64,000 nt of DNA from Chiloscyllium plagiosum (taxonomy: Eukaryota): NCBI RefSeq assembly GCF_004010195.1, contig NC_057742.1, positions 2,896,714 to 2,960,713 on the forward strand. The letters run 5' to 3'. The notes under the pieces were generated by a model. The model had not been told where the DNA came from. It ran no database searches and saw only the letters and a list, made by a program, of their open reading frames with translations. Numbering within the stretch: the stretch's first letter is position 1; each line of letters opens with the position of its first letter. Shown in pieces: positions 1 through 64,000 of the stretch. The position numbers and the translations under genes were made by a program.

Positions 1-735
1 TAGGGATAGGATTTCCCAGTCACAGGGGCCTGACATGGTTCAACAGCCAGACTTTGGCACTGCCTCTGCTGCCAAAATGGGCATTTTGATTGCTGACTCC
101 ATGACAACACGGTATACCTTCAAACCATGGACAATTCTTCCATGCAGCTCCTGCGAGAGCAATTGAAAGTATTTTATATTCCTCATCTCCATTTTCCATT
201 TAAAAAAATGTATATATTCATTTCTTTTCAAATCATTTGCAAACTATCATACAGCACCGAAAAATACCAATGAAAATGGAGTCACGGTCCATTTAACCAA
301 GTGAGTCATTCTCTGCTGAGGCAGAGAGCAGTGGGGTTAGTAATGTGCTCAGGAGAAATGAACGTACTGACTGCAGATTCTTGTTTTCCAGAGCAGTCAG
401 AAAGTGTGCTCTCACTGAGGGCAAGAATCTCAGTGCCCTGATCAGAGTCTGGGGTACACATTGCCACTTCACTTGTTATATTTTCCTTGCCTCAGGCCAT
501 CTGTTTCGAAATGTAAATAAAATGTACCATTCCTGACATCAGTCTGCATTCTCTTGAAAGCTTGAATATATTCATTGAATTGAAGAGGTTCTGTGTTTTC
601 TTCTTGACAAGTAGGAATGGAGATTAAATGTTTCTACTGATGGTGAACAATCTCTGTGTTAGCAAATACAGCATGTTTCCTCTGTTTGCATTCATTGCTA
701 TTGAACTTCTGATAGAGAGGCACCGCATTCAAAAT

Positions 736-988
736 GTTAACTCTGCTTTCTCTCCACAGATGCTGCCAGTTTCTCCAGCAATTGCTGTTTTTGTTTTAAA
801 AGTCACCTTTCTTTCTATAGATGATTATTTTGACACAGAAATCCTACCAAAGGAAGGGAATGTCAAATGAAAATACTATGAATGCTGGAAATCTGTCACA
901 GAGACTGAAGAAACTCAGCATGTCTGGCAGCATCTGTAGAGAGAGAAAAACAGCTAACGTTTTGAGTCTGAAATGAATCTTCTGCCAA
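736..988. mobile_element. Two degenerate PLE pseudo-LTR 3' end fragments in opposite orientation
   Basis: tctctccacagatgctgccag...ccagca (+) and gctgg...tctggcagcatctgtagagaga (-) match the motif of the better-preserved copy at 2020-2442. Confidence 0.6.
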
Positions 989-1367
989 GCTGGGGAGAAG
1001 GGGAGATCTCAGTTACGTATTATGCATGACTGGAATTAATCATTTCTCTTAATAAAATGCATTTAAGCTTCCCTTCATTATCAACCAGCTGCTCAATGTT
1101 CTCACGGGGTTTCTCATCAAAACCCAGGAATTAATTTAAAGATAAATATTAAATTGCTCAAAATATTTCTTTCATAATCTCTCAGATTATCAGTTTGATT
1201 GGCTCTCACCTCTGGATTCCACTCCAGGGTTTCAGTGCTTAACCTGGCCCAGTACAGGGCTCACAGGAACACAACCATTCAAGGCAGGGACTGAACTCAG
1301 GGAATGCTGCCTTTTCAGGATCCCAAATCAAAATTATTTCTTCTTTTTGAATTCAATGCATGATCGA

Positions 1368-1473
1368 ACACTCCCAGGAAAGGGACAGCACAGGGTTCGA
1401 TACAGAGTAAAGCTCCCTCTACACTGTCCCCCCCATTAAACACTCCCAGGACAGGAACAGCACAGGGTTCGAT
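1368..1473 (+). repeat. ~69-bp minisatellite, ~1.5 units
   Basis: caggacagggacagcacagggttcgatacagagtaaagctccctctacactgtcccc unit, same as 8893-9184 and 32385-32695. Confidence 0.85.
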
Positions 1474-2019
1474 ACCTCGTAGGATATATATGACCACAGA
1501 TAGCATTACACAAACCATATCGGATTCTGTTATTCAAAGATGATTGGAAATTTCCTCTGAGTTTCCTCTGTCCAGCCATTGGGAAAATCTGAGGACATTC
1601 CACTGATGTGGAGAGGGAGAAGTCCTGAGACAATTCCCTGTAGGGGTAAGACATACCCCAACCAAACCAACCATGATCTGTTTTACCCCACCCCTGTTTC
1701 AACAGCAAAACAAAAATCATTGCAGGACACAAACTCCATCCTACTATCTCCCAGGGACCTCTTTAATCCCACCCAAACATCACCCCACCTCCTTACAGAT
1801 ATCCAAGTTCAGAGACAAACACTCCCCAGGGAATAAACTCCGTTCAGCAGAATGTTCCTGAGTGAGTGAGTGCAGGGTCTATAATTCAAAAGGGTAGGAT
1901 GACCAACTGTCCCAATGGGCACAGTTCCTGCTAACAGGGTTCCTGACTGTCCACCCTGGGCTTGAGCATCTCCACTGTTAATGATAAAAGGAGCAAACAG
2001 CAAAGTAAGGACAGACCTG

Positions 2020-2442
2020 AAACCAAAAGAGAAAATGCTGGAAAATCTCAGCAGGTCTGGCAGCATCTGTAAGGAGAGAAAAGAGCTGATGTTTCGAGTC
2101 TAACTGACCCTTTGTCAAAGCTAAAAAAAGGGAAGAAATAGGGAAGTAGTTTTACGAGGCTGAGAGAAGGTGAGTCATGGCCCCAGAACCAAAGGTAGTG
2201 TCACTGTCATTATCACCTGGTTATTGCTCCCTTCGCTTCTGGGGCCATGACTCACCTTCTCTCAGCCTCGTATAAATACCTCCCTATTTCTCCCATTATT
2301 TTAGCTTTGATAAAGGGTCAGTTAGACTCGAAACGTCAGCTCTTTTCTCTCCTTACAGATGCTGCCAGACCTGCTGAGATTTTCCAGCATTTTCTCTTTT
2401 GTTTTCAGATTCCAGCATCTGCAGTAATTTGCTTTTATTAAA
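2020..2442. mobile_element. Fold-back (tail-to-tail) non-autonomous PLE derivative with HHR cores
   Basis: Inverted arms ~2017-2189 and ~2237-2408; flanking direct repeat gacagacctg at 2010-2019 and 2443-2452. Confidence 0.85.
2301..2341 (+). ncRNA. Minimal type-I hammerhead ribozyme motif, U3-A8 variant
   Basis: AGCU-UUGAUAA-A-GGGUC-AGUUA-GACUC-GAAA-CGUC-AGCU: 5-bp stem II, 4-bp stem I, palindromic ACGU stem III; mirror copy on - strand at 2088-2118. Confidence 0.7.
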
Positions 2443-4532
2443 GACAGACCTGGCGTGGGGAGGAGAGGGGAACAGCCACCACTGTATCAATAGTTTACAT
2501 TAGAGACACGTCCCCTTCCCAACCTCCGGTGCTGTGTTGCAGCAACTCCAGATCCATCTCTCTGGCCATACAGGACCAAGGGCAAATCCCAATCCCACTG
2601 TGTTGGCTCCTCTCTCATCCCCCAGGGGTAAATACCACTGTGTGCCCCCCCTCCGGGGTAAATCCCACCATGTGGGTCTCTCTTGCCCCCACCCCCCAGG
2701 GTAAATCCTACTCTCCATCCCCACCCTGTGGCCCACCAGCTGTTTCTCCAGCCGCTGAATAAAGACGGATCTCAGTGTGTCCTGGTGGATGGTTCCCGCT
2801 CACTTTCACCAACCCCTATCCACCCAGGCCCCGTGAGCCTGCCCCAATCTGTCTCCCTCTTCCCGGACCCCGGGAGCCTGTCCCACCCCAGGGACGATTT
2901 TGCCTTCACCATCGTGTACACCCTGGCCCTGCCCCACTGATTCCGAGGGGGTAGTGTCCATCCCTCAAAGCCGCTGGACTTTCTCAGTGCAGGCTGTTTG
3001 ATTCAGCGCAGGCAGAGTTAACCCATCGCCGTGCTCACCCAAATGGGGAGCTTTTACCTTTCTGTAAATGGAACATTATTTCACCATTAAAGAGAATCCA
3101 TCTAAATTGGCAGCAAAGTGCTCAACAATAAAATGCTGAATATAAAAAAAAACATAGGCCAGAAACAAGGAGCCATCTGCTCCAGCTTGACAGCAGATTG
3201 CCAACTCCGTGCCAACTCTCACTAAATGTTGCAGAAAAAAACGTGGTTGAATGTAATGGCCTTTGGCAGAGCAGTGCAGGGGGGAGGGGTCGGGTGCTAG
3301 GGCTCAACAGGGAACCATACAGCAAGGTGCCTAACGTAGTGATGCTGAGCAGGCAGGGAGCAGGTACCAGTACACTGTGATACTGAGGGAGCGCTTCACT
3401 GCCACAGACTCCCCTTCACACGAACTGTTCAATGGCCACACTGACTCAGTGCAGCAGGATATTCAAACTGAACGTCTCCGAATGTGCCTCGGTTAATGTC
3501 ACGCCCTCTACAAACACGTCAGCTCTCAGAAGAGTTACTGGATCTATAATTGGAAACTAAACCTTTACGTGAATATCAACGAGAGCTGAGCAACCCCCAT
3601 TCCAAGAAGATTCCCCACAGCTTCACCCACTTTTAGCCACTTGACAACTGGTTCCAGAGATCCCCCAAGGATGTGATGCCAACACTGGGGCAAAGAGACC
3701 ACTTGGAAAGGCAGTTTCTCCAGCTGTCCGGTTGCTAACTTACCAATGTATCGCCTCCATTTGTTGTTCCTCATGACATGGTTTACCTTTGAGATGCTGA
3801 AACTGTCTTTTCTAGCTAAAGATAAGTAGCTCTCAAAACATTTGCCGCAGAGTCATATTGGTGTGTTGACATTGGCAACTCTGACACAGAAATGTTTGAA
3901 AATCTCAACATGAAAGAATCAGGTCAAACTGAGTCAGGCTGAGTTCAGTTAGGGAAGTGTAAATATGACACCGGAGTGGGTGGTGGAAGACTGCGAGTGA
4001 TGCTTGGGTCAATTCAAAGCGTTGACAATCCCTTTCTAAAGTACAAAATGTCACCAAAACGATAAACACTTCAGAGAACTGCTGGATGAACAACAGTCAC
4101 CCACACATCAGGCTGTGCTCACTCAACAATATGGGCTTTCAGTTTCTCAATACCTCAGACTTAAAAATCATCAACTTGTTTTAAAATCCCTCTGTGGCCT
4201 CACCCTTTCCTCTCGCGGTGACCTCTTTCCATCCTGACCATGCACTGAGATCTCTGCATGCTCCTCCACATCCCAGATCCATTAGCAGCCAGAAATAAAT
4301 CCTTGAAATTCTTTTCTGAAACCTCTTGGCTTTTCATTTCCAACACTTTTTTTTTTAAAAAACCACCACTTTCTCAGTCCCAATATATTTGTGAGAGGGC
4401 TTGTTTCTGTAACATCCCTGTGAAAAGCCTTGGGGTGTTTGACCGCAGATCAGGAGATGGATTTGTTTTGTTATGAACATTTACAGGTTGCAAACTGGAA
4501 GAGAATGGAGTTGAGTATTGCAGGAAAGAAAC

Positions 4533-5190
4533 ATAGAAGCAGCAGCAGGAGGAGGCCATTCAGCCCTTTGACCTTGCTCCACCATTCAATAGGATCATGG
4601 CTGATCCTCTACCTCAATCCCATATTCCTTTATTCTCTCCATACCCCTTAAAATCCGTAACTTCATCTCTTTCATGGAGATATTCAGTGTCTTGGCCTCC
4701 ACACCCTTTTGTGGTCTCGAGTTCCACAGGTTCACTACCCTCCAAGTGAAGGACAGCCCCTTTCCTGAAACTGTGTCCCTGGTTCAACACTCCCCACAAC
4801 CATCTCCCCAAGGGGAAAACACTTTCCCTGCATCTCGTCTGTCCAGCCCCGTTTTATACATATCAATCAGATCCCCTTTCATCCTTCTAAACTCTAGAGA
4901 TTACAGACCCAATTCAACTAATCTCTCCTCATTTCTCAGTCCTTCATCCTGGGAATCAGCCGGGAGAACTTCTCCACCATCCCTCTATAGCGAGTATATC
5001 CTTTCTTAGGTACGTAGACCAAAACAGCACACAATACACCAGATGTAGTTTCACCAAGGTCCTGTACAACTCCAGTAAGCCATCCTTATTTCTGAACTCA
5101 AATCCTCATGCAATGAAGGCCAATGTACCACTTACCTTCCTAACTGCTTGCTGTATCTCATTGACTGGTGTACAAGGACATCCAGATCCC
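4533..5190 (-). mobile_element. CR1-type LINE 3' fragment, degenerate
   Basis: ggccattcagccc...ccattcaataggatcatggctgatc 3' tail and homology to the CR1 copy at 6204-7700. Confidence 0.8.
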
Positions 5191-5797
5191 TTTATACATC
5201 CTGCTACTTTTACCATCATCAGCATGTGGCACTGTTAGTTATCCCGAGATTACGAACTTTGAGGTCCTATGTTTTAATTTACGTTCTAACTCTCATACTT
5301 TGCTTGTAGGACCTTGTGCTTTTTTAAAACCAATGTCATTAGTTACTCCTGTGAAAATTTGATCTTTTTTTGGCTTAAAATGGTCAGAAACTCAGTTTGA
5401 ACATTAAACGCAAACCATCATTTTCAAGAAGTCATCTGATTTTAACCAAATGACCACCAAGGCACCCGAGGAGATAATTGCAGAGGCATTTGCTGACCTG
5501 AGTTTTACAGCCATTGGACAGTGAGATGGAGTATGAGCCAGTTACAGGTTCACACATTGGCGAAGAGGTCAGTGACAGCCGAGGTGCTGTTTTTAGGAAT
5601 CTGGAAGTAATCAGGATTGGGGAGAAGCCCCAGGGTGCTTAGACGTCAATGAGAAGTAAGCTCCAGAAGCAAAAAAAAAATCATGGGGCTGTTAAAAAGG
5701 AAGATATTCCACAAGCTTATGAAGGTAATGGGGAGGTGATGGCCTAGTGGTATTATCACTGGACTGTTAATCCAGAGACCCCAGTAATGTTCTGGGG

Positions 5798-5942
5798 CCA
5801 GAAACAGATGTTGCTGGGAAAGCTTAACAGGTCTGGCAGCGCCTATGCAGAGAAATCAGAGTTTCGGGCCCTGTTCAACTTTTCCAGCAACTTCTGTTTC
5901 TGTTTCTAATTCACAGCATCCACTGTTCTTTTGCTTTTATTA
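5798..5942. mobile_element. Short fold-back PLE derivative inserted in the SINE
   Basis: TSD aatgttctgggg at 5786-5797 and 5943-5954; inverted arms cagaaacagatgttgctgg / ccagcaacttctgtttctg. Confidence 0.75.
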
Positions 5943-6203
5943 AATGTTCTGGGGTCCCAGGTTCAAATCCTGCCACGGCAGATGATGGAATTTGAATTCA
6001 ATAAAAATCTGGAATTAGGAGTCTCCTGATGACTACGAATCCATTGTCGATTGTCAGAAAACCCCATCTGGGTCACTATTGTCCTTTCGGGAAGGAAACT
6101 GCCATCCTTACCTGGTCTGGCCTACATGTGACTCCAGATCCTCAGCAACATGGTTGACTCTTAACTGCCCTCAGGGCAATTAGGGACAGGCAATAATAGC
6201 CAA

Positions 6204-7700
6204 TAAGTGCAGGAGTAGGCCATTCTGCCCTTGGAGCCTGCACCACCATTCAATATGATCATGGCTGATCATCCTCAATCAGTATCCTGTTCCTGCCTTA
6301 TCTCCATAAACCTTGATCCCACAATCCTTGAGAGCTCTATCCAACTCTTTCTTAAATGAATCCAGAGACTGGGCCTCCACTGCCCTCTGGGGCAGAGCAT
6401 TCCACACAGTCACCACTCTCTGGGTGAAGAAGTTTCTCCTCATCTCTGTCCTAAATGGTCTACCCCGTATTNNNNNNNNNNNNNNNNNNNNNNNNNNNNN
6501 NNNNNNNNNNNNNNNNNNNNNNNNNNNNNNNNNNNNNNNNNNNNNNNNNNNNNNNNNNNNNNNNNNNNNNNNNNNNNNNNNNNNNNNNNNNNNNNNNNNN
6601 NNNNNNNNNNNNNNNNNNNNNNNNNNNNNNNNNNNNNNNNNNNNNNNNNNNNNNNNNNNNNNNNNNNNNNNNNNNNNNNNNNNNNNNNNNNNNNNNNNNN
6701 NNNNNNNNNNNNNNNNNNNNNNNNNNNNNNNNNNNNNNNNNNNNNNNNTCACCTAACCTGTTCAGGTCACCCTGTAATCTCCTAACATCCTCCTCACATT
6801 TCACCCTGCCACCCAGCTTTGTATCATCAGCAAATTTGCTAATGTTATTACTAATACCATCTTCTATATCATTAATATATATTGTAAAAAGCTGCGGTCC
6901 CAGCACTGGTCCCTGCGGTACCCCACTGATCACCACCTGCCATTCCGAAATGGAGCTGTTTATCACTACTCTTTGTATCCTGTCAGCCAACCAACTTTCA
7001 ATCCAAGTTAGTACTTTGCCCCAATACCATGAGCCCTAATTTTGCTCACTAACCTCCTATGTGGGATTTTATCAAAAGCTTTCTGAAAGTCCAGGTACAC
7101 CACATCTACTGGATCTCCCTCGTCCATCTTCAGAGTTACATCCTCAAAAAATTCTAGAAGAAAATTAGTCAAGCATGATTTCCCCTTCATAAATCCATGC
7201 TGACTCTGACCTATCCTGTTACTACTATCCAGATGTGTTGTAATTTCATCCATTATAATAGACTCCAGCATCTTTCCCACCACTGAGGTCAGACTAACTG
7301 GTCTATAATTTCCTGCTTTCTCTCTCCCACCTTTCTTAAAAAGTGGTATAACATTAGCCACCCTCCAATCCGCAGGAACCGACCCCGAATCTATTGAACT
7401 CTGGAAAATAATCACCAATGCATCCACGATTTCCCGAGCCACCTCCTTCAGTACCCTGGGATGTAGACCATCAGGCCCCGGGGACTTATCAACCTTCAGA
7501 CCTAACAGTCTCTCCAACACCAATTCCTGGCAAATACAAATTCCCGTCAGTTCAGGTTCTTCGGCCACTGTTCCCTCAGGGAGATTGCTGCCCCAGTGAA
7601 CACAGATCTGAAGTACCAATTCAATTCTTCTGCCATTCCTTTGTTCCCAGTAATATATCCCCCTGTTTCTGTCTTCAAGGGCCCAATTTTAGTCTTAACC
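6204..7700 (-). mobile_element. CR1 LINE ORF2 reverse-transcriptase region, frameshifted, 5'-truncated, spans gap
   Basis: Translations KSPGPDGLHPRVLKE, NYRPVSLTSVVGK, QHGFMKGKSC, YLDFQKAFDKIPH, GVPQGPVLGP, KFADDTK, RNFFTQRVV..WNALP. Confidence 0.97.
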
Positions 7701-8892
7701 TGAGCCTAGCCAGTAACACCCACATCCTGTGAATGAACAAAGGAAAAAAAGACAAAAGTTGAGGGAACCCATGTCACGTAATAGTGAGCTAAGTTAGCAG
7801 TTTGGTTTAAGAATTTTGGTGAAGAGTCATTAACTGAAGTAAACTGTAAGTGATAAATGTGCAGAAATTTGTCAAAAGAAACCATGCAAGTTGATCCAGT
7901 TTCTGTGAAGAGCTTTAGGTGCCTGTTCACTGAGGCCTGAGAGGGTGTAATGTAATTGCTGGGATAGTAGGAATAGATCGTCCACTCTTATGTTTCTAAC
8001 GACAGTGTTCCAATGGTTCTTATCTCAGGTATTTTGGTTGATTCCTTTTATGTAAAAAATTATTATGTCCTTGTGTTAAAAATGCGTGGCAGACTCTTGT
8101 GAATATGTTCAGCAACTGATCTGTATGTTAAACAGAAAGGAAAATAAAAGTTATGGTCTATCAAGCCAGGTCTCTCTCTGGGATCAGATTTGTCCAGTGT
8201 TACCATCAGGTGCGACTGTAACAAAACATTTTTCCGTTAAGTAATAATTCTTACCGGGGCAACACTGGGCAAGCCGCCAGCTTTAAAATCAGTTTTGTTG
8301 GAATAAATTTCAGCTGCAAAGAATCATTGTGGTGGAACGAGCAAAGGCTGGTTTCCAAGGCAACACAGCTCTTTGTGCAGTTTGGCGCTGGATTCTGAAG
8401 TCAGCGCCTCGTGTTGGACCTGCTAGCTGCTCGTTAAGTGGAGATCAGCAGTGAATAATCCACCTCACCTTCACTAGCCCTGATGCCAGAGAAAGCCATG
8501 CACGTACACCGCCCTTCACTCATACCTTTGTCTAACCCCAACCGCAAGGAATTTCACGGAATAAACTATTCCAGTGTTTGCAGTCAAGACAAAGAGCTGA
8601 AGGAATGGAAACGGAAGGGTGGAAAGAAATCAAATCAATGCAATAATTGCTGAAAAACACCTGGGAAATCTGTCAGAGGCTGGAGTCAACAGGAGACAGC
8701 TCAGTGAATCTTTTCTCCTTCAGTGATGCTGATGGGTTACGGGTGTGAAAATGGCACTTGGTGCCCAGAAGCCAAAGGGCCTGCATTACCTTGGCACTGG
8801 CTTCATGTTCACACACTCACCTGCAACTCCAAGTGGTCCGGTTTCCAATCTCCCTCCCAGAGATCAGAACACAATGTCTTGGCTGATAGCCT

Positions 8893-9184
8893 CAGGATAG
8901 GGACAGCACAGGGTTCGATACAGAGTAAAGCTCCCTCTACACCGTCCCCATCAAACAGTCCCAGGACAAATACAATACAGGTTAGATACAGAGTAAAGCT
9001 CCCTCTACACTGTCACCCATCAACACATCCAGGACAGGGACAGCACAGGGTTAGATACAGAGTAAAGCACTTTCTACACAGTCACCCATCAAACACTCCC
9101 AGAACAGGGACAACATGGGGTTCGATACAGAGTAAAGCTTCCTCTACACTGTCCCCATCAAACACACTCAGGACAGGGACAGCA
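8893..9184 (+). repeat. ~69-bp minisatellite, ~4 units
   Basis: cagagtaaag recurs at 8921, 8989, 9058, 9128. Confidence 0.9.
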
Positions 9185-9679
9185 GTTAGAAACAGCAGAA
9201 AGACACCCAGCCTCACCCCCAGACTCCAGGCTGGGTAAGGTGGGGTTGTGTGTGGGGGATCTAGTCCACACTGATTGTGCTCAGGTTTATTCACTGTGTC
9301 CCATGCCAGCTGCCATACAGTGTAGTTGGGTGTGAATGCTGCCAGCTCTCAGAGGGGCTGTTTGAGGGCCTTCTTTACCAGAGGTGATTGTAATGCAGTT
9401 CACAGTCACCTTGATGGGCAGAATGCTGGCCTTTGTCATTATTTCACAGAGAATGGTGATGGATCCGACGGAAAACCAAATGGTACAATTTGACATCACC
9501 CATCTACATTGGCTCAAAAACCAAGCAGTATGTGAGCTAGGAAAGCCTTGTACAGGAGATTGCCAATGATCGAGACCCTTCAACAGTCTTCCTGTCTATC
9601 TGTCTACCCTTGATAGCAGTTCCCTCAGCTGCTGGAGCAGTAAAGCTGTGGGATTCCCATTGAAACCTCACAGTCACTT

Positions 9680-10143
9680 GCTCCTCCTTCAAACACACTC
9701 TCCTTGGCTCAGCTTTGGATCACTTGTCTTAATATTTACTCACTTCGTACTTTCGCACCTTGTACAGTGGGCAGCACCAGGGGATGTTGAACTATGTTAA
9801 AGGGGAGCTAGCACATTCATAATGGGCACAATGGCCTCCTGCACTATCTCATTCTCTGATACAGTTTGAATGTGCAAGAGAATTTACGGTTCTTTTCTCT
9901 CATTAATGTAAATATTACTCTGAACATTTCCCGGTAGTGTTCCACATTCAAACTGAATCAGAGAATGATACAGTGCAGGGGGCCATTGTGCCCATTGTGA
10001 ATGTGCTAGCTCTCCTTTAACATTGTTCAACATCCCATGGTGCTGCCCACTGCACAAAGTATTGAAAACAAATCTGACGAGGTAAATATTAAGATATATG
10101 ATCCAAAGCTGAGCCAAGGAGAGTGGGCTTGAAGGAGGAGAGA
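9680..10143. repeat. Long inverted duplication (~195-bp arms, ~68-bp spacer)
   Basis: 9680-9874 is the reverse complement of 9943-10143, e.g. gagctagcacattcataatgggcacaatggcc / ggccattgtgcccattgtgaatgtgctagctc. Confidence 0.9.
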
Positions 10144-10196
10144 GGGGCCGAGAGGTTTTGGTGGGAATCCCATAGCAACTGAAGGGCAGTAGTGAT

Positions 10197-11389
10197 TGGA
10201 ACCAGGTGGATCTTATTGACCATGAGATCCTTGATTGGGGTTGTTAACCTGCATCAATCAGGAAGCCCTGGCTGACCAATATACACAGGGGGTAATCGGG
10301 ACGGGCTGTCCTAGAGGTGGCCGAAAGGTGTGTCAGGGTAGCCCGCTGGCCGGATGGTGCATCGAGGTGGGTGAGAGCCCAATGGTACGTAGGGGCAGAC
10401 CGAGAGTCAGAAGGTGGGTAGGCCGTCCTGACCGCTGTCATCCTGGGCAGGTACTGGGGCAGGCTGCCCTAGAGATGGTCAAAGGGTGTGTCAGGGTGGA
10501 CCGAGAACTGGAAGGGGCATGGGGTGGACCAAGAGCCTGAAGGTACGTAGGGGCGGGTTGCCTTAGAGTGGCTGGAAGGTGGGAGGGACAGGGGCTTGCT
10601 GGGTCTGTATTGTCTGCACTTTCCTATGTAACAGGATTGTCTCATGTACAAATGTCATTGTCGCTGTCTTTTCATATTTGAAACTGGGATTTGAGGTTTG
10701 TCCTCATCTCCCTGTAGACTGGTCAAATGGTAGGGTTTGGGGCCTGGCTTTGCTGCTCCTCTCCCTTGTAAAATTGCTGTTGTATACAGCTGTAAATGTT
10801 AACTGTTTATTTTGCAAACTGTTTTGTAATTTTTTAATAAAATAAAATATACACGGGGGTAAACAGGACGGGCTGTCCTAGAGGCGGCCGGAAGGTGGGT
10901 CAGAGCAGCCGAGAGCTGGAAGGGGTGTAGGGGCGGGTTGCCTTTGAGTGGTTGGAAGTTTAGATTAGATTCCCTACAGTATGGAAACAGACCCTTCGCC
11001 CCAACCAATCCATATATTTTCTCACTCTCACTCGGAGGACTGACTAACACAAAAATATATGTATACAGGAGATTGCCCCTAGAATGGGGCTCTGCTTATC
11101 ACTGGCCACTCGAGTGGTTTTTTTTCTCCTGGTGATGGAATATTAATAAAAAGTTATTTATACCTGCTGTTTCTCAATGTGTCACCCAGCACCCACACAA
11201 CATGGGTGCTGGGGAAAATTGCTGTATGGGGAATACTGTAGGGGTTAAAAGATAATTAAACAGGGGATTTGGAATCTCCTCAGCTCAGGGACTGACTCCG
11301 AGCTGGCTGGCTACAGCCCAGTCTGACTCTGCACATGTAAATACAGGGTAACTCGGTGATGGGATACTGGCCTCTGTGCTGTTATTTCA
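10197..11389 (+). mobile_element. Probable solo LTR split by ~1 kb of nested sequence
   Basis: 5' half tggaaccaggtgg...aatcaggaagccctggctgac (10197-10280); 3' half ...ggtgatgggatactggcctctgtgctgttatttca (11250-11389); TG...CA ends; no TSD confirmed. Confidence 0.45.
10280..10957 (+). repeat. G-rich internally duplicated block with a 3'-UTR-like AT-rich segment
   Basis: atatacac.ggggg...gacgggctgtcctagagg at 10280 and 10848; gtaggggcgggttgcctt.gagtgg.tggaag at ~10547 and ~10927; aataaaataaaa at ~10836. Confidence 0.7.
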
Positions 11390-11477
11390 AGAACAGCTCA
11401 AGGACAACAGAAGTCTGAGCTGTCCTCCTTCATCAGGGCCACTCAGCTCTCCCACCTTCACACTGCACTGGGAACCA

Positions 11478-11585
11478 GATTCTGGATCAGTGGTGCTGGA
11501 AGAGCACAGCAATTCAGGCAGCTGTGCTCTTCCAGCACCACTGATCCAGAATCTGGTTTCCAGCATCTGCAGTCATTGTTTTTAC
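11478..11585. mobile_element. Miniature fold-back PLE derivative (perfect 38-bp hairpin)
   Basis: Stem 11473-11510 / 11521-11558, 10-nt loop; TSD ctgcac(t/c)gggaacca at 11463-11477 and 11586-11600. Confidence 0.88.
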
Positions 11586-12319
11586 CTGCACCGGGAACCA
11601 TCCTGACGTTGTTAAGGTTGTGTTAGTTTTCCAGGTGACGGTTGTATTGGGTCAAGGAGAAAAGCTTCCAATACACTTCAGTAAATATGCCTGTGAGATC
11701 ACCATCCCTGAGAGCATTCTCTCACCATGACATTCCATCCTCATATCCATTAGCACCAACTGCAGCAAACGCTTCCAGCGATCTACAAGTTAGAATTTAC
11801 CATCCATCCTCTGCTCCCAGTGAGGAGCAACCTCAGTTTGAATGGTCTTTTTGGAAATGTAGCTGATTCTAAAAGTTCTTGCCTCGCATTGGCAGGGAAT
11901 TCAAAACCAGACCTCAAGTTAGCTGGAACCGATTTTGAAATTGTGAGCTCAACAATAATTGTTCACAGTTTTGATGCTCAAAGGGTCGAACTTCAATTTA
12001 TCATTTGTGAATCGTTCAGACCAGTTCTGTAACTCCTCACCCAAATATCATGAAGCTCGTACAACAAATGCTAAAAGGGTTAAAACAACCCATAACTGTG
12101 ACACTCGCCCCTCTCTGCTGCAAGTCATGAGCCCCATCTCCTCTGCTGTACGGTGCAGCACACTGGGATCGTGCTGTGTGCTCAGCAGCCAAGCCAGGCC
12201 AGAAGCAGTAGACAATGCAGATCATCACAACAACAAGTCTAGCCCCTTCAATTCAACTAGCAGCTGCAGAAATAATTTAGAAGGCCATGCACATAATCAG
12301 AGAAACTACAGCATAAATT

Positions 12320-13215
12320 GCTCCCAGTGCAGTACTGAAGGACTGTCACACTGTTGGAGATGCTGCTTTTTGGATGAGAGGTAAACCCAAGGTTCCACAT
12401 TCACTGTCACCTGGATGTAAGATGCAAGATCCTGTGGCACTAAATCTGAAGAAGTATAGAGGAGTTTGGATGTAGGTTTGCTCGCTGAGCTGGAAGGTTC
12501 GTTTTCAGATGTTTCGTCACCTTACTAGGTAGCATCTTCAGTGAGCCTCCAGATGAAGCACTGGTGGTATGGCCCGCTTTCTATTGATGTCTTGGGGTTT
12601 CCTGAGTCAGTGATGTCATTTCTTGGGGTGACATCATTTCCTTTGATGTCATTTCCGGTTATTTTTCTCAGGAGTCGGTAAATGGGGATCCAAGTCAATG
12701 TGTTTGTTGATAGAGTTCCAGTCGGAATGCCATGCTTCTAGGAATTCTCGTACATGTCTCTGTTTGGCGTGTCCTAGGATGGGTGTATTGTCCCAGTCGA
12801 AGTGGTGTCCTTCCTCATCCATATGTGAGGATACTAGTGAGAGTGGGTCATGTCGTTTTGTAGCTAGTTGACATTCCTGTATCCTGGTGGCTAGTTTTCT
12901 GCCTGTTTGTCCAATGTAGTGTTTGTTACAGTTGTTGCAAAGTATTTTGTAAATAACATTAGTTTTGCTTGTTGTCTGTATCAGGTCTTCAAGTTCATTA
13001 GCTGCTGTTTTAGTGTGGTAGTGGGTTTGTGGGCTACCATGGTGCCAAGGGGTCTGGAGCTGGAGTCTGAGAACCAACAGCAAAGCAAATCAGTCTGTGC
13101 TGCTCAGTGTCCCGCTGCTTCAGTCAAACTGACTGCGTTTCCAACTTTCCAACAGCAGCTACACTTCAAATCTACTCCACTGGTTGAAAAGCATTTTGGG
13201 ACATGGCAAGATCTG
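12320..13215 (+). mobile_element. Old Deu-SINE-like relic interrupted by a PLE
   Basis: cccagtgcagtactga...ctgttggagatgctgctttttggatgagaggtaaacccaagg...gatcctgtggcact resembles the Deu domain; tail resumes ~13090-13215. Confidence 0.55.
12468..13060 (-). mobile_element. Penelope-like element 3' end: GIY-YIG endonuclease remnant plus pseudo-LTR with HHR
   Basis: ORF 12649-13083(-): NVIYKILCNNCNKHYIGQTGRKLATRI...H.FDW...REFLEAWH...SIN; HHR core CUGAAGA-stem II-GAAACAUC at 12508-12541(-). Confidence 0.93.
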
Positions 13216-13617
13216 TTATCTTTTTTTAAATTATCCTTTGAAAGGTCAAGGTGCCACCTCCATGTAGCTGAACTACAACTTCTTAGACAGAGACAGGAAA
13301 TGCAAGTGAGTGATTTACACCAAATCTGCTGGCATTCTGAGGTTCACATTCTCAATGCTTGTTCCAGATAACACCACAACGGACTGGCTGACTCTCCCTG
13401 CTTTTACACCAAACAGAGAATGAGATCAGAAAGTTAAACTTGTCATGAAGGAAAGCTAAAGCCAATTGTTCTCAACAATCCATTGTGACTGTTTCAAAAT
13501 TAGTCAGAGGAAACACTTGGGAATGTTTACATCTGAATTTCCAACTTGGAAAGAGGCCATTCAGCCCAACTGATCTATGCTGGAGTTTATATTCCAGCCT
13601 CTCTTCATCTCGCACAA

Positions 13618-13935
13618 TGGGGAGGTGATGGTCTCGAGATATTATTGCGAGATTATTAATCCAGAGACCCAGATCATATTCTGGGGAGGCATGGCAGGTG
13701 GGATTTGAACCTGGCAGATGCTGGAATTTGAAATTATTGAAACAAAAAAACTGGAATTAATGGTTTATTGACAACTGTGAAACTGTGGCAGTTGTCGGGG
13801 AAAACTCCATCTGCTTCACTAATGCCCTTTAGGGAAGGAAACTGCTGTCCCTACCTGGTCTGGCCTCACTATGACTCCAGGTTGACTTTCAAATACCCTC
13901 TGAGCAATGATTGCTGGCCAAGCCAGCGATGCCCA
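13618..13935 (+). mobile_element. tRNA-derived SINE (family of the 5730 copy)
   Basis: ggggaggtgatgg...ttaatccagagaccc...agggaaggaaactgc...gccagcgatgcccaca. Confidence 0.75.
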
Positions 13936-14250
13936 CAATCTCACAAATGAATTAAAGAAACCCAGATGGATTATGTTGTTTAATCTCTCACATGTACTTA
14001 TCCAGCTTCGCTACCATTCACCTCCATCATTCCCCGAGGTGGTCAGGTCCACACCTCTGTCACCGCAGAGCTCAGAGTTCTCGATGGGAAGTGGCTATCT
14101 TATAAATTCTATTACAGAACTGTGACGCAGTTGAGGGACTAATATTGGCTCAAGAACTGAGCTGTTCTTCAACCTAGCAGGGTACGGCAACTTTTAAGCT
14201 CACCCGAGGTCACAGACGGAGTCTCAGTTTAAAGTTGCTGAGGCTGTGCC

Positions 14251-14512
14251 TCTGACAGTGCAGCACTCCCTCAGCACCGACCCTCCGACAGTGCGGCACT
14301 CTCACAGCATCAACCCTCCGTCAGTGCAGCACTCCCTCAGCACTGACCCTCCGATAGTGCGGCACCCTCTCAACACTGACCCTCCGACAGTGCAGCACTC
14401 CCTCAGCACTGACCCTCCGACAGTGCGGCGCTCCCTCAGCACTGACCCTCTGACAGTGCGGCACTCCCTCAGCACTGACCCTCCGACAGTGCGGCGCTCC
14501 CTCAGCACTGAC
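14251..14512. repeat. 33-bp minisatellite, 8 units, likely amplified from a Deu-SINE segment
   Basis: Unit tccgacagtgcggcactccctcagcactgaccc; preceded by a - strand Deu-SINE-like segment (~14130-14250). Confidence 0.92.
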
Positions 14513-14664
14513 GACAACGCTTCGGCTGATTTCTAACTTGCTGTGCTTTTCCAGCTTCACATCTATAGACTCGAGTTGGACAGGACTGAGGGAGCCAGTC
14601 AGGAGAATGTGCCAGGAGCTGGTTACAGGGCAGGGGTTTTACACGTGAGTTGAGGGAATCAAGG

Positions 14665-14805
14665 TGTGGAGGCGTTGGTGTTGGACTGGGTTGGACAAGG
14701 TCAGAAATCCCAAGCTTTCAGGGTACTTTGAGGATTAGCACCTGATGAGGTAGCAGCACTCTGAAACCTAGGGTTCTCAAATCAACCTGTTGGACAGTAA
14801 TCTGA
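14665..14805. mobile_element. Degenerate fold-back PLE derivative (family C)
   Basis: tgtggaggcgttggtgttggactggg...; decayed core ctgatga...gaaacct; homologous to 22070-22379 and 51276-51422. Confidence 0.6.
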
Positions 14806-15857
14806 AGCCGTGTGAGGGAATCATTGATGGTCTCTCGCAGGTGAGGAGGACTCTCTCCCACTCTCAGACCAATGCAGCTACCTCATGCCGTGTGACACTG
14901 GGGGCAGGTAGTCGGGAGGGGGAAGAGGGGGGAAAGGGGTGGGTGAGGCGTTGCTGTTTCCTCCCGGCCTCTGCTAATTCCCCGACATCAAGTGTCCAGG
15001 TGCACGACACCTTCCCAGACACGCCTCCCCCACTTTGGACATTCCTGTGCCAGTGATTCCCAGGTGTTGGTGGGAATGCTCCCCCCCCCCCAAGTCCGGC
15101 CTGCAGAGTACCCCTGAAGCACTAGCCCAGCCCAAGTGTCTCAGTGCCAACAGGAGAAAGCCCTTACCATTCCAGCAAACAGAACCAAGCGTTTTCCGAT
15201 CGAAGGCTGAAGCTAACCTCTGGAACAAGTCCTCATGTCAATCTCTCCACTCTCAGAAGCAAGAGTTTGAAGTCTTCAAACTCCTGAAGCAGCAGCTTCA
15301 AGATGTACCTCCCTTGCTTGGCCACTGGGTAGCAGCATAAGCCCAGGTTTAGTTGAACAAGTTTGGTTTGGTTTTATGGGAATGTAAAACTAGCCTTTGT
15401 TCCCCGCCCCCAACCCCCTCCCCGACACTAACCACCCCCAGCCCTAACACACACAGATAATGCCAGATCAATCACAGTAAACAAATCTTCCTCCAAAAAC
15501 AGCAGGCTACACACAGGGTAATGAAAAATCAGGAGACAAGGTGTGTTAATACCTTTCACCAGAAGGAACTTTTAAATGAAGATAATTCCAAAAAAAATGC
15601 TAGTTTCCTGAGAGATAACAGCCATCAATCCATTACCCTTCTTCCTTGTGTAGGAACAGGAGACTTCCGCTCTGCCCCTCTACTCCATACTATCATGGTT
15701 TTCAGTCCTGGCTGTTTTATCTCCTTCCTGACTTGGTTCATGTTCCTGACACTCAGCTGAAATCTATTAGTCAATATTTTGAAAGTTTTCAATTTAACCC
15801 CTTCCCTGCCTGGCCCCAGCTCCCAGTTTTATTTTTGGCTTGGTTCTCATTGGAGGT

Positions 15858-16068
15858 AGGAGAAAGTGAGGACTGCAGATGCTGAAGATCAGAATTGAGA
15901 GGGTGGTGCTGGAAAAGCACAGCAGGTCAGGCAGCGTCCGAGGAGCTGGAGATTCGATGTTTCAGGAATCAGGATTCCTGATGAAGGGCTTCTGCCCAAA
16001 ACGTTGACTCTCCCGCTTCACAGGTTTTTCCTGACTTGCTGTGCTTTTCCAGCACCACACTCTCAACC
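15858..16068. mobile_element. Fold-back PLE derivative with HHR core
   Basis: TSD ctcattggaggt at 15846-15857 and 16069-16080; CUGAUGA-A-GGGC-UUCU-GCCC-AAAACGUU from 15978 (G12 mutated to A). Confidence 0.85.
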
Positions 16069-16197
16069 CTCATTGGAGGTCTTCTTTGTCTACGTCTCTC
16101 TGTCTATGACTATGTCATCTTAACGAACCTGTTCAGACACACTGGGAAATCAGACTTGGGCAGGTGGGACTGCTAACCTAGAGGTAGGGGAGCTCTA

Positions 16198-16625
16198 GGC
16201 CATTCAGCCTGTGAGTCTGTCCCACCATTCAGTGAGATCATGGCTGATCCGTGGCATACCCCTGCCTTTGGCCATTATCCCTTAATACCTTTGTTTAAGA
16301 AAAATTTAACAGTCTCAAGTTCAAAATCTAACAACTGATCCAGCATCCACTGCTGTTAGTGGAAGAGAGTTCCTAACCTCTCCCACCCTTTGTGTGAGGA
16401 AGTGCTTCCTAACATCTCTCCTGAATGGACTGGCCTCAATTCTCAGACTATGTCCCTCGTTCTAGAATCCCCAACCAGTGGAAATAGTTTACCTTTATCC
16501 ACCCTGTCTTTTCCTGTTAAAGTCTTGAAGACTGTGATCAGATCATCCCTTAACCTTCTAAATTCTAGAGAAAACAGGCCTCATTTGTATTATCTCTCCC
16601 CATATCGTAACCCCTGAAGTGCAGG
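16198..16625 (-). mobile_element. CR1 LINE 3' fragment
   Basis: ggccattcagcc...gagatcatggctgatc...tgtgtgaggaagtgcttcctaaca. Confidence 0.8.
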
Positions 16626-17821
16626 TATTGTTCCTGTGACAATCCAAAGACAGTCTCTCCTTCCAAAGGCATGGGGCTTGGCTCTGCTTACATTACCCCA
16701 AATCCCAGTCCCTCAGGAGAATGTTCTCGGGCACGGGTTCCAATCGCTTCAAAACCATCAACTCTGATTTAAAACAAAGCAAAATTCTGGAATTAAATGC
16801 TTCAATGTGACTCTGCAATGACTGTTGTTAAAAATCCCGTCTAGTTCACCAAGATCTTTAAAGGGAAGGAAGTTGGCTGTCCTTCCATCATCCGGTCTGC
16901 AGACAGTGACTCCGGAATGACAGCAATGTGGTCAACCCGTAACTGCCTTCTGAAATGGCTCAGCCAGCCACTCAAGAGGCAATTAGAGGCAGGCAACAAA
17001 TATGGCCAACCAGTGATGCTCATATCTCATGATCAAATTCAGAGGGAGTTGAGCCAAATGCTGCCAAATGGGATTAGATTATAACATCGAGTCAGCATGG
17101 ACAAACAGGACTGCAGGGTCTGTTTCCATGCTGTACATCTCTATGACTCTAAAGTAAGAAAATGGACAGTACCAAAGATCCTGTGATTTTGAGATTCCCT
17201 CCACCATCTCTGGAATGGCTGCTTTTATACCAATCTCCCTGTCTCCTCTGGCCTGACTTACAGACTCAGCATTTTAATGTGGAACTCACGGAGTCACAGA
17301 TGGGGCCGGCGAGGAGCTCAGCAACTCCCTCCGTTCAGTCGCTGTCACCTGGTCCTGGGACGACACAAACTATTTCAGACTTGCGGCTGGTTTAAACCCA
17401 CAGTGAACCCTGGCTGGGATGGAATATCACTTTGTGCTCCACGTCAAAAACCTGGAGCAGAACTTCATATCCAATCTCTTCTCGGAGGTGGATATGGAGG
17501 GGATGCTGAGGGGGACGGGGTGAGGGGGTGCCTGGGATGGAGGGTGGGTGAAGGCCCCCAGTTAACTGTCAATTGAGCTTCGAAACACTCAGCCTTCCCA
17601 AAGCGAGGTGCCTCAGATTTCTGGCTGGTTCCTCAGTTCGGTGGGCGAGAGCCCTGTCACCCCGGGGTCAGGGTGGGGTCCCTGGTCAATGGCACCTTCT
17701 GAATAAATCAGGTTGCTCCCCATTTTATCTGCTCAACATCTGAACCAATGAAAGGGAACTTTTGTATTTCTGCTATCTCTTTCATGACACTCAGAACTTC
17801 CAACACACCATAGACACAATA

Positions 17822-18050
17822 CAGGTCGTTCTGCTATGAGGCAACAGCGGTGTTCCTCTGGAAACCCGCGCTATAGAACATCGCGCTATGGAAAACCACT
17901 CGAGAAAATCACGCTCTAGAAGATCGCTAATACAAAATCGTTATACCCATACATTGGAACGTTTGCATTATCCAAACAAGGTCCACAATTCATCAATCGC
18001 ATTATAGCCAATTCACGCTGACAAAACATGCGGTATAGCGGAACGACTTG
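17822..18050. mobile_element. Tc1/mariner (Tigger/pogo-like) MITE
   Basis: TA|caggtcgttctgctat ... atagcggaacgacttg|TA (14/16 TIR match, TA TSD); internal cgcgctat.gaa repeats. Confidence 0.85.
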
Positions 18051-18549
18051 TACAGTGCAACAGACTGCACTGGAATGCTGAAATGTAGGCACAGCAAGAT
18101 CCCACAGACAGTAGTCCAACAGAGCTTCACCTGGAGTGGTTTCTGGAGATAGAGCAGCATGGACACTCTATTCTACTGAGGATCTCCAAGAGGGTTGGAA
18201 TTTAATTTGAACTGACGCAGTTTGGTGAATGAAAGAATGTCTCTTGGACCACATCAGGCTGAAGAGACAGCTGGGGTTTAATCACAAAGATCTCGGTGGG
18301 ATCTGGGACTAGAAGAGGTTGTACCAAGAGGAAGAGGGGCTGGAGAAGCTGGTCACAGGCAGCGATGGGAGGAATGCTGACTCCAAAACCAGCCTGAATG
18401 TGCAGCACTCCCTCAGTATTATACCAGCAGCAACTAATCTCAGTGACAAACTCCACACTCCTGCCTGAGACATGGGCCTTCTGAGGTAGAGCTCCGAATG
18501 ATACCTACTGAGCTATAATGCTAATGGGCTAGGGCTATAAGTAAGAGTG

Positions 18550-18830
18550 TATGCACTAAGAGGCCATTCAGCCCATCGAGTCTGCTGTGCCCTTTATTAC
18601 AAACATGGCTGATCTCATCTTGGCCGCGATGCCACTTCCATACCCACTCTCCTTAGTCCTTCAAACGGTTACTCATTAAAAATCTGTGTATCCCCTCCTT
18701 AAATTCACTCAGTGTCGCAGCATCCACCTCACTCTGGGGTTGCGAATTACACAAATTCTTTGAGAGAAATAATTTCTCCTCATCTCTCTTTTAAATCTGC
18801 CCCCCTTGTCCTAATACTATGACCCCCCCC
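18550..18830 (-). mobile_element. CR1 LINE 3' fragment
   Basis: aggccattcagcccatcgagtctgct...atggctgatc...tttctcctcatctc. Confidence 0.75.
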
Positions 18831-19039
18831 CCCCATTCTATGACCTTCCTTCAAAACCCTCTTTCACACTGTCTGTTCAGCCAGGTGTTTGAACACGTCC
18901 CTTCACCACATTCTCACTCCATCAGATATCCCTCAGGGTAGACTGGGTGTGTGTGTGCTGGAGTCTCTCTATCTGAGTGACTGGTGGGTCCCACACTTGC
19001 TCCCTTCTGGATGAGGCAGTTTGGGGACCGTCTCGAGTA

Positions 19040-19350
19040 TAGACAGAGTTAGTGGGAGTTGTCTTTTCCCTATGATGGGGAATTCCAAGATTAGGGGGCA
19101 CATTTTTAAGGTGAGAGGGAAGAAAAAAGAGACTTAACAGGCCAAGTGTTTTTACACAGAGGGTGGTTCGAGTGTGGAATGAAGTGGTGGATGTGGGTAC
19201 CCTTACAATGTTTAAACGATATTTGGATAGATGCAAAGTTTGGAGGGATATGGGTGGGGAGCAGGCAGGTGGGACTAATTTAGTTTGGGATCATGTTCAG
19301 CATGGACTGGTTGGACCGAAGGGCCTGTTTCCATGCTGTATGACTCTAAA
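19040..19350 (+). mobile_element. CR1 LINE 3' fragment
   Basis: tttttacacagagggtggttcgagtgtggaatga...ttggaccgaagggcctgtttccatgctgtatgactcta. Confidence 0.8.
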
Positions 19351-20217
19351 AGACTTAGAAACTGGAATCTCAGAATAATGCAGCACACAGAGGAGCCACT
19401 CGGCCCAATAAGCCTGTGCTGGGTCTTTGAATAAGCTTTCCAATCAGTCTGAGCCATCCTCCTGTTTCCCCCCCATACAATGTCCTTTCCGTGGTTTCCC
19501 CAATTCCCTTTGGAAAGGTATTCATGAGCCTGCTTTCACTGCTCTTTCAGGCAACACCTTCCCATTATCTCTCAAACACAGACACTACAGTGCTGGAAAT
19601 GTGAAACAAACACAGGGAACACTGGAGAAACTCAGCAGGTCTAGCAGCATCCGTGGAGAGAGAAACAAAGCTAATGTTCAGTCTCTGATAGGACTCTTCT
19701 TTCTCCACCATTCTCTGTAAAGTTTTTTTTTAAAACTTCATTTCCCTAATTTTTGTACCCAGTATATTTCAGTACCTAAGGTGGCACTATACATGGTGAC
19801 ATTGTACACATTTCACTGTATTCCTGTTCTTGAGTACATGTGACAACAAAACATAATTCTAATGGTGCTTGTGTCCCTTAAATCTCTGTTATATCTTAAC
19901 CTGCCCGGAAACCGCTTACTCTTACATCGATATCTTGTAGCAGGCAGGTTGTAGTTAAAGGGTTCCGTTGTGCCATTGAGTTAGAGGGTTATAAACTACA
20001 ATGTCTGATCTCAGGAGCCACCTAAACACTGCCTGCGGCCTGAGTTATAGAGTATTAGAATGAAGAGTCCTGTTCAGGAGCAGACTGTGGGGAATGTGTA
20101 CGGTCTTTGTTCAGATTGGTCAGTCAGAGTTCGGGGCTATGTCTGGGCCCTCAGTTTGAAGATCTCTAGCAGTCGTTCAATCGTCACTGAGCTTCAAGCA
20201 GTTTCCCAATTCCCAGC

Positions 20218-20897
20218 TCAGGGGAAATGAGGAAACTGGTGAAATCCGAGTTCATCCCTTGTGGTTGGAGGGTTCCTAGGCGGAAGATGAGGCGTTCTTC
20301 CTCCAACTGTCGTTTTGTTGTGGTCTGACGATGGAGGAGTCCAAAGACCTGCATATCCTTGGTGGAGTGGGAGGGGGAATTGAAATGTTGAGCTACAGGG
20401 TGGTTGGGTTGGTTGGTCCGGGTGTCCCAGAGGTGTTCTCTGAAACGCTCCGCAAGTAGCCGGCCTGTCTCCCCAATATAGAGGAGGCCACATCGGGTGC
20501 AGAGTATGCAATAGATGATGTGTGTGGAGGTGCAGGTGAATCTGTGGCGGATATGGGAGTTTCCTTTGGGGCCTTGGAGGGAGGTGAGGGGGGAGGTGTG
20601 GGCGCAAGTCTTGCACCTCCTGCGGTTGCAGGGGAAGGTGCCGGGAGTGGAGGTTGGGTTGGTGGGGGTGTGGATCTGACGAGGGTCACGGAGGGAGTGG
20701 TCTTTACGGAATGCTGATAGGGGAGGGGAGGGAAATATATCCTTGGTGGTGGGGTCCGTTTGGAGGTAGCGGAAATGACGGCGGATGATGCGCTGTATGT
20801 GGAGATTGGTGGGGTGGTAGGTGAGGACCAGTGGGGTTCTGTCCTGGTGGCGGTTGGAGGGGCGGGGCTCAAGGGCGGAGGAGCGGGAAGTGGAAGT
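20218..20897 (-). mobile_element. Penelope-like element fragment (second family), GIY-YIG endonuclease domain
   Basis: Manual - strand translation: RFTCTSTHIIYCILCTRCGLLYIGETGRLLAERFREHL...PVAQHFN...EERLIFRLGTLQPQGMN; upstream PLVLTYHP motif. Confidence 0.93.
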
Positions 20898-21613
20898 GGC
20901 TTGGGGTGTCAGGAGGGGAGTTACTCACTGCAGTATTCCTAGCCTCCCAACTGCTTGTGGAGTCACAGTATTAATATGACTCATCCAGTTGAGTTCCTGG
21001 TGCATAAACTGAATCTGTGACATTGTCCCAACCCCCCCCCCCCCCATTATGAGCAGCAAGATCCACAGTTCAGCCCCACTCTCACATGTTGGACCCGTGA
21101 CTGGGTGGGAGAGACTCGAGAGTGAGATGCAGCTGAGACTGGTTCCTGTGGAGAGAAAGCTGCAAGGGGACTAGACTGAAGGATTCTAAACCGAGGGGTG
21201 AGAGGACAGAGTAAACAGGAAGAAAGCATCCCACTTGTGCAAGGATCGAGAACGAGTGGATGCAGGGATGATGTAATTAGTAAAAGAAGCAAAAAGGTGA
21301 AAGGAGAAAAATATTTTCAAACACTGCATGGTTAGGGTGTAGAATGCACCGTCTGGGAGTGTAAGTGCAATGGAAACATTCAAATAGGAATCAGGTGGTT
21401 AGTTTAAAAAAAGAACAGTGTGCAGCAGGATGACAGGTGGCAGGAGAATGCAATAAGTGAGATACTGAGTAGAGCCAGTGCAGAGACACGATGGGCCGAA
21501 TGACCTCCCTCTATGATTGTGTTGGGGGAAGGGGGATTGAAGATACCTATGAGGGCTGCATGGTGCTGCCCATGGAGTAGGTAACCTATCCCGCCCATCG
21601 TTTCAACCTTGTG

Positions 21614-21915
21614 GGGCGGCAAGGTGGCTAGCACTGCTACCTCACAGCGTCAGGGACCCAGGTTCGATTCCAGCCTCGGGCGACTATCTGTGTGGAGTTT
21701 GCACATTCTTCCAGTGTCTGCCACAGTCCAAAGATGTGCAGGTTAGAGTGGACTGGCCATGCTCAAATGACCCATAGTGACCAGGGATGTGCAGATTAGG
21801 TGGGTTAGCCATGGAAATGCAGGTTTACAGAGATAGGGTATGGGGTGAGTCTGGGTAGGTTGCTCTCCGGAGAGTTGGTGTGGACTTGTTGGGCTACACT
21901 GTAGGGATTGTATGA
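21614..21915 (+). mobile_element. HE1-type V-SINE
   Basis: B box ggttcgattcc; V-domain tgtggagtttgcacattct; tail ctgtagggatt. Confidence 0.88.
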
Positions 21916-22069
21916 AGCCCAAGAATCTCATAATGGGCAAGGAATGCTGGGTTTGAAAGGTTAACAGAGGAGTCCATGACTTGCCTAAGCTGCTGTCCTT
22001 TCTGGATCTTTTCCCCTGCGGCTAGGGCTTCAAATTATTGCTGGAGACTTCACTGCCAAATCAGAGAAA

Positions 22070-22379
22070 GGTCAGAAGTCACACGACACCAGGTTATCCA
22101 ACAGCTTTTATTGAAATCACAAGCTTTCGGAGCGTTGTCCTTTCGGGTGTAGGTTTGCTCGCTGAGCTGTCGGTTTGATATCCAGACGTTTCATTACCTG
22201 GCTCAGTAACATCATCAGTGGTGACCTCCAAGTGAAGCACCTGTCCTTTCGTCAGGTGCACTTCACCAGGAGCAGCGCTCTGAAAACTTGTGATTTCAAG
22301 TGAACCTGTTGGACCATAACCGGGTGCTGTTTGACTTTTGACCTTGTCCACCCAAGTTCAACACCAGCGCCTCCACATC
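22070..22379. mobile_element. Fold-back PLE derivative (family C) containing a nested PLE end
   Basis: TSD aaatcagagaaa at 22058-22069 and 22380-22391; inverted arms; HHR-type core ...GCUCC-GAAA-GCUU. Confidence 0.8.
22146..22241 (-). mobile_element. 96-bp PLE 3' end with intact HHR core
   Basis: CUGAUGA-U-GUUAC...GUAAU-GAAACGUC at 22185-22218(-); TSD tgtcctttcg at 22136-22145 and 22242-22251; same family as 12468. Confidence 0.82.
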
Positions 22380-24091
22380 AAATCAGAGAAACAACAAAGA
22401 GTCCTCTTTATCACTGAACCAACGTCACTGGAAGAATATACAAGATTAACTAGCTTTTATCTTATTTCATTGTGGGCGCTTTCTGTGTGCAAACAATGCT
22501 TTGTTTCTTAAACGTCTGAACTAGTGCTGTGGCAGGTCCTGAGGTTCTGAAAGACAACAGAGAATTGCACTGCGTCTGTTATTGACCTTTCTGAGTGACA
22601 CAAACAACAGCAAACATAAAAGAGGAACAGGGAAATGGAAATTTCAGAAAATTGTATCCATGCTATAAACACAAACATGGATTAAAAGAAACTTACATCA
22701 GTCTCATCTAAATCTTTTAGTGATTGCATGTTTTAAACTTGATTTACCTGCTCATAATAAATATGGAAATAAATGACCATTTACCAATTAAATTACACAG
22801 GAGAGTTCAGCTCAAAATAACAATAATGTAATAACAATTTTGCAATTAGATAGCAAAACTCACAATCATTGGAAAATTATTATAATGGACCATAAATTTC
22901 AATTATAATCCCATCACCTCCCTTTTCTACTAATTGATTTCTCTCTTCCCATTTTGTCCTCAATGTCTTCCTTGTCTGAGAGTCTTGGACAGGGAGTAAT
23001 GCTAGGGCCAGGATTGTAAAGTGAGTGACAGAAATTGCCTCCATCAGGCCGGAGCTTCTAACATGAAGACAGTGATCATCAAAGGAGAAGGAGATGTGGA
23101 GACCTTTGAATTTACAAAGGGAGCTCTTCGGATCATGAATACAGTATTTAACTGGAAGTGGAAACGGACCCAGTAGCACTTTTCAAAAAGGAACTGACTA
23201 CATGCAAGAATTTGAGATTATGTAATGCGGTAAAATGTTCTACAGGATGTCACAGGAGCAGACTCGGACAAAATCTGACAGTGACCCTCATAAGGAGGTA
23301 TTAAGAAGGTAATCAGTAGTTATATCAGAGAAGTCGGTTTTAATGATTGTCTTAAAGGAGGGCAGAGGGGATTAGGGATGGGGACTCTGAAACCCTGGGG
23401 CCAAGCAGTTGAAAGTAATGGCACCAATAGTAGAATGGTGGAAATTGAAATGTTTAAGCATCTGGATTTGTACACACAACCCCCAGGTTCCGTTCTCGAG
23501 TTTGTGCACAAAGTTGCTTTATACACCAGCCAGCACACTATCCAAGACATCTCATATAGCTGTTCTTGAGTACAAAGAGCCACTCATGTGTCGGATGTTT
23601 AAAATTAACATTAATCCATACCTGTGTTGGAGCGTTCTTAAGTGTAAGCTTCTGTCAGTCAGACTATTGTAAATAGAGGGGGTCAGGGTGAGCCTGGATC
23701 TGTGGGTGAAGACGATAGACCGAAGGGGAAAGAGTGGGTTGGAAGGGAGGGGGGGCGGTGGGGGGAGTGAGACACATCCTTTCAAACACCCTGCATGATA
23801 GCTCAAATGGCCTCTTGCTGTGCAGTGGGATTCGCAAAAATAGATGGATTTAAACAGCCCTCTGTGCATACATTCACAGCTGCAGAAGACTGAGAGGGAT
23901 TGGGGAAGGAGCAGGGAGACAGCCCAGGGCATTAGGCAGCAGCTAGCAGTCTGTGGCTCTCTTACTGGACATCAGTGTGACTGTGTGACAGGCATGGCTG
24001 AGGTGTGAGATCCTATGTAAAAGGAGCTACAGTCCAAAACAGGGCCCACTTACTTTTCTGTGCAGTCCTGAAGCCACATGGAGAATAATTT

Positions 24092-24428
24092 GGGTGGCAT
24101 AGTGGCTCAGTGGTTAGCACTACTACCTCACAGCACCAGGGACCTGAGTTCGATTCCTGCCTCGGGTGACTGTCTGCGTGGAGTTTGCACATTTCTCCCC
24201 GTGTCTGCGTGGGTTTTCTCCAGGTGCTCCGGTTTCTTCCCTCAGTCCAAGGATATGCAGGTCAGGTCAGGTGAACTGGCCATGCTAAATTGCCCATAGT
24301 GTTAGGTGCATTAGTCAGGGGTAAATATAGGGTAGGGGAATGGGGCTGGGCGGGTTGCTTTGCTGAGGGTCAGTGTGCATTGGTTGGGCCGAATTGCCTG
24401 TTTCCACACTGTAGGGAATCTAATCTAA
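24092..24428 (+). mobile_element. HE1-type V-SINE, full length
   Basis: A box tggctcagtgg, B box gagttcgattcc, V-domain ggagtttgcac...ccgtgtctgcgtgggttt, (aatct)n tail. Confidence 0.95.
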
Positions 24429-25959
24429 GCTCAGTCTAGTTGGAACATGAGCAGCTCTGTAGTAAGCCAGTCTGAATGAGGGGGCAGCTATGAGACATGA
24501 GCTGATGACCTTGTAATTAAGTGTCAAGTGCTCAACCACTTTAGGCAGCAGACAGTTCCCAACTCTCGTCCTACACACTGGATAAATTTACAGAGAAGCT
24601 TTTAAATCTTAATTCTCAGAAGAATACGGGGGAAGGAGGTTAGGGGTTTTTTTGTAAAAAAAAGGAGGAGATTGTGCTGAAGTTGCTGGAGTCTGATGTT
24701 TCACCGAGATCATGCAGGGAGCAAGGAGCTTTATACTTCAAACAGGAGTGGGGGAGAGAAGGTGACTCAATAACATTCTGCATTTATATAGCATCTTAAA
24801 GCCCTCCCAAGCTGCTTTTCATTTTGTAAACTTGATCCCAAACAGATTTAGGAGACATTAGACCAAAATCTTGACAAAAGAGGTCAATCTTAAGATATGT
24901 CTAAAGACAGATAGAGAGTGAGAGACAGGGAGGATTAGGGTAAAATGATGAACAATTGCTGTACAGGAGTTGGCAGGACAAGCACTATTTATTTATTTAT
25001 CAGTTCACTTATTATTGATCAACAAGATGTCAGCGATATTCCACTGCCAGTGAGTCAGAGGTTAGGGGTACACACCCCACTGCAGAGAATCCCAGCTGAC
25101 AGGCATGGTGAAGTGAGGGAGGGAGTGCTGCCTCAGCGGAGTGGACTCGATGGGCCAAATGGCCTTACTTCCACCCCCAAGTCTTATGGTCTTATGGTTA
25201 GGGGTGCTGTTGTTGTAGCATTGCTAAATGTCAGGTGTTTCTCCATGGCTTCTCCCCTCCCTCTCTCTAATCACCTCCAGTCCCATAACCCACTGAGATC
25301 ACAGTGATCCACTGATTATGGCCCCTGATTCTCACTGCTCCCCCACTGGTGGCCATTCCTTCAGTCCTGGGTTCTGAGCTCTGGGATCTCCTCCCGAAAC
25401 CTTCTCCATTTCTCTCCTTTCCTTTAAGTCAACATGTTAAATGCATACCTTTTCAACCTGAACATACCCATGATGCTGTGAGAGAACGTTTATTGGATAA
25501 AATTCTGCCCTTGTGACCAAATGTCTTGGGAACACAAACAGGAAGAAGCCATTCAGTCCATCGAGCCAGATCTGCTATTCCAGATCATGGCTGACACCCT
25601 TTTCAATGCCACTTTCCCATTCGATTACAACAGTGAAGGTGCTAGATGAAGGCGCTAGATGAAGGCATGTTGTTGTTATTGTGGTTGTGGTGGGCTAATT
25701 GACTGTTTGGGGTTTCCCTGTAACAACAACGTTCCCATTTCAAATGCACTTCATTGGCTATAATACTCCCTTTTAGACAGGCAGGAGGCTGGAAGAACAC
25801 AGCCAGCCAGGCAGCATCAGCAGATGGAGAAGTCAACATTCCGGGCACACCCTACCCCTTGGGACATCCTCATAGTGTGGTTGGTGCTATGCAAGGGCTC
25901 GTTTCTGATTTTGTTTTGGATGATTCTTATTAAAGAGCTCAGGTGCCATTGATACCATT

Positions 25960-26425
25960 GAAGCCTTAGAGAGGGTGCAGAGGAGATTAACCAGGATGCT
26001 GCCTGGACTGGAGGGCATGTCTTATGAAGAAAGGTTGAGGGAGCGAGGGCTTTTCTCACTGGAGCAAAGAATGAGAGGCGACTTGATAGAGGTGTACAAG
26101 ATGCTGAGTGGCACAGATAGAGTGGATAGCCAGAGACTTTTTCCCAGGGCGAAAATGGCTATCACAAGGGGATATAATTTAAAGGTGATTGGAGAAAGGT
26201 TTAGGGAAGATGTCTGGAGTAGGTTCTTTATGCAGAGTGTGGTGGGTGCGTAGAATGCTCTGCCAGCATTGATAGTAGAGTCAGATACATTAGGGACATT
26301 TAAGCGACTCTTGGATAGGCACATGGAAGATAGTGCAATGAAGGGTATGTAGGTTAGTCTGGTCTTAAGAGTAAGATAAAAGGCCAGCACAACATCGAGG
26401 GCCGAAGGGCCTGTACTGTTCTATA
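25960..26425 (+). mobile_element. CR1 LINE ORF2 C-terminus plus 3' tail
   Basis: VQRRLTRMLPGLEGMSYEERL..LFSLEQ.MRGDLIEVYK. Confidence 0.95.
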
Positions 26426-29400
26426 CCCTGGACATTGGGAACCTTTAAGGTGTCAACGGAACTGGGAATTAAACACCCAGAAATATTGAGATTAAAAAGG
26501 AACTGCTCAAATGAGAAGACAACACAAAGCAATCAGCACAAAAACAACTGTAAAACTACTTTCTTTCTTTGCAGCATTTGTCTGATTTATTATCCTTAGT
26601 GAACACCAGAGGAGTCACGCAAGTCAGATCACAGTACGATATCCTGGGATAGAGCGGGGAGGTCAAATTCCAGGGCAGGCCCGGAGTTTGTTGCAGGTGG
26701 AGGTAAAAACTCACTGTTTACTACCTACTAAATAACAGTCAGAAAAGCTTCTACCCAGCAACTGGAGATCCACAGTTTTATGGCCAAATTTATGTTGCTC
26801 CTTGTCTCTCTGTCAGCTCAGGTTCAGTCAGGGTTGCATGCCAAGCATTATGTGTCCAACTCTCAACATCAGTCACTGAACTGGTTCAGGAGGGCAATTC
26901 ATGTTATTTAACCAATTGCTCTGAAGCAGCAACCTCAGGATTTTCACCTTCTGCACACTGGCTTCCAATAAAATGGTTTTGATGTCAGGATATAAACCAC
27001 TTTGACCTCAGCCATGGAATTTTGGTTCAGTTTCAAATCAGCCTGTCCCTACATTTTTCATGCAGGCTGCAGTGAGACAGCTTTGCGCTTGTCATGGTTT
27101 ATTGCCCCCTCCCCCCCCACCCCCCAAATGTCCCAAAGGGTATTACACAAAGCTGTCAGGTTGACCAACACAGCAGCCATTTTGTACAACACAAGAGGAT
27201 CAGAAATTCAAACAGGGTGTAACCAACCTTGAGGCATAAAGAGTTCTCGATTGGCCAATCAGTTGGCCCACGCCTCAATCCTTACAGCCCATTGGTCTCA
27301 CTGTGAACACCAGCAGCCTCTTTGACATGTAAATTAAGGGTGTTACTCAGGAATCTTCAGAAGACACCAACGTGTAAAAGACACAGGATCTCTTTGAAAG
27401 AAATGGTTTCTGTGGAGCCAAAAGAAAGCATAGGCATTTCCCAAATCCAGAGGCCTAGTGATTGTCTCCCATGCCTAACCACTGCTGTGCCTCAATACCC
27501 AGTCAGTGCCCACTCAGTACCCACAGCTGATCTGCCAGGGAGTTGCTGGCACTGCACAGCATGTTTCTGTCCAGATGGTAGACAGCAGTGGTCATTGAGA
27601 AGATGTCACCATTCACGTGATGGAATCCCCACCCCTCCCCCCTATCCCCACCCTGTTTCCTGGCTCCCACCAGAATTCCACTTGCTTTCTGTTGCCTTTA
27701 CAATTGTGACCGTCAATCAGAGACCTGATGGTTTGGAGATGTCCCTACCTGCCAGCATCTAGACTGAACTCAGTTCTGGACTGACCTGGTGGTCCAACAA
27801 TGTATTTTTATGTTAAATATTCTAGAACCTGGTGGCCTTGTACATCAGCTCATGCCAATCCATATAACCTCCTCATCCTTCCCACACATCATCCCATTGG
27901 TGGCAGTGCCTTCCCTTTGAATTAAACAGCCTGATGTGCTTGACAGAAATTAATCAGACACAGCCATGAAGAGACGAGAGAGCAAAGGTTTGGCCAGAGA
28001 GCCAGGCCTTAAGGAGAGCAAGTAAGGGAGATTCCACATTCTAAATGCATGGCCCCATGGAAATGAGGGAATGGAAGCATGGATTCCCCAGTTTGGAATA
28101 ATTAATATGGGATATCTCCAGATCAGAGCACAGTGGGTTAATGTATACAATAGTCATTCATTCTATAAAACCTTTGCAATAGCAACAGTTGTGACAGCGT
28201 CTCTTCCTAATACTTTTAAATAACAAACCGAGCTGAGGTTTCTGTAATGTTTTGATTGTGTGTTGGTGAACTGCAGACAGGTCTGATTGCTGTTATCCAT
28301 ACAATGCCATCCTGGACTAACCTGCAATTTATCAGGAGCTGCCCTAGACACATTAAGCTGATCTGAGCAATGTCTCTGCTGTCAAGCTAATAGCACAGTC
28401 TCTAAGCAGGGTTAGTAGTACCATCATGTCTCCGTGACAGTGCAGGAAAAATAACAGCCTCCTCAGTTTGTAACCACAGTGTGCCTGTACTACCTCTCGA
28501 TACTCATTTATCGACGATTTGCTACCAAACAATTTGATGCGGCTGCCATTTTACACCCACATTAAACAGGGATAATAGATAACCTGCAGCAGGCTACACT
28601 TGAGGAGTGCGAGGGAGGACTGTGTTACAAGGTACTCATGTCTAGAGGTTCAGATGGAAGGATAATCCAGAAGGGACATGCTCAACCAGTTCATCAATGT
28701 CTGCCTGACCCCCCAGTGCCCTCAAACACACTTTTCATTTGTTTTACTCAACGTACGGATTTATTATACACAGGCTCTTTTCCTAACAAAAGGTGCTTTA
28801 ACAAAGTGCATGAGAATCTGAAGGCGGCCGAAGAAATACACTTCAAACACACCTTGCCACAGTTATTTACTTGACTCCTGTCAGAGTTCTATTATATCCT
28901 ACAGCTTGAAGAGCCTCAGTTGTTATTTGAATCCTATTATCAGCAGCTCACAATTCCACTTCAAGTTGCAGTAATTTCTGCCATTGCACTCGCTTCCGAT
29001 CTGCCCCTGTTACTGGAGACAATGGATGGGGTTTGGCCTGATAAAGGAATCTCAACACTTTGTTCAGTGTCAGTCCCCTATATACTGAAGGTTATGAGTT
29101 TACCAAAAGAGCTATTACTCACAGCCCTGAAATGCATAATTCCTTTATTGTAACCTTTGGTAATTTTGTCAATCACCTTGTATCGATTCCTGAGAATGTG
29201 GAATAGAATCAGAATTATTTAATTTCACATTTGACCCATTGTGTCTGTACCAGCTCCTGAAAGAATTACCTGGATAGACCCATTCTTCAGCTCCATCTCC
29301 ATAGCCCTCAAACATCATTGCTTTTAAATATATATCTGGCTCTCTTTTCAGACCTACTGTGGAATCTGCCTCCGTGATTCCCCCCAGGCAGCACATTCCA

Positions 29401-29799
29401 AATCTGAACAGCATTCTGAGCAAAGAAGTTCCTCCTCACCTCACTCCTAGCTCTCTATCACAGAGCAGTGAGTGGGGCAAGGGGTTACGGTTTCAGGAGA
29501 GCACACATGACATTGCACTGCCCATATCGCAGACAGTTACCGCCCTGCCGCCCAAGCCTTACCCATTATTCCCCTCACCACCCAACATTCCCTTAGCAAT
29601 CTCCATAACCATCCCTCTCCCCACACCCACCTCTGTCTCCCCTCAAACACTTCACTGTAAAATCCAAACAATGGATTTAAAGACAGATGAACACAGTTAA
29701 TGGTTTCAATGGTCTTTCACAGGGCTGTGGGAATCCAAACATCTAAACTCTCCTTACACGGTCAGATTTTAGGAACGATGTTCAGGCAAAGATAAAATC

Positions 29800-30055
29800 A
29801 AAGTGCTAAAGATGCTGGAAATCCTAACTAAAACAACGGAAAATGCTGGAAAAGCTCAGCATGTCTGGCAGCTTCTGAGAGAACAACCAAGTTAACATCT
29901 TGAGTCTAATTAGACTTTTCATCTGAATTCCGAACATTAAGAGAACATTTTAGTGAAGAGGGAGATTTAGGGGAAGGAATTCGAGAGCTTTGCTCTGATT
30001 CGGTTTCTCTCTCCATAGGTGTTAACAGAACTGCTGAGAGTTTTATGTTTTTAAC
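29800..30055. mobile_element. Degenerate PLE-derived inverted ends
   Basis: gatgctggaaatc...gctggaaaagctcagcatgtctggcagc, with an opposite arm tctctctccataggtgtt...ctgctgag. Confidence 0.5.
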
Positions 30056-31644
30056 CAGACCTTAGGGTTCAGGCAGCTGAAGGTCCGGGTGGAATCAGGA
30101 GTGGTACTGGTCAAAATTAGAGGAAGGTTCTAGAACTGAACAGTGACAGGGAAAGGTAAGGCCATACACCGTGACAATGACTGTTTGTCCAGTAGTGTGT
30201 TCTATGGTGCCCTGAGGTTGTGAAGCAGCCTGATGTAAATCTGTCTGGCCTCTGTCAGAGCTGAGGCTGTTTCGCTTCTTGAACCATCTCCATGTTTTCC
30301 CAGAAGGAGCAGCTCAGACAGATTCCCCTTCACGCAGCTCGAGTTACATGAAACGAGTTACTGCTTCCCTACCTCCCAGCCCCCAACCCTAGAGAGAATC
30401 TACTCACTCAGCAAACATGGCTTCCCCACCTGGCCTCATGGCCATTCCCTGTTGGGGCACTGAAGATTCTTGTTCAAACAGATGACATAGGGTCATCAAA
30501 GAATAATCTTCCACGTGGGAGGGTGACAGAGGACACCACACGGCAACAGACTGAGAGAATATCAACATCATCAATGTTTAGTTCAAGGGAAGAGGGGTCC
30601 TTTGCCAATGTACATGATGAAATACGAGAGGATTGAGTTCACTCTTCTGTTAGGAGTTTTCAGCTTGATTTATGCAGAAATGATTCAATAAATCATGGTG
30701 ACAAGTTAACAACAGCTTAATTTTATATTATCAAAAATTAGAGTCACCATAGTCCTGCCAGTCCCTGGAGCTGCTCTCTCCTCAGACAGTGATGACTGGT
30801 GGTGGTTTAACCTGAGGGCAGAGGTTGAGGAGGAGAGTCCCTGATGGTAACCTCAGCCATTGCACAACACTTTTGGAAACCAGCCATCCAGCCAACTGAG
30901 CTAACCAACACCAGTTGAATGGGAATAATCTTGTTGGGGAGTCAAAGGTGTTTGAGTTTCACTCTACAGCAGGGCTTCCCAAAGTGGGGGTGGGACCCCA
31001 TTTGGGACCACCAGCCGAAATACCAGGGTCCAAGCTCTGAGGCAGCATTGCCCGCGGTGGAGCTTTGACCCAAGTTCGGATAACCCTGCTCCCATACAAA
31101 CAGACTCCCCTCTTCATGAATTCTCCACCCCACTCTCATGTTTCTTACTGAGGTGTTGTGACTATTTGCAAACCTCAATATGGGGCTATAGCAAGAAAAT
31201 ATTCAGGAAGGATTGCTGGACAGTCTTCAGTCTGACACCCTTGGGTGCAGACGTGAGAGTGCTACACTGTCAAGAGATGTTGACTTCTATCTGTGATCTT
31301 AAACCAAAGCCCCACATTCCACCTAAGGACTACGTTAAAGATCTGACAGCATTAGACAAAGGACAGCAGAGTTCACCCTGGAGCCCTGCTCAATACTCAT
31401 CTTCAAATGACATCAGATGAATCAGGGACCGGTCATTGTCATGATGCAGATTATGGGATCTTAGTCCCTTTGCTATAACAGTGACTCCACTTCACTGGCT
31501 GGAACATGTTTTGCAACATCCTGAGTTTGCTAAGAAAATGCAAGCTTCCTTTCTATCATGTTGCTGGGATCCTACATAATTTCTCCTCTTCCCCCAGCTC
31601 GGAGGAACCCAGCTCCTACCTTCCAGTCTTGATGAGAAGCCAGC

Positions 31645-31790
31645 CGATGCCAGGTTTTAGTCCAACAGGTTCATTTCACAGCGATGCTCCGAAAGCTGGT
31701 GATTTCAAATAAACCTGTCAGACTATAACCTGGTGTCGGCTGGCTTCTGACCTTGGCCACCCCAGTCCAACACTGGCACCTCCACATCAT
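31645..31790. mobile_element. Fold-back PLE derivative (family C), partial
   Basis: ccaggttttagtccaacaggtt / aacctgtcagactataacctgg; gctccgaaagct; 3' end ccagtccaacactggcacctccacatca. Confidence 0.7.
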
Positions 31791-32384
31791 TCCAGTGTTG
31801 GTCTGACCTTTCACACTGAATGTCTTGAGGCTTTCTGAATAACTCAGCTCAGATAACCATCTACAAAGCTTCGATGCTCTAAGGCTTGACTTCTTGCCGG
31901 CGGAGGAAGGGAGTCTGCTGCCGGAATGGATGATGTGGCTTCCATTTTCCCTCCGGAGCCTGGATTCGAATCCAGTGCCGGGTGATGTGAGCACTCTCTC
32001 TCCCACCAGGTGTACTCAACTGGAAGGCAAGGAGTTGATTAATCTGAAACAGATGCTCAGAGTGGAGTGTAGCACATCACGAGGGGCCAATCAGAAACTG
32101 CACACACACTTCTTCGTAATGTTCTCTCGGTTTCATTTTAATTTTTAATTCAATGCAGCAATTCTGGAATTCTCCACAATCAATGGAGGCAATGCACAGT
32201 CTGAAATAACACAACGTTGACAATCTGAAACTAACAAACTGGGGAGATAATTGCCAGGGCAAATGGGAAGACCCATATCAGAAGTTGGGGGGGGGGGCTC
32301 TAGTTTTGGGATGGACATATATTGATCCAAAAATCCAGGGGATTCCTTACTCTGCATTTAAGCCCCTGTCCCGGAATGTGGGAA

Positions 32385-32695
32385 CAATGTAGAGAGAGCT
32401 TTACTCTGTATCTAACCTCGTGCAGTCCCCTGTCCTAGGAGTGTTTGATGGGGACAGTGTAGAAGGAGCTTTACTCTGTATCTAATTGTGTGTTGTCCCT
32501 GTCCTGGGAGTGTTTGATGGGGACAGTGTAGAAGGAGCTTTATTCTGTATCTAATTGTGTGCTGTCACTGTCTTGGGAGTGTTTGATGGGGATGGTATAG
32601 AGGAGCTTTACTGTCTCACCCCGTGCTATCACAGTCACTGTGCTGTGAATGTTTAGTGGGAACAATGTAGAGGTAGCTTTACTCAGTATCTAACT
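32385..32695 (-). repeat. ~69-bp minisatellite, ~4 units
   Basis: gagctttactctgtatctaa...gggagtgtttgatggggacagtgtaga repeats. Confidence 0.9.
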
Positions 32696-33439
32696 CATTT
32701 TGTTCCTTTTGTGTATGTGTGAGAGACAGCCTAGCATCAGAAGATAAAAATTGGAAGTGTTTGATTCTGTAGCAAATATGTTGAGAGCAGCAATCGTCAA
32801 CAAAGGGGCATTATCAAATTTTGAACCATTATGTTTGATCCTGATAGATGCCCCATTGCCCAGGTCACTCGGTGCCAATCTGTCACTTCTCCCTGAGACA
32901 GACACAAAGGCAATTCAGGAAAATTAATCTTCAAAATTCACGGCTCATCACCATGGTATCACCACGTTCCCTGTTCACATTCCCACTAGACTCAAACCGA
33001 AGATCAGGTGTTCAATGTGTGAGGAAATTCCGACTGCAAATTCTAGCCTAATGGTCCAGGAGGTTATCAGAAACAGAACCACAGCCTCAACCTCAAAGCG
33101 GAACATGGTGGCTGAACAATATATCTGATTCTTTTTGCTCACATTACCACCACAAGCAGCTTTGCACTAACACAGAATATCATCACTGATGGATGAATGA
33201 ACAAGTGAAGCAAGAGAAGGAAGGTAATAATGAAAGATGGACAGAATAGAATTTGTATTACAGTTTTAATAACTTTGGAAAATTCCAATACAGTCAATGA
33301 AACACTTCTGAATATAGCTGCTGTTGCAATGCAAGAAATACAACAGCCAATTTGCACACAGAAATATCTCACTAAATGCAATGTGATATTAGTCAAACAG
33401 TCTGTTTAATGATGTTGTTTGAAGCATGAATATTGGTTA

Positions 33440-33895
33440 GAGACAAAAAACTGTAGATGCTGGAATCCAAAGTACACAGGCAGGAGGCTGGGGGAACACA
33501 GCAAGGCAGGCAGCACCAGGAGGGACAGGCAGGAGGCTGGGGGGACACAGCAAGGCAGGCAGCATCAGGAGGGACAGGCAGGAGGCTGGGGGAACACAAC
33601 AAGGCAGGCAGCACCAGGAGGGACAGGCAGGAGGCTGGGGGAACACAGCAAGGCAGGTAGCATCAGGAGGTGGAGAAGTTAATGTTTTGGGTGTAACCCT
33701 TCCTCAGGGCTGGCGGAGGGTGTGGGGGGAGCTGCAGATAAAGGGGGTGACGAGGACAGGGTGGTGAAATGGGGATAGGTGAAGGCAGGTAGAAGGTACA
33801 ACCTGGTTGGTCAATGGGAGGAATGAATCCAGTTGGTGGAAGGAAGGGGATGGCATGGGAAGGGAGGTTATTTGAAACTGGAGAACTCAACATTG
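33440..33895 (-). mobile_element. PLE 3' end / pseudo-LTR with an internal 49-bp x4 tandem expansion
   Basis: Unit starts at 33476, 33525, 33574, 33623; decayed HHR CUGAGGA-A-GGGU-UAC-ACCC-AAAACAUU at ~33681-33707(-). Confidence 0.8.
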
Positions 33896-34871
33896 AGTTA
33901 CATTGATTTACTCTGTACAAGGCTGCATCAGGAATCGCTTGGTTTGCAAAGTCACAATTCCCATTGATGAACATCGGATCAGTTTTGATGAGGCAGCCTG
34001 ATGAGGTTTCACAATTTTTGTTTCCAAACTTTTTTGCAGTCGCAAAGAAATAGTTGCCTTCAACAAATGGAACTGCAAAATACCAAGTCTTTGCAAAACC
34101 CAAGAAACTGGAGTTAATAATGGCATAATTTATTTTGGTTGATATTATGGGAACACAATTGGACTGTGACAGACAAATAAATAACTTGGATCAGTTCTCA
34201 GTAAAAGGAGGAGATTTGGAAAGTGGAATGCTTTGTTGAAATGTGGACTGATTCGAGGGTCAGGAAGGATTACCAGCAATACCTGCTCTGCAATAACCTG
34301 CTCAGTGATGCCCAGTTTGGGTTCTGCCAGGGTCACTCAGCTGCTGACCTCATTACTGCCTTCATTCAAACATGGACAAAAAGCTGAACTCCAGAGGGGA
34401 CAGAAGAGTGACAGTCTTGACATCAAGGAGTCATTTGATTGGGTGCAGTTTCAAGGAGCATTAGGAAAACTGGATTCTGCGGGAATCAGTGGAAAACTCT
34501 CTCTGGATGGAGTAATACCTGGTATAATGGTTGGAGGTCAGTCAGTCACCACAGCTCCAGGACATCTCTGCCAGAGTTCCTCAGGGCAGTATCCTTGGCC
34601 CAACCATCTTCAGCTGCTTCATCAATGACAATCCTCCATCATAAGGTCAGAAGTGGGGATTTTCACCAATGATTGCACAATGTTTCAGTACCATTTGCAA
34701 CTCCTCAGACACTGAAGCAGTCAGTGTTCAAATCCAGCAAAATTTGAACAATACCTAGGCTCGGGCTGACTAATTAACATTCACATCATTAAGAGCCAGG
34801 AAATGATTCTCTCCAACAACAAAAAATTCTAACCAATCCAATCTCTGATATTCAAAGGCATTACCATTACT

Positions 34872-36460
34872 CAAAGTTTGTGCGAAGATTTGTAGCTCGG
34901 GTGCTCGTTGTTGTGGTTCTGTTCGCCGAGCTGGAAGTTTTTGTTGCAAACGTTTCATCCCCTGGCTAGGCGACATCATCAGTGCTTGGGAGCCTCCTGC
35001 GAAGCGCTTCTTTGATGTTTCCTCCGGTGTTTATAGTGGTCTGTCCCTGCCACTTCCGGTTGTCGAAGCGCTTCGCAAGAGGCTCCCAAGCACTGATGAT
35101 GTCGCCCAGCCAGGGGACGAAACGTTTGCAACAAAAACTTCCACCTCGGCGAACAGAACCACANNNNNNNNNNNNNNNNNNNNNNNNNNNNNNNNNNNNN
35201 NNNNNNNNNNNNNNNNNNNNNNNNNNNNNNNNNNNNNNNNNNNNNNNNNNNNNNNNNNNNNNNNNNNNNNNNNNNNNNNNNNNNNNNNNNNNNNNNNNNN
35301 NNNNNNNNNNNNNNNNNNNNNNNNNNNNNNNNNNNNNNNNNNNNNNNNNNNNNNNNNNNNNNNNNNNNNNNNNNNNNNNNNNNNNNNNNNNNNNNNNNNN
35401 NNNNNNNNNNNNNNNNNNNNNNNNNNNNNNNNNNNNNNNNNNNNNNNNNNNNNNNNNNNNNNNNNNNNNNNNNNNNNNNNNNNNNNNNNNNNNNNNNNNN
35501 NNNNNNNNNNNNNNNNNNNNNNNNNNNNNNNNNNNNNNNNNNNNNNNNNNNNNNNNNNNNNNNNNNNNNNNNNNNNNNNNNNNNNNNNNNNNNNNNNNNN
35601 NNNNNNNNNNNNNNNNNNNNNNNNNNNNNNNNNNNNNNNNNNNNNNNNNNNNNNNNNNNNNNNNNNNNNNNNNNNNNNNNNNNNNNNNNNNNNNNNNNNN
35701 NNNNNNNNNNNNNNNNNNNNNNNNNNNNNNNNNNNNNNNNNNNNNNNNNNNNNNNNNNNNNNNNNNNNNNNNNNNNNNNNNNNNNNNNNNNNNNNNNNNN
35801 NNNNNNNNNNNNNNNNNNNNNNNNNNNNNNNNNNNNNNNNNNNNNNNNNNNNNNNNNNNNNNNNNNNNNNNNNNNNNNNNNNNNNNNNNNNNNNNNNNNN
35901 NNNNNNNNNNNNNNNNNNNNNNNNNNNNNNNNNNNNNNNNNNNNNNNNNNNNNNNNNNNNNNNNNNNNNNNNNNNNNNNNNNNNNNNNNNNNNNNNNNNN
36001 NNNNNNNNNNNNNNNNNNNNNNNNNNNNNNNNNNNAACACCGGAGGAAACATCAATGAAGCGCTTCGCAGGAGGCTCCCAAGCACTGATGCTGTCGCCTA
36101 GCCAGGGGACGAAACGTTTGCAACAAAAACTTCCAGCTCGGCGAACAGAACCACAACATACCCCTTGTTTCATTAGAGTCAGTCTCGGTACCAGAAACTT
36201 GGCTGCTCATGCTACATTCCCCTGAGAGTTCATCCACAAACTCCATCAACAAACACATCGACCTGGACCCAATATACCAACCACTACAGCGGACAGCTGA
36301 AACTGACAACCGGAAGCGGCAGGGACAGACCACTATAAACACCGGAGGAAACATCAAAGAAGCGCTTCGCAGGAGGCTCCCAAGCACTGATGATATCGCC
36401 TAGCCAGGGGACGAAACGTTTGTAACAAAAACTTCCAGCTCGGCGAACAGAACCACAACA
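34872..36460. mobile_element. Young PLE pseudo-LTR array (one inverted plus at least three direct copies, each with an HHR), spans gap
   Basis: Near-identical CpG-rich copies; endonuclease C-terminus STNSINKHIDLDPIYQPL at ~36230; TSD atta(c/t)cattact at 34860-34871 and 36461-36472. Confidence 0.9.
35090..35129 (+). ncRNA. Minimal type-I hammerhead ribozyme motif
   Basis: GCA-CUGAUGA-U-GUCGCC...GGGGAC-GAAA-CGUU-UGC; sister cores at 34949-34982(-), 36085-36118(+, A9 mutated to C), 36387-36420(+). Confidence 0.75.
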
Positions 36461-37451
36461 ATTATCATTACTATTAACATCCTGCAAATTACCAATTACC
36501 AGAAACAGAACTGAACTAGCCAGGTAAGTATTGTGGTTACATGACCAGGTTAGGGACTAGGAATCCTGCAGTGAGTAACTCACCTCCTGACTCCTCAAAG
36601 CCTGTCCACTATCACCAAGGCACATGACAGGAGTGTAAGGGAACACTCCCCACTTGCCTGGGTGAGTTCAACTCCAACAACATTCAAGAAGCTTGACACC
36701 ATCCAGGACAAAGCAGCCCACTCATTTGGCTCCACATCCTTCCCTCAGCCCCAGTGTACAATGGCAGCAGTGTGTACCAACTACAAGGTGCACCAAGGTA
36801 ACTCACCTTAGACAACCCATGTCAATGCCACAACCACTTCCATCTCAAAGGCCAAAGCTAACTGATACATAGGAACACTGCCCCCTGCAAGTTCCCCTCC
36901 AAGCCACTCACCATCCTGACTTGGAAATACATTGCTGTTGCTTCAGCATCACTGAATCAAAGTTCCAAGAACTCTCTCCCTGACAGCATTGTGGGTGTAC
37001 CAACATTCCCAGGTGTGTAGCAGTTCAAGAAGCTCACCACCACCTTCACACAGGGAAATCAATGATAGCAGATGTTCCAGCCAGTGACACCTACATGACA
37101 TGAACTTCTTATGAAGAGCCAAAATAGTGGTGTCCCCTCAGGGCTCCATGCTCAAGCCAATGCCTGAGGTACAGCAACATGTTCGAGAGACGTTGACAGG
37201 TTGAATTCCCAGTCTGGTTGGTCTTCTCTAACTGACCTCATCTGTCCAGGATTAGGGATTGGAGACCTCAGGCTAGGTTCAATAAAATTCTTGGAGGAGG
37301 GGCGTGGGCTTTTGGCACTGTGGTAGTGTCTTGACCTCTAACCTAGAAGGTCCAGATTCAATCCCAAACCTGCCCCAAAGGTATGTTATCAGAGTCCAAA
37401 CAGACTGATTATAAATCGATCCTATGCTTAAAAAAAACCCCAAAGTATTCC

Positions 37452-37593
37452 ATAAGACCATAAGACATAGGAGCGGAAGTAAGGCCATTCGGCCCATCCA
37501 GTCCACTCCGCCATTCAATCATGGCTGATGGGCATTTCAACTCCACTTACCCGCATTCTCCCTGTAGCCCTTAATTCCTTGTGACATCAAGAA
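37452..37593 (-). mobile_element. Young CR1 3' tail
   Basis: (cataagac)n tail; nearly identical to 63736-63876. Confidence 0.88.
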
Positions 37594-38224
37594 ACAGACA
37601 GAAAAATCAGACAAGGTTCAACAAAATGCTGGGGATGGCCCTTGTGGTGCAATAGTAATGTCCTACCTCTGAGCTGAGAGGCCTGGGTTCATGTCCCACC
37701 TGCTTCTGAGTGTGTACTGACATCTCTGAACAGGATAAATAGGAAAAAAAAAAAAAAAAAATCCCAACCAATCAGCCAAGATACCAGGCACAATTCCAGC
37801 ATCACCCTCTTGACAATGTCATTGAATCACAGCATCATTGTGATGCAGTACAGAAGGTGGCCATTCGGTCCATTGAACCCATGGCTGATGATGGGCAAGA
37901 GTGACTTCACACTTGGCCATGAGAGTCCTTTCATGGAACTACAGCCTCCTTATGTTCATGTTACAATACCCTGCGGCTGGGGCTGGGAGTGGGGCTCTAT
38001 GGGCATGGAACCAAAGTGTTGGCAATGCCTACTACCCAATACTCTGGCAGCACTTAAAACATTTAAGAGATTGATATTGGCTGTGAAGAATTTTGAAAAG
38101 TCCTGAAGCTGTAAAAGATGCTGCAGATACCGGAGTTCCAGCATCACATGCCTGAGAAATCACCTACTTCCACAACAAGAGCAGAGAGAAAATATTTCTG
38201 AATAAGCTGATTAACTGAGCAAAA

Positions 38225-38453
38225 AAACGAAAGAATTGCAGATGCTATAAATCAGAAACAAAAACACAAATTGCTGGAAGGACTCAGCAGGTCTGGCAGC
38301 ATCCGTGGAGAGAAAGCCTAGTGAATGTTTCAGGTCTAGTCAGCCTTTTTCAGAACAGTACTGAAGAAGGGTCCCTGGACCCGAAACATTAATTCTGATT
38401 TCTCTCCACAGGTGCTGCCAGACCTGCTGAGTTTTTCCAGCAATTTCTGATTT
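38225..38453. mobile_element. Fold-back PLE derivative with HHR core
   Basis: Inverted arms; CUGAAGA-A-GGGUC-CCUG-GACCC-GAAACAUU at 38361-38390. Confidence 0.8.
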
Positions 38454-40299
38454 ACAGAGCACTCTCTAGCCCCTCAAACAAGATTACAAATCCTGGAGAT
38501 CAACCTTTGACAACCCAAGGTGCCCAGCATGAACAGTAGAAACATTTTAACAAAATATTCTCCATGTTAAACCTTCTTCGGTCTTCAACAGTGAAAGAGC
38601 TGTTTCTGTACCAATTGCTCCGATTTGCTTCCACTGAGATTTTAGTAGGGAGTTTCTAAATTTAAAACACACGGTTGCTCCACCTATTAATTACATTCTG
38701 ATAAATCGTTGTGATCAGGTTAAATATTGTATCAGATCTATCTTCTGTCTGAGTGCCCACTTTGGCTGCAAGTCTCCTACCTACTGGCATTTAAGCCTCT
38801 CTATTAAAGTGACGGCAGAATCATTCCTGCAAGTCAACTTTTACTTGTTTTCTATGGGGCGGAAGCTCTCTGATAGGAAGATGATAGATCACATCCTTCA
38901 CTTATTGAAACCTCCTTACCAGATGGGAATAGGTGAGCAGGCTGTGACAGAAAGTCATGTGCTGGGAAGAGGCATCGATTCTAGCTATTAATCATGTCCC
39001 AGGACCCTTCTCAGTAATCAAAGGCCACAGCTGGAATGATATATGGCCAATGTCACCACAGAAGACCCTTAACAGGACGGTACGCTCACCATCTGATGGG
39101 TCAATGTGCAGATAAACACTAGCCACAGACACAGCAGAGTGACCAGTCTAATCCATCACCATCACCTTAATGGGTGACCGTATTAGCAAACTCCAGTTTT
39201 GGGAGGGTAATTTTAATTTTTAAACTGGATTCTTTCTGTTCAGAGACATAAATATGAAATAAACCAAATGGAAACAATTGGAAACTCAGACGCACACACA
39301 CACGTCCATCACAGCACATATATTTGCACAAAATCGCTTCCTCACCCACAACCCTCCCAGCCCCACACATTCATGTCTCAAACCCCCCTTCACTCTCCCA
39401 CAGTAAAGCATTGCTCTCTGTTACCCCTCCTCATTTGACACACAAGCAAACCCCACTTCTCTCATCTATTTTTAATCACTAAATACCGAGCTATTGCCGG
39501 GACACACTCTGCTCTGTCTGTCATTCTCTTCCTGATGATGATAACCTGCAGATGAACTCCACTTGCAGGGTTTTCAATAGCTTGTTCCGACATCCATTCA
39601 CGTCATGTCATCGGGAAAATGGGATTAATAATTCCAGGAACCGGCCCCAGCTCAATAATGCCAATATGCTTTGACAAACAGCAGCATGCCTGTCTCAGTC
39701 TCCAGGGATGCAATGTGTGTTAGAGGACTGTATGTAATATCAGTCAGGGACTCAGGTAACGTCAGTTATTAATCCCCCGCTCTAATATAGCAGCGAGGAT
39801 CAGAACAAGCTCGGACAGCCACTAGAAAATAATAACAAAGAACAGGTCGCATGAAGTGGGATGAAGTCTTCTCTTCACATGGGATTCAATATCAGTGAAG
39901 ACATGGGTTGTCCTGAATGTAACAACTGTAGTGTTTAAATACCTGTGTGCTGGGATAGTCACAGTGAGAGGCTCAGTGACTGTATCCAACCCCAGTCAGG
40001 TCTCAGCTTGGAAGTGGGAATACAGAGGGGCTGGGAGCAGAGGTGGGCAAGTGATGGGGGAGAAAGACTTGTGGGTGTCTTACAATTGGCTTCAGCTCCT
40101 TGTGCTACTGGGACTTTTTAGAAATCTCAGTGGGGGAGGAGGGTTGGTAGTGTTGACCTCCCAACTGTTAATGACTCTTTCTGTAAAGGATTGGAGGTCA
40201 GGTGATGATACCATGGGACGTAGCTAGGATGCCCTCCAAAGTTGAAATGGGCGCTCAACATTCACTGCCCCTTTGCAGGATCTGGGTGAATGGGCCGTA

Positions 40300-40843
40300 T
40301 GGATTAGCTTGGCCACTTTTGGAATATTGCGTACAACTCTGGTCTCCCTGCTATAGGAAAGACATTGAAAGGGTTCAAAAAAGATTTACAAGGATGTTTC
40401 CAGGGTTGGAGGGTTTGAGCTGCAAGAGAGGCTGAATAGGCTGGGGCTGTTTTCCCTGGAGCGTTGGAGGCTGAGGGGTGACCTTACAGAGGTTTATAAA
40501 ATCATGAGAGGCATGGATAGGGTAAATAGACAAGGCATTTTCCCTGGGGTGAGGGAGTCTAGAACTAGAGGGGCATAGGTTTAAGGTGAGACGGGGGAAG
40601 ATTTAAAAGGGCAATTTGTTCATACAGAGGGTGATGCGTGTATGGAATGACCTGCCAAGAGGAAATGGTGGAGGCTGGTACAATTACAACATTTAAAAGT
40701 CATCTGGATGGGTATATGAATCGGAAGGGTTTAGAGGGATATGGGCCATTTGCTGGCTAATAGGACCAGATTTATTTAGGATATCTGGTCGGCATGGACA
40801 AGTTGGACTGAAGGGTCTGTTTCTGTGCTGTACAGCTCTATAA
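40300..40843 (+). mobile_element. CR1 LINE ORF2 C-terminus plus tail
   Basis: PLLEYCVQLWSPCYRKDIERVQKRFTRMFPGLEGLS; aggggtgacctta..gaggtttataaaatcatg. Confidence 0.95.
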
Positions 40844-41099
40844 CTGTACCCAAAAGTCTGCCTTTGGGACAAGGGGAAGTTTTTGAGAGGGTCACATGCC
40901 CATGTGTTAGTGAACCATCAGATTGCAAGCCTGGCTCTTGTTGGTCATGGAATTACAATACAAGCTCAGATCCACCAACAAGAGTCCATATTGGTTACAC
41001 CTGCTGTCAGCTGTAGCCCAGTGGGTATTGCTTTCATCTCTTGACCAGAAGGTCATGGGTTCCAGTCCCAATCCAGAGAGTTGAGTAAACATAATCCAG

Positions 41100-41480
41100 C
41101 AGAATTTCGAAGAGTAAGAGGTTGAAACATGGAAGATCCCAAGTGGACTTGATGGGACAGATGTGGAAAGGATGTTTATTCTTGTGGGACGATCTAGGAC
41201 CAGCAGCCACAGCTGGAATACCAGGGGCTGTCCGTTTGAGAGAGGTGAAAAAAACTGTTTTCTCACAAAAGGTCCTGAGTCTTTGGAACTCTCTTCCTTA
41301 AAAGGGACTGCATGCAGAGTCTTTAAAGACTTTTAAGGCTGAGGTAGTTCAGCTATTGATCAGCAGGGTGAAAGGTTATCGGGGTAGATGGGAATGTGGA
41401 TTAATTTGCTCAGTTCTAGTTTTACTGAACAGGTTCAAGGGGCCGAATGGCCCACTCCAGATCCTAATGAGTATGGTTTA
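41100..41480 (+). mobile_element. CR1 LINE 3' fragment, degenerate
   Basis: tttctcacaaaaggtcctgagtctttggaactctcttcc...aggggccgaatggcc. Confidence 0.7.
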
Positions 41481-42689
41481 TGTGTATGGCAATTATGAGC
41501 AAGCACTGCACTGTCAGCGATGATACATTCCCGAGCAGAAATTTAACTGAGGTTCCCACATACAACATTTTGAAACTGAAGAGGGAGTTCTCCCCAGTAC
41601 CCTGGACCAATAACTCACAAAAAATATTACCTGGTCATCTTTATATTGCTTTTTGAGATCCTTGTGTTTGCAAAATTACATTTTCTACATTACAACAGTC
41701 TCTGCAGTTCAAAGAAAAACTTCATTGTTTGTAACAGAAGGCCATCATAAGGTTGTGACAGGCGATATAGAAATAAAAATCTTCCCTACAGTTATCATAA
41801 ATAAAAATGACATTTCCTCTTATTATTTTACACCATCTTGAAGGGCCTTGGTTCGTAAGTATTCCACCTTCCAAAATGCTCACTACCAGCTTTTTGAGCC
41901 CATTAGAGGCTGGAGGGAGTTAGGATTGTGCAGAGCTCACTCTCACAGTGGTGACAGGCTGCATCTGTTCTCCTCTCGTTTCCCGACACTCGATGGAGGG
42001 TCCTGGCTGGTCTGAACTACAGCCTCCCTCCTCAGCAAAATTGAGGCAACTGACCACAATGTGTGACACCACAGGCTTACATTACACACTTCTTTCTGGA
42101 GCGGGGAATTTGGAACTGCACAAGAAGCTTGATGGATAATGGCCAGGGCATCAGGTTTGCAATTCTTTCATCAAAAAATTATTGTCACTATAGTCTGGCC
42201 TTACTGGCTGAACCAGTGCAACACACCAGGATCTGTAAACACACAGCACACCCAACAGTAGTTCCAATCACCGTTTCTGTAATCTTTTACACTGGGGACA
42301 GTTTCAATTTAACTTTGACCACATTTCTGGGTCATCGAGGTGACCCTGCAATTTCAAGGGTATTCCCAAAATCAGCACAATAATTTTCTTACTGCAGCAG
42401 CACTGATCAGCACAGGTTAAAATATCATTCCGTATACAAAAATATTGAAACTTCCAAGAAACTGACTAGACTATACCAATTAAGTATATCGTAGCTACAT
42501 ATTAAACATCATTTTCAGTGATTTTCAGATCCAGTTCCTCGTCAGTGAGGAATTAGACGCTGATTTAAGAAGCTAATTTGTGGACGAAAAGCTCACTTGC
42601 AGGTGCAGTAATACAACCTTATCATGTTACCCATCTTCAATGTTAATGGAAAGAAATTAAAAGCAACATTTTGATTCCGTCGTACTATA

Positions 42690-43060
42690 TATTTGTGATG
42701 TTCCATGAAGATTTACATTTGTGTTGCAAGAACTTTCAAAGGAATATCAGACCATTTAGAAATAAAATCATAATATGGAGGACAGAATGAGATTATTAGA
42801 ATCTGTGCAATGTTACTGCATGGATGTGAAACCTGGACTTTCAGCAGGCTGATGGAAGATGAAGGCAGCGAGCAATGTGGGGTGTGGGTCAGTTGGATAA
42901 GATACATGGTCAATGAGCAAACTCTGACAAACTCAGCCAGCCAAGAACACTTATCGGGACATCCAGTCACTGAAAGGATAGCAGAACAAGGGGGAGTCAA
43001 AAGGAGGGGAAACACTGACAATTCAGGATGCCATTTACTATCACGGACCATCTTACAGGT
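42690..43060 (+). mobile_element. Ancient RTE-clade LINE remnant
   Basis: LLHGCETWT resembles the RTE LLYGCETWT motif; heavily decayed. Confidence 0.5.
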
Positions 43061-45496
43061 GTCCTGGAACTCTTCAAAATTTAGTCATGGAGCGTGGGGT
43101 CACTGGCTGGGTCAGTATTTATTGCCCATTCCTCATTGCCCCTTGAGAAGGTGGGGGTGAGCTGCCTTCTTGAACCACTGCAGTCCATGTGTTGTAAGTA
43201 GACCCACAATGCCCTTAGGGAGGGAATTCCAGGATTTCACCACAACGAGAATGTTTGATCATAACCATGTACACGTCCTCTCCGGTGTTAAACTTGTATA
43301 AACAAAGATACACATATACACAGGCGTGTCCCTGCACTGACAAACCCAAGAACCTGTATGCTCAAATGTACTCTCAGACACAAACGCACACAGAAGAGAC
43401 AGAAGTTTTCACAACATGCAAATACCTTGACACACGGGCACATGCACAAGTAAATTTTACTTTTAAAACTGTTTTTTCAAGATCAGGTAAGGCCAAGGAA
43501 GGGAACGTATTAATGAGTGGGGCACCAGGCTGTGTATTCTCACTCATTCAATACTGGAGCCACAATCCAGCAGTTAGTGCTCGTCCTGAACTGCCTGGGA
43601 TGATGGTGAGCACCCTTCCTGAACCGCAGCAGTTCCTCTGGTGTAGGAGGTGCCGTCACTGCGCTATTAAGGAGGGAGTTTCAGGATTCTGACCCAGTGA
43701 CAGTGAAGGAATGGCGATATATTCCCGAGTGAGGATGGTGAGTGGCTTGGAGAGGAACTTGCAGGGGGTGTAGCTCCCATGTATCTGATGCCCCTGTCCT
43801 TCTAGATGGAAGTGGTCATGACATGGATCACAAACAAAGTGGTACGCAGGTACAGCATGATGAAGGTGATGATACTGTTTACTGCAAGGAGAATGTTAAA
43901 AATGCCTTTGTGCCTTCCTCACAACTTATTTTCCCGCCTGGTTTAGTGTTATCAGCCAATGCGAACACATTACACTCAGTATCTTACAGAAGGAGACATT
44001 TCAGCCCATCACATTAAAACCAATTCTTGGAAACAGCTATCTCGGTTACGTTTCATCTGACTCTTACCCAGCTCTGTGCTCAGAACCCTGCAAGTTTCCT
44101 CCCTTTCAGGAGCTGTTCAGAAACAAAGCAAGTGTGTGGGGCCATTACAGTCAAACAATGCTGCTTCTCTTCCTGAACTGACCAACCTCCCAGACTCGTG
44201 CGAGCTGCAAGGAGAGCATGGTCTCAGGATACCCAATGCCTCCTGCCAAGTGCGCTTCATATTTGACGCTAATGCCAATCTCCTGGTTTTACCCCACCCC
44301 TTGCACATTGTTCCAGGCAGTCGCTGGTTGAAGATGTGTCATGAATTCTGTAGAACGTGTTTGCAAACAGAAAACCTAAAAAAGGTTGAGCATTTAACGC
44401 ATTCTTTTTCCTCAGCAGATGCCCCAAAAGTCAAAACTAAAAATGAGAATAGCAAACTATCAGGCCGTGAGCCAGCTGACTCTCACCTTAATAGCGTCAG
44501 AGATTGAGGAAGAACCTTTCGCAAAAGCCACCCTTCCCCCACTTTGAAATTTAATGACAATCTTCCCCAATTTCTGGTAGTTCTGATATCGAGCAATTGC
44601 ACAGGGCAATGGCTCCTTGCAAAAGTACTTTCTCCTGTTGCCATATCAACGCTGTAAATATATTAGTCCAATTTGTCAGAAAGGCTGTAAATTCATCCCC
44701 TTCTTCACCCTCCTCATTATTCTCATACAGTGGCTTCCTTCAGTACCTGCTATAAATTAACATTTCAACAGCCCCACTACTAAACCTAGCGCTGGGAGTG
44801 ATGCAATGATTTATGAAAATGACCCTTGAGGAGTTAATATTTTTACAGCTAAAGACATTTTGTATTAAATTATGGTTATTGTAAATTGATGCTGAAGTCA
44901 ATCATAAATATGGCTGTGTGAATGTGCAAAAGAATGTTCCTGCATTATTTTAACTCCCATTTAACCGTCTTGGAAACCGAACTTCACTTTTACCAGACAA
45001 TCCAGAGCTTTTATGTCGCATCACAGGAGACAGGAGATTCCAGAAAATGGGAAACGGACTCTCCCACGGAACAGGCTGAAGATGACAGAACCAAAAGGCT
45101 GAGAAATCCACTTTGTTTCATAAACTGGGGTGCATGTTTCCTCTGAGCATCGTGTGTACATTGGGTGCTGGTGGGAGGGATGAGCTCACAATCAGCCAGC
45201 AATCTTAATTGCCAATGGTTTTGAGTGAATAAAAAAATGATTCCTGCCACAAACCAAGATACTTCATGGGATCGTGGATTGGGGGGTGGAGGGTGGTGGT
45301 GGGGTAAGGATGGGATCAGATACTGAGCAACAGTGACCTAATTTCATAGGTATGGCAATGCATCAAAGACAATACAAACTAAGTGACAGAAAAATAGCAC
45401 AGGCTATGTTAGCTCAATGACGTCCAATTGTTTCTTCCCTCTCTCTCCAGGGAAAGGCCCTGCTCCTGGTTATAAATGCTCTGGTGCATGGAAACT

Positions 45497-45815
45497 ATGG
45501 GAGGTGGTGGCATATTGGTAACGTTATTGGGCTAGTATTGCAGCACCCCGGGACAATATTCTGGGAACATGAGTTCAAATCCTACTGTCGCAGATGGTGA
45601 AATTTGCATTCAGTAAGTCTGAAATAAAAAGTCCGCCTGGTAAAGACTATGGAGCTATAGTTGTTGGTTGTAAAGACCCCATCTGGGCTGCTAACATCCT
45701 TCAGGGAAGGAAATGTACATGATTCCAGACCCACAGCAATATAATTGCCTCTTAACCACTCTCGGGGCAACAAATGCTGGTCTAGCCGTGGACACCCACA
45801 TCTTGTGAGCAAACA
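45497..45815 (+). mobile_element. tRNA-derived SINE (family of the 5730 copy)
   Basis: gggaggtggtggc...gagttcaaatcc...gcagatggtg...agggaaggaaat...aaatgctgg...cacccacatc. Confidence 0.7.
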
Positions 45816-45877
45816 AGAAAAAATAACTACAGAATGGAGCCTGTGCCTCACTGTTCAGTGGACCGTCCCACAAATCC

Positions 45878-46225
45878 TAAAAGAGGGAGACAGGAAGAGG
45901 TAAAGATAGCGTAAGAGACTGAGTGAATGCAGAAGAGAGTGAAAGAGAGAAATAGGGACAGAGTGATAGTGCACAAGAGAAGGCGTGAGAATAGGTGAGA
46001 GAGAGAGAAAAAGAAACAGGGAGAGAGAAAAGCACAGGTAAAGAGTGGACAGGATACAAGAGAGAGAAAGGAAGATAACAAGACACAAGCGAGACACAGT
46101 TGGGATAGAGAAAGAGATAGGATGAGACACAGCAAGAGAGAGAGAGAGAGAGAGAAAACCAAGTCAGGAAGATCATGAATGAGAGAGAACATATGTTAGC
46201 AAGAGAGTGAGGGAAAACTGAAGCG
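45878..46225. repeat. Degenerate (GA)n purine-rich low-complexity tract
   Basis: ~350 bp almost entirely purine on + strand, with pure (ga)n at ~46135-46154. Confidence 0.9.
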
Positions 46226-47162
46226 AGGTCATGGACAGTACATATTTTTCATTAGCGGCTGACGTATGAAGGAGTGTTACTGGGTTTAAGATTTCAGAGA
46301 GTGTCAGATGTCTGCAGAACTATTCTTTGACAAGAGCAGGCAACATTGGGAAAGAAAGAAGACTCCGAAGCACCGAGGGGAAAGGGAATGAAAGAAGTCA
46401 AATAAAGGTGAGAAACCAGGAGGATATTTCCGGAGCCAATTTACAAGAGTGAAACATTTAGAACAAAAACGTCTTGGCATCTTATATAACCCTAGCTAAA
46501 ATTATATTGATGGAAGTCAGTAATAACAAATAGTGGGACATTAGCCACTCTCGTTCACCATATTAAAACAATCACTGGTCCTGTGAAATTTGGTATACCT
46601 TATCCTAACTTCCTTTCACCCATCACTGTCTAGCACTGACTGTGGTTCCAGTCCACCAACACCTCTATTTTAAAATTCTTATCCTGGTGTTCAAACCCCT
46701 CCCTAGTCTTACCCCTCCCTATCAGTGTAAACCTGCCCTCTTCCCAGGACCCTGTCTGGTCTCGTATCCATTCACCACTTGGTCCACTCCTCACTACCAG
46801 GCAGCTGCCTCCACATAACGTTCTTCACTGGGTCTCCCCTTCCCTTTCCACTTGCTCCTTTTTGAAGTTTCTAGTTTAAACAAACGATCCTAATGTCTCA
46901 TGGTACTGGCTATCATTCCCTTCCCATGAAGGACCCTTGGGATGTTTTAATATGTTAAAGGAGACATATAAATAAGTTACTGAAACCATGTGAACAATGC
47001 CATGCAAACATTGGCAGAATATCCTCAGATGGAATTGTGTGCTGAGGTAGGTCTGCTTCGCCATTGGTTAACCTTCCACTACACTCCATCTACCTGCCCC
47101 ATTCTCATAATTCCTCAATTCTCCTCTGAGCTAATGATATATTCAGCTTTCTGTTATACATG

Positions 47163-47413
47163 AGATTAGAGATTAGATTCCCTACAGTGTGGAAACAGGC
47201 CCTTCGGCCCAGCAAGTTCACACCGACCCTCCGAAGAGTAACCCACCCAGACCCATTTCCATCTGACTTAATGCACCTAACACTACGGGCAATTTAGCAT
47301 GACCAATTCACCTAACCTCACATCTTTGGACTGTGGGAGGAAACCGGAGCACCCGGAGGAAACCCACGCAGACACGGGGAGAATGTGCAAACTCCACACA
47401 GTCAGTTGCCTGA
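47163..47413 (-). mobile_element. HE1-type V-SINE, 5'-truncated
   Basis: agattagattccctacagtgtggaaacaggccc...ggaaacccacgcagacacggggagaatgtgcaaactccaca. Confidence 0.93.
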
Positions 47414-49293
47414 CCATCTATTGACCATCTCAGAGATAGACAATTCTGAAGCGACTATTTGAGTCACAAAACATCTCCCTATCTCATTCCTAAACCGCTA
47501 GCCCATTATTCTGCGTCTGTGCACCCAGATTCTAGATTCCTCAGTTTGAGAAACCAGTTGCTCAGCAACTCTCCTGATTAACCCCCACCTGACACAACAT
47601 GGAGAGATCACAAATATTTCAAAGAAACAACAGGAAATGTGAAGTCTGAGCTGTTGGGATAGTTGCTCCTCAGGGTTTGTTTGCTAACTTTCAGCTGCTT
47701 CACTTTGTTATGATGTTGTCCCTATGGTCCACTATACACAATTTAAACAGTTAGACAAAACATTTAATCCATGATACATTCTCTAGTAAGTAAGGCGAAA
47801 AAGTATGATTTAGTTTATACTGCCATAGTATCCAATCAAAACACATGGTTGTCTTTATCAGCAGAAGACAATAGCCAACTATTCTGTGGTCTTGCCACAA
47901 AATGTTAAAGTTAATGTGCAGCTTGTTTCTGGTTTGTGGCAGAATAAACTGGCCATTTCTTATCCAGCCGCAGAGTGTACTTTTTGATACTGAGGAAGAG
48001 GCCATCCTGAAACAGTTTGCTGTTAATTTCAGCTCAGATGTGGGGAAACTGATGAGAATTTTAATTGCTTTGTTTATAAAGTTTTATAAAGAGAAGTTGC
48101 CCACTAAAAGGTATAAATTTGTTTCTCCTCAGTTTGATTGCTCACAGGCAAGGATTATAATATGGAGGGGGGGGTGGCTTCCAATAGTTGCAGAATATAC
48201 AGCAATCTGATATGTACATTACTAGACTTCGACATGACTAGACGGAGTCTAACACCTTCTCACAGTCTGGCCAAGACAGAGAGCCATGTCCAGCATTGCC
48301 CCACAAATTAGGATCCAAAACCTGCTCAAACTCAGTGTTGAGAAAGGGAAATCGACAGGCCAATTTTCTTGGCAACTCTTTCAATGAAACATCTGGAAGC
48401 ATTCTCTGGTTGTTTGCTTCTGACCAGCTGCAGTTCTGTTCCTTGCGGTGGTCTCTCATCAACCTGGCCAGCTAATAGTCTGGAGACGTACACAGTTTGA
48501 ACAGAAGCCAATATCGCTTTGTGTTGGCTCAAGCTGTGCAGCATAACTTCTCTCTTATCGTTCATTTAACAGAAGAAAGAGCTATGCTCAGAAATATCTC
48601 CTGGCCTGCAATCTGCTCGATCTCTCCAGGAAAGGGTCTCATTCTACTGGCAAGGTCAGGATGAAGGTGAGTAATTTTCATCAGCTATGGCAGCCCAGGC
48701 AAAGTCCTCCAAGGGATGGTAAAGCTCTCCAAGAGAGCAATCTTCCACCCTTACCTATACTCGGCAATACATGAGTCTAATCCCTATGACAGATTTTGAA
48801 ATGAATATTTAGTTTAGTGTAAGGATTCAGAGTCAGAAGGTGAAGGTTCACACCCAACTCCAGACAGCGAGCCCCAGCAAAATCTGGTTGGCATCCAATG
48901 GATTATCCACCCCCAGTGGGTGATGGGTGACTTGTCTTTCTGTGTGTTGTAGGAAACCAGATAAACTTCCCACTACCCAGAGCAAACCCCTCCCCACATT
49001 CTGCGATAAAGTGAATTGTGACCATGCCCAGGAGTGTTCATGTCTTCACAGTGTTAATCAGTTTGAGAATACTTCCCTGACTGTACACTGTTCTCCAAGG
49101 TAGGAACATGAAACAACAGAAAGAATCAAACTGCCTTGAAAACAAAAGGAAAGGTCAGGAGAAACTTGTGGGTCTGGCAGCATCTGTGGAGAGAGAAACA
49201 GAGGTAACGTTCCCTGGAGCGTCGGAGCTGAGGGGTGACCTTATAGAGGTTTATAAAATCATGAGGGGCATGGATAGGGTAAATAGACAAAAA

Positions 49294-49512
49294 GGAGAAA
49301 GTGAGGTCTGCAGATGCTGGAGATCAAAGTTGAAACTTTATTGCTGGAACAGCATAGCAGGTCAGGCAGCATCCAGGGAACAGGAGATTCGACGTTTCGG
49401 GCACAGGCCGAAGAAGGGTTCCTGAAGAAGGGCCTGTGCCCGAAACGTCGAATCTCCTGTTCCCTGGATGCTGCCTGACCTGCTGTGCTGTTCCAGCAAT
49501 AAAGTTTCAACC
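49294..49512. mobile_element. Young fold-back PLE derivative
   Basis: 14-bp TSD taaatagacaaaaa at 49280-49293 and 49513-49526; ~80-bp near-perfect inverted arms 49329-49409 / 49431-49511. Confidence 0.92.
49416..49455 (+). ncRNA. Minimal type-I hammerhead ribozyme motif, intact canonical core
   Basis: GGGUUC-CUGAAGA-A-GGGC-CUGU-GCCC-GAAA-CGUC-GAAUCU: 6-bp stem I (two G-U pairs), 4-bp stem II, GUC triplet. Confidence 0.82.
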
Positions 49513-50524
49513 TAAATAGACAAAAATCTCTTCCCTGGGATGGGGGCATAGGTTTAGGGTGAGAGGGGAAAGATATAAAAGAGACCTAAGGGACAACGTT
49601 TTCCACGCAGAGGGTGGAACGTGTATGGACTGAGCTGCCGGAGTAAGTGGGGGAGGCTGGTACAATTGCAACATTTAAGAGGCCTTTGGGTGGGTATATG
49701 AATAGGAAGGGTTTGGAGGGATATAGGCTGGGTGCTGGCAGGTGGGACTAGATTGGGTTGGGATATCTAGTCGGCATGGACAGGTTGGACCGAAGGGTCT
49801 GTTTCTATGCTGTACATCTCTATGACTCTTTGGCTGTAAAACAGGCATCTGATACCAGCTACTGTGAACATGCCCCATCTCCAACTGAAAACAGAACCAA
49901 ATTAGCTGCTAATCATGGCAACAAATTAAAGAACTATAAACTACTTTTGAAGCTAAAAGGGGATGCTGTAATGGAGGAAGAATACAGACAACACCAGGGA
50001 ACAGTAGCTTATAGATCATACACATCCATTGTCTGCATTCACACTATTCAAGGTCATTGTATGCACCACTGGATAACGGCAGCTACAACACAAATGGTTT
50101 ATTTTCTATGACCTGTGCTCCCTGTTGTGTGCTTTATATATAGCTTGAGCAGCAGGTAATTCAGCAGTATTTGTTTCCAACGATGACAGTATTTTTCACT
50201 CCCAGTTCGACAAGGAAGCACCTTCTCCCACTGCTTCCTGTACGTGTGGCTGATTAATGTCACTACGTTTCGTGCCCTCTTCTGTCATAAGCCGTGTGTC
50301 ACAATTAGGACTATTGATCCGAAAGCCAGCTCAAGGGAAAGACCGAATCACTCCTTAACCCCAAGCAGACTGCAGTATAACTGAACGTTGCACTCTGTTG
50401 GAATATCAATATGGAGCAACATGTCAAACAAAGAATGAGTTGCACTTCCACATTGCCGCTCTGGATATCCCAACAAGTTTCCCAGATAATGAAGTATGTT
50501 TTATCACTTGGTCACTCTTGTAAT

Positions 50525-50828
50525 GTAGAGTCGATAAAGTGTGTTACTGGAAAAAACACAGCAGGTCAGGCAGCATCTGAGAAGCAACAGTTGATTTTTC
50601 AAGCTTTATTGTAGCTGCTATTATCTATTGGTGCTTACAGTGGCCTTGAACAGTGTGAATGCAGACATGTATGATCTATAAGCTACTGCTCCCTGGTGTG
50701 ATCTGTAAACTTCCTCCATTACACCATTAAGATGAAACGTCGACTCTTTTGCTCCTCAAGTGCTGCCTGACCTGCTGCACCACACTTTATCGACTCGGAC
50801 TCTCCAGCATCTGCAGTCCTCACTATCC
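50525..50828. mobile_element. PLE-derived inverted ends flanking ~140 bp of unrelated sequence
   Basis: gagtcgataaagtgtg...gcaggtcaggcagca / gaaacgtcgactc...tgctgcctgacctgc...cacactttatcgactc. Confidence 0.7.
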
Positions 50829-51275
50829 ACTGTTGTAATGTAGGAAACACTGAGGCCAACTTGAGTACAGCAAGTTCCCACTTCAACAATATTGATAACA
50901 ACCAACCAATCTGTTATAGCGCTGCTGATTGAGCCTATATAACCAGGAGAAAAACCCTCCTCAACACATGGCACAGGATCTTCTGTGTCCATTTGAGGAG
51001 ACAAATGGAGCTGGTCTCTCAAACGACTGCACTGTAACCAGTATGGTGCTCCCTCAGCGCTGGCTGCAGGGTGATCCGTCTGGTGCAGGAGTTGAACACA
51101 CAGCCCTCTAGCTCAGATGAGCTGGGACGAGAGGAATTTCTCATTCCCACAAGCGCCAGGCACTGGGATCTTCATCCACAGCCATGTGGAGAGGTGACAA
51201 TATTGGTGCCTGGGAAATTGGGTTGGTGGCACTCAAACCGACTGACAGTGCAGCCTGCAGACTCTCCGTGAGAAA

Positions 51276-51422
51276 TGATGTGGAGATTCTGGTGTTGGAC
51301 TGGGGCGGACAAAGTCAAAAATCACACAATACCAGGTTATAGTCCAACAGATTTATTTGAAATCACAAGCTTTCAGAGCATCGCTGTTGGACGATAACCT
51401 GGTGTCGTGTGACTTTTGGCTT
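51276..51422. mobile_element. Fold-back PLE derivative (family C)
   Basis: TSD tctccgtga(g/a)aaa at 51263-51275 and 51423-51435; inverted arms. Confidence 0.8.
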
Positions 51423-51894
51423 TCTCCGTGAAAAAGTCATCAGTTGGTCGATTCTCTTCAAAGCAGGCTCAGCCTGAAAAACAAGTCAAATCAAAGCAAC
51501 ACGCAGAGCTGTGAAACAGTTAACTCGTTGCATTTGCTTTGAAGGTTTCCAGAGGAAACACCACAGTGGCCCAGAAAGGGTTAACTCCACAGTCTCCACA
51601 ACTTGCGCCAACTGTAACAGCTTCTCAGCAGATGTCCCTGATGTGTGAGGCTGTGGGGAAGATCACAGAGAGAGGTGCTGGTAATACAATCCATTACCAT
51701 CGCAAGGCACACCTCAGTCTTAGCATGTCACTTCCTCCCGTCAAGCCCCATTCCACCATCCCCTCCTCAAATGAGGCCACTCACATTTCCCTCCTCTGAG
51801 TTACTAGACGTCTCCACATGAGCAAAATAAATCAACTCAAAGCATCTGATCACAGAGGTCTGCTTTCCTGTCAGTTTGCGGTGGGGGTATCAAA

Positions 51895-51990
51895 GCATGT
51901 GGCGCTAGAAAAGCACAGCCTGTCAGGCAGCATCCGAGGAGCAGGAGAGTCGACGTTTCGAACTTAAGCTCTTCATCAGGAATATGGGAG
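51895..51990 (-). mobile_element. PLE 3' end fragment with intact HHR core
   Basis: CUGAUGA-A-GAGC-UUAA-GUUC-GAAACGUC at 51952-51979(-). Confidence 0.78.
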
Positions 51991-52263
51991 GGGAGCCAGC
52001 CCTCTGTCATGGTGTGACCGTCTTGGATGACTATAGACCCAAACGATTTACACCCACTGACTCATTCAAACCAGGAAAATAATGAGTGGAAACTATGTTC
52101 AGGAGCGTTAATGTATAAAAGATGTTACAGAAACCAATTTATGCACAAGATCACAAACTGCAATGTAATAATGGTCAGATAACCTCTTATTGAGATATTG
52201 ATTGAGACATAAACATTATTGAAAATATGTGCGGTTATTACTACTAAAATGACCAAGCCCTCT

Positions 52264-54338
52264 AACCTGCACAAAATGTTCTGATGGCCTCTATTCTATA
52301 CTCAGTCCTGTCGGAAATGAAACTGAATGTGTGCTGCAAACCAGAAAAATGGCTCCTATCAATATTTGGATGGATTTTCTGCGTAGTGTATGACAGCAGT
52401 GGAAGTAAATATAGTGGTGATTGCTGGTTGTATCTAGCCAGTCTTCTCCTTTCGTGGGGTGTTTTGTAAAAGGAACAGGGTGTATTCAGACTTTTACATT
52501 CTCATTCCCTGTCCCTTGAATCTGAGTTTGTTGCATTGGTTTGTGTCGGGAGCCATCAACTCCTTCTGTCAACTCACAAAATATTCATTGTCAGGAGAGA
52601 TGAGGATCAGGAGGTATGTTTTGATGAGTGGTGAAGAGGGTATTCACTCCTTGAAAAATAAGTCTGAACAAGGTGGAGCCATTAGACCTCTGTTGAAGAT
52701 ATTGTTATGGACCAGGTCAGCCCCTCTCAAAATATTTTAAGGCGGCAGCTCAGAGCCTAACTTTTATTTTTTTAAAGGCGGATGTAATGTGGATATTCCA
52801 GGAGTGATGCAGCTGGTCAAACCAATCAACTTCAACCAAAACAAAATTTAATTATGCACTACATTTGAAACGCAGACAAAAGAAAACAGAATTTAGAATA
52901 ATTTAACAATTTGAAAACCCACCTGACCCGAAATCATAACGAATCTGTTCCAATTTCCCCGCCATCCCATAAACATATGCGTTGACAAATGGTAAATTCA
53001 AAGACAGGTCCTTAAAGGCAATAGATGTTTCAGAGAGAAAGTTCAGGCAAGAAACATCCGTGGAAGCTGCTTCTCTGCTACTAGCGAATTCTGACTACAG
53101 GCTAAAACCAAATCAAATCTAAAAAAGAAAACTGAACTGGGAGATCTGACCGCTCCGCTTTCATTGTACAACTGTTTTAAATACAAAACCGAAAGGCCTC
53201 CTCTGATTGTTGACATAGACAGTGTCTGTTAGCCATTTCAGCACCACTGACTTTACAGCCCCTCTTGGAAAAATAACCATGGACAACATCACCTTATTAA
53301 AAAGGTGCAGCATCATCACAATATGTACCTATTTCCTTCCTTAAAATATGCTGTGATTTCAGCATCAAAGATTTCCTGGAGCAAAATATTCCATTAACTC
53401 TCCAAAGAAAGAAATTTTCTATGTTATTTTCTGTTATTCTCTGTTATTAATCGTGGATGAGCCATTAGCACAGAGTCCCATCCCAGCAGGAATTGCGTGC
53501 TAACAATTACACTATCAATGTAAGGTTATTGCTCAGGCTAACCATAGCCCTCACTTGTGTTTGCTGGAAGCTACTTATCAAAACCATAGGTCGCTGTCCC
53601 ATGTCAGAGAAAGGATCATGTCCAGGGATTGCTCCTTTCCGGAATTAAACAAAAGTGTAGAGGGTATTACTTCCCTGCTGCATTCCCCTTGGCAATACCT
53701 TGACCAGTCAGCACCCTATTCTCATGCAGTTGAAGTTGCTGCTTTCTTTCAAATTTTGATATCCATGAGCTGACCTGCTGCCTGGAACACAAAGGGAGTG
53801 TCTCTTTTTGCTAGATTAGCCTTTCCCTTATTACCCTTCAAAATGTTTGCATGTGATGTTAAACTGAAGACCATCTTTCCTCACGTGGGTTTGCCAGACT
53901 TCATGGTCTTGTGCTGAAGAGGACCACAGAAGTTCTCCCGAATGTCCTTGCAGTAAATGAGCTTCTTCACCACTCTCGTCAAAACACACCTCCTGATCCT
54001 CATCTCTACTGACAATGAATATTTTGTGAGTTGACAGAAGGAGTTGATGGCTCCCGACACAAACCAATGCAACAAACTCAGATTCAAGGACAGGGAATGA
54101 GAATGTAAAAGTCTGAATACATCCTGTTCCTTTAACAAAACACCCCACGAAAGGAAAAGACTGGCTAGATACAACCAGCAATCACCACTATATTTACTTC
54201 CACTGCTGTCATACACTACGCAGAAAATCCATCCAAATATTGATAGGAGCCGTTTCCCTGGTTTGTAGCACACATTCGCTTTCATTTCCGACAGGACTGA
54301 GTATAGAATAGAGGCCACCAGAACATTTTGTGCAGGTT
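52264..54338. repeat. Inverted duplication, ~375-bp arms (52264-52637 / 53964-54338)
   Basis: The arms give near-identical conceptual translations on opposite strands (MASILYSVLSEMK...) and match in DNA along their length. Confidence 0.93.
52703..53320. mobile_element. Solo LTR (618 bp), Gypsy-like
   Basis: tgttatg...catcaca inverted termini (6/7 match); 4-bp TSD atat at 52699-52702 and 53321-53324. Confidence 0.8.
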
Positions 54339-54399
54339 GTGAATTTAGTTATTTTAGTTTTAAAACCTTATGTGATATTTTGAAGGATGTCAGTTGTCT

Positions 54400-54850
54400 C
54401 CTAATGTCAAGGGATACTGTCCGGTATATAAGGGCCTGGTATGGCAACTGGTCTGTCCAGGACCATAAGAAACTACAGAAGGTGGTGTTCACAGCCCAGA
54501 CCATCACGGAATCCAACCTCCCATTCATGGACTCCATTTACACCTTGCATTGCTGTGGAAAGGCTGTCAATATCATCAAAGACCCCTCCCACCCCAGTAA
54601 TGCTTTCTCGTCAGGCAGAAGCTTGAACACACACACATACCAACAGCTTCTTCTCTGCCATTATTAGACTGCTGAATGGACCTCTCTCTCTAGATCGTGC
54701 TTTGTGTACCTCCTGTGCAATGTAACTTGTCTGCCTCACTCTGTCTAAGCACCCTATGATCTGTATGTCCTCGTTTGCTATGATCTGTCTGTACTGCTCA
54801 CGAAACAAAGCTTTTCACTGTACTCAGGTGAAATAAATCAAATCAAATCA
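54400..54850 (+). mobile_element. Rex1/Babar-type LINE 3' end
   Basis: AWYGNWSVQDHKKLQKVVFTAQTITESNLPFMDSIY...KAVNIIKDPSHP; (aaatc)n tail. Confidence 0.85.
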
Positions 54851-55800
54851 TGGCCCAATCACAAAGTATAATTGCTAATCTTGTCTGGAAACTGTCAAGA
54901 TACCATTGCTAAATAATATGGTTAAGCAAGCTGCGATAAGGATAAAAGGTAGTTAAACATTTGATAAATTTAGGTATGGTCTATCTGACAACTTACACCG
55001 AGAAAGCAATTACATAGTATTGTGGTTTATAGCTAGTGTTGAAGTTTAAGGAACAAGACGTTAGGTTGAGAAACAGATTAATGTTCTAAATGTGGATGTG
55101 GCAGTGCCTTAGAAAAGGAAAATAATGTTTAGTATTTGTTGTATTAAGAAATGCTTGGAAATGCAATGCAGAATTGTGACCTTTGGAACTTTGTGCAAGA
55201 ACTGTTATGAACAAGAAACATGTACGAACATCTGTGGAGTGAAATATAAAGAGATTATGACAGGCAACAAAACCAATTATAAAGGCAAGATCAGGATGTG
55301 CTGTAACAGCGTAGACCACCAGAAAAGAGGATAAAAGGTGAGGCACTTGGAAATATCAGTGCACACCAACAGGAGAAGATTCAAAGTTCATCAGTCAACA
55401 GAACACTTGAAAAGATGGTGCCACAGCTATGCAGGAAGCCAGCACCAGAATCATGGGAAAAAAGTGGCTGTACGCTTTGGCCTAAGTACCAAATAATTGA
55501 CATTGTGTTACTTATTAAATCTATTGACACCCAATCACGATCTATACCTGTGTGGTCTTTAGTTAGTCACAAACAAGTCTCAAACCTACAACTCGGCAAG
55601 TACTTCACACAGAAGGTGGCGGGCGTTTGGAACACATTGCCAGCAGAGGTGGTAGAGGCAGGCACGATAGATTCATTTAAGATCTGTGCAGATGCATGAG
55701 TAGGTGGGGAGCAGAGGGATACAAATGCTTAGGAATTGACCGACAGGGTTAGACAGTATATTTGGATCGGGCCAAAGGGCCAGTTCCTAGGCTGCAAATT

Positions 55801-56113
55801 TTAGATTAGATTACTTACAGTGTGGAAACAGGCCCTTCGGTCCAACAAGTCCACACTGACCCTCCGAAGAGCAACCCACCCAGACCCATTCCCCTACATT
55901 TACCCCTTCACCCTAACACTACGGGCAATTTAGCATGGCCAATTCACCTACCCTGCACATTTTTGGACTGTGGGAGGAAACCGGAGCTCCCGGAGGAAAC
56001 CCACGTAGACACGGGGAGAATGTGCAAACTCCACACAGACAGTTGCCCAAGGCGGGAATTGAACTCAGGTTTCTGGCGCTGTGAGGCAGCAATGCTAACC
56101 ACTGTGCCACCGT
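55801..56113 (-). mobile_element. HE1-type V-SINE, full length
   Basis: A/B boxes on - strand, V-domain, (ttaga)n tail. Confidence 0.95.
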
Positions 56114-56889
56114 GCATTCTAAATCGATCATTGTAATTCTGCAATCCTCACAAAAAAGGCAAGGAGTTTGTAAAGAGATTGATTAACTCAGGTATAGGAT
56201 ATTCAGGTATAGGATATACAGCTCATACTTTGATTGTCAAAACAAGACCTATCTTTAAATATCATCATTCCAAAGGAAGTTGTGAAAATGTTCTTATTGA
56301 AAAAAAATAATTTAAGCACAGATTCATTTCAATTCAAATCAATGAGGAGTAAAATTATGATTGTGGATTAGAGTAATACAACACAGGGTTGACTTGAATG
56401 CGTTATAACTCTGTGCCTTGGGGATTGTGAATTCTTTCCCATGTTAGCCATGGCTCTGTGGACAGTACAACCTGATCTCAGGTCAGGCAGATACAGTGTT
56501 GAAGCCACCATTTGAAAGTTTGGAGTGATCTGGACTGACTGTCTCAGCACAATACTGAGGCTGTGCAACTGTGTGCAGTTTTTTTGGATAAAACATTAAC
56601 TCAAAGCCTTGTGTGCCCTCTAAGGAAGGCATGAAAGATCCTACAAAGAGGAGATGGGGAATTCTCCCCTGTACACGGGTCAATATTTGTCCCTCCAAAA
56701 TTATTAAAAGAGACTATCTGGGCATTTACCAAATTATTATTTGAGAGCGCTTTTGGCTCCTGTGTTTCCTAACTTACAACCAAGATTATGTTTCCCAAGA
56801 ACTTCATTGGCTCCAAATGTTTTGGGGCACTTTGAGGATATGAAGGGTGCTATAGAAATGAAAGTTTAATTCCTCAGAAGTAGACATCT

Positions 56890-57650
56890 AAGTTCATTCA
56901 TGGCACGTAGTGTCACAGGCTTATTTCCCGCCTCTAGTTGCCCCTTGAGATGGTGGGGGTGAGCTGCCTTCTTGACCCACTCCATGTGCCATAGGTCGAC
57001 TCAGAAGCCACTGGGAAGGGGATTGTTGAATTCTGACCCAGTGACATTGAAGGAACGGCGATATATTTCCAAGTCAGGATGGTGAGTGGCTCACAGGGGA
57101 ATTTACATGGGGTGGTGTTCCCAAGCTCTTGTCCTTCTAAATGACAGCATGGGTTGTGCGTTTGGAAGATACTGTCTAAGCAGCCTTGGTAATTTCTGTA
57201 CTGTAGGTTGTAGTGGTGCCAATCAAGAGGGCTGCTTTGTCCTGGATGGTGTTGAGCTTCCTTGAGTGTTGTTGGAGCCGCACCCATCCAGGGCAATTGG
57301 GGACTATTCCATCACACTCTTGGATTGTGCCTTGTTGATGGTGGACAGGCTTTGGGGAGTCAAGTAGTGAGTTACTGCAGGATTCCCAGCGTCTGACTTG
57401 CTCTTGTAGACAATGTGTTTATACGGCTGGTCTAGTTCGGTTTGATTAAGTATAAGCTCCAGCTTGTTGATAAAAGGGATTCAGCCGGAGTAATGTCATT
57501 AAATTTGAAAGATAATGGAATGATTCTCTCATTTGAGATGGTCTCTATGTGGCATTTTTGAGGCTCAAATATTATTTGCCAGTTGTCAGCCCCAACTTGG
57601 ATATCTTCCAGGTCTTGCTCCATAGGACATGGACCGCTTCTGTATCTGAG
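56890..57650 (-). mobile_element. CR1/L2-superfamily LINE (second family) 3' fragment
   Basis: Reverse complement of 36480-37100 motifs (catccaggacaaagcagcc, catcctgacttggaaata). Confidence 0.8.
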
Positions 57651-58228
57651 AAATCATCTCCAGCCTCCAATCGCTCTGTTTTTTTATTAGCTTCCTTCCC
57701 TCAATGTATTGATCAGTTTACAGTCAATGTTCATGTGAATTACATTCCTAATTGTTCCCTCTCTCCAAATCTTCAAAATCTTCATTGGACCACCGTCTTC
57801 CCCAGACCTAAAAATTGTTTCTTCGATCCCTCAGGCCCGAATGATGCAGCACAGTTGAAGACCATTCAGCCCATCTAATTGGTGCTATCCAATTAGCTGA
57901 ACTCCCACATTTCCCTCATATCCCTGTGATTGCTTGCCCTGGAAGTGCTTATCTAAATCACATTTGGAAGTTACCATCAAGGTTGATTCACTGCCCATTA
58001 AGCCAGTGCACTCTGATCACAACACATTGCATTAAACAATTGCTTCTTAACATTGATCCTTTTGTCAGAGTTAATCTCTTTACACGGGTCCTACTGACTC
58101 CATGACTGGAAGCAATCCCTCCCTATTGAGACACCTCGATTACGTTTCCCCTGTTTTGGGTAGATCCCCAATTTCTGCAGTCTCTCCATAGAAGTGAAGT
58201 CACTCATTCTTGGTCCCATTCCAGTAAA

Positions 58229-58583
58229 TCATAGAATCCCTACAGTGTGGAAGCAGGCCATTTGGGCCATCAAGTCCAAGCCGACCTGCCAAAGAGCATC
58301 CCATCCAGACCACCCCCTTTCCTATCCCGGTAACCCTGCATTTCCCATGGCTAATCTACCTAGCCTGAACATCCCTGGACACTATGGACAACTTAGCATG
58401 GCCAATCCACATAACCTGCACATCTTTGGACTGAGGGAGGAAACTAGAGCACCTGGAGGAAACCCATGCAGACACGGGGAGAATTAGCAAATTCCACACA
58501 GACAGTCACCTGAAGCTGGCACCGAACCCAGGTTCCTGGTGTTGTGAGGCAGCGGTGCTAGCTACTGAGTCACTGTGCCACCC
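58229..58583 (-). mobile_element. HE1-type V-SINE
   Basis: aatccctacagtgtggaa...ggaggaaacccatgcagacacggggaga...gtgctagctactgagtcactgtgccaccc. Confidence 0.9.
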
Positions 58584-59679
58584 TAAATCTCTCCCACACC
58601 CTCTTGAAAACATCTCTTCCTTCTGCTTTGTTTAAACATTGCATGATCTCCTTTACGGCTCTGACGTTGAATATGGTTTAAGGTTTGTGTACTCGGAGGA
58701 ATCTTGCAGGAGATGACGCTGTAAGAATAAACCCTTTAACCATGAGAAAGGTGCGAGACTTATCCAGGTCCTCCTGGATTGACGCACTATGCATGCTCTT
58801 TGGATCATTCTTAAAATTTATTATTTTTCCTTCACTATATTATCGTGCAAGGGCTGTTATTCTGAACTTTTTATCTCTTCATTTAACTAATTTATTGCTA
58901 ATCATTTTGAAGGTCCAAAATGCTGAACATTTTATTTCCTTATTTTTCTAATTTTTCTTCACACTCCATAACGAATTTGCCCTCAAGAATCTGTACCTAG
59001 GGACCTTTGGACCTACGACAGCGCCGTAAGTGGTGACCTGTAAACGTTTCACTCTACTTATTTGAGTACACGTGAAAATAAAGCTAATTTCAATTCAATT
59101 CAAACATCACATTGAAAACATCTCTAGGTATTTCAAAACAAAAAGCCAATGTGTTCCAAAGTGGAGGCTCTGTTGTGGGGAGTGCTGGCACATTGGAGAC
59201 CTGTAATGACTCAGCCACACAATTTGTCTCTTACCATCGGTGAGGGAAGAGTGTTGGCCAAGCTACCAGGAGGTTTAATGCTTATTCTTGGACTGGGTCA
59301 TGAAAATTCCACCAGATTTCATCAAAACAAGCAGGCAGTGATGGTACAAGATCTCAGCTGAGGGCTGACACCTCCAACAACATCTGCTGAGGCACTTGGG
59401 AGAACAGTGGGCTGGGGAATGGAGGAATTAAACACCCAACTCTGAAAAACAGTGATGATCCCATTGAAACAGAAAACACGGCTGCTGTGTGTTCAAGGCC
59501 ATGAAAGCTCTCAAGAGGTTCTGACAACTTTATCAACTGCTGAGGTTGTGCACTCAGTTTTGAGCATCATCCAAAGCCCCTTGAGTGCACTCGTCTTGCA
59601 ACATACTCTGGCCCATCTGTTAGTCTCTATATTTTACCCAGTGGCTGTTTCCTGTGTCATTTATGGTTTATGTTAATAG

Positions 59680-60065
59680 TTCGTGCGCATTTCACCACAC
59701 AGCTTTCAAATTAGTGAGAAGACAAAACCCTGAATAAAAAAAACAAATTAATACAAGCCGCAAAAATAGAAATGTGCGTTGGCAGGTCGCTTTGCCGATT
59801 GCTGAAGTTAAATTCTGTATATACATAGGAATTAACCCTTTCCAATGTAATGGGTTAAAGGTAGTCTATAGGTGGCGGGGCAGTGGTGCGCAGTATAATG
59901 ACTGGAAGCATCACAACAGAGGTTCACGGATCGGAAAATACCAACTCGCTTATGAATGTACTTTGTTTTCGCGAGAATTTATCAAAGGAATCGAGAGCTG
60001 GTTTGGAGATCACTGTCACATTCTATTAGGTTGTCATAAAAGCGGATTCAGTCAGTCGCATGCAA
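59680..60065 (+). promoter_or_regulatory. Putative Pol II promoter-like, CpG-enriched segment
   Basis: CCAAT 59842, GGCGGGGC 59874, TGCGCA 59887, TATAA 59894 in canonical order; CpG visibly more frequent than in the flanks; no repeat recognised. Confidence 0.35.
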
Positions 60066-61869
60066 GCATCTGAGGGGGTCCAGGACTCTCCCACTTTGCA
60101 ATCTTCATGTCTTGCTCCCTCCTTCTCCATCAGAACCATTTTTCCTCCTGCCGTTGGATTTCCGTGCACTGAACGTGACCTCCAAGATCCAACCCACTCC
60201 AGAGATTGTTGCTGTCTCCATTGGAGACCGGACCAGCTCCTTAACCCCCTACAACCCCAACCCATAGAAAGAGGCAGCTTCCTGAGGCAGATTGGAGACC
60301 CTGCACTGGGCAGCAATATACTGGCTGCACAGTCTGCATCACTGTGTCACGCCAAGAATATACAACACAAAGGGATTCGGGAAAAATAAAGCTATCTCAG
60401 AGCAAGATAGTTTTTAATTCCGTCTGAACTGTAATAAATGTGTTAAAGATTAGATGCCCTGACCAGAAAGCATACCCGTCGTGATCGAATTACTTAACAA
60501 CAGACGACTGCGGGGTATTTCCATGTTAAAACAAAAATCTGCTCTCCACCCGAACCCACCACGTCCCCCCCACCCCCAAACCTCAACAACAAACAGGAAG
60601 CAAAGACAAGGCCTGACCCCTGGTTGAACTTTTAGCAAGGTGAAGCAGAATGTTCTGGAAATTGCAGGGGTCAGCGAGTGTGTTCATTATAAAATCAGAC
60701 CGGTATATGAAGGGTATAGGAGTACAAGAAAGCAGATCAATTGACATTGATTCGTGAACCAACCCTCTTCGCCACCCAAAAAAAGGACAGAATATATATT
60801 TTCACAGGAATGAGGGTCTAAAATTCAATCTTTAGTGGGTTGAATTCTCTTCAAGATGAAGAATGTTGTCATTAGCTCGTGTTGTGTGTTTGGTAAAACA
60901 ATGCGGTGCGGACCAGGATTATAAAAGCCCTGTTTGTCTTCACATTGCAACAATGGACCAGAGCATTAAGAGATGATCATATCTTTAGAGACCCATGTGA
61001 CAGATGTTACGAATAGCAAATGAGTCTCAGACCTGATCCCCATCCATAAAGCAAAAGATCATTTGATTAATGGAAAGAAACTCAGCCTGCAAATTAAAAA
61101 AAAAGAGACAGAGAGAAAATCAAAATCATGAACGTGTGTCAGTGAACAGAATCCCTTCATATTACACTTTAACCCTTTCTCAGGGGCCCTGTGCTGTAGC
61201 AGATTACTGCATGTGTGTCCTGGGCAGTAATGAGGGGATGCCACATTTGTAAGGCATGCCACCCCAAAGCAGAGGATCAAGGGGGTTTCCCTGGAGAAGT
61301 TGCCAGCTCATTCACCTTGCTGCCATTTTGTGGGAGGCTGCAGTAAGCAAAATGGCTGCTGCATCACTGCATATTTCATCTGAAACCAAATTCCTGTCAG
61401 TGATGCAACATGCTGGGAGGGGCGCGTCGCATGTGGTAACCTCTAACAACATGAACAGTAACTTCTCGTGCTCCTCAACTTGAAAATTCTCAACTTTGTT
61501 CCTAAATCCCTTTGTTCCTGGCTTCCTAACCTGGAATCTCCTCCATCACAACAACTCTCACCAGCTTCACTAATTCTGGTCTGCAAATGATTCCAATTTT
61601 AATTATTCCATAACCTGCAACCAAGTCCACTCCTACTATCTCTGAGCTTCCCTCCTGAACCCTTCATCTCCATCTTTCTCGTCCTTTAAGATGTTCCTTA
61701 AAACCTATCTTATTGACTAACCTTTTGATCATCTTTCCTAAGACCTCATGTGATTTGGTATCAATCTTCTCGTGCTCTGTGAAACACCTTGTGATGTTTA
61801 ATTAGTTCAAAGGCAATATATATTCACAGGTTGTTGTTGTTTGTTGGGTATATGTACAAAAGGATATTG

Positions 61870-62340
61870 AACAGAGTCAGATTGATTCCTGGGATGGTAG
61901 GACTGGTGAATGAAGACATACTAGGTTGGTTAGGACAGTAATCACTGCAATTTAGAAGAAAGGGGGGGGGGGGGTCTCCAAAATCTATAAAACTCTGACA
62001 CAATTAGACAGGATAAATACAGAAATGATATTCCTGATGACCAGGGAGTCCAGAACCAGGGGTCACAGTTTAAGGGGTAGTCGTGTAGGCCATTTAGGAC
62101 TGAGATGAGGAGAAATTTCTTCACCCAGGGAGTGGGGCGCCTGTGAAATTCTCTGCCACAGAAAGCAGTCAAGGGCAAAGTATTGAATGTTTTCAAGACG
62201 GAGTCAGATATAGTTCTTCAGGCTAAAGGAATCAAAGGGTATAGAGAGAAAGGGGAAGAGGGTCCTGAGTTGGATCATCAGCTATGGTTATATTGAATGG
62301 TAGAGCAGTGTTGAAGGGCTGAATGGCCTATTTTCTACAT
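61870..62340 (+). mobile_element. CR1 LINE 3' fragment
   Basis: ccatttaggactgagatgaggagaaatttcttcacccag...tctctgccacagaaagcag. Confidence 0.88.
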
Positions 62341-63212
62341 TTCTAGGTAGTTAAGATACAGATCAGCTGTAATCAAACTGTATTATGGGACAGGTTTGAG
62401 CTTCTGTGAACCCTCCTCCTGTTTGTGTCCACCCAGAATACACCTCAGATGGAAGCCTTACAATGAGTGGGGCACATGGGGAAATATTGTCTGGTTTTGA
62501 CCACAGCCCAAAGAGTCAGCACCTCCAGCAGACAGAAGGAACAAAAAGGCCAGGCCAGACAATGCATTAGCCACGTAACCAAATCTGAGAGCTGAATACA
62601 AAAATATCTTTAATGCTAACTACCATGCCTTCTTTCACAGGCTCTGGAGCTAGAGCTTATTCTAGAAAATTCCATTTTAAGTGCTGTTGTCAACGGCTGA
62701 GTTTAAAATGCGAGACAGAGGTTCCTAACCACTGAACTGTGACCGTGTCCTTTGTGTAATAATCAGCACCAGCTCTCGGCAAGATGGATATACTTTTTAC
62801 TGAATTCCAACGTTTCTAATTCTGCCCTTGTAAAACTTCCCTCAAAGCAAATTATTTGCTTGTGTGCTGTGAGGCAGCTGTTAAAACATAAAATCTCCTA
62901 AAATTAATAAGAGCCTCAGGTTGGTACGTTGGTGCAAGCTCAGCCTGTACTGGATAATAGTGCAGTGGGGAAAGTTAAGAAGAGATTTAACAGAGGCGTT
63001 TAAATCATAGAGAGATCTGCATGAGCTAAATAAAGGGAAATAGTTTCCACTGGCTGGAGGGTCAGTAATCAAGGACACAGAATTTAATGTGATTGGCAAA
63101 GGAAGCAAAGCAAAGAGAATGTTTCATTCCACAGCACGTTGTTGTGATCAGGAACTGAAAAAACGAGGTGAAGCAGACTCAGCTGAAACTCTAAACAGTA
63201 ACTGGATAAATA

Positions 63213-63295
63213 CGCAGGAACCTCGATTATCCGGCATTCAGTTAACCAAACACAAAACTCCCACCTATGTCCTTCGAATAATCGAAGTTCCTCTA
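63213..63295. mobile_element. Tiny Tigger-like MITE
   Basis: TA|cgcaggaacctcgattatccg ... cgaataatcgaagttcctcta|TA. Confidence 0.7.
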
Positions 63296-63384
63296 TACTA
63301 GCCGGCCAATGGCATTTTAATTTCTTTTGCCTCTTCCATGGGACGTGGGCATCGCTGGCAAGGCCAGTATTTAACGCCCATTTT

Positions 63385-63665
63385 TGGACAGCACAGTGGC
63401 TCAATGATTAGCATTGCTGCATCACAGCACCAGAGAAGTGGGTTCAATTCCACTCTTGGTGTGGAGTTTGCACATTCTCCCCGTGTCTGCGTGGGTTTCC
63501 TTCCGGAGCTCTGGTTTTATCCCACAATCTGAAGATGTGCAGGTTAGGTGGATGAGCCTTGGGAAATGCAAGGTTGTGAGGATGGGACGGTGGGGGTGGG
63601 GTGCTGTTTGGAGGGGTGGTGTGGACTTGGTCAGAACGGCCTGCTTCTACCTTGTAGGGATTCCA
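63385..63665 (+). mobile_element. HE1-type V-SINE
   Basis: gtggctcaatgattagc, gggttcaattcc, ggagtttgcacattctccccgtgtctgcgtgggtttcc. Confidence 0.9.
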
Positions 63666-63735
63666 TAATTCCCACTGTCCTTGGTTTTTTAGGAGGCAGT
63701 TAAAAGTCAATCACATTGCTGTGCGTCTGGAGTTA

Positions 63736-63925
63736 TAAGACCATAAGACATAGGAGCGGAAGTAAGGCCATTCGGCCCATCAAGTCCACTCCGCCATTCA
63801 ATCATGGCTGATGGGCATTTCAACTCCACTTACCCGCATTCTCCCTGTAGCCCTTAATTCCTTGTGACATCAAGAATTTATCAATTTCTACCTTGAAGAC
63901 ATTCAGCGTCCCAGCCTCCACTGCG
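63736..63925 (-). mobile_element. Young CR1 3' tail
   Basis: (cataagac)n tail; nearly identical to 37452-37593. Confidence 0.88.
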
Positions 63926-64000
63926 CTATGTATAGGCTGGACCAGGTAAATATTATAGACTTCCTTCTGTCCTTCTTTTGTATGTTAGTTTATAGATGAA

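Follow-up and report, generated by a model that had tools for sequence, protein, structure and literature searches.

A hammerhead ribozyme family with an exchanged 3-8 pair in a likely Neptune-type Penelope-like retrotransposon of Chiloscyllium plagiosum

Minimal hammerhead ribozymes in which a U-A pair takes the place of the usual C-G pair between positions 3 and 8 are known from the Cercyon Penelope-like elements (PLEs) of Schistosoma mansoni, with about 1,300 hits, and the Schistosoma motif is reported to have a low activity, seen only as a dimer (Cervera and de la Pena 2014, PMC4209133). Natural U3-A8 hammerheads that are active in vitro were also described by Perreault et al. (2011, PMC3088659), and the two papers together bear out the statement, made in an earlier note on the DNA analysed here, that such variants exist in nature. 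The U3-A8 variant itself is thus already published; relative to these two sources, the host and the family are new. In fact, all 13 chordate rows in the supplementary alignment of PMC4209133 are C3-G8, none of them from a shark, and the literature searched contained no shark or vertebrate U3-A8 hammerhead, although Lunse 2017, outside that coverage, may list one. For a PLE of the anole, protein-assisted cleavage is reported, and uncut RNA is its main insertion substrate (Frangieh et al. 2024, PMC11167929). Adjoining literature is found in bioRxiv 10.64898/2026.07.22.740005, PMC6765202, PMC7151607, PMC6155905 and PMC2920678.

The motif described here lies in a window of 64,000 nucleotides from the genome of C. 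plagiosum (Table 1). It resembles the Cercyon motif (PMC4209133) in being a minimal type I hammerhead located in a pLTR, with a U3-A8 pair, an extra base between A9 and position 10.1, a palindromic 15.2-16.2 without stem III, and inverted pairs 100-700 bp apart; the row Schistosoma_mansoni(3) of the same source carries the same UUGAUAAA core as the right arm in the window. In contrast to Cercyon, the host is a vertebrate and the stems differ, and the copy boundaries, which in the text of PMC4209133 are not mapped to the ribozyme, could be mapped to it here. The hammerheads of PMC3088659 show the same covariation, but the PLE family described here, with its thousands of copies, has the pair fixed. 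With Poseidon PAc of Anolis carolinensis (PMC11167929) the family shares a hammerhead at the junction of pLTR and ORF, and in that element there are likewise two internal start sites of reverse transcription which define a tail, uncut RNA being the main template. Poseidon PAc has, however, a C3-G8 core and an ORF that starts inside the ribozyme, whereas the likely ATG of the family lies about 160 nt downstream, and Poseidon lacks the Cys linker that the family possesses. Taking all the evidence together, we regard it as probable that the locus is an inverted, target-duplicated PLE insertion, likely of the Neptune clade, and that the U3-A8 hammerhead of its family was selected in the master element for slow self-cleavage, as a dimer or helped by protein.

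Table 1. Positions of the features of the insertion within the window.
Feature	Position	Strand	Remarks
Left target-site duplication	2006..2019	+	14 bp; 13 of 14 bases equal 2439-2452; last 3 bases also match the element end
Left arm: inverted, tail-less, 5'-truncated pLTR copy	2017..2198	-	Terminates at the first 3' end site of the family, which has two
Left minimal hammerhead	2084..2122	-	U3 2118, A8 2113, C17 2088; C at position 7
Right arm: tailed, 5'-truncated pLTR copy	2204..2438	+	5' limit approximate
TATA-like box TATAAATA	2271..2278	+	32 nt upstream of the first base of stem I; putative promoter role
Right minimal type I hammerhead, U3-A8	2303..2341	+	Predicted cut after C2337
Right-arm stem I	2303-2306/2338-2341	+	AGCU/AGCU
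Right-arm stem II	2315-2319/2325-2329	+	GGGUC/GACUC
Right-arm core positions	U3 2307, N7 2311 (U), A8 2312, A9 2313, extra A 2314	+	
Right-arm 3' core	GAAA after stem II, G12 2330; palindrome ACGU 2333-2336; C17 2337	+	
First base of stem I	2303..2303	+	Commonest 5' boundary among family copies; likely transcription start
PLE tail	2400..2438	+	Spans the two 3' end sites, about 30 nt apart; approximate limits
Right target-site duplication	2439..2452	+	

The fold-back at the locus, formed by 182-bp inverted arms (2017-2198 and 2227-2408, 93% complementary), had been called a mobile element by the earlier note, but it is an ordinary inverted insertion of a Neptune-type PLE and not a separate mobile unit. 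The long copies of the family carry, upstream on the same strand, a reverse transcriptase (RT) with a YIDD motif (Pfam RVT_1, E 6e-4, under the curated cut-off), a Cys linker, and, at the C terminus, a GIY-YIG nuclease with a CxxC between GIY and YIG (Pfam GIY-YIG, E 0.0086, also under the curated cut-off). The linker between RT and nuclease reads C-x4-C-x2-C, of the CX2-5CxxC type, in the two long copies L031 and L087. A layout of RT, linker and GIY-YIG belongs to Neptune or Nematis (Craig et al. 2021, PMC8557442), and as described there the Neptune clade shares with the family the CX2-5CxxC linker after the RT followed by a GIY-YIG with an internal CxxC, as well as 5' truncation, partial tandems, inverted copies and a tail; Nematis also has the linker. 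Judging by these domain motifs and Pfam matches, the element is likely an EN+ PLE of the clade Neptune. The 3' ends of copies cluster at +90 to +101 and at or beyond +123 from U3, the reference copy ending at +123, and this tail with two end sites matches the optional tail of 30-40 bp known from PLEs (PMC11167929, PMC3846280); in seven distinct places the tail continues into the ORF of a next unit, the likely ATG lying some 160 nt past U3. Elsewhere in the window, at 20370-20642 on the minus strand, there is a fragment of another PLE nuclease, 53% identical to that of the U3-A8 family.

A pLTR with tail, inverted copies and target duplication were all found in the family, and inverted pLTRs flanked by a target duplication are the standard product of PLEs; rotifer PLEs show the same tailed and tail-less inverted structure with target duplication as the insert in the window (PMC3846280). 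A self-mobile, MITE-like fold-back element that would use its two ribozymes, as the wording of the earlier note implied, could account for the inverted arms and for an upstream inverted arm in 25 of 60 sampled copies. Nevertheless, loci vary in the lengths of their arms and in their junctions, only one of the two ends is tailed, the two ribozymes lie on opposite strands with a stem II pairing probability of 0 in read-through RNA, and the arrangement is the one expected of a PLE (PMC3846280), so that such an element is extremely improbable. A MITE or fold-back DNA transposon was rejected on the same variation of arms and junctions and on the asymmetric ends. The family also differs from a non-LTR retrozyme, for it has an ORF and the copies listed are dispersed singles or inverted pairs.

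The earlier note had placed a hammerhead core in both arms, with U3 and A8 corresponding column for column to C3 and G8 elsewhere, and the alignment agrees: U/C and A/G share columns when both arms are aligned with the C3-G8 cores at 49422, 38361 and 51979. The remaining core positions of the U3-A8 motif are canonical and its 3-8 pair is Watson-Crick. The extra base A2314 between A9 and 10.1 is present, followed by the G10.1-C11.1 pair (G2315-C2329), and the right arm and the majority of the family have the palindromic 15.2-16.2 (ACGU) without stem III as well as an NUH triplet, GUC; core positions, extra A, G10.1-C11.1 and palindrome are all intact in the family majority. Stem I, which the earlier note did not contain, is itself a palindrome, AGCU/AGCU. 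As the note had anticipated, a search for CUGANGA misses this core. An Rfam scan of the window with E up to 1 matched no hammerhead model, including at the C3-G8 cores, and returned only miRNA-like hairpin matches under the gathering score; the Rfam hammerhead models do not cover the minimal form. A search of PDB sequences gave no match.

An RNA that begins at 2303 is predicted to form both stem I and stem II, with pair probabilities of 0.55-0.87 and 0.95, respectively, and a stability not above that of shuffled sequences (z -1.1 to -1.4). The 4-bp dimer helix is weak (-3.1 kcal/mol), and the cofold minimum differs from the hammerhead dimer. RNA of the family may cleave itself, as a dimer or with protein help. 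In a read-through RNA spanning both arms the predicted pairing of stem II is lost altogether, and the fold-back RNA was therefore rejected as the active ribozyme. In the left arm the ACGU palindrome is broken, A standing at 2090 in place of G16.2. Over 2227-2430 the right arm has 94-96% identity with its best other copies in the genome. With a mutated left arm, and a ribozyme that read-through RNA hides within a long hairpin, the copy at this locus is probably dead and decaying. Downstream of the right ribozyme, at 2342-2410, two pyrimidine tracts ending in CAG resemble splice acceptors and lie in the 5' leader.

Exact matches were sought genome-wide to a pattern of the family in which positions 3, 7 and 8 were free to vary, with its reversed form as control. 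It gave 676 matches against 0 in the reversed control, and the core motif is therefore not a chance occurrence. U3-A8 was present in 659 of the 676 and C3-G8 in none; four had a base other than U at position 3 (three C3-A8, one G3-A8) and 13 a base other than A at position 8 (six G, three C, four U). Copies picked irrespective of the core gave the same result, U3 being found in 44 and A8 in 43 of 45. U3-A8 is thus the state of the family and not, as the earlier note had put forward for refutation, a chance double mutant copied by the inversion. The family comprises about 3,900 copies, going by the 3,918 exact genomic matches to the 23-mer immediately past the cut site. In contigs from four sequencing runs, which bore four organism labels, any other letter at positions 3 or 8 stayed under 3%, in a comparison where the U3-A8 reference favours like copies.

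A general U3-A8 pattern had 1,553 genomic matches (control 3), and nearly all of the 100 matches listed belong to this family. The same pattern in C3-G8 form had 98,898 exact matches; both patterns require two G after the extra A, and other families may be missed by them. This number is about ten times the 9,000 hammerheads reported in Xenopus by a different search method (PMC4209133), and about 99,000 canonical cores in one genome would be a large resource for mapping capped and cut ends. With C3 placed on the stem II of the family, 113 matches were obtained, and C3-A8 made up 85 of the 100 listed. These do not form an intermediate subfamily: all 26 family copies examined lack an upstream pLTR, in about 20 of them the C is supplied by the junction with the flank or with an inverted arm, and the five which read AGCT-CTGA, true C3-A8, are near the neutral rate. 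Likewise, U3-G8 was rejected as an intermediate subfamily, as it occurs in 6 of the 676 matches, the four seen in context are ordinary long copies, and back-mutation suffices. A full C3-G8 core on the family stem II was found in three copies, one at a junction with another element and two as one arm of an inverted pair. In the latter, at loci L229 and L230, one arm is U3-A8 and the other has a full C3-U7-G8 core with the same family stem II, which suggests either a template switch to the RNA of a related family or a rare ancestral subfamily.

Of the C3-G8 families sampled, the nearest shows 74% identity over core and tail; stem I is the same, stem II is nearly so, and 28 of its 31 cores are C3-G8. 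The tree joining it to the U3-A8 family is weakly supported (0.68). As the other related families sampled are C3-G8 too, U3-A8 is, from these sequence comparisons, likely the derived state. All copies descend from one master lineage, so the swap counts as one compensatory event and not as hundreds. A possible wobble intermediate, with U3 and G8, is seen in the PLE hammerhead listed as Saccoglossus_kowalevskii(1) in the supplement of PMC4209133. The stem I pairs also vary between families (AGCU/AGCU, AUUC/GAAU, AGUU/AACU). Among inserted copies, non-CpG change amounts to 2.0% in the core (10/495) and 1.6% in stems and flank (17/1,035), CpG positions are changed in 23% of copies, about 14-fold faster than other sites, and 5 of the 45 copies picked irrespective of the core are fully intact. 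Inserted copies decay neutrally and there is no selection on them.

In the master element, selection for the 3-8 pair is likely, because just two core positions have changed and together they re-form a Watson-Crick pair, the stem I pairs covary from family to family and the same exchange recurs in PLEs of Schistosoma. The two mutations might instead have arisen by chance, in a master copy that no longer depended on its ribozyme, with the family spreading all the same; the swap is indeed a single event, and a C7 beside the ancestral G8 would have formed a CpG, from which A8 is easily reached. However, two random changes among 13 conserved sites would produce such a result with odds of about 1 in 100 or less, by a rough estimate, the two together restore the pair, and the pair arose a second time in Schistosoma, which leaves a chance origin very unlikely. 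The earlier note had taken the covariation to show selection for self-cleavage; the part concerning the pair is likely to hold, but the event is single, inserted copies are neutral, and selection for cleavage specifically is something that we infer. That the 3-8 pair has been exchanged and yet kept in a second PLE lineage speaks for selection of the active fold in PLE hammerheads.

The copies of the family also allowed the 5' boundary of insertion to be mapped. The sample consisted of 60 of the first 70 matches along contig C1, leaving aside one copy of a related family, six from loci already fetched (three of them C3-A8) and three second arms; it required an intact core, and starts inside the core are unseen in it. 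The 5' start coincides exactly with the first base of stem I in 25 of the 60 and falls within -10 to +1 of U3 in 51, the other 9 starting further upstream. Of 64 copies in whose choice the core played no part, stem I is reached in 45, the core is kept but stem I is missing in 12, and 7 fall into neither group. The canonical families were sampled by 40 of their first 44 listed copies, of which 21 show the same boundary, having at most 9 upstream bases in common with any other, and in three of four sequencing runs the start of stem I is the commonest place of loose ends, being tied in the fourth. Starts at the cleavage site are rare: at both of the positions tested before the cut site, 19 of the 3,918 copies depart from the family, nine of these being shifted or mutated cores and none a clean core deletion, so that possible starts at the cleavage site number about 10 of 3,918 (about 18 after correction, 0.5%). 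Upstream of the boundary, 40 family copies have the TATAAATA box, which in 39 of them starts at -31 to -34. In three related families an AT-rich box at -30 to -33 precedes bases resembling the initiator consensus, the boxes having been picked after inspection and two of them, TTATCT, being poor TATA matches.

As copies start at stem I and rarely at the cleavage site, the ribozyme likely forms the 5' end of the RNA, and the templates that were integrated would have been uncut or rejoined. In single-cell polyA RNA, one run gave 332 reads, about 30-fold depth over the core and no peak of starts or ends, and in a second run none aligned. TATA and initiator have been noted in the rotifer pLTR (PMC3846280), whereas Penelope of D. 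virilis, with a TATA-less promoter, a start upstream of an intron and the 3' end of that intron at helix I, counts against a TATA-driven start at stem I (PMC2377424, PMC4209133). No paper in the literature searched ties a start site to helix I, although Lunse 2017, outside that coverage, may do so.

The sharp 5' boundary could also be a mark of RNA processing or integration and not of transcription start, through a splice acceptor UUUUUAG|CU before the core or through resolution of cDNA at the AGCT palindrome. A pyrimidine tract and an AG do precede the core, the D. virilis intron ends at helix I (PMC4209133), and 15 of the 60 copies start at -3 to +1. Nevertheless, the AG is part of the insert, and lying directly against it, with no shared upstream exon, is the target duplication, which scored at least 9 in 19 of 60 copies (control 3/60) and abuts -4/-3 in 7; the same boundary occurs in families with a non-palindromic stem I (AUUC), and an AT-rich box stands at -30 to -33 in four families. 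For these reasons we consider a processing or integration mark doubtful, and continue with a start of the RNA at stem I. Six of the 25 inverted copies in the sample (loci L131, L134, L137, L145, L146 and L154) are perfect palindromes centred on the AGCT of stem I, as if a cDNA end had self-annealed there. At five further loci (L072, L073, L074, L089 and L242), ORF fragments are fused directly to a mini-copy beginning at stem I, which suggests that the RT jumps from the 5' end of the RNA to internal sites and so builds partial tandems.

Based on these boundaries and on the behaviour of the anole element, we hypothesize that the TATA-like box in the 3' end of one unit would start the RNA of the next unit at stem I. 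Reverse transcription would begin within the RNA at the tail sites, as shown for the anole PLE (PMC11167929), and would proceed to the 5' end of the RNA, giving mini-copies of 100-130 bp that include an uncut ribozyme; read-through RNA would give longer copies such as that in the window. Cleavage may be confined to a minority of the RNAs or come at a later step, either trimming tandem RNA to unit length or limiting expression, and would be slow, needing a dimer or protein (PMC4209133, PMC11167929), and not directed at the usual template. More tentatively, at somewhat less than even probability, the hammerhead would be the very 5' end of a capped RNA made from the TATA-like box 32 nt upstream, uncut RNAs would be the ones inserted, and the ribozyme would serve as a switch for self-decapping or unit length, not as a maker of templates, the U3-A8 family being the first vertebrate lineage with the 3-8 pair swapped and kept. 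If so, the family would be a natural control for such a role. The boundary data, with starts at the first base of the ribozyme and almost never at the cut site, agree with one in vitro study.

The same data bear on whether the motif is kept merely as a folded RNA shape or a sequence signal (a protein-binding site, a start-site element or a palindrome priming the second strand), with cleavage incidental or lost. Starts at the cut site are as scarce as noted above, mutating the ribozyme of the anole PLE did not affect its insertion in vitro, and among RNA-seq reads none ended at its cut site (PMC11167929), PLE clades that lack hammerheads thrive (PMC8557442), and the perfect AGCT-centred palindromes would fit a priming role. 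On the other hand, the 3-8 pair is part of the active fold, every other catalytic position is retained and U3-A8 cores do cleave in vitro (PMC3088659); retention for shape or signal alone thus appears improbable, and we favour a hammerhead kept for slow cleavage.

Other hammerhead-like sequences are present in the window. At 38324-38390 and 49340-49500, C3-G8-type mini-copies form inverted pairs whose junction is at or near stem I, and the inverted partner of the 38361 core (38324-38353, minus strand) reads C3-A8 and is a decayed copy. A different hammerhead-like family, with a longer stem II, is found at 34949-35126, 36387-36420, 22185-22218 (minus strand) and 12508-12541 (minus strand), the first of these being an inverted pair.

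What the first reader, a model, noticed from the sequence alone, without database searches (positions are those of the whole stretch)
2020..51990. Window-wide set of short non-coding HHR-bearing retroelements from ~4 unrelated Penelope families
Seen: about a dozen HHR-like cores (2088, 2307, 12508, 15978, 22124-22256 split, 22185, 33681, 34949, 35093, 36085, 36387, 38361, 49422, 51952). Their stem II sequences differ but re-pair, and the best-preserved copies have a loopless palindromic stem III (ACGU or AGCU). One family is directly linked to a GIY-YIG remnant (12468-13060), the 34872 array carries a homologous endonuclease C-terminus, and a separate GIY-YIG fragment lies at 20218-20897. Established: PLE pseudo-LTRs carry minimal type-I HHRs thought to act as dimers. 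Inference: about one core per 5 kb implies a very large genomic ribozyme load, mostly in 100-400 bp non-autonomous units reminiscent of retrozymes.
Basis: partly seen in the sequence, partly recalled or inferred. Interest (0 to 1): 0.72.

Follow-up and report, generated by a model that had tools for sequence, protein, structure and literature searches.

The report
Shark Penelope-retroelement minimal hammerhead copies
The window is strewn with short, mostly dead copies of the ribozyme-bearing end of Penelope-like jumping genes in a shark-like genome; the motif is real and very abundant, but this kind of ribozyme is already described and the copies are not retrozymes.

Summary
The cores are real: 12 of the 14 listed pass a minimal-hammerhead descriptor (5 intact; shuffles give none with 0-1 defects), and stems covary between subfamilies. 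They are the known min-HHR of Penelope-like elements (PLEs), including the published extra nucleotide and U3-A8 variant. Corrections: the 12 cores lie in only 8 insertions (the whole 34872 array is one, with a 12-bp target duplication). The families are not unrelated: a Poseidon-type group, a Neptune-type group, and one unlinked AGCU group. Poseidon-type units are not non-coding: the ORF's AUG lies inside the ribozyme. Units carry 10-16-bp target duplications, head-to-head arms and a one-sided 32-38-nt tail, the published PLE signature. No HHR tandem array, RNA end pile-up or RNA joint was seen, so they are not retrozymes. Ten of 16 core-bearing arms start about 25-32 nt downstream of the position where longer copies carry a TATA box. 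This suggests run-off copies of the uncleaved transcript's 5' end, dead on arrival. Copy number is high (roughly 10^3-10^5 per family). The scan noted the same families on other pieces of this genome.

The parts
2020..2438 (.). Head-to-head Neptune-type (group C) insertion; two U3-A8 variant min-HHR cores (2088-2118 minus, ACAU decayed; 2307-2337 plus, intact); TATAAA 36 nt before the plus core; tail on plus arm; 14-bp TSD (1 mismatch) 2006-2019 / 2439-2452
12468..13060 (-). 5'-truncated Poseidon-type copy (D): broken GIY-YIG C-terminal region followed by pLTR; core 12508-12541 (ACAU, stem II mismatch); AUG at A9-U-G10.1
14662..14812 (.).
15858..16068 (.). Group B inverted pair, 12-bp TSD, tail on left arm; core 15978-16005 (G12A); left arm has the core internally deleted; facing C3 positions 12 nt apart
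20218..20897 (-). Neptune-type GIY-YIG fragment with CxxC linker; no pLTR or HHR attached
22070..22378 (.). Group F (AGCU) inverted pair, 13-bp TSD; its left-arm core is split by the nested insertion below
22146..22241 (-). 96-bp Poseidon-type unit (D2) nested in the F core, 10-bp TSD; intact core 22185-22218; starts 23 nt before C3
33443..33897 (-). Neptune-type unit (E): last 9 codons and stop of the EN ORF, about 160 nt of UTR, defective core 33681-33707, four 49-bp tandem copies downstream of the core, tail
34872..36460 (.). One complex Poseidon-type (A) insertion, 12-bp TSD (1 mismatch) 34860-34871 / 36461-36472: inverted tailed arm (core 34949-34982), direct arm (35093-35126), 872-N gap, arm with core 36085-36118 (A9C), unidentified 71 bp, EN C-terminus from 36230 plus pLTR (core 36387-36420, G10.1A)
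38224..38453 (.). Group C inverted pair; core 38361-38390 (ACAU); degenerate facing core at 38353; no clear TSD
49294..49512 (.). Group B inverted pair, 14-bp perfect TSD, tail on left arm; intact core 49422-49449; left arm starts inside stem II
51904..51985 (-). Solo group B arm, core 51952-51979 (stem I mismatch), no TSD found
11478..11585 (.). Group B inverted pair with 15-bp TSD and tail but no HHR (junction downstream of the ribozyme)
31632..31789 (.). Group F inverted pair, 11-bp TSD, core-less (starts in stem II loop)
50529..50827 (.). Group B inverted pair with about 120 bp of unrelated sequence between the arms, 16-bp TSD, core-less
51276..51422 (.). Group F inverted pair, 13-bp TSD, AGCU stem III but no CUGAnGA

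Best explanation
The motifs are minimal type-I hammerheads in the pseudo-LTRs of endonuclease-positive Penelope-like elements (Poseidon-type A/D/D2; Neptune-type B/C/E; group F probably PLE, parent not found) in a carpet-shark-like genome. The short units are single insertion products of the PLE RT/GIY-YIG protein. Shown here: 10-16-bp target duplications, head-to-head arms, a 32-38-nt tail on one arm only, direct joins to EN coding ends, and AUG inside the Poseidon-type ribozyme. Inferred from the Anolis PAc biochemistry (PMC11167929): the protein nicks both target strands and primes reverse transcription at two internal RNA sites a tail-length apart, giving two facing arms. Inferred here: many arms are not random truncations but run-off copies of the transcript's 5' end, made on uncleaved RNA, because they start just before stem I, about 25-32 nt past the TATA position. 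Such copies lose the promoter, cannot re-mobilise alone and decay (CpG loss in ACGU). The ribozyme most likely works only in transcripts of intact tandem master copies, as a dimer or with protein help, where it would cut off the 5' leader (and the AUG in Poseidon types).
For: Descriptor and shuffles. Covariation on sequence-only alignments: score reached by 0/500 and 4/500 shuffles, slid controls mostly lower. TSD score >=9 in 10 of 16 units vs 4 of 292 random pairs. Tail difference 32-38 nt in 8 of 9 pairs. A peptide 30/36 identical to residues 19-54 of RT ORF P0050, ending at the tail end. Unit E begins with the Neptune EN C-terminus, the best of 82,386 nine-codon windows. 32 of 58 Neptune-type metagenome loci carry the same HHR 89-498 nt after EN vs 0 of 68 coding controls. 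DNA depth does not fall from the A ribozyme into the EN C-terminus, and a loose end at 36230 continues the EN frame. 10 of 16 arms start 3-7 nt (B/C/F) or 23-28 nt (A/D2) before C3, with TATA at -35/-36 and -53 in longer copies. RNA reads run through the cut sites with no end pile-up.
Against: No full-length element lies in the window and no genome was available. Group F has no shown parent; B and C are tied to Neptune only through similarity to E and HHR type. Element bounds for the TSD test were set by eye, some after I had noticed the repeats; 5 of 16 units gave no TSD and one match (38224 pair) is not at the boundary. The transcription start is inferred from TATA spacing, not mapped; B and F have no upstream copy of their own. 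In A3 one slid control (+3) equals the covariation score (0.241 vs 0.231), and differences among A/D/D2 show no third-codon bias. The RNA library is single-cell poly(A), 2% read, and poorly suited to 5'-OH ends or circles.
Confidence: 0.8

Rival explanations
1. Groups B, C and F are true non-autonomous PLE derivatives: a few promoter-bearing, ORF-less masters (like the TATA-containing 2020-2438 pair) are transcribed and mobilised in trans, SINE-like.
For: Most B/C/F units hold only about 100-140 nt around the ribozyme; summed DNA depth over the C hairpin is about 1e6 against 10-11 for unique sequence; non-autonomous PLE derivatives are published (PMC8557442 passage on Chlamys/MRC1; bioRxiv 10.64898/2026.07.22.740005).
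Against: Pair centres differ from copy to copy (joints), unit E runs into EN coding sequence, and most short arms lack the TATA box. This rival is compatible with the same insertion chemistry and cannot be excluded for F.
Confidence: 0.25
2. The units are non-LTR retrozymes: head-to-tail HHR monomers that self-cleave to unit-length RNA, circularise and re-insert.
For: Size range and type-I HHR overlap; tandem retrozymes were reported in one chondrichthyan genome; cores 36085 and 36387 are on one strand 302 nt apart.
Against: No tandem array contains an HHR; facing arms are inverted; the 302-nt pair is separated by EN coding sequence and both cores are defective; no RNA joints among the rows shown and no end pile-ups; RNA/DNA depth ratio of these ends is no higher than that of neighbouring repeats in 6 of 7 bins.
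Confidence: 0.04
3. Dispersed intact cores are active in host transcripts, pairing in trans through the 4-nt palindrome and cutting pre-mRNAs, a genome-wide ribozyme burden.
For: More than 97% of family-A DNA depth carries the catalytic consensus at A9 and G10.1; reads from these families are present in RNA, about 8:1 in HHR sense for A.
Against: Stem I pairing probability is about 0 in all 11 whole-element folds (monomer folds, dimers not modelled). Published min-HHRs cleave poorly even as dimers or need the PLE protein (PMC4209133, PMC11167929); 8 of 9 Xenopus dimers were inactive. The strand bias may come from oligo-dT priming on A-rich tracts. CpG decay in 3 of 12 stem IIIs looks neutral.
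Confidence: 0.07

Closest known systems
Minimal hammerheads (min-HHR) in pLTRs of metazoan Penelope-like elements (Cervera and de la Pena 2014, PMC4209133)
   Same: Type-I topology, no loop 3, palindromic 15.2-16.2, extra nucleotide between 9 and 10.1, G10.1-C11.1, U3-A8 core variant, many covarying families per genome, mostly solo motifs, opposite-strand pairs 100-700 bp apart, read as truncated PLEs.
   Different: Sharks are not named in the parts I read or in supplementary file 2 (file 1 could not be searched). Reported counts are about 4,000 (coelacanth) and 9,000 (Xenopus); the density here looks about ten times higher per megabase if the window is typical.
Canonical EN+ PLE insertions with inverted pLTR and tail (Arkhipova et al. 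2013, PMC3846280; Craig et al. 2021, PMC8557442)
   Same: 5'-truncated copies, adjacent inverted copy, head-to-head palindromic junction, 30-40-bp tail at one end, 8-10-bp TSDs, pLTR overlapping the first codons, TATA box in the pLTR.
   Different: Here most insertions are only the two ends (100-400 bp), TSDs are 10-16 bp, and many arms start at one place just before stem I.
PAc, Poseidon of Anolis carolinensis (Frangieh et al. 2024, PMC11167929)
   Same: ORF starts at stem II with the cut site a short way downstream (26 bp in PAc, 28 nt here); two RT start sites define the tail; uncleaved RNA is the template; no RNA-seq ends at the cut site.
   Different: PAc was tested biochemically; nothing here was. 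Neptune-type and F units have A, not U, as the extra base and no AUG there.
Metazoan non-LTR retrozymes (Cervera and de la Pena 2020, PMC7229834; Li et al. 2026, bioRxiv 10.64898/2026.07.22.740005)
   Same: Short, type-I HHR, derived from or related to PLE pLTRs.
   Different: Retrozymes are head-to-tail tandem repeats with an HHR in each unit, giving circular RNAs; the units here are solo or inverted, with minimal cores, tails and TSDs.

Membership tests
PLE min-HHR | Conserved core CUGAnGA/GAAA/NUH (or U3-A8 variant) with stems I and II | tested here: met
   5 intact and 7 with 1-2 defects of 14 listed; 0 in 20 shuffles at 0-1 defects
PLE min-HHR | Extra nucleotide between 9 and 10.1; loopless palindromic stem III | tested here: met
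   All 12 have the extra base (required by the descriptor; the three strict hits, where it was optional, also have it); ACGU in 9 of 12, ACAU in 3
PLE min-HHR | Compensatory changes between families | tested here: met
   Stem I, stem II and the 3-8 pair change on both sides; small, related samples
PLE min-HHR | Located in the pLTR downstream of a GIY-YIG ORF | tested here: met
   Direct for A, D and E; by similarity for D2, B, C; not shown for group F
PLE min-HHR | Self-cleavage as dimer or with protein | not testable with these tools
   No end pile-up in one poly(A) run, which is a weak test
EN+ PLE insertion unit | Inverted truncated copy, one-sided 30-40-bp tail, TSD | tested here: met
   Tail 32-38 nt in 8 of 9 pairs; TSD in 10-11 of 16 units
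EN+ PLE insertion unit | Parent ORF with telomerase-like RT and C-terminal GIY-YIG | tested here: inconclusive
   Only EN ends and the ORF start are in the window; shark relatives join RT to these (P0050, P0034, P0001); no tree built, clade names rest on CxxC linker presence and absence
Non-LTR retrozyme | At least two head-to-tail units each with a complete HHR | tested here: not met
   the 872-N gap in the A insertion cannot be read
Non-LTR retrozyme | Canonical type-I HHR with loop 1-loop 2 contacts and efficient cleavage | tested here: not met
   Cores are the minimal loopless type with 3-4-bp stem I; cleavage itself not tested
Non-LTR retrozyme | Abundant unit-length linear and circular RNAs | tested here: inconclusive
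   No RNA joint among 15 rows shown of 2,087; poly(A) library unsuited to circles

The most novel reading that the evidence does not exclude
The mini-insertions are strong-stop-like run-off cDNAs: PLE RT primes at its internal sites near the transcript's 5' end and copies back to the cap. Their shared left edge would then map the transcription start, placing the hammerhead at the very 5' end of the RNA, where cleavage removes the capped leader (and the AUG in Poseidon types) as a translation-to-template switch rather than a unit-length processor. With order 10^5 intact-looking motifs, carpet sharks would hold the densest known genomic hammerhead set and a large natural record of PLE insertion chemistry.
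Probability: 0.35. Interest if true: 0.55.

Novelty: new member of a known kind. Interest (0 to 1): 0.3.

Why it matters
The role of the PLE hammerhead and the origin of inverted pLTR-plus-tail insertions are open questions. A vertebrate genome with thousands to a hundred thousand copies per family, several subfamilies with covarying stems, and clean TSD-bounded mini-insertions lets these be tested statistically (start positions, tail side, TSD length). As a ribozyme discovery it is ordinary: type, variants and dispersal were published in 2014.

Tried and rejected
Rfam scan: no hammerhead model among 12 matches; the miRNA-family matches are below threshold and reflect the inverted arms. No whole genome is held, so no genome-wide count. 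Exact motif scans found no match in metagenome contigs or viral contigs. Sequencing-run search listed no RNA holder of the stretch; run X22 laid 0 reads (no test). Codon-position test on A/D/D2 showed no third-position bias. The 8-bp repeat at the 38224 pair and weak repeats at D, E, 51979, 25776, 19584, 5802 and the Neptune fragment were rejected as TSDs. A distal extension of stem I seen in A and D is not kept in D2 and was not counted. The hit at 29290 was rejected as chance. A cleavage-defined 5' end was rejected: no well-bounded arm starts at +1; two old arms (5802, 29998) align from +1/+2 by BLAST, but 5802 keeps GAAAC remnants upstream and 29998 is too decayed. The 71 bp at 36159-36229 stayed unidentified. 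Lunse et al. 2017 was not held.
Full report
Setting. The best protein matches of both GIY-YIG remnants are from carpet sharks (Chiloscyllium, Rhincodon, Stegostoma, Hemiscyllium), so the window is taken as carpet-shark-like genomic DNA. It has 1,149 N in two gaps. No whole genome is held.

Observation. A strict first descriptor found 3 cores. After viewing the copies I allowed a 3-bp stem I, one internal stem II mismatch and the U3-A8 pair, and required the extra base after CUGAnGA. Twenty dinucleotide shuffles gave 0, 0 and a mean of 0.7 hits in the three classes. The cores at 2118 and 2307 are the U3-A8 variant. The 33681 core and the split 22124-22256 core fail. AGCU stems occur only in group F copies that are split or lack the first core strand. 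Rfam has no matching hammerhead model. On alignments made by sequence alone, the covariation score was reached by 0 of 500 shuffles for 12 B/C/E arms (14 cells changed on both sides, including stem I and the 3-8 pair) and by 4 of 500 for 6 A/D/D2 arms. In the latter, one slid control scores as high and four rows are near-identical. The tool warns that relatedness inflates these numbers.

Families. Self-BLAST shows A (34872 array), D (12541) and D2 (22218) are 71-75% identical across and beyond the ribozyme, and that B and C share a downstream motif; E aligns with them. So there are three groups, not four unrelated families. Using 11 window references, 34 arms in 20 clusters cover about 6% of the non-N window, and 12 clusters hold both strands.

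Parents. A and D join directly to GIY-YIG C-terminal coding sequence. In A, D and D2 the bases A9, the extra U and G10.1 form an AUG (4 of 6 copies intact). The A reading frame from there is 30/36 identical to residues 19-54 of a 656-aa shark RT protein, and the match ends where the insertion ends. These units are therefore not non-coding; PAc of Anolis has the same layout (PMC11167929, parts 1-2 of 4 read). Unit E begins with nine codons and a stop that match the EN C-terminus of shark protein P0002; among 82,386 nine-codon windows only this one and the separate Neptune fragment score 28 or more. As an outside check, 79 metagenome loci were fetched with an alignment of Neptune-type EN. I left out 8 whose match stopped short of the EN end and 13 with under 300 nt downstream. 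Of the remaining 58, 32 carry the same A-inserted, palindromic min-HHR 89-498 nt after EN in sense orientation, two with U3-A8; 0 of 68 coding stretches do. Group F has no shown parent. Clade names rest on the CxxC linker (present at 20218-20897; PMC8557442 passages), not on a tree.

Insertion anatomy. A search for direct repeats at element ends scored 9 or more in 10 of 16 units (10-16 bp) against 4 of 292 random pairs. Bounds were set by eye, some after I had noticed the repeats. The whole 34872-36460 array lies between one 12-bp repeat pair, so four listed cores are one event and the 12 cores are 8 insertions. D2 sits inside a group F ribozyme with a 10-bp duplication. In 8 of the 9 TSD-bounded inverted pairs measured, one arm is 32-38 nt longer at its outer end; the ninth differs by 20. 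This is the inverted-pLTR-plus-tail pattern described in PMC3846280 and PMC8557442 (passages read), and PMC11167929 ties the tail to two internal RT start sites. No tandem array contains a ribozyme.

5' ends. Of 16 core-bearing arms (36085 left out, cut by the gap), 8 B/C/F arms start about 3-7 nt before C3 and two Poseidon-type arms start 23 and 28 nt before it; 6 run further upstream. Longer copies carry TATAAA at -36 (C) and -53 (A) and a TATA-like word at -35 (E). The short starts thus fall about 25-32 nt past the TATA position, the usual spacing to a transcription start (established knowledge). I infer that many arms are run-off copies of the 5' end of an uncleaved transcript and lack their promoter. 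The start was not mapped, and B and F have no upstream copy of their own. No well-bounded arm starts at the cut site.

Reads (stretch 36036-38600, likeness 85). In DNA contigs of the same organism, unique pieces have depth 10-11, while summed depth is 0.3-1.3 million over family A and 1.08 million over the C hairpin. A second organism shows the same. Depth does not drop from the ribozyme into the EN end, and a loose end at 36230 continues the EN frame. The window's A9C and G10.1A are private: 99.7% and 97% of depth carry the consensus. In one single-cell poly(A) run (2% read), family A has depth 60-110 in HHR sense and 7-25 antisense; reads cross the cut sites; no place with many starts or ends is listed, and no RNA joint appears in the 15 joint rows shown (2,072 not shown). 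The second RNA run laid nothing. RNA/DNA ratios are 0.7-2.6 (one A-rich bin 8.9) against 2.2-5.6 for neighbouring repeats, in units of 1e-4, as expected for read-through. The library cannot fairly test circles or 5'-OH ends.

Folding. In all 11 whole-element folds stem I has probability about 0; stem II survives clearly only at 15978. The 49294-49512 pair folds into one long hairpin (z -23.7). Only family A tends to the HHR fold locally. Dimers and protein help are not modelled.

Load. Counting all 12 cores gives one per 5.2 kb; intact cores, one per 12.6 kb; insertions with an intact core, one per 15.7 kb. With four events the 95% range is roughly one per 6-57 kb (my arithmetic), and the window was picked for this feature. 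For a genome near 3 Gb (contig totals of 2.2-3.0 Gb) that is about 5e4-5e5 intact-looking motifs. Searches listed no paper counting hammerheads in sharks; a whale shark preprint notes PLE expansion in introns (passages). Lunse et al. 2017 was not held and may include sharks; supplements of the 2026 bioRxiv preprint (parts 1-3 of 5 read) are closed, and file 1 of PMC4209133 (parts 1-2 of 4 read, file 2 searched) could not be searched. PMC6765202 was read as passages.

Verdict. Real, known-type PLE minimal hammerheads in TSD-bounded, mostly head-to-head insertion products of Poseidon- and Neptune-type elements. They work like PLE ends, pass the membership tests that could be run, and fail the retrozyme test. 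What may be new is the copy density and the clustering of 5' ends at the probable transcription start. Earlier notes of this scan report the same on other pieces of this genome; they are not independent evidence.

Noticed in passing
window 2337-2360, 38390-38412 and other group C arms: Right after the cut site group C reads like a 3' splice site (branch-like word, pyrimidine tract, CAG) followed by ATG; if used, the ribozyme would sit at an intron end, and the many copies are ready-made acceptors.
   Followed up: no
proteins P0032, P0045, P0048, P0049: Annotated shark host-gene isoforms (MAP3K7, CUEDC2, NT5DC1, EYA3-like names) contain Poseidon EN-like stretches: exonised PLE pieces or annotation artefacts.
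   Followed up: no
window 12649-13089; P0036, P0040, P0043, P0044: After sharks, the closest named relatives of the Poseidon-type EN are from liver flukes (56-66% identity), a possible horizontal-transfer lead.
   Followed up: no
window 36159-36229: 71 bp inside the A insertion, itself high-copy in DNA depth (about 1e5), matching nothing else in the window or the 50 fetched proteins.
   Followed up: partly
window 50607-50726: About 120 bp of unrelated sequence lies between two inverted B arms inside one 16-bp TSD; possible captured DNA.
   Followed up: no
window 22136-22251: A Poseidon-type unit inserted inside the ribozyme of a group F unit; PLE-into-PLE nesting.
   Followed up: yes
window 52233-52637 and 53964-54367: About 405-bp inverted repeat, 94% identical, around 1.3 kb of unique sequence; overlaps a LINE-like remnant.
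   Followed up: partly
window 9645-10176: About 530-bp imperfect palindrome (79%), MITE-like, unrelated to the PLE ends.
   Followed up: partly
window 37452-37593 and 63735-63876: Two 142-bp copies, 99% identical, of a high-copy repeat; one transcript carrying a relative gives most RNA reads.
   Followed up: no
window 8891-9184, 32379-32694, 1360-1475: Dispersed arrays of a 69-bp minisatellite; CR1-like RT remnants at 6298-7688.
   Followed up: no
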